Positions 1 through 36,765 of a DNA stretch of 36,765 bases are shown piece by piece. The translations under genes and the position numbers were made by a program. Where the stretch lies: contig PS015101.1 in assembly GCA_048213135.1 (NCBI GenBank), positions 51,514 through 88,278 on the forward strand, given 5' to 3'. The notes under the pieces were generated by a model. That model saw only the letters and a list, made by a program, of their open reading frames with translations, ran no database searches and was not told the origin of the DNA. This stretch comes from Reclinomonas americana ATCC 50394 (taxonomy: Eukaryota). Each line of letters begins with the position of its first letter. Position 1 is the first letter of the stretch.

Positions 1-179
1 ACGGGAACGGAAGAGAAAGGGGAGCAGAAAGGGGAAGAGAAGGGGGAAGACAAAGGGGAGAGATGAAAGGGGAAGAGAAGGGGAAGCGAGAAGGGGGAAC
101 AGGGAGAAGAGAGGGAAAGAGTGCCATGAGTAGGCACAAGGAGAGGCGGTGAGAGATAGAGTTGCTTGCGTGCTCTCAC

Positions 180-1493
180 CGGCGAATGAGCACATTGGGC
201 AGCGCCTTGGGATACAGCTGACACACCCGCGCGACGAGCAGCGCCAGCGTCACGCCACCAAAGAAGCCAAGAATATTCGAATACACGCCACGCCCTGTCG
301 GAAACGAACAAAATAAGAGGCAACCGCTTGCACAACGCTGCCTTGCATGCCCGCAACTGCGCGCCCACAACTTGACCGCCCGCAACGTGACACGAAACGG
401 CTCAATGCGCGGCACCAACCGAAAGAACTCGGCCGCCACACGCGGACCATTCAACGACCTCTGCGTCTGCTCATCGACTCCGCGCAAGTGATTCTCATCC
501 AACACATCCCACTCGACGCCCGGCTGCGGCGCCGATGCCACCGCCGCAAAGAGCAAATCCACGGGCACTCCACGACAGCGGAACTTGATCACAGGCACGT
601 ACGCATCGGGAACAGGCTGTCGTGCATGTCAACAGAGAGAGAGAGAGAGAGAGCAGTCAGAAGGAGAGCACGAGACACAGGGAGAAAAACGGCAGGGAGA
701 ACGATGGCAGGGAGAACGACGCACAGGGAGAAAAACGACAGGGAGAGAGAAGTGAGAACCACACAAACAGGGAAAGAAACGGCAGGGAGAGAGACGTAAG
801 AGAACGACACACATAGAGAGAAAGAGAGTACGAGACACACTCAAGACAAACATACAGGGAGAGAAGAGAAAGGAGAGAATGAGAGACTTGTTCTTTGAAA
901 AATGCATGGCAAACCGTCAACTCTGCGACATCTGCGCGCGCGGCCAGTGCATCCACAAACGACGAGAAGAAGTCGCCACGTGTCACACACGTCGGCGCAA
1001 TGACCACACTGCACGCATGCATGCATGTATGAATGATTACGTAACGGATTTTGCCTCCGTTTTTTTTCTCTTTTGTCACGCAACGCGTCAATGTCTGAGC
1101 CGCTTCCATGCACACCCAGTGCGTACGATCCAAACGGCACCATTCGCGCAGTGCCACCTGCACCTGAAAGACCCTTTGCGCGCGCACATGACTCCACCCA
1201 TTCACATGCGCATTGCTCCAGATCTCCAATGACCTTGCGTGCATGCTCTGTGTAAGCAGACTTTAGAGAGAGAGAGAAAGAGAAAGAGAGACGAAACTCG
1301 CTGTCTCAGCAATGACTCCTCCTCTGACTCGTACAGTTGAAAGTCGTGCAAAAGCGCATCTAACTCCGCAGAGGCGGCCTCGTCGGCGGCAGTCGGCTCA
1401 GTCAACGAAATGGGCTCTGGATAAATGAGTAAGAGAGAGAGAGAGAGAGAGAGAAGCAGAGAGAAAAGAGAAGGCGAGCTCACCGCCATACAT
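180..1493 (-). CDS. PAP1: Canonical nuclear poly(A) polymerase, 5' part (continues past window start), at least 5 exons
   Basis: Spliced translation MYG|EPISLTEPT...FGSYALGVHGSGSDIDA|VVIAP...|PVPDAYVPVIKF...VDLLFA...RSLNGPRVA...VKLWAR|RRGVYSNILGFFGGV...CQLYP. Contains the nucleotidyltransferase GS/DxD motif and typical PAP motifs. All introns GT-AG. Confidence 0.95.
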
Positions 1494-1499
1494 GTTATG

Positions 1500-1850
1500 T
1501 CGAAAGTGGACAATGGACAGAGCGAGCGCGGTTGTCCACTTTGATCACAGAGTGAGTGTGCAGGGTTGAATGCGTTTTGCCGTGCGCAGTGCGAGAGAGA
1601 GAGAGAGAGAGAGAGTAATGCGCGTGTGTTAGAGAGAAAAGGGGAAAGAGAGAACATCTCGAAAGTGGACAATGGACAGAGCGAGCACAGTCTGATCAGA
1701 GTGCACAACGCGTTATGCCGTGCTTAGTGCGAGAGTAGCTGTGTATGTGCATGCGTGTGTGTAATAGAGAGAAAAGAAGAAGAGCCCACTGCGATCATCT
1801 CGAATGTGGACAATCGAGAATTGTCCATTGTCCACTTTGATCACCGAGTG
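1500..1850. repeat. Three degenerate copies of a GTGGACAATGGACA / TGTCCACTTT inverted-repeat element in the divergent promoter
   Basis: TCGAAAGTGGACAATGGACAGAGCGAGC is identical at 1500-1527 and 1659-1686. A related copy lies at 1800-1845. Inverted arm TTGTCCACTTT at 1532-1542 and 1828-1838. Confidence 0.8.
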
Positions 1851-2025
1851 AGAGCGAAGGGTTTAACGCCACACACACACACGCGCGCACAGTGCAGCAA
1901 GAAAGGCGTGCACACACACGGAGCAGCACAAAGCATTACAACTTTTGTGTGTGGACAGTGCGGGACAGTGCTCACTCTGTCCCCTTCTGTCCCTTAGTGT
2001 TTGTGTGAGTGAGTGTGAGGGGAGA

Positions 2026-4812
2026 ATGTCGATGTTTGCTGTGGAAGAGGAGAATCGCGTTTTGCAGCGTGTGCTTGCACAAAAGGAGGCGGAGATTGAT
2101 CGTTTGCGCAAGGTGTGCACGCACATGCAATTCGCTTTTTTTTTCATGGCACACTCACTGACTCTCTCTCTCTCTCTCTCTCACTTGCGCTCACTCTCGA
2201 TCGCTCAATAGCAAGTGGAATACTTTGAGAAGTTGACACAGGATGGTGTGTGTGCTGTGTGCATGTGTGTGTTTGTTGTTTGTGATGTTGTTCCGACGAG
2301 GCAAACGCACAGAGCGCGGTCGAGTGGCGCAACAATCGCTGGATGATATGAAGAATAGGTGAGCGGAGAGAGAGAGAGAGAGAGAGAGAGAGGAGGAGAG
2401 AGAGAGAGGAGGAGGAGAGAGAGAGGAGGAGAGAGAGAGAGAGAGAGTCGCGACGACGACGCGTCGTACGACGTACGGACCGGACGGACGGACGGTAGTA
2501 CGGTACGACGACGANNNNNNNNNNNNNNNNNNNNNNNNNNNNNNNNNNNNNNNNNNNNNNNNNNNNNNNNNNNNNNNNNNNNNNNNNNNNNNNNNNNNNN
2601 NNNNNNNNNNNNNNNNNNNNNNNNNNNNNNNNNNNNNNNNNNNNNNNNNNNNNNNNNNNNNNNNNNNNNNNNNNNNNNNNNNNNNNNNNNNNNNNNNNNN
2701 NNNNNNNNNNNNNNNNNNNNNNNNNNNNNNNNNNNNNNNNNNNNNNNNNNNNNNNNNNNNNNNNNNNNNNNNNNNNNNNNNNNNNNNNNNNNNNNNNNNN
2801 NNNNNNNNNNNNNNNNNNNNNNNNNNNNNNNNNNNNNNNNNGTTCGCCCCTCACACTCTTCTACCTCTCGTTCTCCCCTCTCGTTCTCCCTCTCTCGTTC
2901 TGTCCCACTCTCGTTCTCCCTCTCTCGTTCTCCCTCTCTCGTTCTCCCCTCTCGTTCTCCCCTCTCGTTACGCCCTATCGTTCTCTCTCTCTCGCTCTCC
3001 CCTCTCGCTCTCCCCCTCTCGCTCTCCCCCTCTCCTTCTCTCGGTCTCCCCTCTTGTTCTCCCCTCTCGCTCTCCCTCTTGCTCTCCCCTCTTGCTCTCC
3101 CCTCTTGCTCTCCCCTCTTGCTCTCCCCTCTCGCTCTCCCCTCTCGTTCTCCCTCTCGCTCTCCCTCTCGTTCTCCCTCCCTCGCTCCCCTCTCGTTCTC
3201 CCCCTCTCGTCCTCCCCTCTCGTTCCTCCCTCTCGTTCTCCCTCTCTCGTTCCTCCCTCTCGTTCTCCCCCTCTCGTTCTCCCCTCTCGTTCCGCGCTCT
3301 CGTTCCGCCCCTCTCGCTCATCACCTCCCCCGCAGCTACGAGGCACAGCTGCGACAGATGCGACTCGATCACGAGGTGACTGTGCGCGACATCAAGCGCG
3401 CGTATGAGAAGGAGACGCAGCGAGTTGCGTCTCTTTGAAGTGTGTGCATCTCCATTGCCTCTTCGTCTTCACTCACTTTATGAGCCGCGACAGCTGGAGC
3501 GCAATGCCGCGGTGGCGCTGGATCGCATGTATAGCGGGCGATCGACGGAGGAGTTTGTGCATCGGAATCAGGTGGAGGAGCTGCGTGAGCGATTCAATGC
3601 GCAGGCCAAGGCGCTGGAGGAGGCGCTGGAGCGGGAGCAGAGGCGGGCGGATGAGGCGCGTGAGGCATACCATCGACTGGCGGTGGAGTCGAGTGGGCGC
3701 ATCAAGCAGCTGGAGCACGAGGTGCGTGTGGCGCGACGGCTGGCCGACACGGACGAGACAATGGCAGCGTTGGGTATCGATCGCTCGGAGCGTGGAACGA
3801 CGGGACGGAAGGACCGCCTGCTCAGCAGCGGAGGAGGAGGCAGCGGCGGTGGGCTGCGCACGCCCACGAACAAGGCGCAGTCGTCGTCGGCGTCGTCGTC
3901 GGATGAGGACGAGGCGGCGGCGCACAGTCGCTTCTTCAACGACAAGTTGCTGGAGTTCCGCACGAGGGAGCGCGAGTTGGTGGAGCAAATAGCGTCGACC
4001 AAGCGCACGTACGAGAAGGAAATGGCTGATGGTGAGTGGCGGGGGAGGATGGAGGAGGAGAATGAGAATGGTGAACTCACGTTTTCCTCATGTCGGGCAG
4101 TGCTGGAGAAGATGCTGGTGCTGGTCGACGAGAAGCACGCGTTGCAAGAATCGCTCAAGCACTCCAACTCGCAGCTGCTGCGTGCGCAGGCCGATGTGGA
4201 CCGCCTGCGCAACGAAGTGGATCGCTACTCGACTGTTGCGTGCACGCAGCTTTTTGTCGTGGGAGAGTTATGTGTTGTCTCACTGGGCGATTTGTTGTGT
4301 GCAGGAGCTGGAGGTCAAGATTCGCGAGTGCAATCGTCTCGAGGATCTGTCACGGCAGCTGGAGTTCGACAACAAGGACGTCAGTGAGCGGCTACGCACC
4401 ATTGAGCTCCGGCACGCTGACGCATGCAGCGAAGGTGTGTGTTCCAGAGGGGAAATGCAAGGCTTTGTCATGCTGTGCTGCCGCTCATCGATCGACAGGT
4501 GAACGGCTGCGACACCTGCTCCGTGCGGCCTCGGCACACACGCAAGAAATACTGCACGAGAACGAGGTGCTGGCGCGGCATTCGAATATTGGCCGACCTC
4601 TGTCGGCCTCGGCCCCATCACCCGCACGCAGTTCGTTCGAGACATCGCTGCGCGGCACGCGGCCTCTGCCGCAGTCGTCAATCGCCACCGATGGATCGCT
4701 AATCTCCACGCTGGCGGGCAGCGGCAGTGGTCCTGGATCGCTGTCGTTTAGTGCATTTGGCGGAGCGTCGTCCGCCGCCGCAGCCTCGAAGCGCGTGTCA
4801 TTTTTGTTGTAA
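2026..4812 (+). CDS. Coiled-coil protein of unknown function (about 8 exons, one intron spans an N-gap)
   Basis: Exons join in frame via GT-AG introns: MSMFAVEEENRVLQ...RK|QVEYFEKLTQD|ERGRVAQQSLDDMKN|SYEAQLRQ...ETQR|LERNAA...|VLEKM...|ELEVKIRE...|GERLRH...KRVSFLL*. Rich in E/R/L/Q heptads. Confidence 0.75.
2842..3320 (+). repeat. Intronic CT-rich minisatellite (CTCTCGTTCTCCC-like units)
   Basis: Repeated units directly visible, ending at the acceptor CCCCGCAG near 3335. Confidence 0.85.
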
Positions 4813-4847
4813 GTCGCAACGCCCCGCGATGCTCGAGCGTGCGTGTG

Positions 4848-5100
4848 AATGTAGCGATGATATAAACCAACACTTTCTCTGTGTGCGCGCGTGGTTCTTC
4901 ATGTAAGTTCTCTACAACTGCGCGCAGCACTTTTCTCCAATCATAATGTAGCGATGACAGAAACCGACACATTTTGCGTGTGCGCGCGTAAGTTCTCTCT
5001 ACAACTGCGTGCAGCGCTTGTCTCCAATCATAATGTAGCGATGACAGAAACCGACGCTTTTGTGTTTGCACGCGCGTGGCTCTCCATACAATTCCTCTAC
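4848..5100. repeat. Tandem repeat, about 90-97 bp unit, about 2.7 copies, between convergent stop codons
   Basis: AATGTAGCGATGA recurs at about 4848, 4945 and 5032. CTCTACAACTGCG..GCAGC..TCTCCAATCATAATG recurs twice. Confidence 0.85.
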
Positions 5101-5137
5101 GCCAAGTGCGTTACTGCGCGCACATTCTCTCATCTCC

Positions 5138-6451
5138 TCACTTCTTTTGCTTGTTCTGCACGGCGACCACGCGATCGACAAGGTCTTGCGATGCGTAGCA
5201 TTGAGCCTGTGCACCCACATGCGCGTGTCAGCACCCTCGACGATACACAGACTGCCTCTCGAGCAGAACATACCTGTGCGTCGGCCTCGCGCTGCAGGCA
5301 CCGATCGAGATCACCGAGCACCTGCTGTCGCAGACTCTGCAGGGCAGTGCGCACCGACAGGGAGCCAGCATCGGCAATCTGATACGCGATCTCCAGCGCT
5401 CGTGGCAGCACCTACGGATATGGTTCAGTCGGTGGCACGAAGCGGAGAGCTGCGGGGTTTCACGCAACATCATCGACACTCGGGCACGCCTCCAGCACCA
5501 CACCGCGCTTCGCCGCCTCGTCACCCGAAATCAATTCTCCACTCAACAGCAGATAGTTGCTGACTTGCGAGTTGCCGACAATGCGCGGCAGGAAGAAGGT
5601 GCCGCCCATGCCCGGATGCAGGTTGAGCTTGGTAAAGTTGACGCCGAGCTGTGCGTTATTCTGACGACTGAGTGTCGAAACAGAATGAGATGAAGAAGGG
5701 CGAGGATTGTTGCACCTTGGCAGTGCTCGAGGCCACGCGAATGTCGGTGGCCAGTGCCACGCACAGTCCAGCGCCCACAGCTGTGAGTGGAGAGTCAGTC
5801 GCGAGGAGAAACTCTTCTTCTATCTGCAGTGGGCGGACATACCGTGCCCGTTGATGGCCGAGATGACGGGCACTGGCAGCTGCAAGAGCGACAGGAAGCG
5901 ACCGTAACTAATACAGCAGAAGGCACGCATGTGAGTGTGTGTGTGAAAGAAAAAGAAAGACAGTGGCAAGAGGGGCGCAACAAGGCTCGCATGTGCTTCG
6001 CATTGTCGGCTGGTGTCGATCGCGACCGCTCCAGCAGGAAGTCCAGGTCGCCACCAGCACTAAAGGCACGACCGGCACCTTACACAACAAGCATCCAGTG
6101 AGTGAGTGACTCTCTGAGCAGAGTGAGGGAAGGGGGTGAGCGCGCACCAGTGAGCACCACTGCTGAGAGTGTGTCAGGCGACTCGGTCTTGAGCTGATCG
6201 ACCACTCGCACGAAAGCTTCGCCCATTTCCACGCTGAGTGCGTTCAGCTTGCTCTGTGGTGTGGCGATTTAGCAGGAGAGAGAGACTAAGAGAGAGAGAG
6301 AGAGAGATGAGGAGAATGCAACTGGTCGATTGAGTGTGATGATTGCCACACGCTTGTCGCGCTCTGCACGCGTGAGCAACACGGGTGCGTTGGCGTCGGA
6401 GGACATGAGGCGACGGAGAGGGGCGGTGGTGAGAAGTCGGCGCGCGAACAT
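5138..6451 (-). CDS. Enoyl-CoA hydratase/isomerase (crotonase family), probably mitochondrial
   Basis: Spliced: MFARRLLTTAPLRRLMSS (presequence-like)...VAIITLNRP|SKLNALS...VVLT|GAGRAFSAGGDL...|...LPVPVISAINGH|AVGAGLCVALATDIRVA...|LGVNFTKLNLHPGMGGTFFLPRIVG...QNKQKK*. Confidence 0.92.
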
Positions 6452-6619
6452 GGTCGGAAAAATGAGGAATGCATGACAGGCGGGACGCAGGCTGCTGCTC
6501 TTGCTGCGAAGTCTGCTCGTTTCGTGCTTGTTCTAGAAGGCGCCTCACACAGAGCGTTGATGAGGGATGCTCTTTCCAGCTCGCCTGGAGAAGCCGGTCT
6601 GACTGTGCAGCTAACTGGG

Positions 6620-7000
6620 ATGCGATCGCCAGTGAACTGCGCAACGGATCCGGAAGCACTGCACCCAACTCGCAGTCGGTCCTCCTATCTCACTTCGTCT
6701 TGTAGGTGTCTGACTGTGGCGCGATCACTCGTGCACTGTGCAACGGAACCGCTGCGCGAAGCTCGTAAGCATTCCTCTTCCCAGCTCGCTCAGGCGAGTT
6801 CGCAGTGCCTATTACTGCCGGTGCACTGTAGAATCGACACTGCTGCGCCCAGCTCATAGTCGTTCCTCCTTTCAGTTCCCGATGAAGAGATTGTTGGCTT
6901 CTGTTTGTGATGCCATCGCCGGTGCACTACGCAATCGGCACCGCTGCGCCCAGCTCGCAGTCAATCCCTCCCTGCGCCACGTGCACTGTTCATCGACAGA
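6620..7000. repeat. Degenerate repeat array with a conserved core of about 45 bp and dissimilar linkers
   Basis: Core GTGCACT..GCAA(T)CG..AC(C/T)GCTGC(G)CCCAGCTCGCAGTC starts at 6632, 6731, 6821 and 6922, with a partial copy at 6981. Confidence 0.65.
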
Positions 7001-7159
7001 ACCAATCCGTCCAGCAGAGATCGCGGTGTACGCTCATTGCATCCACACCACCCACTGCGCATGTAACTGTCATGCGATTCCCAGCGTTCGACAATGCTTC
7101 CCACTCGCTGCAGCTCCAACCATCGTCGTTCTTCCAAACAGGCACGATATACACTTCCA

Positions 7160-8912
7160 TCACTTGCGCTTCTTCTCAGCCGGTCGCGCTCCATCCAGTT
7201 CGTAGTCATCCAGCTGATCGTTGTAGCGCATGATCTGCACGACACGTAACGAGTCAGTGACACCAGTGGATGCAGACAGAGACACGAATCCCTCCGTGCT
7301 TTTTTCTTCCTCTCTCGTCTTTCTCTCCCTTCTCTGCTTGCCTTCGCCCTCTCCTCTCCTCTTCCTCTCTTGCCCCCTCTCCTCTCCTCTCCCTCTCTTG
7401 CTTTCTACTTCCCCTCTCGCCCTTGCCCCCCTCTCGTCTCCCCTCCTCTCCCCTCCGCGCTTCCTTCTTCCTCACTCCTGTGCTTCCCTATTCCTTTCTC
7501 GCCCTCCTCTCCCTTCCGTGCTTCCTTCTCCCTTGTCCCCGCCTTCGCCCCTCTCTCCCTCATCACCTTTTCGCGAATCTTCGAGTTGCGCGTCCACGTC
7601 ACAAAGTCTTCCATGGTGCGCGTCACATGGAACGCCGGCTCTGTCACCACGTGCGGCCCCACGCGAATGTCTGCGCAGAACAAAAAAATGAGCAATCAAT
7701 TTCGCACAGAAAAAGGGGAGACAAGGAGAGGCACACAACGTCCTTGCTCCACAAACGACACGGCCTCGGCCAGCTGCTCCGCCATCTTCAGCTTCTGCAG
7801 CATCACCGCCAGTCGCCGCCGGCAAAAGGCCGACACTGCCAGCTTCTCGCACACGGTAAGGTTGGTGGTGGAGGTGATCACGCCCATGTTGAAGCTGCGG
7901 GGGAGGAGAGAGTGTGAACGGGAGAAGGCGAAGGTGAAGGAGAAGGTGAAGAGGAGAATGAAAAGGCAAAGGATAAGAGGAGAAGGAGGAGGAGAAGAAG
8001 AGCAAGAGAGACAGGTTGAGCAGGAGGAGAGGAAGAAGATGTAAAAGAAGAAAATTAAGGAGGAGGAGGACGAGAAGAAGAAGAAGAAGAAGAAGAAGAA
8101 TAAGGAGGAGGAGGAGGACGAGAAGAAGAAGGAGAAGGCGAAGAAGACGAAGTACAAGGAGGACAACATCATGAGGAAGGAGGAAGAAGAAGAAGAGGAA
8201 GAAGAAGGGGACGAAGAAGGGGACGAAGAAGAAGAAGAAGAAGAAAGAGGAAGAGAGAACGAAGACGACGAAGAAGACAAGAAGGAGAAGAAGAAGAAGA
8301 AGAAGAAGAAGAGGAGGAGGATGAAGAAGACGGAGAAGAAGAAGAAGAAGCAGAAGAAGGAGAAGTCGGAGAAGCAGAACAAGAATAACAACAAGGAGGA
8401 CAACAACAACGACATCATGATCATCATCCCCTGCAAAACAACAACACCCTGCAGCAGAAGACACGCAACAGCTTCTCCAACAGCTGCTCAGTGACACGAA
8501 TCCTCACGGGATCACGCTGTGGCAACTCCTTCAATTGCGACACCAGCTTGGTCACCAGTCCGCACACCTTGTTGTACCTGCACTCCAGTGAGCACACAGA
8601 CACCACACGCACAGAGCAAGAGCAAGAGAGCAGACTCAACTTGGAGTAATCATCGCGATCCTGCAGGTAATACTTGCGCATCACCTCGATCTCGCGCTGC
8701 TGCTTGCTCGATCGTGTGGACGCTCCATACAAGTCCACTTTTCTCAGCAGCTGTGTGTGCACACAGAGAAAAAAAGTGAGTCTCGTGCACATTCACATCA
8801 CCAGACATGGCCGACTTGCTGATTCACTTTCTTCTCTAGATGAAGACTCAGATGACGACTGAGACACAGCGACACAACGCACCTTCTTCTCATGGTGCTT
8901 GAGCTGACGCAT
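7160..8912 (-). CDS. IMP3: U3 snoRNP protein IMP3 (6 exons)
   Basis: MRQLKHHEKK|LLRKVDLY...MRKYYLQDRDDYSK|YNKVCG...EQLLEKL|FNMGVI...VSAFCRRRLAV...FVEQG|HIRVGPHVVTEPAFHVTRTMEDFVTW...KIREK|IMRYNDQLDDYEL...*. Confidence 0.96.
7900..8430 (-). repeat. Intronic (TTC/TCC)n low-complexity expansion within IMP3
   Basis: GAA/GAG trinucleotide tract on the + strand inside the intron 7895-8469. Confidence 0.85.
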
Positions 8913-9064
8913 CCTCGCGTTCTCTCTCTTTGGTGTGATTGGTGTCGTTCGAATTCCCGCGCGCGAGCCTCGTTTGTCACAGGCCCGTCACACTCATCTG
9001 GCGTCCTCGTGGAGCGCGCATCTGTCTGTCTCCTGCCTCTCTGTGTGAGTGAGTGATATAAGCC

Positions 9065-10550
9065 ATGGGCAAGGGAAAGAAGGCCGCACGCGCGGGAGAA
9101 GATGAGGACACGAGGGTCCGTATTGCCATTGTGTCTGGCGAGCGATGCAAGCCGCGCAAGTGCAAGCAGGAGTGCAAGAAGAACTGCCCGATTGTGAAGA
9201 TGGGTGAGTGGCAGCAGAGAAAAGAAGGAGACGGGCGAAGTGGGGTTGGGACATGGTGCGCACACATGTGTGCTCACTTTCACACGCACACGTGCATGTG
9301 TGTGCACTTGAGTTGCTTGATGCGTCCATCTGCACGCGCTTGTGCCGATGTCTGTGAGTGAGTGGGCAGTGAGCAGCGAGGGGACATGTCCAAACTGCGA
9401 CTGTCTGTGTGTGTGACCACTCATGTGACCACTCGCGTGCAGGCAAGCTGTGCATTGAGGTGAATCCGGCCGACAAGATCTCCTTCATCTCCGAGGAGCT
9501 GTGCATCGGATGCGGCATCTGTGTCAAGGTTCATCAAGATTGGAAGGGCCGACTTGTCTTTTCCCAGCGCAGATCCTAACTCGGTCGTTCGTGCAGAAAT
9601 GCCCATTCGAGGCCATTGCGATCATCAATCTGCCGAAGGATTTGTCGTCGCAGACCACACATCGTTATGGACCCAACTCGTTCAAGCTGCATCGTCTGCC
9701 GCAGCCGCGTCCGGGTCAGGTGCTCGGTCTCGTCGGCTCCAATGGAACGGGCAAGTCGACAGCGCTGAAGATCCTCGTCGGCCAGTACAAGCCGAATCTG
9801 GGCCGCTGGGATGTTGCGCACGCATGCATTCGTTTCCTGTGGTGTTAGTCTTCAAGCTCAATCTCCTCTGTCTCGCTTTCCAGAACCCGCCAGAGTGGAC
9901 CGAGATCCTGCAGTACTTCCGTGGCTCGGATCTGCAAAACTACTTCACCAGGCAGCTGGAGGAGAGGCTGCGTGCCAAGATCAAGCCGCAGTACGTCGAC
10001 CACATCCCCAAGGCCGTCAACGGCACCGTGAACCAGGTGGTGGCGTCCAAGGACGAGAAGCAATGTCGCGATCATTTGCTGAGGGAACTCGGTGCGCAGT
10101 GAGCCCGTTGTCTCTCTCCCCCCTCCGCTTCTCTCTCTCTCTCTCTCACACACACACGTTCGAATAGACCTCGAGAAGATTGCTCACCGCAACGTGGGCG
10201 ACCTGAGCGGTGGTGAGCTGCAGCGCTTTGCCATTGCTGTGGTGTGGATGCAGGAGGCCGATGTGTACTTGTTTGATGAGCCGTCGTCGTACCTCGACAT
10301 CAAGCAGCGCCTCGTGGCTGCGCGCATCATTCGCGACCTGCTGACCACCGACAACTACGTGGTCGTCGTCGAGCACGATTTGTCCGTGCTGGATTACCTC
10401 TCGGACTACATTTGCATGCTGTACGGTGTGCCGGGTGCGTACGGAGTTGTCACTACCCCGTTCTCTGTCCGCGAGGGCATCAACATATTCCTGGCGGGAT
10501 TCTTGCCGACGGAGAACTTGCGCTTCCGCGAGGTGGAGCTGACCTTCAAG
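9065..10550 (+). CDS. ABCE1: ABCE1/RLI1 ribosome recycling ATPase, exons 1-5 (FeS domain and NBD1)
   Basis: [24 protein letters not shown]...|...[19 protein letters not shown]...[14 protein letters not shown]...GSNGTGKST...[12 protein letters not shown]...FDEPSSYLD...VVEHDL...ELTFK. Confidence 0.97.
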
Positions 10551-10599
10551 GTGGGTGAGGGAGAAGGGCTGGATTAGTCAAACAACTCGTTCTCTCTCT

Positions 10600-11300
10600 C
10601 TCTCTCTCTCTCACACACATTACCACCTTTTCTAGAGAAGTGGTGGGGAGCAGAGACAAAGAAAACGAGGAAGACGAGAGAGAGAAGACAGAAGGGGAGC
10701 ATGAAAAGAGAACGAATGAGAGGGGAACGAGAATGCAGAGTGAGACAGGAAGAAGAGGAGTTTGTTAGTCTTTTGCCCTGTTTCTGTTCGTGCGACTGCT
10801 GTCCTCTTCTCTCTCTCACACACACACAGTCTCTGTCGTATTGTCACCCTTGTTAGAGAAGTGAGAAGAGCAGAAAGAGAGAGAAGAGGGCAGCAGGCGC
10901 CACGAATAGACACACAGCGCAAAGCAAACGCACATCTTCTTCCTCTCACTTTCTCTTCATCCCTCCCCTGTCACTCACTCTCTATTCTTGTGCTCCATTC
11001 TTTTCTCTCTCATCTTCCTCGTTATTTTCGGGTCTCTCTCTCGCTCTCTCAGTCTCTGTCGTATTGTCACCCTTGCTAGAAAAGTGAGAAGAGCAGAAAG
11101 AGAGAGAAGAGGGCAGCAGTCGCAAGAACAGACACAGCCACAGCTCAAAGCAATACACACTATTCTTCCTCTCACTTTCTCTTCTCACTCACTCTCTTTT
11201 CTTGTACTCCCTCCCATTCTTTTTCTCTCTCATAGTCTCTCACATTGTCACATTTGCTGGAAAGTGGTGGGGAGAGCAGAACCGTAGAGGACGAGGATAA
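10600..11300. repeat. About 220-bp intronic tandem duplication in ABCE1 intron 5
   Basis: AGTCTCTGTCGTATTGTCACCCTTG.TAGA.AAGTGAGAAGAGCAGAAAGAGAGAGAAGAGGGCAGCAG at about 10828 and 11051, with partial copies near 10618 and 11235. Confidence 0.8.
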
Positions 11301-12061
11301 CGAGAGAGAAAGGAGAGAATGGGAGCACCAGAAGAGGGGAGACAGGAAGAAGATTGTTTCGCAATATATCGGGCTGTGTCGATTCTTGCATCTCACACAC
11401 TCAACTTTCACGCCTTGTTGCACTCTCCCTCTCCCGTTGTGTCTCTCATTCTCACTGTTGCTCTCGATTCTGCTGCGTCGTCGTTTTGTTCCTCCCTTCT
11501 TCCTTTTTCCTCCTTCCCCTCTCTATTTACCCTCTGTACCATCTCCGCCCCACGCTCTTCCTCTCTCTGGCACTTTTCATTCTCTTCTCTCTCTCTCTCN
11601 NNNNNNNNNNNNNNNNNNNNNNNNNNNNNNNNNNNNNNNNNNNNNNNNNNNNNNNNNNNNNNNNNNNNNNNNNNNNNNNNNNNNNNNNNNNNNNNNNNNN
11701 NNNNNNNNNNNNNNNNNNNNNNNNNNNNNNNNNNNNNNNNNNNNNNNNNNNNNNNNNNNNNNNNNNNNNNNNNNNNNNNNNNNNNNNNNNNNNNNNNNNN
11801 NNNNNNNNNNNNNNNNNNNNNNNNNNNNNNNNNNNNNNNNNNNNNNNNNNNNNNNNNNNNNNNNNNNNNNNNNNNNNNNNNNNNNNNNNNNNNNNNNNNN
11901 NNNNNNNNNNNNNNNNNNNNNNNNNNNNNNNNNNNNNNNNNNNNNNNNNNNNNNNNNNNNNNNNNNNNNNNNNNNNNNNNNNNNNNNNNNNNNNNNNNNN
12001 NNNNNNNNNNNNNNNNNNNNNNNNNNNNNNNNNGGGCGATTACTAAAAACAGGAGACAAGA

Positions 12062-12709
12062 TTACTCTTCAAGGAAGAAATAGGTACCGGCCGTCTTTTG
12101 CTCCTTGTCCTTGGTGGAGTTCAGCTTGTTGATGCGTGGTCGGTAGTTGGCGGGATCGCGGCGGAACGTAATGTCCATGCTTTGCAGGAACAGGTTCATG
12201 CCCGTCAGCAGCGGTTGCGGTCTGAGCACGTGCGGTGGTGGGTCGTGAGCATAATCCAAAGGCAAGGGAAATAAAAAGAAAGACGGGACGCAACGAGGTG
12301 GCAGTGCAGTCGACCGACGGCAATCCCGTGTACACAATGACACGATCGGCCAAGTAGGTGGCCATGATGAAATCGTGCTCGACGACAAAGGCCGTGCGCT
12401 TGGTGTGCAGAATGAAGCGCTTGATGACACGCGCAGCAATCACACGCTGCTCCGAATCCAAGTACGCCGACGGCTCGTCAATGAGGTAGACTTGAGCCGG
12501 CTTGCCGAGTGCCAGAATCAGACCGACACGCTGCAGCTCTCCACCAGAGAGGTTTTGCACCTGGTGCGCAAGTGTGAGCAAAAAAGTTTGCACACAAGAA
12601 GAACCCTTTCGCAAAAAACACACACCTCCAGATCCAACAGGTTGTCCAGGTTGAGCGGCTTGGCCACATCGGTCTGGAACTGCGGCAGCAGGTACGCCTC
12701 GTTGATCTT
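12062..12709 (-). CDS. ABCE1: ABCE1/RLI1 C-terminal exons (NBD2), opposite orientation to the 5' exons
   Basis: [19 protein letters not shown]...[15 protein letters not shown]...[15 protein letters not shown]...IKRFILH...[16 protein letters not shown]...|PQPLLTGMN...[26 protein letters not shown]...FFLEE*. Flanked by N-gaps on both sides. Confidence 0.95.
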
Positions 12710-13108
12710 NNNNNNNNNNNNNNNNNNNNNNNNNNNNNNNNNNNNNNNNNNNNNNNNNNNNNNNNNNNNNNNNNNNNNNNNNNNNNNNNNNNNNNNNNNN
12801 NNNNNNNNNNNNNNNNNNNNNNNNNNNNNNNNNNNNNNNNNNNNNNNNNNNNNNNNNNNNNNNNNNNNNNNNNNNNNNNNNNNNNNNNNNNNNNNNNNNN
12901 NNNNNNNNNNNNNNNNNNNNNNNNNNNNNNNNNNNNNNNNNNNNTCTTGACCTGCATGCGCCCTCCCGTTGCTTGTTTTGCCCCCCATTCCCCCCACCCT
13001 TACTGCTTGCTTGTCCCCCCATTTTTTCTTTTCGACTACTCTGTTTGTGTGTGCATGAGACGTTGTTGGTGAAGTGCGTCGTCGACCATTAGACATTGTT
13101 GTTCTGTT

Positions 13109-14903
13109 TCATGTTTTGCCACCGCCTCCACCGCCACCACTGTGCGCGCGACTTCTTTCCAACTGCCGCAGCGATCGGAGCACACGAGTTCTCTTTTCGG
13201 CACGCTTTGCCAGAGTGGTCTGCGTCGCAAGAAAAAAGAGGGTGAGACATACAGAGGCAGCCTCTCTGCGAAAGTCCCACGCGCACATCGCACCTCGGCC
13301 ACACGGCGAAGCAGCGTGAGCAGGAGGGCCTCGTACGCAGAAAAGGCGACAGCGGCAGCGGCGGCGGGACGAGCGCCATGCACGGTGGGCGGCACGTCGA
13401 CCCGCCGCAGAGCCGGCGACAGGGAGATGAGCGAGAGGCCACGCACCAGCACCTGCACGACAGAGAAAGTTGAGTGGAGCGCAAAGAGAAGCAGGCCATG
13501 CCTTGTCGAAGAACGCAACCGCGGAGAGCAAACCCTGTGGCGAGGCCTCGGAGCGATTCGAAAGCAGTGCACGGAGTGCGTCAAAGAAGAGTGGAAACGA
13601 GCTGAGGCCGCCGCTGAGTACGGTGAGCACCCACAACGAATCCATCTTGTACTGCTGATGCATCCACATGAGCCAGTTGAGCAGGCCGAACGAGGCCGAC
13701 GAGAAGATGGCAAGCGATCGCATGTCGAGCTCGCCGAGACCCGCTCGTGCCGCCTGCTGCCGCAGCTGCCACAGTTTGCGAACAGGCCTCCCATTCTGAT
13801 ACCACAATACCACATACGAGGTCACACTCTGCAGCGCCAGCGACGTCACATCGATGAGCAGCGCGTGCTGGCGAGCCACTGCACGCCACCCACATCAGTG
13901 CCCCATAGAGGTCATACAAGGCGTCGCTCGTGTCACGTACCGGACTTGGCAAACGCACGCGGCGTGGAAAAGTCGATTCCCTGTCGCACGCTCCACACCG
14001 CCGACGAGAACAGCGACAGCACCTCACTTGACGTGGTCAGCAGCGCATCTGTCGGCGACACGACCTGCGCCGCGCAACGTGAGTGGCCACGCAGACAAGG
14101 CGAGGTCTCCTGCAAGAGCCAACCTGATCCTTGTCCTTGGCGACCCACACGTCAGTGGCGGTGGCGGCCTTTTGCGCCAGCGTCAACGTGGAGCCCGCAA
14201 GACCCGCCAGTCGACTGACGAACTTGACAAAGGCCGGCTGCCGCTTGGCCAGCAAGGCCAGTACAGTGGCCGCCGACAGCTCCGCGCCGAGCACCGCCGA
14301 CTTGCCAAGCCGCACGCGCGCCACTCGATCCGGCAGCTTCTCCAGCCCGACTCGCACGATCTCTGCTCCCTCGCTGCGTCATCAGACACGCAGGCAAAAG
14401 CAGCGCAGCAAAAGGAGAGTGGACACAGACGCAACCAAGAGCCGGCACGTGCTCCAGCCACTGTGCCAGGCGATGCGATGGTCGTCGGATCCACGAGGCC
14501 AGTCGCGCACCGATTCGATCGCTCTCTCGCCATCCCTGATCGATTCTGTTGGGACAAGAGACGCACAAGAGGGAGAGAGACACACACAACGCACTACTCG
14601 TCGTGCTGGGGATCGCTGCTGCTGTTGCTGCTGCTGCTGGACAACTCGAGCATCGTCAATGAGCAGCTGTGCATCGATCATCCCGTGTCAATGCGATTCT
14701 CTCAGTGTGTCCTCTTCCCTTCCCGCACATGCCTCGTCTTCCTCTTCTTCTTCACCCTCCTCCTCTTCCTCTTCTTGGTCGTCGTCCTCATCGTCTTTGG
14801 TGGCATTCATCTCTTGCACGTGAGACACACTGCTGCTGCTGCTGCCGCTCGTGTCGAGGTGCGCCATCAGCACTGCGGTGCGTCGCTGCACATCGCTCAA
14901 CAT
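13109..14903 (-). CDS. Hypothetical protein with acidic N-terminus and hydrophobic (possibly transmembrane) C-terminal half
   Basis: Multi-exon model from MLSDVQRRTAVLMAHL through LAIFSSASFGLLNWLMW and LWVLTVLSGGLSSFPLFF to GGGGKT*. GT-AG introns can be placed in frame. Family not recognised. Confidence 0.55.
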
Positions 14904-14969
14904 GCCTTGTGCGTGTGTGTTTACTCTCTGCTCCTCGAGTGAACTGTGCGTGTCTGCGATCGACTGGGC

Positions 14970-16268
14970 TCATTCCGGCGGATCGACTGCTGCGGCTGCA
15001 GCTGCGGCAGACCCGGAGGCGCCCTCTTCGGCTGCCGTGGGTGGCAGGCGACTCTGCAGAAACTTGAGCAAGTCGGCGATCTCGGCGTCGCACGCCGAGT
15101 GTTGCATGCCGCGATATGTGCGGAAGTCCACCGGCACGCCCAGCTGCAGAAAACAGTGAGACAACGAAAGACGGGAATCTGTCGTGGCACTCCGCAAACA
15201 CCTTCTCCAGCAGCTCCTTCGACTTGAGACCGTAGGCGTACTTGACCAGTGGATCGGCATCGCCGTGGCCCCAGAACACTTTCGTGCCCTTGCCGTGCTC
15301 CGTCAATGCCTGCGACCAAACATGAGCAGCGCAACAACGATTGGCCGACTGCTCACTCACAACGCCAACCGTGACTTCCTCCATGAGACTCGGCGCGAGC
15401 GGGATGTACGAGCTGAGAGCCACAGCGCCAGCAAGAGGCTGCGGAGTGGTGAGCGCAGAGTAGATGGCCACGGCACCACCTGTCATGCACACAAGTTAAG
15501 CACTTGCAATAGGCAGCGCACAGAACGCGCAGGGACCTTGACTGAAGCCGCCTACGACCACACGGTCCGAGGAGACACCAGCTGCCACCTCATCATTGAT
15601 CAGCTTGTGTACTGCCAGACAAGACAGTGTGAGCAACGAAAGGCACGCCCGAAACAACTGTGAGAGGAAGACCGTAATCGACACTCTGCTTGATGCCAGC
15701 CTCGTCCTCCGGAGCTCCCTCTGTCAACGCATGAATGTCGTACCAACGAGGCTGTGTGCATACGCGCAGGTAAGCAGTGAGGGCAAAGGATGAGCTTGAG
15801 AGGCGCAAAGAACCACTGCAAAAAGGAGAGGCAAACAATCAGTATACAGTGAGGCACGCAGCAAGCTGTGACTGTGAGCAAGAGCGCAACTGGGGAAGCC
15901 AAAGTTGAGAGTCACTGGTCCCGTTTGACTGCGCAGACAACACGCACAGTGAGACAGTGTGTGTGAGAGAGAGAATCACAAAGACAGAGTGTGTGTGAGA
16001 GAGACAACGCAACGCAGTCGGAAGAATGAACTTGACATGTGGAAGACGCGGACCAAGCATGTGCGCCACAGGGTCGTGCCAGCCAGCACCAGTGTCGCCT
16101 TTTATGACAGACAATCAGTCACATAAAAGAGAGAAAGACTGATCTTTCGCGCTCACCAAGTCCATGCAAGAAGATGACTGTGGCCGAGTGCACGCCCTTT
16201 GCCTTGACAACCAGAGGCGGAGGGTAGTCAACAGGTACGCTCGAGGAGCCACTCATCTCACTGCCCAT
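14970..16268 (-). CDS. Acyl-protein thioesterase / lysophospholipase (APT1/LYPLA, abhydrolase_2)
   Basis: ATVIFLHGLG|DTGAGW...VKFILPTA|QTGPVTLNFGFP-M-PRWYDI...EDEAGI...VVVGGFSQG|GAVA...VFWGHGDADPLV...YRGMQHSAC. Catalytic Ser (GFSQG), Asp and His present. Start at 16268 or 16256. Confidence 0.95.
15814..15815 (-). other. Predicted 2-nt micro-exon (TG) of the thioesterase
   Basis: On the minus strand: ...CCC A|gttgcg...tttttgcag|TG|gttctt...cacacag|CCT CGT TGG. This builds the ATG of the conserved MPxW(Y/F)DI motif. Confidence 0.7.
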
Positions 16269-16353
16269 GAGAGAGAGAAGAAAGAGACAATGAACGCGCG
16301 CGCGCGAGTCTCTTCCTCTCTAGCACACACACGCACGCACTTTGACAGAGAGA

Positions 16354-16517
16354 ATGAGGAGACGACAGTGGGCCGACTCCTCGCCCATGGTCGACGAGCT
16401 TGCCAAGCAAGTCGAGGAGAAGAAGCGGCAAAAGGTCAATCAGTGTGTATGTGTGTGTATGCAGAGTGCAAGTGTGAGAGAGAGAGAGCACTTGTCTCTC
16501 TCTCTCTCTCAGTGTCT

Positions 16518-16551
<34 letters not shown>

Positions 16552-19500
16552 GCGTGTTCACTTCTCCACAGGCAATGGAGGACCTCGCCGATCGACGACA
16601 GACGCTGGAGCACTACAAGAGCTATGCACTGGGAGCGCAACAGCAGGGACAGGGATCGTTGAGTCTCTCTCAGTCACACATGCATCATTCATCATTCATC
16701 ATCATATCATTCATTCATCGATTGCTTAGTGAGGAACTGAATCGATTGGTGGCGGAGCAAGAGTCGCGCATTGCGGCTGTGGAACGCGAGATGAATAAGC
16801 TGTACGGTGCAAGTGGAGCTACTGTAATGGTCGCGCCTCCGTCGTCCAATGCGCCGATGACGGTGGTGACTGCCGTGCCGCGTCGTTGAGTGTGTTGCAG
16901 TTGCACGTGGAGCAGAGAGAGCGTCTGCTGATGAAGAGTGTGTGTGGGGGGCAGGCGCGACTGTGATCCCGGGAGCTGTGGCTGGTGAGCGGCGAGTGTC
17001 GCAGCCGGTGAATGCAGGAGGCGCGGATGCGGATAAGGAGAAGCTGAAGCGTGAGGCGTTTGGTCGCGATGAGTATGTACCGCCGGTGGCTGCCCAGCAG
17101 CAGCAGCAGCAGCATCGGGCTCCGGCGGCGCCTGCGCGTTCGGCGAGTGCGAATGCGGCGAAGAGCAGGCGCGATGAGATCTATGAGAAGAAGCGGCAGG
17201 AGTATCTGGCCAAGGCGCGAGGTGGCAATGGAGGTGGGGCGCCGACTAGCGCACCGTCGCATGCGTCGCGGCCGTCGGTGGCTGAGGTTTGGCGATCGTC
17301 TTTATGCTGCGGCCTTCTTTCCCCTCATTCCTCTCTCTCTTTCCGTGGTGGCAGGCGTACGGTGGTCGCGATGATGATGATGGCGACCATGGCGGTCTGG
17401 CGGAGCGAGGTCGACTGGCTGGACGGCCGCCACCGATCGATACGCTGTCGCGCCAGGTCTCTGCACCGCCTCGCGGTTTCCTCGACTCGCCGCCGAGTAG
17501 CGGTGGAGGAGGAGGAGGAGGATACATGGTGGCGGGCGCTGGTGCTGCCGGTGGCGGTGCAAGGCGTGATCCGACGCGAGCGTTCGACATGCACTCGGAT
17601 CCCACACCCACTCACGAGGCGAATCCACCACGACGGACACCGCCGGCTGTCGACGAGAGTGTTGGTCTCTTTGCTGGCATGGGCAAGGGCAATCCACCAC
17701 CGCGGCGACAGAGCAACACACCGCCCTCGGCGCCGCCATCGCGAGAAGCTCGATCGCGGCCTCCAGTGCAGGTTTGTTTGCCACAGTATCGCGTGTTCCC
17801 TCTCCTTCGTTCACAGAGCGATGCGCGCAGCCGAATTCCGGTCCGCGGGTCGACGAGAGCATTGGTCTGTTCAAGGGCTTGGGGAAAGCCGATCGACCCA
17901 CCGATCGCATCAAGCAGCGTGTGCAGTCGCCGCCAGTGTCGCCAAATCCTTCGTCGGCTCCACCCTCGGCTGGAGGCAATCGCAGGCGACCGAGTGAGGT
18001 ATTGGTGGCTTGTGCTGTGTCGTTGCCGTGCGTCTGCTGACCGTATTCCCTTCTGTGATAGCCGGAGCAGTATGATCCGAATGGCGGTCTCTTCAAGGGC
18101 CTCGGCGAGGATCGCAATCGAAATCGTGCTCGCGAATCTCCCTCCGACGCCATGATGCTGATGCCACCACCACCCGCGCCTGCCGGGCGACGTCGTACGC
18201 TGGATGGTGGTGATCCGTACGACAATGGGGGAGGAGGAGGAGGTGGCGGCGGCGGCCTGTTTGCTGGTTTGGGGCAGGAGCAGGCGGATAAGGCCGCACG
18301 GAAGCGAGAGAATCACATGGCGTACAAGCAGGAGCTGGATAGAGCGCGTGGCGAGTCCACGTCGGCGTTTGTGGCGGACAACGGACACGATGGTGCTCTG
18401 CTGCGGCGTAATTCGTCCAAGGACAATGTTGCGTTCACTGCGTTTCTCTCTTTCTTTCTTTCTTTTCCGCACCTCACATGCATGAGCTGCAATAGGTGAG
18501 GTCGACACCGCCAAGCGATCCGTACGCCGCTGTCGAGGCTGCGCACCACGGTCGTCCACGTTGCGTCGAGTGACATCCCTGCATGTGAGACTCTGCATCC
18601 CGTGCTGACCAACATTGTCCTCCAGATCCATCGCAGGAGTCGGGAGCAGCGGCGGTATGTGCATGTATGCTTGTGAGTGGTGTGGCAACTCTCGTTTCTC
18701 ACCTGCGTCGCTGCAGCCCAACGCTCGACAGCAGCAACGGGACGCAAAGGAAGAGTATCGACAAGCCCTGCGTGCGTACTGTTGTTCGTGTTGTTGGAGG
18801 ACGTGTGAACCCAAACTCAGTGGTTTCCATCTGTTGCTTCTTGCAGAGAACCAGATTCGCGAGCGTCAGAACATCGAACAGCCGGTGAGAATCAGCCTTG
18901 CCTCGATCTGCAAGCGTGTAGTATGTGTGTGTGTTCACTCGCGATTCCTGCAGCGCGGTGATGGCAGGCAGAGCTCACGCAGCGACAGTGATTCCGGTCC
19001 AGCAACGCCCACTGGCGATGGTGATGGTCTGTCACCGACCGTGGTTTGACTGCGCCATCTTTCATCTCTGAAATGTGGGGTGCTGCGGTGCAGGTCCAAA
19101 GGGATCGGTGAGAGCGCGTGGCATTCGTGCGGAACTCGCGGGCGGTGAGGATGCCGTGCGGAAAAGACATCAAGCACAACGAGAGATGCAGGAGGCCTTG
19201 CAGCGACAAGTCGAGGAGAAGAAGCGCAAACAGGAGGAGGAGAAGCGAAAAATCGAAGAGGAGGAGCGGCGTGAGGAGGAGCGGTTCCGTCGCCAGCTGG
19301 AGGAGGAGCAGAAAGCCATTCGAGCCAGTCAGGATGTGTGTGCCAGCCTCCCTTTTTGTGCTCATCCACTCGCACTCACTTTTCCCTCCCCTTTGTCAGA
19401 AACGAACGGGCAAGATGCAAAAAGCCGCTGCTGCCGCCGCACCGCCGGCGCCAGTCGTCGATGTGGTGGCGCATGGTCGGCGTCGCGGCTCACGTCAGAT

Positions 19501-21682
19501 CAGCCCACCCGCGTCGCCGTCCAGTGGAGCGCGCACCGGCAATCAGCGGCGAGGGTCGGCTTCTGGGTCGGAGCCGTCGAGCCCATCCAACGGTGGTGCT
19601 CGTGGTGGCGCACGTCGCACCGAGCCGGCGACCAAGATTCCGTCGCCGAGCAATGCGCGAAGACGGCCATCGACTGCCGATCGAAGTGACGATGACGACG
19701 ATGCACCGTCACCCGCACCACCCACGGGCAATCGGCGGGCGGATCTTGACGGTGCGTGAGGGATTGTGTGCCGCGCCGATGGTGACAGTTGATTCACACT
19801 TTCTTTCTTTTCACGCAGATGTGTTTGGTGCGCCGTCGGACAGGTTAGCCAATGTGTTTGGAGATGCCGGCGGCCCAAAGCCCGTCGTGATGCAACCTCG
19901 GCGAGCACCGGCCGCCGTCTCAGCAGCGGTGGCTGGTCGCTCTGCAGGACCACCGAGTCAGGTGCCATACACAGCCGAGGAGGCTGCGTTGGCCGCCGAA
20001 CGCGACCTCGTGGTGAAGCAGCTGAACGACATTCGCCTCGCCCTCACCCAACTGTCGGCTCACCAGGCGGTGCGTTGTCCAAGTTGCTTGTGTTTCTCAG
20101 TCGGCGCGACTCACCCTTCAGGGGCGCAGATGTTTGGTGAGCAGCACATCCAGCTGCGTGAGAAACTGGAGCACCAGGCGGCCGACATGCGACGCCTGAC
20201 GAACAAGATTGTCGAGGGTGACGACGGTCCCCCCGTTCCCCTTCGCCCACTGTCAGGTTCGCACAGAAGAGAGAAACGGATGAATGGTGCGTGTCAACTC
20301 ACTTGATTGCTGCTCAGGCGGCCGCGGTCGTGGGATGCAGCTGCCGTCGGAGGCCATGAGTCGAATGGCGGTGGCCGCTTTGCCGCATCGAGATGTCACG
20401 TCAACCACAACGACGACCACCACCACCGCCACAGCAGCAGCGTACAATCGACCGACGGTTGTGGTGGAGGAGCAGCAGCCGGAGACCCGCGAGCACGCGC
20501 TGCTGCTGCAACGCCGGCGCGAGCTGGAGGCCGAATTGAGGCGGTTGCAAGACGCGTCGTCGAGCTGTTGCGTGTATATGTCTTCTTCTTCTCTCTCTCT
20601 CGCTGTGCAGTGTCTCATGTGAGTGAGCAGACATACCACCAAGCTCCCCCGACCGTGCGTCGTCACCGGCACCGACACCAGTGGCCCTGTCGTCGAGACC
20701 GTCGACTGGAGTTGCGACAGACGTCTCCACCCGCGAGGAGTGTCGTGAACGAGAGAGTTGACATTGCGTCTCTGTGCAGAATCGCCAAAAGCTGGTGGAT
20801 GTGATGAATCCCGCCGACCCGCACAGCGCATGGCGCCGACCGACCACGCCAAAACTCGCCGGCATGGCCGTGCCCGACGATGCGAGGTACGCTGTGCAGG
20901 TGTGATTGAACAAGTGAGTGTGCATGCTGACGTCTGTGCGCAGCCGGGGCAAGACGCCGGGTACGGCCGTGTCGCTGGCCGGGCACAGCACGTTTGTGCG
21001 CCCACCGGACATGCCCAAGTTGCGCATTCGTCTCTCTCTCTCTTCGCTCTTCCCGCCACAGTCTGCTGACTTGCGCTGTGTGCACACAGTCCACTGCTGG
21101 AGGCCTCGGTCGACACGGACGAAGACGATGTGCACTCTCCGACGCTCGCTCGCCTCGAGTCGGCGGTGGACGACCGACTGAAGCGATTGCAGGTCTGCGC
21201 ATGCTCGCACACTTGCCTGTGCACGGTTTTCCCCTCACTCTTGGTGCTATGGCAGAAACTCGAAGGTGCCTTGTCGGCCGACAACTCCATGTCGTGCGAC
21301 ACCTCCATGCAAGACACGGATATCGAGCGGCTGACCGAGTACCTGCAGGCCATGTCGCCGCTGAATTCTCCCGAGAAGCCTCTGCGTTCACGACCGTCGT
21401 CGCGTGCAACTGGCGCATCCGCCAATGTTGCGTCATCACAACCTACTGTGTGCTGTTACTTGCCGTGTTCCTCACCCGTTAAGCTAGGGTAATCCCCTGG
21501 AACGCTCGCTCGCCGCGCAGACGACGTGGATCGACCTGAATGCCTCGACGCGCACCACCCTCAGCAACATGGCTGCGATGCTCAACATGGCGCAGGCTGT
21601 GGAGCTCGAACCGCCAACACCCGGACAAGAGTTCGACAGTCCCATCACCCCGTCGTCGCCCGTGGCCCGACGGCGACCGTGA
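16354..21682 (+). CDS. Large low-complexity coiled-coil protein, CSPP1/CCDC66-like (centrosome/cilium)
   Basis: About 20 in-frame exons. Segments YRQALQNQIRER and EMQEALQRQVEEKKRKQEEEKRKIEEEERREEER resemble the CCDC66/CSPP1 domain from memory. Ends ...PVARRRP*. Confidence 0.6.
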
Positions 21683-21727
21683 GTAAAATGGGAAGAGAGG
21701 TCATTGACGTATGCATTGATTGTTTTT

Positions 21728-23000
21728 TCAGAGGAGCAGAGCAAGAGCGAGGAGACCGCCAAAGAAGAGGTGATACTGGGCGGTGCGCTGTGGGAGCTTG
21801 GCCAGCTCACCCTTCTCAAATGCACCCATGAGGCGGTACGCCTGCGGGAAGGTGATCAGCGGGAGCAGGATGCGAGTCCCATACGTGGACCACACAGTGA
21901 GGAGCCAGACGTGCGCGCCAATGAGCTGCGCGCAGTACCTGTCTCTCGCCCGGCGAGTGAGTGAATGGGGGATTATGGCGACAGCAGCTCTGTGTGACGC
22001 AACACAAAGTTGCACGCCTTGCGCCCAAAGATAATCGGGAATGTGCGAATGCCAGCCGCCTTGTCGGTCTCCGCATCGCGCGTGTTATTGGCATGCAGAA
22101 TCGCCGTGGTCACCAATCCCACCGGCACCGAGGCATACAGCGTCGCCCACACATGCTCGTTGCCGAGGGCCAGCGCGCCGCCAAGCATCAACAGCGGACC
22201 TGCACACACAGCAGCAACCGAGGAGTGAGCAAGCTGGCCGACGAAACTTGACGACGACAAGTGTCGAGTCGCACCAAACACAACAAAGATCGTCACATCG
22301 CCCAACGCATGATACTTGAGCGAAAACGGCGGTCCCGTATACGAAAACGCCAGCAGCACGCCCACAAAGCCGACTCCCAGCAGTCCCGCATTGGCCATGT
22401 ACGGCAGCTCACCGGTGCCGGCCTCCAACACCGCACGCATTCTCGGCGTCGGCCACACCACCAACCACAAGCCCAACAGCACTCCCAGCGCGCCCAGAGA
22501 CACCGCCAGCTCAAACACTTGCGTGGGCGTCACTATGCGGTCCACGAGGCTGCGATCGTCGGCCGACTTGCTCGTGTCGACCTTGTAATCAAAGCTGCGA
22601 TGTATCAATAATGAAATACAGTGGCAGTGGCAAAACAAACAAACAGTGGCGCGTAACTCGAAGAAGGTGTTGAGCAGGTTGCCAAAGGCGTGCAGGCACA
22701 GCGCGGCAATCGTCATTCCCTGTGACGGAGACAACTGATGAAAATCTGACTCTCTTTCTTTCGTGTGTGTGTGTGACACTGACCAGCATGCGACTGAGAG
22801 GCCACGACTCGTCCTCGTGCAGCTCATCAACCGCCAGTGCAAAGGACACTGCGAGAGGGACAAGTGTGGCAGTGAATGACCACGGCCGCGTGGCCATAAA
22901 CTGCGCGACACACACACACACACATGCGAGTGAGCGCGCAGAGTTGCGCGTGTGAGAGAGCGGGAGTGAAGCGGCGCCAAACCAACTCTGTGAAGCCCAT
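21728..23000 (-). CDS. UBIAD1: UbiA-family prenyltransferase (UBIAD1/MenA-like)
   Basis: ATRPWSFTATLVP, GNLLNTFFD|FDYKVD...DDRSLVD, YTGPPFSLKYHALGD, AILHANNTRDAETDKAAGIRT, LPQRTAQ motifs. Confidence 0.92.
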
Positions 23001-23065
23001 TTGAAGTGGTGACGGTCTGCACCAGTCGACGGAGCACGCACTTCAATTGCGGTCGTGGCTCGGCG

Positions 23066-25360
23066 ATGCGTGTGTTTTTGCTCATTGCGCTGCTCATTGC
23101 GGCATTGGCGCTCTCTGCGGCTGCAAAGCGAGCCGGCACACGGCAACCACATCGACAGTACAGTTGCGCGCGCGCGTGTGTGTCTCACTGTCTCACTCTC
23201 TGTCACACACTCATCATATGCAGGCGACGATGGGCTCAACTTGCGGCCTATCATTGGCGTTCTCACACAGCCAAGTGATCCGGAGGTAAGATAGAGAGAG
23301 AGGGAAAAATTGTTGTCTTCTTCTCGCATTGTGATATCAACCCATGTGCTCAGTACCAACAATTCGGGCCGGCCATGATCCCTGGTGCGTCTCTTCACTC
23401 ACTTACTCTTACTCTCCTCACTGTTTGTTTGCTTAATCCTTGCATGTGTATGAGCACAGCGGCTTATGTCAAGTGGCTGGAGGTTCGTGCTGCCGTGTTG
23501 TCTTGTGCCGTGTTTGCACTTCCGCATGCCTTGGTGACCCTTGTTTGCTGGGCATTTACTCGGCGTTTGACCCTCAAACTATCGAATCCTCGACCTTTCA
23601 TTCTCTGTCCATTGTTCTGCAAGCCCTCGTCTCTTGATCTCCTGATCTTCCGACGCTTGCCCCTCGAGACGCTTGACTCTTGAACCTTGCATCCCTCGTC
23701 CCTTGATCCTCACCCTTGGACCTCGGACTGTCGAACCCTTGATCTCTTGATCTTCCCACCCTTGTCCCTCCTCGAACCCCGACCCCTCGTTCCTTGACTC
23801 TTGAACCTTTCATCCCTCGTCCCTTGACCTCGAACTCTCGAACCCTTGGATCCTTTGATCTGCCGCACAGACCTTCATCTTCAAGCCCTCGTCTCTTGAT
23901 ATTCGAACCTTTCATCCCTCGTCCCTTGATCCTCATCCTTGACCGTCGACCCTCGTACCCTTGATCTCCTGATCTTCAAGCCCTCGCCCCGTGATCTCTC
24001 GATCTTCCAACCCTCGTCCCTCGTCCCTTGATCTGTCAATCTTCCAACCCTCCTCCCATGACCCTCGAACCCCCGTCTCTTGATCTCTCGTCCCTCGCCC
24101 CTGTCGCCCTTGACCCTCATGACCCTCTGAATTGCGTTCTCTTGCGCACAGGCTGCTGGTGCACGAGTGGTGCCAATCTACTACGACTCGCCTGAGGTAC
24201 GCATGTATCGCTGCTGGATGCTTGGGAAATGCCGCTCATGCCGTGTCTTGCTTTTGTGAAGCCGGTGCTGGAGTTCATGTTCAACAGTGTCAATGGATTG
24301 GTGTTGATTGGCGGCGACACGGATCTCATTGATCATGCGACTCGTTGCGCGACGTCACTCTCTCTCTCTCTCTCCCTTGCTCTCTCTGTGTCTTGACGCT
24401 CTCCACCGACGCAGCGTATCAAATGGCCGCTCGTTACTTGTACCACCGAGCGATTCAGGCGTTTGAGCGTGAGAACGACTACTTCCCAATCTGGGGCACG
24501 TGCCTCGGGTTCGAGCAGCTGTGCATTCTCGGCGGCAACGACCAGTACGACATTCTTGGCAAGTTACGGGCTTTGAACTGAGCGTGCCTGTGTGTGGTGA
24601 CATTATCAGTGCCTGATCTGTCGGAGATGCTAGTTTCGATGCGCAGAACGAGACACTGCCGCTGCAGTTCACCGCCGATGCCGCATTGTCGCGTCTCTTT
24701 GATCCGACGGTCATCCCGATGGCCATTTACTCGGCGCTCTCCAGCAAGCCCATCACCGAGGTGCGTCGTCTCCTCGCTCAAATGCCGGCGTCGTCCACTC
24801 AATCGCAAGTGCACAGAATTACCACCACAACGGTGTCACCCCGCAAGCGTTCATGGCCAACAACAATCTCGCCATGAACTACCGCATCCTGTCGACCAAC
24901 GTGGATCGCAAGGGCGTCACCTTTGTTGCGGCCTCCGATCTCACGTATGAGTTTCTTATTTGTCTCCTTCTCATTCCACTTTCACCGCTCGGCAGATCTC
25001 CAGCATGGAGCATCGTCGCGTGCCAATCTACGCAGTGCAGTTCCACCCCGAACGACCGGCGTTCGAGTGGGACGCAAACGAGAACACACCGCACTCGTTT
25101 GACGCCATTCTGAGGTCTTGGACTTTTCCTCTTTCTTTCTCTCTTCCTCTTTCTCACTCTGTCGCCCCCCTCACAGCGGCCAGTACTTTGCCAACTTCTT
25201 CGTCCAAGAGACGCGCAAGAGCCACCACGGCTTCCCATCGCCGACCATCGAGTCGCACTATCTCATCTACTGGTGCACGTTGCAGCCCACTCTGAATATC
25301 GAATGGTTTTGTGTGTTTTGCGATGAGAAGTGTGTGCGTCGTCGGTCACGATGTTCACAG

Positions 25361-25405
<45 letters not shown>

Positions 25406-25551
25406 TGCGTACATCCAGGTATTCGCAAGAGTCGTACTTTTTCGGCGCCTACCGCAACACCTACGACGGCTCTCAGTGCTACTTCAAGCCAGGCGACGAA
25501 CTCTCGATGGTCGACAATGCTGCCGAGGTGGACGAGGCACCCTCGCGCTAA
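23066..25551 (+). CDS. GGH: Gamma-glutamyl hydrolase (peptidase C26) with signal peptide
   Basis: MRVFLLIALLIAALALSAAA...NLRPIIGVLTQP...MIP|AAYVKWLE|AAGARVVPI...VNGLVLIGG...DYFPIWGTCLGFEQL...NYHHNGV...YAVQFHPERPAFEW...QYFANFFVQETRKS. Confidence 0.95.
23560..24130 (+). repeat. Intronic degenerate minisatellite built from CCCTTGA / CCTCGA / TCTTGATC units
   Basis: Recurrent CATCCCTCGTCCCTTGA, AAGCCCTCGTCTCTTGAT and GACTCTTGAACCTT blocks inside the GGH intron 23484-24150. Confidence 0.8.
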
Positions 25552-25611
25552 ACTCAGTGCTGGAAAAATACTCAACAATGTATATTCGCGATGCAAAAAA
25601 AGAAGCAGGTA

Positions 25612-27576
25612 CTAGCCACGACTCTGCTTTTCTTTTGCTTGCTTGATAAACGCTAGGAGGGATTGTCGGGCAGTGGCCAGGTCTTCCCGGTACGCTGCCG
25701 CGGGATTCGTCAAACACAATTCGTGCAGATAGGGAAGACCGTCGAGATCGCTGGCACGTTCAGGAGACCGCCTTTCGACCTGCAAAGAAGAAACCCACGG
25801 CATCAGCAAGCGCGGCGATCCAGAGAACTAGTTACTCCACACCGACACGCACACACACACACCTTAACAGAGGGTACGAAAGAGTCGGCCTCACGAACGG
25901 CGCTCGGATCGGCGTTGTTATGGTAGAGCTGGGCGAAAAAGTTGACAAACGGCGACTTCCACGAGTCGGGCGCGAAGGAACCCACAGCGCCGAGCTGCTG
26001 CCGATGGATAATAATATTGGCATCGCGCGAGTCGAACGGCGGCGGGTCCGTGTCATCGTGGCGGGGAGTCGACGACGGATCCGTGCCGAAGAAGACGTAG
26101 CCGAGATTGAGGGCAAACGATTTCTTCAGCTGTGCGATGCTCTGGTGCAGCCAGCCGTTGCTCCCGAAGAAGGTGTCCGGGTGAGTCTGCGGTGGTGGGT
26201 GAGGGGATGGCGCGAGGAGGAGGAGAAAGAGTGCTGGGGCGTAAACGTACCACCATAAAGTACTCGCTGCCGTCGGCGTAGGCCTGGAAGAACATGGCGT
26301 TCCAGGGGAACCAGCGCCAGCCGGTGGCTCGTTGGATGCGCATGACCTCGAGGCGAGAGTCGGGTACAGCGCCGCGCCATTGCTGCACAAGGGAAAGGGT
26401 GAGGGGAAGGGAGGGATAAGGGGAGAAGGGGAGAAGGGAGAAGGAGAGGGGGAATGGGGAAAGGGAGAAGGGAGGGGAGAAAAGAGTGGGGGAAGAGTGG
26501 GGGAAGAGTGGGGGAAGAGGGGGAGGAAGAGGAAGAGGAAGAGGAAGAGGAAGGAGGAAGGAGGAAGAGCAGGGGGAAGAGCAAGGGGGAAGAGAAGGGA
26601 GAAGAGAGGGGAAGAGGGGAAAGAGGGGAAGAGAAGGGGAAGAGAGGGGAAAGAGGGGAAAGAGGGGANNNNNNNNNNNNNNNNNNNNGAGAAGAGAAGG
26701 GGGAAGCGAGGGAAGAGAGATGGAGAAAGAAAGAAGTGAGAGTGAGAGGACTCGAGAAGAACGAAAGAGAAGCAGGAAGAGAGAGAAAACAGGAGAGAGA
26801 AATCTCACACACGCCAGACTGTCTCTCCCCGCACTTCTCTCCCTCGATCTCTCATCAACCACGCACCAAATCAAAGTACTCCTTCAGCGTGGCGAGGAAC
26901 CCGTGTTGATCAAACACCGGATCCAGTCCCTCAATGCCGACGTACAGCTCAATGAGATGCGTGTGCGAGTCCACTACAGCACACGAAATGCAGCGGTGAG
27001 TGACAGCTATCGAATGACAAAACACTCCACCAAGGCGACGCACTTTCTATTGTGCGACGGAGTGATGACAAGAAGGTGGTGAAGAACACACACGACTCCA
27101 CGGGGCACGATGAGATGCCGAGCTCGTCGGAGCTGAGGTACACGCCAATTGCCACGCGGGTCTTGTCCTTGGCGGTGCCGGTGATCTCGCGTGGTTGTTT
27201 CTTCACCTGCGAGAAAGGGAAGGGGGCGAGGATTAGGAAAGGATGACGAGGGAGAAAAGAGAAGAGTAACGAAATGATAGAGAAAGGAAGAGAGGAAGGA
27301 AGAGAGTACAAAGGAAGAGTAAGAGAAAAGACGGCGCGACAGAGAGAGAGAGAGAGAGCACGAAAGCAACAAAGCAAGCGTGAGGGAGCAGGAGAGGGAG
27401 AGAGAGATTGAGAGTAAGAGAGGTACCAAAGTGCACACAAATGAGGCGAATGCACAGCGAGATAAACAGCGAGCAACACACACACACGCACGCACACACA
27501 CACACAGAGCGGGCAAGCAAAAGAGAGCAACAAGGTGCAAATGCGTAAAAGAGAGAAGACAGACAGACAGACAGAC

Positions 27577-27621
<45 letters not shown>

Positions 27622-30598
27622 CGAAAGCAACGAAACACGCAGCCAATAGGAGAGATCACGCAGCGCGCAAACACAAACATCGACAGCAAGAAAACAAGAG
27701 TCTCACCTGCTGCATGCCAGAATACGCAATGTCGTCGCGGAACTCCAAATAACAGCGGAGTTCCTGGTCCAACGCCTTGCGATTGTCTTCGTCTGTTACG
27801 CCCACAGGTGAGCATCCGCGCAGAGAGCAGCATCGTACCAAAAAAACAGACGCACCATCAGTGGTGGGCACAAAGGGTGCGGCAGAAAAGTCATTGTCGC
27901 ACAAGCGGCTGCCTTGCGCCAGCGACTGGAAGGTGTGTGTGCAGTGCGTGTGCACACAGTCCACGAGGGGATCGAGAATGAGCTCGAGTGCGGCGCTGTG
28001 CCTGTCGTAGCCTTGAATGTACGAGAAGCACTCGTCGGGATTGGTCGATTGTGGTCGTCGATACAGCGCCACGTGGTCGTCCTCCAGCCGTCGTACGAGA
28101 TCTATGCGGAGGTGATGAGAAGATGAATTAAGAGTAAGCGTGTGACCGATGCACGAAACACTTCAGCGAGCCCGTCAGTCGAACATGCCGGTGATCCACG
28201 TACACGACGCGCGAGTACACGCGCACCGCGTGGCGCACAACCAATGGAGCCCACGACTCGTGTGGAATGTCGAGGTAAAAGTGGAAGCCCTTTGGATCGG
28301 CCGCAAAAAGATCCTGCGCGCGACAGCGTTTAGAGAGGAGAAAGAGAGCGAAATAGAAATAGAGGGAGTGCACAAACCAGCGTGTCGTACACATCCACGT
28401 GCCGCCACATGCGCATCTCGTTCATCGCCGACTGCGTGAAACCGACGGCATAGATGGCCGCTCGTACACCGTAGTCGTAGCGATGCAGCGCGCCGACCAT
28501 GGTCGCCAGTTCCTCCACCGCGCGCTCTTCGTCGACTGCGATGAGGGGAGGGAGAAGGAGGCGAAGTGAGGGAATGGGGGAAGAGGGAAAGAAGAGAGGG
28601 TCGCAGTGAATGCGTTCTTCTGACACTCTATCCCATCTTCTCCTCTCCGTTCGCTCGTTTCGCTGCTTGGCAAGTCACCACCTCTGCGTCCTTTTGTCAC
28701 ACAGACGTCGTGCACTGCTCTTTCTCTTCAATGGAGTGGCCTCTCGTTGGTGCTAAGAAGTAGACAGAAAGCACTACGTGATGGCCTATTCGTATTCGTG
28801 ATTGCATGTGCTCACCGGCTATCAGCACAACGTGCTGCTCTCTCTCTCTCTCTCTCTCTCTGTGGTGTGTATGCCTATTCGCATGCCTGTTGCCCACATT
28901 CCTTTCCATCCCTTCTTCACTTGTCACTGTCGCACAGCTATCAGCTCTCTCTCATGTGCGTATGCGCGTGTTTGCCTATCGTACTCATCGCTACGCTGTC
29001 TAAATTCACGCGCCGCTGTCGCACGATGTCAGAACGATGTGTTGCTCTCTCTCTCTCTCCGTGTTTGGCTATCACCGTTGCATCACTAGGCTTCCTGTTT
29101 GCACGCACAATCAAAGCGTATTGTGCTGTTCTCACGCTCTCAATCGCACAGTTTTCTCCTGTTCCAGCGTGCCCTTCTCCTTCTCTCTCCCACACTCACC
29201 GCGATCGCCATGATTAATGTCCAACACAGGCACGAGAATTACAGTGACCTGCGAGGCCGCCAGCGGATCGCGCACGGTGACCGTGGCCTGCGGATTGTTT
29301 TCGTCATCGCCGAGATCAATCACGGCTCCCGACGATGACGACGAAGATGATGATGACGATGAAGATGAAGATGGTGGCAATGCAGGTGGCGTCGCAGGCG
29401 ACACGGGAATCGGTGCTCCAGTGGCCTGTGCACAGGATTAGAGAGAAGCAGATAGTCACAAATGCATACCGCCATCACGCAACTGCAGCCACCTGCCGAT
29501 CCACAAATCGCTTCACCGACTGCCGCACGGCCTTCTCCAGCTCCTCCAGTCGCTCATTGGTCTCTCGCCGAACCCATCGCTTGAACTGCGGGGGAGAACG
29601 AGAGCGCGAATGAGCAATGGAGGAAGGAAGCGATCGATGAGAGAGGAGTGGAGAAGAAGGGGAAGCTTGAATGCGAGTGAGCGACGGCGTGTGTGCGGGA
29701 GCGAAGGTGAATGCGATGGAGTGAGAGAGAGTGAGCGTGCAAGTGAGTGCGCGATGTTGTAAGCGATGGTGTATGCAATGAAGTGAGTGAGTGAGTGAGA
29801 GAGAGAGAGAGTGAGAGTGTGTGCGTGTATACGGGAGCGAAGGTGCATGCGATGGAGTGTGTGTGAGGGAGAGAGAGAGAGCAGCTGTATGCAATCGGGT
29901 GGTGTGAGCTAAGTGATGGTGTATCCGATGAAGTGAGAGAGTGAGTGAGTGAGTGTGTGTGTGAGCGATACAGTGAATGAGCGATAGNNNNNNNNNNNNN
30001 NNNNNNNAGAGAAAGAGAGAAGAGAGAGAGAGAAAGAGAGAGAGAGAGACAGAGAGAGGGAGGAAGAGAGTGAGAAGAAAGAGAGAAGAAGAGAATACGT
30101 GAGAGTGAAAGAACAAGACGCGTGTCACCCTCTCTCTCTCTCTCGCACACACACACACGCACACACACGCACACACACGCACGCACACACGCACACAGAG
30201 ACACGCACATCCTTGTCAATCAACTCTCTCACACTCTCTCTCCTCTCTTTCTCCCTCCTCCCTCTCTCTCCCTCTCTCTCCTCTCTCTCACACACACACA
30301 CCGAGTTGACCGACTCTGCAACTGCAGCAGTCACCGCCGCCGCATCGACCTTGCCACTCGCACTCTCCTTTCCTGCTGCAGCAGTCGCCGCCGCCGCCGC
30401 CGGGCGCCGCCCATTGGTCGGCCGACTTGAACCTGCCGTCGATCCATCACCAACCACCACAGGCGTCAACGACAACGCACTGTTGTTATCAGTGTTGTTG
30501 TTGTTGCCTCCGCCGCGGAGAATGACCACCAGTGAGATGAGAATGTAGAGAGAGACAGCGCCCACTGTCACGTATCGCCAGTTGATGGCGACTGTCAT
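25612..30598 (-). CDS. Type II membrane glycosyltransferase-like protein, possibly two GT-A-like domains
   Basis: N-terminal TM (YVTVGAVSLYILISLVVIL) and low-complexity stem. Domain 1: AIYAVGF...WAPLVVRHAVRVYSRVVYVD. Domain 2: ELYVGIEGLDPVFD...WNAMFFQAYADGSEYFMV|THPDTFF..GW. Exons link in frame. Function inferred. Confidence 0.6.
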
Positions 30599-31493
30599 TG
30601 TGTGCTTTGGGGGCGCAACGCACACACGGGAAGAGTGGTGTGTGCGTGCGTGTCTTGAGTGATGAGGTGAATGCGAGCACACACAACGCAAATTTTGTTC
30701 ACGATCGGCGTGCGATTGCCTTTTTTAGCGAGACACGTCGTTGGCACCCGTCGCCACTGCCCTTTCAGACCGATATCTATACTCATGCGCGTGTGCGTGT
30801 GTCGCGGAGAGCAAGCGTGGAGAGAGAGAGAGGCGCGTGCGCAGCGGCGAATACAAGTGTGACATACATTACATTGACAATCGAGTCGTTTTCTCGGTAA
30901 ATGGTACTGTTGCCTCAATTCACTGTCTGGTTGCCAAAGTCCAACGATCTCCCCCCAATGCACCAGCACAGAAATGAGTCTTCAAGGCAGCGCGAGACAC
31001 TGGGAGTCGAGCATAAGCCGTCTCAAGGTGGTGATCGTCACGCATGCACTTGTGTTGTTGTTGCGGTCTGCAGCGCAATGCAGCAGTGCCCGAAGATGAT
31101 GAAACTCTCACTGGGCACGCACTCACAGAGACCGCCGACAACCCGCGTGCAACTGCATGTCTTCCGAGACGGACAATTTCGCGCCATTCCGGACCTCAAG
31201 ATGGTGGCCATCAAGCAGCGGTGTTGCGTCGCATCGTCGATGCCAGAGAGGTAGCCACCGCTGCCGTTCTCCATCTGGTTGCTACTGCCACATTGCTGAT
31301 GCTGGTGGCCTGCACCCATTGCACAGAAAGAGCATGCGTAGATCGCACGTCATGTACCACAAAGCAAGCCGCTACAAGTCGAGCCAGCATCACGCGATGT
31401 CCGGCAGCAGCCACTATCCAAAGCAAGCATTTCCGTGCACCTTCAATGGCTCACTCCGCATTCCCTCTCCTCCTCCTTCTCCTCCAGCCAGCC

Positions 31494-32264
31494 TTATTGC
31501 ACGAGCAGGTTGCGGACGGTGCGGCGGACGTACCAGGCGGCGGCGTCGGGGATAATGGCGCGCAGGACGGCGCCGAAGCGGTAAAAGGGCTTGAACCAGA
31601 TCTCGCGGCGCTCCTCGGCCAGGCCCTGGATCATGAGGTCGACGCAGTGCTCCACGCTCATCATCTTGTCCTCGCGGAATTGTCGCGACACGCCGCCCAG
31701 CGACGATTGACTGTGCAATAGAAAGTGAGCAGGCGATTGTGGACACTCTCGTGTGTGTGTGCGGGCGGACGCACCGAATGTCGGTGCGCACAAAGGGCGG
31801 GTAGATCTTGCAGAGGTGCACGCGACGTGACGGCGGCAGGTCCGCGCGCTCATTGTACACCGAGTCGAGGAAGGCTGGCGGGAGGGGGGGGGGCGAGTGA
31901 GCATGCAGTGCACGAGAAGGAGACCACGACGGGGATGCACCATTGAGCGCGGCCTTGGTCGGCGCGTATCCGCTGCGGTAGGGCGGCGAGAAGTAGGCTG
32001 ATGGGGCATGCATTCGTGAGCGAGGAAGATGGCTGAGAGGGAGGGAGAGCAGCAACAAGGGTAGAGATGCCGACAGGCAGATCGAGAGTTGAACTCTGGC
32101 TCTCTCTCTCACTATTTTCCTGTCACCTCCTTGTCTCACCTCGTACTCTGGCTCTCTCACACGTTTCTGCTTCCCTCTCTCTCCGTCTCCTCTATGCCTG
32201 TTCCTCTCGCCTCGTTATCTCTCTGCTTTCTTCTCTGGTTTCGTGTAGTCTCCGTGTCACTATT

Positions 32265-32308
<44 letters not shown>

Positions 32309-33977
32309 GGTTTCTGTTGTTCAGCTTGCTCCTCTCGCCTTGCGCTCTCACACATTTGCCGATAAGTTTCTCTCGGCCTGCGGACTGACTGCGCTGCGAC
32401 ACCACCACCATACTGCAGTGCGGCCCATCGCTGCTGACTGCGGATCTCCTGATGCTCTCTCATCTCTCTCTCTCTCTCTCTCTGGCTGCCAGAGAGAGAG
32501 AGAAACAGGGTAGAATGCAAGAGAATAGAATGAGAGAGCTGAGGCAAAGAGTGACACTAAGAGTTCTCGATACCAGAATATGAAGCGGAGAGTTGGCAAA
32601 GAAAGAAAAAAGAAAGAAAGAAAGAGAGAGATGAGACAGCATCAGGAGTTCCGAAGTCAGCAACGTGGCCGCACTGCAGAATGGTGGTGTCGCTGCCAGT
32701 CTGCAACCTGATCGCCTCTCACTCACTGTGCTCTCTCTGATTTCTCTCTCGCGCCTCTGCCTCGCCTCTCGAGCATCCTCTCAACACACTTTCCTGCAGT
32801 TCTGCTTGCTCCGCTTTCCTTGCCTCCACTCTCCCCCCACACTCACCAGCGAGCGACGACACCACAGCCAGCGTGCCATTCGTCTTCTCCAGCTCCGGCA
32901 GCGCAGCCTTGGTGGTCACCACCGGTCCAATGTAGTTGGTCTCCATCAGCTGGCGGTAGAGCGTGGCCGGATCGTCGACCTCCTCCAGCGTCTTCACCAT
33001 GGAGACTCCGGCGTTGAGAATGACCATGTCGAGCTGGCCTCCGAGAGCGCGCACAGACTCGCGGATCAGACGCTCACAGTCCTCGGGCTTGGAGGCGTCG
33101 GCGACCACCACGGCGGCGGAGGAGCCATTCTCCTGAGAGGGAGAGAGAGGGAGTGAGAGAGAGGAGAGCAGAGGAGAGGAGAGCGTGGTGACTCACTCGG
33201 CAGCGCTGCGCGACAATGTCCAGTTGTTCCTTGCGACGTGCGGACAAGACAAGCCTGCAGAAAGAAGAGAGAGAGAGAGGGAGGAAGGAGGAGAGAGACA
33301 GGAGGGGTGTGAATAAGTGAGTGAGACGAGAGGAAGGACNNNNNNNNNNNNNNNNNNNNNNNNNNNNNNNNNNNNNNNNNNNNNNNNNNNNNNNNNNNNN
33401 NNNNNNNNNNNNNNNNNNNNNNNNNNNNNNNNNNNNNNNNNNNNNNNNNNNNNNNNNNNNNNNNNNNNNNNNNNNNNNNNNNNNNNNNNNNNNNNNNNNN
33501 NNNNNNNNNNNNNNNNNNNNNNNNNNNNNNNNNNNNNNNNNNNNNNNNNNNNNNNNNNNNNNNNNNNNNNNNNNNNNNNNNNNNNNNNNNNNNNNNNNNN
33601 NNNNNNNNNNNNNNNNNNNNNNNNNNNNNNNNNNNNNNNNNNNNNNNNNNNNNNNNNNNNNNNNNNNNNNNNNNNNNNNNNNNNNNNNNNNNNNNNNNNN
33701 NNNNNNNNNNNNNNNNNNNNNNNNNNNNNNNNNNNNNNNNNNNNNNNNNNNNNNNNNNNNNNNNNNNNNNNNNNNNNNNNNNNNNNNNNNNNNNNNNNNN
33801 NNNNNNNNNNNNNNNNNNNNNNNNNNNNNNNNNNNNNNNNNNNNNNNNNNNNNNNNNNNNNNNNNNNNNNNNNNNNNNNNNNNNNNNNNNNNNNNNNNNN
33901 NNNNNNNNNNNNNNNNNNNNNNNNNNNNNNNNNNNNNNNNNNNNNNNNNNNNNNNNNNNNNNNNNNNNNNNNNNNNN

Positions 33978-34052
<75 letters not shown>

Positions 34053-34196
34053 TGTGAGTGTGTCAGTGATTGCGGAGAGAGTGCGGAAGAGAGTGTTGAA
34101 GGAGAGTCGGAGAAAGTAACTCCTGAGTCACACACACACAGAGAGAGAGAGAGCGCGTCCTTGCATGCCTCCCTCGTCTCCCTCGCACCTCGTCTG

Positions 34197-34239
<43 letters not shown>

Positions 34240-34498
34240 GCATGCGCGCAACTGAGTGCCCATGCGGGACAGTGCGTAGGCCAAGTACTCGCCAATGCCC
34301 GAGGAGGCACCAGTGATCACAATGCGCTTGTTCTTGAAGTACTTGTCTGTGTGTGTTGCACGCGAGTGAGTGCTTGTCACTCTCTCTTTCCATTTTGCGC
34401 GCACACTCACCTGCGTCAACACGCGGTCGCAGGTAGTGGTGCCATCCAAAGTAGAGCACAAGAACCCAGCACGAGTAGTAGAGAATGTCTCCGATCAT
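31494..34498 (-). CDS. Short-chain dehydrogenase/reductase (DHRS7/11beta-HSD-like, N-terminal membrane anchor)
   Basis: IVITGASSGIG (TGxxxGxG), LVLSARR, LDMVILNAG, METNYIG, VVSSLA, YAPTK (YxxxK), PPFVRT. Confidence 0.93.
33978..34050. repeat. (GT)n microsatellite next to an assembly gap, inside an SDR intron
   Basis: Pure GT dinucleotide run. Confidence 0.95.
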
Positions 34499-35034
34499 GA
34501 TTGATTGAATGAGTGAGAGCGGAGATGACGAGAAAGTCCGACATGTGTGGGACGACGAGGAGCCTCGGAGGCAGTTAAGCAGCGAGCTATCCAATGGTGC
34601 GTACTGGAAAGACAGTGGCGTGAATGGAGCTTTGTGAGATCAGAGCTGCATTTGCACTTGTGGTGGCGCGACGTTCGAAGTTGCGTGCGCAATCAATCCG
34701 AAACCGGCTTGTTGCATGCAAGCTGCAGCTGCAGGTTCGCTGTGTTCAGAGTGGGTTGCTGCCTGCTACTGCGCACCTTATTCATGGTATGAGTGAACGA
34801 TTCCTGATATCGGTGCGGTCTAGACGTCTGGTTTTCACTCGTCAAAGCCAATATTAATCTGCATCGGCGTCCGCCAGATCGGCCGACTCGTCATCCGGTT
34901 CACGCTCACCAAGCCGCCATGTTCCCAGCAGCACACAGTGATGACAGTACACAATGTTTGCGATTTCCAGGCTCGCTGGAATGGAAGCAAATGAGTGGAG
35001 AGACACATCGGCAGGGCGCTAGCGCGATGACGAC

Positions 35035-36454
35035 TTAACTGGTTTTGCTGGTGGTTCGTTTTGTCTTCAGTTCCTCGATGCGCTCCTTCATAACGAGGCG
35101 ATGATCGTCCGTCACCGGTTCGCCCTCCTGGATCGATCGCTCGAGCAGAGCATATTGCAGTTGGTACAGCTCACGGGCTTCGTCAGGCACTAGCACACAC
35201 AACGAAGCGCTGTAAGTGACACCAAGCTCACATATGAGTGTGTTGCGACACACACACATACCTTCCTTGCCGTACACAGCATCGCAGTAGGTCGACAACA
35301 CCTCGGACAGCATGCGACTTGAGCGCCCGCGGAGCTCCAATCCACGAGCTACGGTGGCAACACGGTTGAGCTGATCGCGGAAGAACAACGCGTCGGCCTC
35401 GTCCAACGGGCGACTGATTGCCTGCCGCATGAACTCGCGTACGGCAAACCACGCAGGGTCCTTGACTGGGAGTGATGGCATCAGCACCCTGCCGTCAGCT
35501 GCACTGCCATCGACAACGCACTGAACCTGTTGTGGGGTCTTCTCGAAATCGTTCGACGAGCCTGACAGCGTCTCTGATATGCAACAGTTGCACGCAGTCT
35601 GTAGCGACAGTCAGTCGATCGATATCATCACGAAGTGCATGCGCATGCGGGCGTTCGCATTTACCAGAAGGCGACAGTCGTTGAGCATCCTGTCGAGCAT
35701 CGGCAAGGTCAGGCTCACGAAGGTCTCGCGGCATCTCTGCGACTGGCAGGTAATTCTGGGGCATCTCCAAAGCACACAGGTTTGCGATGGCAAGAAAAGA
35801 GTGACCAATGCGCCCGATTTCGGAGCATCCTCACCACTTCCGCGTCAATTAGGGACTGTGCCATCGCCAGATCTGCTGCACCTCCTGTCGCTGTGACCGA
35901 CATCAGCAACGCTTCATGCAGCAGCGCACGGCGAAAAGTGAACGGCGAGAAGACCACGACTGCAGAATCGATGTGGGGCTCAATGTGGACATTGCGCAGC
36001 GCCTCCACCACAAACGCGGCCAGCTGGGAGCAGTCACGATCTGCAGAAAGACATCAGCACAACGTGGATGGCAGTGCAGTGTCACAGCCTCTTTCTCACC
36101 GTCCTCGCACACACTGTAAATCTGCCGTTTCAGAAGCATCATCGCCGACGCGTCATTCTCCAGCTGCAGCTCGCGAGGCGACACGCTCATGGACGCAAGC
36201 GCGCGGTGCACACGCACCAATCCCACGTGCGTCGACATGCACGGCCCCAGTCCGAGAGCGCCCAGCAACTCGTCCACATGAACGCCCGGGAACTCGGTGC
36301 TGAACACGCCATCGGCAAGCTTGTCAAGACCGAAAAACACGTGCCAGAAGTGCTCAATGCCGGTGACCACTTGCACATCGACAAGAGCCGAGACTCGGAA
36401 CCCCGCCTGCTCACTCTCCTCCATTGGACCGCGATGACGACGAATGAAATCGTC
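35035..36454 (-). CDS. Hypothetical multi-exon protein, 5' end uncertain
   Basis: Protein-like ORF pieces (DDFIRRHRGPMEESEQ..., DRDCSQLAAFVVEAL..., MPSLPVKDPAWFAVREF...KRTTSKTS*) can be joined by GT-AG introns. No family recognised. Confidence 0.55.
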
Positions 36455-36765
36455 CTACGGCGTCCTCTCGTAGGCCCACGACGCCCTGGCCGTGTTGTCA
36501 GAATATCTGCGGTCTGCGGTCGGCATTGACTTCCACGCACGCAGAATGCAAAAAAGAAATTGGCCATGGGTGGACTTCGACGGCGTCGACGTCGGATGCA
36601 GTGTCGCTAGCGTGAGAGCGCATAGGCAGTGGCATGCAAGCTGGGCCTCGGTGGTGTGTAAGGATCGGATGAAGGCGAGTTGCAGAAGCTGTGTGTCCTC
36701 CGACGTTTCTTTCAGTCACTTTTCTTTGCTGTTTGGTTTGTGAGCAGTCAATGTCGGGCCCTGTC

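What the first reader, a model, noticed from the sequence alone, without database searches (positions are those of the whole stretch)
352..34252. A dominant non-standard 5' splice-site class, GTTGCG (one-base-shifted donor consensus)
Seen in sequence: when the proteins are spliced by hand, the hexamer GTTGCG starts about 25 introns. First intron base: PAP 357, 1084; coiled-coil 3424, 4235; crotonase 5468, 5981; IMP3 8469; ABCE1 9813, 12294; hypothetical 13519, 14435; thioesterase 15890, 16013; CSPP1-like 18428, 18560, 20567, 20711, 21019, 21427; UBIAD1 22003; GGH 23163, 24344, 24925; GT-like 29483; SDR 34252. Variants: GTTGAG (8640, 16658, 16885), GTTACG (22657, 24563), GTTTCG (1297), GTTGTG (7739). 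Junctions in the conserved enzymes are fixed by protein homology; those in low-complexity genes are less certain. Established: major-spliceosome donors are GTRAGT-like with +5 G, read by U1 and the U6 ACAGAGA box. Shifted or bulged U1 pairing (GUUAAGU type) is known only as a minority mode. Inference: GTTGCGT and GTTGAGT equal GTGCGT and GTGAGT, which also occur here, with one extra T. This lineage may therefore use a +1 register as a main mode, perhaps through variant U1/U6 snRNAs or a dedicated protein factor.
Basis: partly seen in the sequence, partly recalled or inferred. Interest (0 to 1): 0.88.

Follow-up and report, generated by a model that had tools for sequence, protein, structure and literature searches.

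The report
Splice donors in two registers
In this unidentified protist about four in ten introns begin one base "early" relative to the usual splice-site pattern, most often as GTTGCG, so a way of marking introns that is a rarity in humans may be routine here.

Summary
All 25 listed sites are GTTGCG on the strand of their gene (44 hits against 26.8 +/- 4.8 in shuffles). I placed 46 GT-AG introns in eight conserved genes by protein homology. Of these, 14 start with GTTGCG and 24 have T at +3. Among other GT sites, 0.7% are GTTGCG.

GTTGCG is the commonest donor but not a majority, and the donors as a whole are very varied.

The donors fall into two classes:
- 20 sites have +3 T and no G at exon -1. 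None has G at +5, and 19 have G at +6.
- 26 sites are conventional. 24 have G at -1, 19 have G at +5 and 1 has G at +6.

The last exon base of the first class matches position -2 of the second. Both classes therefore fit one template, AG[G/T]TNNGT, cut before the first GT. This is a whole-site shift by one base, not a bulged extra T.

Both classes occur in all eight genes. An ORF-based model of a ninth gene shows the same rule.

No RNA reads, genome or snRNA genes were available, so shifted pairing to U1 remains an inference. I found no paper describing this pattern.

The parts
9813..9883 (+). ABCE1 intron, donor GTTGCG, shifted class
   Evidence: unique best junction over all dinucleotides
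12222..12294 (-). ABCE1 intron, donor GTTGCG, shifted class
   Evidence: top score, the only GT-AG among ties
9204..9442 (+). ABCE1 intron, donor GTGAGT, conventional
9529..9596 (+). ABCE1 intron, donor GTTCAT with G at -1, conventional register
10092..10167 (+). ABCE1 intron, donor GTGCGC, conventional
12561..12625 (-). ABCE1 intron, donor GTGTGT, conventional
16099..16156 (-). thioesterase intron, donor GTGAGC
15929..16013 (-). thioesterase intron, donor GTTGCG, shifted class
   Evidence: exact residue count on chain 6bje_A
15816..15890 (-). thioesterase intron, donor GTTGCG, shifted class
15814..15815 (-). 2-nt exon TG needed to keep the frame between two introns
   Evidence: chain positions 48 to 64 are filled exactly only with it
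15752..15813 (-). thioesterase intron, donor GTTCTT with G at -1
15612..15672 (-). thioesterase intron, donor GTCTTC
   Evidence: profile 63-87 then 88-115
15480..15536 (-). thioesterase intron, donor GTCCCT
   Evidence: profile 88-115 then 115-150
15310..15360 (-). thioesterase intron, donor GTGAGT; holds an unused GTTGCG at 15335
15144..15201 (-). thioesterase intron, donor GTGTTT
23163..23223 (+). GGH intron, donor GTTGCG, shifted class (5' exon is a signal peptide, frame only)
23286..23353 (+). GGH intron, donor GTAAGA
23385..23459 (+). GGH intron, donor GTGCGT
23483..24151 (+). GGH intron, donor GTTCGT with G at -1, 669 nt
24197..24261 (+). GGH intron, donor GTACGC
24344..24414 (+). GGH intron, donor GTTGCG, shifted class
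24563..24633 (+). GGH intron, donor GTTACG, shifted class
24761..24816 (+). GGH intron, donor GTGCGT
24925..24995 (+). GGH intron, donor GTTGCG, shifted class
   Evidence: P0121 residues 241 and 245 flank it
25115..25176 (+). GGH intron, donor GTCTTG
6254..6322 (-). crotonase intron, donor GTTGCA, shifted class
6079..6147 (-). crotonase intron, donor GTGCGC
5908..5981 (-). crotonase intron, donor GTTGCG, shifted class
5781..5842 (-). crotonase intron, donor GTATGT
5649..5715 (-). crotonase intron, donor GTGCAA
5412..5468 (-). crotonase intron, donor GTTGCG, shifted class
   Evidence: chain 3kqf_A, within one residue
5207..5273 (-). crotonase intron, donor GTATGT
22720..22783 (-). UBIAD1 intron, donor GTCAGT
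22595..22657 (-). UBIAD1 intron, donor GTTACG, shifted class
22200..22274 (-). UBIAD1 intron, donor GTGCGA
   Evidence: 24-residue gap in chain = read-through intron
21939..22003 (-). UBIAD1 intron, donor GTTGCG, shifted class
   Evidence: 28 residues between anchors in query and in chain 8djk_B; two other frame-consistent pairs give -5 or +7
8751..8882 (-). IMP3 intron, donor GTGCGT
8578..8640 (-). IMP3 intron, donor GTTGAG, shifted class
7895..8469 (-). IMP3 intron, donor GTTGCG, shifted class, 575 nt with (AGA)n array
   Evidence: (chain 5wlc_LZ 81, 82, 83 continuous)
7671..7739 (-). IMP3 intron, donor GTTGTG, shifted class
1246..1297 (-). PAP intron, donor GTTTCG, shifted class
1009..1084 (-). 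PAP intron, donor GTTGCG, shifted class
617..914 (-). PAP intron, donor GTTTGC with G at -1
295..357 (-). PAP intron, donor GTTGCG, shifted class; 63 nt, in frame, no stop
   Evidence: chain 4lt6_A 238 and 239 flank a 21-residue insert
34347..34410 (-). SDR intron, donor GTGAGT
33255..34252 (-). SDR intron, donor GTTGCG, shifted class; spans gap 33340-33977
33133..33196 (-). SDR intron, donor GTGAGT
2113..2211 (+). coiled-coil gene intron, donor GTGTGC
   Evidence: ORF model, no homology
2246..2312 (+). coiled-coil gene intron, donor GTGTGT
2359..3335 (+). coiled-coil gene intron, donor GTGAGC, spans gap
3424..3493 (+). coiled-coil gene intron, donor GTTGCG, shifted class
4032..4100 (+). coiled-coil gene intron, donor GTGAGT
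4235..4304 (+). coiled-coil gene intron, donor GTTGCG, shifted class
4435..4498 (+). coiled-coil gene intron, donor GTGTGT
13514..13519 (-). GTTGCG, probable donor, architecture only
14430..14435 (-). GTTGCG, probable donor, architecture only
18428..18433 (+). GTTGCG, probable donor, architecture only
18560..18565 (+). GTTGCG, probable donor, architecture only
20567..20572 (+). GTTGCG, probable donor, architecture only
20711..20716 (+). GTTGCG, probable donor, architecture only
21019..21024 (+). GTTGCG, probable donor, architecture only
21427..21432 (+). GTTGCG, probable donor, architecture only
29478..29483 (-). GTTGCG, probable donor, architecture only

Best explanation
These are ordinary short GT-AG introns of the major spliceosome. 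Their 5' splice sites are written in two registers of one template, AG[G/T]TNNGT.

If the variable base is G, the cut falls after the AG, giving AG|GTNNGT. This is the conventional class. If the variable base is T, the only GT starts one base earlier, so the cut falls there, giving A|GTTNNGT, most often A|GTTGCG(T/C). This is the shifted class.

The most likely mechanism is as follows. A single U1 snRNA population pairs with the template in the same way in both classes and tolerates one mismatch opposite the variable base. In the shifted class the U1 helix therefore lies one base downstream of its usual place relative to the cut. The cut itself is fixed later, at the first GU, by the catalytic spliceosome (U6, U5, Prp8).

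Shown here: the two classes and their one-base offset in the DNA. Inferred: that U1 pairing is what reads the template, and that one U1 species serves both classes.
For: Enrichment. 14 of 46 homology-placed introns start with GTTGCG, against 30 of 4207 other GT sites. T at +3 occurs in 24 of 46 donors, against 16.7% of other GT sites.

Two classes.
- 20 sites have +3 T and exon -1 not G. G at +5 occurs in 0 of 20 and G at +6 in 19 of 20.
- The other 26 sites have G at -1 in 24, G at +5 in 19 and G at +6 in 1.
- Fisher tests give 9e-11 for +6 G and 2.5e-7 for +5 G.

Exon side.
- The last exon base of the GTT class is A9 C5 G4 T6. Position -2 of the other class is A11 C3 G2 T6 (chi-square p 0.73).
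- G at -1 occurs in 4 of 24 GTT-class sites against 20 of 22 others (p 3e-7). Adding the 11 further GTTGCG sites gives 6 of 35 against 20 of 22 (p 4e-8).
- The exon-side likelihood favours a whole-site shift over an unshifted exon side by 45.8 bits for 24 sites and 65.2 bits for 35 sites.

The 4 GTT donors that do have G at -1 (GTTCAT, GTTCTT, GTTCGT, GTTTGC) lack G at +6 and look conventional.

Both classes occur in each of the 8 genes. An ORF-only model of a ninth gene gives 5 conventional donors, all with G at -1, and 2 GTTGCG donors without it.

A shifted U1 register has been shown experimentally for rare human sites (PMC4856993, passages read).
Against: No RNA evidence for any junction was available. 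No U1, U6 or U5 gene could be inspected.

The sample is 46 introns, plus 7 from the ORF model, from one 36.8-kb window.

Among equally scoring junctions I always took the GT-AG pair. Five of the 14 GTTGCG junctions rest on my reading of frames without a numbered alignment.

The two classes are not perfect copies of each other.
- C at +5 occurs in 18 of 24 GTT sites, but C at +4 in only 9 of 22 others.
- T at +7 occurs in 10 of 20 shifted sites, against T at +6 in 13 of 22 others.
- The shifted class is much more uniform: 14 of 20 are exactly GTTGCG.

A standard U1 (ACUUAC, as quoted in the Entamoeba preprint read) would not pair with that C. The preference for GCG therefore hints at a non-standard U1 or at another reader.
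Confidence: 0.5

Rival explanations
1. Co-evolved or duplicated U1. The genome encodes a U1 whose 5' end is changed, or a second U1 paralogue, so that GUUGCG(U) is fully paired. Examples would be a changed base opposite the variable position, or a G where standard U1 has a U opposite the C. The two donor classes would then be served by two U1 species or by one altered U1.
For: Precedent from passages read (preprint 10.1101/2022.06.08.495308). Entamoeba GUUUGU donors go with a U1 reading ACAAAC. Mastigamoeba GUGCGC donors go with a U1 reading ACGUAC.

In this window the strong C at +5 (18 of 24) and the uniformity of GCG in the shifted class are not explained by a standard U1.
Against: The same preprint reports standard U1 in Thecamonas and Mamiellales despite C-rich donors.

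Both classes are mixed within every gene.

The donors overall are far more varied here (25 hexamers in 46 introns) than in the co-evolved cases, where the preprint gives 88-90% for one hexamer.

No snRNA could be examined.
Confidence: 0.25
2. Bulged-nucleotide register, which is the first reader's 'one extra T'. U1 pairs with the exon side and with GU as usual, one U at +2/+3 bulges out, and pairing resumes at GCGU.
For: The intron side fits. G at +6 occurs in 19 of 24 GTT-class sites and mirrors G at +5 in 17 of 22 others. Bulge registers at +2/+3 are documented for human sites (PMC4856993).
Against: A bulge leaves exon -1 opposite the same U1 base, so the preference for G at -1 should persist. 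It is 20 of 22 in the other class but 4 of 24 in the GTT class, and 0 of 14 at homology-placed GTTGCG sites. The exon-side likelihood is 45.8 bits worse than for the whole-site shift.
Confidence: 0.07
3. The pattern is local or comes from my gene models. Junctions in this draft scaffold may be misplaced, or the window may be unrepresentative, so the genome at large would have ordinary donors.
For: The assembly is rough. It has six N gaps and the two halves of ABCE1 lie on opposite strands. Five GTTGCG junctions lack numbered alignment support. Nine further GTTGCG sites were checked for architecture only.
Against: Nine GTTGCG junctions are fixed by residue counts against solved or database proteins (73/74). 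The class pattern recurs in 8 of 8 genes. An inserted T from sequencing error would not remove G from exon -1.
Confidence: 0.06
4. Conventional register with an unconventional cut. In the shifted class the cut is really after the G, as AG|TTGCG, and the 3' cut is one base later. These introns would then start with U.
For: This keeps U1 and the cut in their usual relation. Homology often cannot tell the two placements apart: at 12294 they tie, and at 9813 they differ by 5 score units (571 against 566).
Against: It would give 20 introns with no GT at the start and no AG at the end, whereas the GT-AG placement works for 20 of 20. At 9813 the GT-AG pair is the unique best.
Confidence: 0.03

Closest known systems
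Shifted-register 5' splice sites of human genes (Roca and Krainer; Tan et al. 2016, PMC4856993; passages read)
   Same: [quoted passage not shown] The sequence signature is the same as here: no G needed at -1, a U at +3, and the consensus G one base later.
   Different: In humans all validated noncanonical registers together are estimated at 1.5% of 5' splice sites. Here 20 of 46 introns belong to the shifted class. In humans the register was proven with suppressor U1. Here it is inferred from DNA statistics alone.
Lineage-wide transformed donors with a co-evolved U1: Entamoeba GUUUGU with U1 ACAAAC, Mastigamoeba GUGCGC with U1 ACGUAC (preprint 10.1101/2022.06.08.495308; passages read)
   Same: A protist lineage whose commonest donor departs from GUAAGU. 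In Entamoeba it also has U at +3, and in Mastigamoeba C at +4.
   Different: Those lineages have one consensus in the normal register, 88-90% GUUUGU in Entamoeba. Here two registers coexist in the same genes and the donors are varied. The U1 of this organism is unknown.
GTGCG(T/C) or GYGCGY donors of Ostreococcus and other Mamiellales with a standard U1
   Same: The conventional class here includes GTGCGT, GTGCGC and GTGCGA (6 of 26) and GTGAGT or GTGAGC (5 of 26). It also shares short introns and a branch-like motif close to the 3' end.
   Different: No shifted GTTGCG class is described for those algae in what I read. Donors there are near-uniform, whereas here they are not.

Membership tests
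U2-type (major) GT-AG spliceosomal introns | GT at the 5' end and AG at the 3' end | tested here: met
   46 of 46 homology-placed introns and 7 of 7 in the ORF model
U2-type (major) GT-AG spliceosomal introns | Removal restores a continuous alignment to homologous proteins | tested here: met
   73/74
U2-type (major) GT-AG spliceosomal introns | Branch-site-like motif shortly upstream of the 3' end | tested here: inconclusive
   A simple CTNAY-type pattern plus YAG at 45-100 nt is found for 28 of 46 introns, against 23% of other GT sites. The six long introns fall outside the tested length range.
U2-type (major) GT-AG spliceosomal introns | Spliced junctions seen in RNA | not testable with these tools
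   no run could be used (see Tried and rejected)
U12-type (minor) introns | Extended 5' motif of the RTATCCTT type (motif recalled) | tested here: not met
   none of the 25 donor hexamers starts GTATCC or ATATCC
Shifted-register 5' splice sites | Sequence signature: conserved positions displaced by one base on both the exon and the intron side | tested here: met
Shifted-register 5' splice sites | Pairing to U1 in the shifted register shown by U1 sequence or suppressor U1 | not testable with these tools
   no genome held; no snRNA in the window
Bulged (+2/+3) register 5' splice sites | Exon side stays in the normal register, so the G at -1 preference is kept | tested here: not met
   G at -1 in 4 of 24 GTT-class sites against 20 of 22 others; 45.8 bits against
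Co-evolved U1 / transformed donor (Entamoeba type) | One near-uniform donor hexamer across introns | tested here: not met
   the top hexamer accounts for 14 of 46, with 25 different hexamers
Co-evolved U1 / transformed donor (Entamoeba type) | U1 5' end complementary to the atypical donor | not testable with these tools
   no U1 gene available
Introner-like (mobile) intron families | Extended sequence similarity between introns | tested here: not met
   All-against-all BLASTN of the 46 introns gave 48 short hits. The 15 that I printed span 13-54 nt and lie in low-complexity CT/CA runs. None is a shared element.

The most novel reading that the evidence does not exclude
About 40% of this organism's introns are marked by a second 5' splice-site code, A|GUUGCG(U). 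It would be read by its own component, either a U1 paralogue with a changed 5' end or another dedicated factor, working side by side with the conventional code inside the same genes. That would be a lineage-specific second mode of 5' splice-site recognition within the major spliceosome.
Probability: 0.2. Interest if true: 0.9.

Novelty: new variant of a known kind. Interest (0 to 1): 0.74.

Why it matters
How the cut site is passed from U1 to the catalytic core is still studied mostly with a few rare human sites and engineered mutants. The open question is what fixes the exact phosphate when the U1 helix and the GU disagree.

An organism in which four in ten natural introns carry the template one base out of register would be a natural experiment on that hand-off. 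These introns sit in the same genes as conventional ones.

The finding also matters for practice. Gene finders trained on GTRAGT-like donors will mis-model such genomes.

Tried and rejected
- RNA evidence: the look-up of sequencing runs listed no run for window 13000-22999 (none was listed).
- Whole genome: none is held, so U1, U6 and U5 and the spliceosomal proteins could not be searched.
- RNA genes in the window: the Rfam scan at gathering threshold and ARAGORN found nothing.
- Lineage:
  - The best ABCE1 hit is 84% identical, to Seculamonas (a jakobid). All 119 other listed hits are at 79% or below.
  - Andalucia godoyi is ruled out as too intron-poor: 12% of 864 genes have introns (PMC7050145).
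  - A UBIAD1 exon search plus cluster look-up gave no informative names.
  - The metagenome scan with an ABCE1 exon found nothing above 78% identity.
  - Earlier scan notes hold nothing on this genome or on look-alike stretches.
- Two exon-only protein searches were nearly wasted: crotonase gave none and GGH gave one hit.
- Six-frame Pfam on frames containing stops is not accepted. Single exons give weak but collinear profile coordinates.
- My codon-usage gene finder discriminated poorly. It returned 9 gene fragments with low scores, and I dropped it.
- ORF-length logic alone does not pick acceptors in this GC-rich DNA.
- A whole-site PWM comparison of shift against bulge is dominated by the fixed GT positions and is not informative. 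I replaced it with the exon-side test.
- The idea that TGCG sits at a variable distance from GT: TGCG starts at +3 in 14 sites, at +2 in 6, and further downstream in only 4. The register model absorbs this.
- Literature: searches for GTTGCG or GUUGCG with intron terms, and for jakobid or Reclinomonas splice sites, found no description of this donor. Only titles and abstract openings of those listings were seen. Supplements were not available.

Full report
**What the window is.** It is a draft scaffold of an intron-rich eukaryote. It has six runs of N, is 38-61% G+C in 2-kb steps, and has no whole genome on hand. The 5' half of ABCE1 lies on the + strand (9065-10562). The 3' half lies on the - strand (12709-12065), across the gap at 11600-12033, so one contig is probably inverted in the scaffold. 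The best ABCE1 match is 84% identical, to the jakobid Seculamonas; the other 119 listed hits are at 79% or below, and none is identical. The organism is therefore not among the annotated proteomes searched, and its lineage stays open. A crotonase with a presequence-like N-terminus and a UBIAD1 gene fit an aerobic free-living protist; that is my inference.

**Check of the observation.** GTTGCG occurs 44 times on both strands. Dinucleotide shuffles gave 26.83 +/- 4.81, and 0 of 100 reached 44.

**Placing introns without using the donor motif.**
- For ABCE1 I scanned every donor/acceptor pair around each break with no dinucleotide rule and scored the spliced translation against P0007. For all six introns the top-scoring set held exactly one GT-AG pair. 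At 9813 that pair was the unique best, 571 against 567 or less.
- For the other genes I read the coding strand. Where possible I checked the residue count across the junction against a database or solved protein:
  - IMP3 8469: exon ends map to positions 81, 82 and 83 of chain 5wlc_LZ.
  - Thioesterase 16013 and 15890: positions 48 to 64 of chain 6bje_A are filled exactly.
  - PAP 357: chain 4lt6_A positions 238 and 239 flank a 21-residue insert that equals the 63-nt intron.
  - UBIAD1 22003: 28 residues lie between two anchors in both query and chain 8djk_B. The two other frame-consistent pairs give -5 or +7 residues.
  - Crotonase 5468: continuous within one residue on chain 3kqf_A.
  - GGH 24925: flanked by residues 241 and 245 of P0121.
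- Pfam coordinates of single exons are collinear for crotonase and the thioesterase.
- In all, I placed 46 introns in eight genes, and 46 of 46 run from GT to AG.
- Five GTTGCG junctions (23163, 24344, 5981, 1084, 34252) rest on frames and on my recollection of what these families look like, not on a numbered alignment.

**Donor spectrum.**
- GTTGCG 14 of 46; GTGAGT 4; GTGCGT 3; GTGCGC, GTTACG and GTATGT 2 each; 19 other hexamers once each.
- The base at +3 is T in 24, G in 14, C in 4 and A in 4.
- Among the 4207 GT sites that are not placed donors, 30 (0.71%) are GTTGCG and 16.7% have T at +3.
- Forty of the 46 introns are 51-85 nt long. Four of the six longer ones hold tandem-repeat arrays or assembly gaps.
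- GTTGCG is thus the commonest donor and is enormously enriched at intron starts. It is a plurality among very varied donors, not a majority.

**The two registers.** Splitting the donors shows a clean pattern.
- Twenty sites have T at +3 and no G at the last exon base. None has G at +5 and 19 have G at +6.
- Of the other 26 sites, 24 have G at -1, 19 have G at +5 and 1 has G at +6. Fisher tests give 9e-11 and 2.5e-7.
- The four GTT donors that do have G at -1 (GTTCAT, GTTCTT, GTTCGT, GTTTGC) lack G at +6 and behave as conventional sites.
- On the exon side, the last base of the GTT class (A9 C5 G4 T6) has the composition of position -2 of the other class (A11 C3 G2 T6; p 0.73), not of its position -1 (G in 20 of 22).
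- The exon-side likelihood prefers a whole-site shift by 45.8 bits for 24 sites, and by 65.2 bits when the 11 further GTTGCG sites are added.

Both classes therefore fit one eight-base template, AG[G/T]TNNGT, with the cut before the first GT: AG|GTNNGT or A|GTTNNGT. Both classes occur in all eight genes.

**Replicates outside the homology set.**
- A model of the coiled-coil gene built only on frame continuity gives a complete 456-codon ORF from ATG to stop with seven GT-AG introns. Five are conventional donors, all with G at -1. Two are GTTGCG donors, with A and T at -1.
- Of the 11 claimed GTTGCG donors outside the conserved genes, 10 have a branch-like motif plus YAG 45-100 nt downstream. 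The same is true for 945 of 4127 other GT sites and for 2 of the 19 remaining GTTGCG. Only 2 of the 11 have G at -1.

**Rival readings tested here.**
- Bulged U: rejected by the exon side.
- Minor-spliceosome introns: no donor resembles the extended U12-type motif (motif recalled).
- Mobile intron family: the printed intron-to-intron matches are short and of low complexity.
- Sequencing artefact: an inserted T would not remove G from -1.
- Cut after the G, giving introns that start with T: this would leave 20 introns without GT and without AG. Only cDNA can exclude it formally.

**Mechanism: what is inferred.** The passages I read say the following.
- U1 ACUUAC pairs with GUAAGU (preprint 10.1101/2022.06.08.495308).
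- +5 G pairs with U1 C4 (PMC4856993).
- A shifted register exists in which all pairs move by one position.

That exon -1 G pairs with the next U1 base is recalled. On this basis the shifted class places its first G where conventional sites place exon -1 G, and its +6 G where they place +5 G, with one mismatch opposite the T at +2. The cut would then be set at the first GU by later steps.

Two details do not fit a standard U1. The shifted class strongly prefers C at +5 (18 of 24), and it is far more uniform than the conventional class. A U1 with a changed pairing region, as reported for Mastigamoeba and Entamoeba, or a second U1, remains a serious rival. None of this can be tested without the genome.

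**Comparison with what is known.**
- The nearest mechanism is the human shifted register. All validated noncanonical registers together are put at 1.5% of human sites, whereas here the shifted class is 20 of 46.
- The nearest lineage-level cases are Entamoeba (GUUUGU, 88-90% of introns, co-evolved U1), Mastigamoeba (GUGCGC) and the Mamiellales (GYGCGY, standard U1). All have a single consensus in the normal register.
- Six literature searches found no description of GTTGCG-type donors or of a two-register donor set. I saw only listings for those, and supplements were closed. Because the organism is unidentified, a description in its own genome paper cannot be excluded.

**Verdict.** The molecular reader of the template is unknown. 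I rate it a new variant of a known kind, of high interest if it holds genome-wide.

Noticed in passing
window 15814-15815 (- strand): A 2-nt exon (TG) between two full-sized introns (75 and 62 nt) of the thioesterase gene. Each intron has its own branch-like motif and YAG. Only with this exon does the frame hold and the residue count to chain 6bje_A come out exact. The alternative is a 1-nt assembly error in a single 139-nt intron.
   Followed up: partly
window 9065-10562 (+) and 12065-12709 (-), gap 11600-12033: The two halves of ABCE1 lie on opposite strands across an N gap, and the middle of the protein (about residues 346-430 of P0007) is missing. This is probably an inverted contig in the scaffold.
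   Followed up: partly
window 295-357 (- strand): This PAP intron is 63 nt, in frame and free of stops, so retaining it would add 21 residues without breaking the ORF. An unused GTTGCG lies 29 nt upstream in the exon, at 386.
   Followed up: no
window 666-823, 2864-3316, 8073-8385, 33978-34063: Four of the longer introns hold tandem repeats: a 46-nt unit x3.5 in PAP, a 13-nt unit x34.5 in the coiled-coil gene, (AGA)n x103 in IMP3 and (GT)43 in SDR. The short introns are 51-85 nt.
   Followed up: partly
3' ends of the 46 introns (listing): A CTCAC or CTGAC-like motif, often CTCACTG, lies some 10-40 nt before the YAG in many introns. The acceptor is CAG in most, with a few TAG and AAG.
   Followed up: partly
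window 4848-5074: About 2.5 copies of an 87-nt tandem unit lie between the coiled-coil gene and the crotonase gene. Three copies of a roughly 20-nt motif at 1490-1860, upstream of PAP, were seen by eye.
   Followed up: no
window 179 and 32846 (- strand): Two further probable donors, GTGAGA at the end of the last PAP exon in the window and GTGAGT after SDR exon 4. I did not find their acceptors, and they are not counted among the 46.
   Followed up: no

Follow-up and report, generated by a model that had tools for sequence, protein, structure and literature searches.

The dinucleotide TG at positions 15815-15814 (minus strand) is most probably a constitutive internal exon, only two nucleotides long, in a gene for a serine hydrolase of the APT1/LYPLA type. 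The gene lies within a stretch of 36,765 nucleotides, here called the window. As proposed, two complete short spliceosomal introns, one of 75 nt in phase 1 and one of 62 nt in phase 0, would lie 2 nt apart. Removal of both would bring together A, TG and CCT and restore a nearly invariant methionine, and the mature message would read ...TTCCCC-ATG-CCTCGTTGG... The splicing we infer from homology and splice signals, and on these grounds the two-nucleotide exon stands ahead of its rivals by a clear margin.

The host gene has nine exons and 263 codons on the minus strand, with no internal stop (Table 1). Exon boundaries other than those around the TG were set by homology and by GT..AG, and the exons were joined by their coordinates. 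The translated stretch of exons 7 and 8 matches the Pfam family Abhydrolase_2 (PF02230) with 39.7 bits (E 6.3e-10; cut-off 23), and weak matches to the same family are found in exons 1 and 5 at the expected profile positions. The exon 5 match, to profile positions 64-87, begins at the very first residue of that exon. A G-x-S-x-G nucleophile serine, an aspartate and a histidine are all present in the predicted protein, and the triad columns are strongly conserved: Ser129 is S and Asp189 is D in 138 of 138 homologues, and His221 is H in 137. At seven of the eight exon junctions the alignment has no gap in 121 or more of the 138 homologues, and the eighth falls in a loop of variable length. With an open model of 263 codons, a conserved triad and ungapped junctions, the gene therefore looks intact and functional. 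Its product is assigned from sequence to the acyl-protein-thioesterase/lysophospholipase family, with a predicted activity. Intron 7, which interrupts the variable loop, is itself in frame and stop-free; its retention would add 17 residues and keep the frame, and the same loop length is found in only 21 of the 138 homologues.

Solved relatives in the PDB are human APT1/LYPLA1 and APT2/LYPLA2 (1fj2, 5sym, 5syn and 6bje). With these the predicted protein shares the Abhydrolase_2 match, the Ser-Asp-His triad and the segment N-x4-M-P-x-W-[YF]-D; unlike the human enzymes it bears an Ala-rich C-terminal tail. Identity of the model to the homologues retrieved is about 45-53% among the matches listed. 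A word-index protein search with the exon 7-8 stretch gave no scoring protein among 2391 candidates. An exhaustive protein search gave 72 matches, with identities of at most 59% over the matched stretches, and in a further search from the closest match none of the best 120 of 694 proteins was more than 53% identical to the model.

Table 1. Exons and introns of the gene model for the APT-like hydrolase, in window coordinates
Feature	Position	Strand	Basis
Coding region of the APT-like gene, ATG to stop	14970..16268	-	Model translation, Pfam, triad columns
Exon 1, 112 nt, ATG start	16157..16268	-	Junction ungapped in 135/138 homologues
Intron 1, 58 nt, GTGAGC..AAAAG	16099..16156	-	Sequence
Exon 2, 85 nt	16014..16098	-	Junction ungapped in 134/138 homologues
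Intron 2, 85 nt, GTTGCG..CGCAG; first six bases as in intron 3	15929..16013	-	Sequence
Exon 3, 38 nt; last base A is position 1 of the Met codon	15891..15928	-	Sequence
Intron 3, 75 nt, GTTGCG..TGCAG, phase 1	15816..15890	-	Sequence; YTNAY A at -35 and -24; purine fraction 0.33
Proposed 2-nt exon TG, completing Met79	15814..15815	-	Top splice model; Met column M in 132/138
Intron 4, 62 nt, GTTCTT..CACAG, phase 0	15752..15813	-	YTNAY A at -40, -27 and -20; purine fraction 0.32
Exon 5, 79 nt, begins with the Pro codon of PRWYDI	15673..15751	-	Pfam 64-87; 5syn_A residues 73-96
Intron 5, 61 nt, GTCTTC..GGCAG	15612..15672	-	Sequence
Exon 6, 75 nt, nucleophile Ser motif	15537..15611	-	Alignment
Intron 6, 57 nt, GTCCCT..GACAG	15480..15536	-	Sequence
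Exon 7, 119 nt	15361..15479	-	Pfam, PDB relatives
Intron 7, 51 nt, GTGAGT..CGCAG, variable-length loop	15310..15360	-	Sequence, alignment
Exon 8, 108 nt, catalytic Asp	15202..15309	-	Alignment
Intron 8, 58 nt, GTGTTT..TGCAG	15144..15201	-	Sequence
Exon 9, coding part, 174 nt (57 codons and stop), catalytic His	14970..15143	-	Alignment

The block around the TG can be read directly from the sequence of the minus strand. Exon 3 runs to ...GGCTTCCCCA, with CCCA as its last four bases. The 75-nt stretch that follows has a pyrimidine-rich end, TTTGCCTCTCCTTTTTGCAG, of which the last bases are TGCAG. After the TG, the 62-nt stretch starts with GTTCTT, carries CTCAC inside and ends in CACAG, and exon 5 then opens at 15751 with CCTCGTTGGTACGAC (CCTCGT). 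The TG is thus set directly between a canonical acceptor and a canonical donor, CAG-TG-GT (15818-15812). An earlier note, made from the letters of this DNA, had proposed the same arrangement, and its coordinates, lengths and splice-signal motifs all match the sequence. Its reading of the two outcomes also holds. With the TG spliced in, the joined product is ...FGFP-M-PRWYDI, in which Met79 is encoded by A-TG, and this fits the APT1/LYPLA motif, in agreement with the family alignment; with the TG omitted, A is joined to CCT, the frame is shifted and the first stop appears at codon 111.

How often would such an arrangement appear by accident? The interior of the 139-nt block was randomised 20000 times. 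Of the 20000 shuffles, 1525 (7.6%) contained some AG-NN-GT that split the block into two halves of 45 nt or more, and 100 (0.5%) contained AG-TG-GT placed in this way. A chance origin of AG-TG-GT with usable halves is unlikely.

Splice models were also ranked against the protein family. All models with no, one or two introns of at least 30 nt were enumerated between 15928 and 15673, with GT or GC donors (38 donor positions) and AG acceptors (15 positions), and the 1202 models that were in frame and stop-free were kept. These were scored with an HMM built from 138 homologues, the model sequence itself being left out. The set comprised all proteins of 200-350 residues among 191, with 53 dropped for length; part of it was collected with a query that contained the motif, which constitutes a mild selection bias. 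The ranking presupposes a functional gene and a correct assembly, here a scaffold with six N gaps. The model that includes the TG ranks first, with 315.1 bits, and the second (305.5 bits) uses an alternative intron 4 donor and gains three extra residues.

The family alignment shows what is at stake in the choice. The segment P-[VI]-[TS]-L-N-x4-M-P-x-W-[YF]-D-[IL] spans exactly 16 residues in 135 of the 138 homologues, and there is no insertion in the conserved P-to-I segment in any of the 138. Its columns are N in 132, M in 132, P in 117, W in 136, Y or F in 132 and D in 135 of the 138; the methionine column otherwise holds V twice, W once and a gap three times. The model reproduces the family segment only with the TG spliced in, and it does so exactly. 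No single intron, whatever its boundaries, can yield a methionine at this place, since no TG adjoins CCT. Two database proteins start exactly at the methionine of M-P-A-W-Y-D-I and continue uninterrupted afterwards; an exon boundary directly before that methionine in other eukaryotes could be the source of such gene calls.

The two flanking introns look ordinary for their gene. Their lengths are inside its range of 51-85 nt, both have a CAG acceptor, and in both a YTNAY A is situated 20-27 nt from the acceptor (-14 to -22 in the other six introns; the motif is present in all eight). Their low purine fractions compare with 0.37 for the pooled introns and 0.49 for the pooled exons. No other intron of the gene has as good a pyrimidine tract as intron 3. 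The intron 4 donor, GTTCTT, departs widely from the textbook consensus, but five of the gene's eight donors are equally divergent: the divergent forms are GTCTTC, GTCCCT, GTGTTT, GTTGCG (twice) and GTTCTT, and the remaining two are GTGAGC and GTGAGT. All eight begin with GT. In the neighbouring plus-strand gene (16354-16900), as read, the donors are GTCAAT and GTTGAG, and taken over both genes the acceptor is CAG or TAG in nine of ten introns. Judging from these ten introns, little information beyond GT seems to reside in the donors of this organism. Intron length itself is a weak argument for the two-nucleotide exon, because the neighbour has an apparent intron of 137 nt and one of 134-139 nt would not be out of place. 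Did introns 3 and 4 originate as introners or repeats? Neither has a second copy in the window, and this origin was rejected; a search for copies of the gene's introns within the window gave only microsatellite matches, for intron 2.

The rival that survives best does away with the small exon altogether, although it is still a very improbable one. Here a single GC-AG intron of 134 nt (15885-15752) is removed, the product reads FGFP-SC-PRWYDI, one residue longer and with P-S-C-P in place of P-M-P, and AG-TG-GT is a coincidence. It is the best of the single-intron models, fourth of the 1202 with 303.7 bits, and an intron of comparable size is apparent in the neighbouring gene. The score is nevertheless 11.4 bits below that of the model with the TG. 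The 17-residue segment it predicts is found in none of the 138 homologues, and the methionine is missing in only six. GC donors usually require a strong consensus, and the donor here, GCTCTT, is unlike one, in a gene whose eight donors are all GT. The occurrence of AG-TG-GT, at the 0.5% level, is also left unexplained.

A second rival, marginally less credible again, is that splicing takes out intron 4 but leaves 15890-15816 in place, in the main isoform or in a substantial one, so that 26 residues replace the methionine, a net gain of 25. The earlier note had raised such retention as a caveat. It was right that these 75 nt keep the frame and contain no stop and that 25 residues would be added (259 vs 234 in a truncated model), and there is a parallel in Selaginella VPS55, where an intron that flanks a 1-nt exon is reported to be alternatively retained (PMC8831610). 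The caveat carries little weight, as openness is expected by chance: the frame is also open in 10334 of the 20000 shuffles, and read-through is stop-free for six of the eight introns of the gene. The retained form scores 292.5 bits, 22.6 under the top model, and ranks 25th. An insertion at this place is present in none of the 138 homologues, and it would adjoin the membrane-binding 'beta tongue' of APT2. The stretch also resembles an intron in its composition, in the six bases that it shares with the start of intron 2, in its branch-point-like motif and in its pyrimidine tract. That the locus gives no functional mRNA as modelled, being either a decaying copy or the product of a base-level assembly error that hides one ordinary intron, is likewise highly doubtful. 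In its favour, six N runs in 36.8 kb mark the assembly as a draft. Against it, the nine exons run for 263 codons without a stop, keep the triad columns and join without gaps against the homologues, and an error would need to create an AG-TG-GT, seen in 100 of the 20000 shuffles, that also restores the frame and the methionine.

If the TG is a two-nucleotide exon, how might it be spliced? Only 2 nt separate the intron 3 acceptor from the intron 4 donor, and factors bound at the two sites would therefore overlap or exclude each other, as is to be expected from splice-site recognition in general. The most probable route would be two ordinary spliceosomal reactions, each on a complete short intron recognised as a unit (intron definition), with one intron removed after the other. 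The suggestion of strict intron definition with ordered splicing, also made in the earlier note, is thus plausible. Either order of removal would leave the other intron with an intact GT, a branch-point-like motif and CAG. Were intron 3 to be removed first, the context of the intron 4 donor would change from G-T-G/GT to A-T-G/GT, slightly nearer to the consensus usual for donors. If exon 3 were joined straight to exon 5, the message would be frameshifted.

A nested arrangement was considered and rejected. Removal of GTGGTT..CACAG as an internal intron leaves the outer intron without an AG, and all nested combinations that omit the TG stay out of frame. There is nonetheless a likeness to the stwintrons of fungi, as described in the sources consulted, in that two consecutive splicing reactions take place on close or overlapping signals; recursive splicing, too, consists of consecutive reactions on closely spaced or overlapping signals. 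A stwintron has its internal intron inserted within a splice signal of the outer one, with nothing left between the two, whereas here each intron is complete and 2 nt are kept.

Exons shorter than a codon are rare, but there is precedent for them. In Coprinopsis cinerea, a long-read annotation is reported to hold 13 one-nucleotide, 57 two-nucleotide and 27 three-nucleotide exons, the two-nucleotide ones spread over 50 genes, and omission of the micro-exon makes an alternative stop in 63 of the 89 gene models concerned (PMC12230235). The fungal cases, so far as described there, share with the one proposed here an internal exon of 1-3 nt, short introns on both sides and an intron-dense host genome, but the C. 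cinerea exons are backed by long RNA reads, and the TG exon is predicted from genomic sequence and homology. In plants, APC11 and VPS55 each have a validated and conserved 1-nt exon that annotation had missed; ordinary aligners are reported to fail to place such tiny exons, with APC11 as the example (PMC8831610). The original report of a 1-nt exon was in Arabidopsis (PMC4674806). As in APC11 and VPS55, a sub-codon exon would here lie between two canonical introns and be needed for the correct protein. The plant exons, as reported, are of 1 nt, validated by RT-PCR and kept across land plants, whereas the TG exon has 2 nt; their flanking introns are plant-sized, unlike the short introns here, and the VPS55 donor is a strong GTRAGT. 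A paper devoted to 2-nt exons was not found in the literature searched. The TG exon would thus add to a phenomenon already documented in fungi and plants. The earlier note had called exons of 1-3 nt very rare, and this wording has to be tempered in view of the C. cinerea and plant cases. Its central proposal of a 2-nt exon stands, as it comes out top of all the enumerated splice models and fits the family alignment.

The position of the split codon within the protein is also of interest. In the alignment with the full-length APT2 chain 5syn_A, the first residue of exon 5, a proline, falls on residue 73, and the methionine therefore corresponds to position 72. In APT2, M68, K69 and M70 are reported to be at or near the tip of the membrane-binding 'beta tongue', and the changes M68E and M70T to abolish liposome binding (10.1101/2020.06.18.157545). 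Position 72 is near M68-M70, so the pair of introns sits in coding sequence beside the beta-tongue element. As the methionine adjoins the segment that anchors human APT2 in the membrane, an incorrect gene model would give a false picture of a functional region of the protein.

Other features of the window can be described briefly. The APT-like gene on the minus strand (ATG at 16268) and a small coiled-coil-like gene on the plus strand (ATG at 16354) are arranged head to head, and the 85 nt between the start codons (16269-16353) suggest a shared bidirectional promoter. The apparent intron of this neighbour (16435-16571, plus strand) contains a long GA/CT microsatellite, and introns of more than 85 nt thus do occur. 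An open reading frame of 403 codons (21973-23184, minus strand) matches the UbiA prenyltransferase family (PF01040, 70.2 bits). Its nearest database proteins carry the label 1,4-dihydroxy-2-naphthoate octaprenyltransferase, at no more than 38% identity over about half of the query; these matches are distant, and most are unnamed or come from bacterial metagenome bins. The frame constitutes one long exon, in contrast to the finely split APT-like gene. A Pfam search of 30 long open reading frames of the window gave this one clear match and one below threshold, and Rfam and tRNA scans gave no matches. The sequence is a draft scaffold, with six N runs of 1674 bases in total (2515-2841, 11600-12033, 12710-12944, 26669-26688, 29988-30007 and 33340-33977). 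The GC fraction is 0.38-0.42 in the 2-kb bins 10001-12000 and 32001-34000 vs 0.50-0.61 elsewhere, with N runs in both of these bins that may lower the figure.

Is the same architecture present elsewhere? A pattern of AG, TG and GT, a spacer of 35-65 nt, AG and then codons for P-x-W-[YF]-D-[IM], i.e. AGTGGT-N(35-65)-AGCCNNNNTGGTWYGAYAT, matches the window once. A metagenome scan with it returned 42 loci, none of them APT-like by tblastn with the model and by their downstream translations. All 42 are judged from sequence to be chance matches, in a number roughly as estimated beforehand.

Could the TG exon be one sign of a wider habit of the organism? A broad explanation of this kind is offered tentatively and is rather unlikely to be right as a whole. 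It supposes a poorly sampled eukaryotic lineage (the nearest protein, among the matches listed, is 53% identical) whose spliceosome would rely almost wholly on signals internal to the intron, namely the branch point, the 3' end and a short length. The 5' splice sites would be little more than GT, sub-codon exons would be tolerated throughout the genome, and the pair of introns here would have been born when a second intron was gained 2 nt from an older one.

If the two-nucleotide exon is real, the APT-like gene can be read correctly only by accepting an exon of less than one codon. Exons of this size escape standard gene finders and read aligners, which leads to a truncated protein or to a spurious insertion of 25 residues. 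The locus would also offer a compact substrate for splicing, with two short introns, 139 nt in total, and a very weak donor consensus. It would suit the question of whether splicing follows a fixed order when a 3' and a 5' splice site are separated by just 2 nt. Should the reading of a lineage with weak donors be true, the locus would constitute a natural test case for the minimal spacing of 3' and 5' splice sites and for the order in which they are used.
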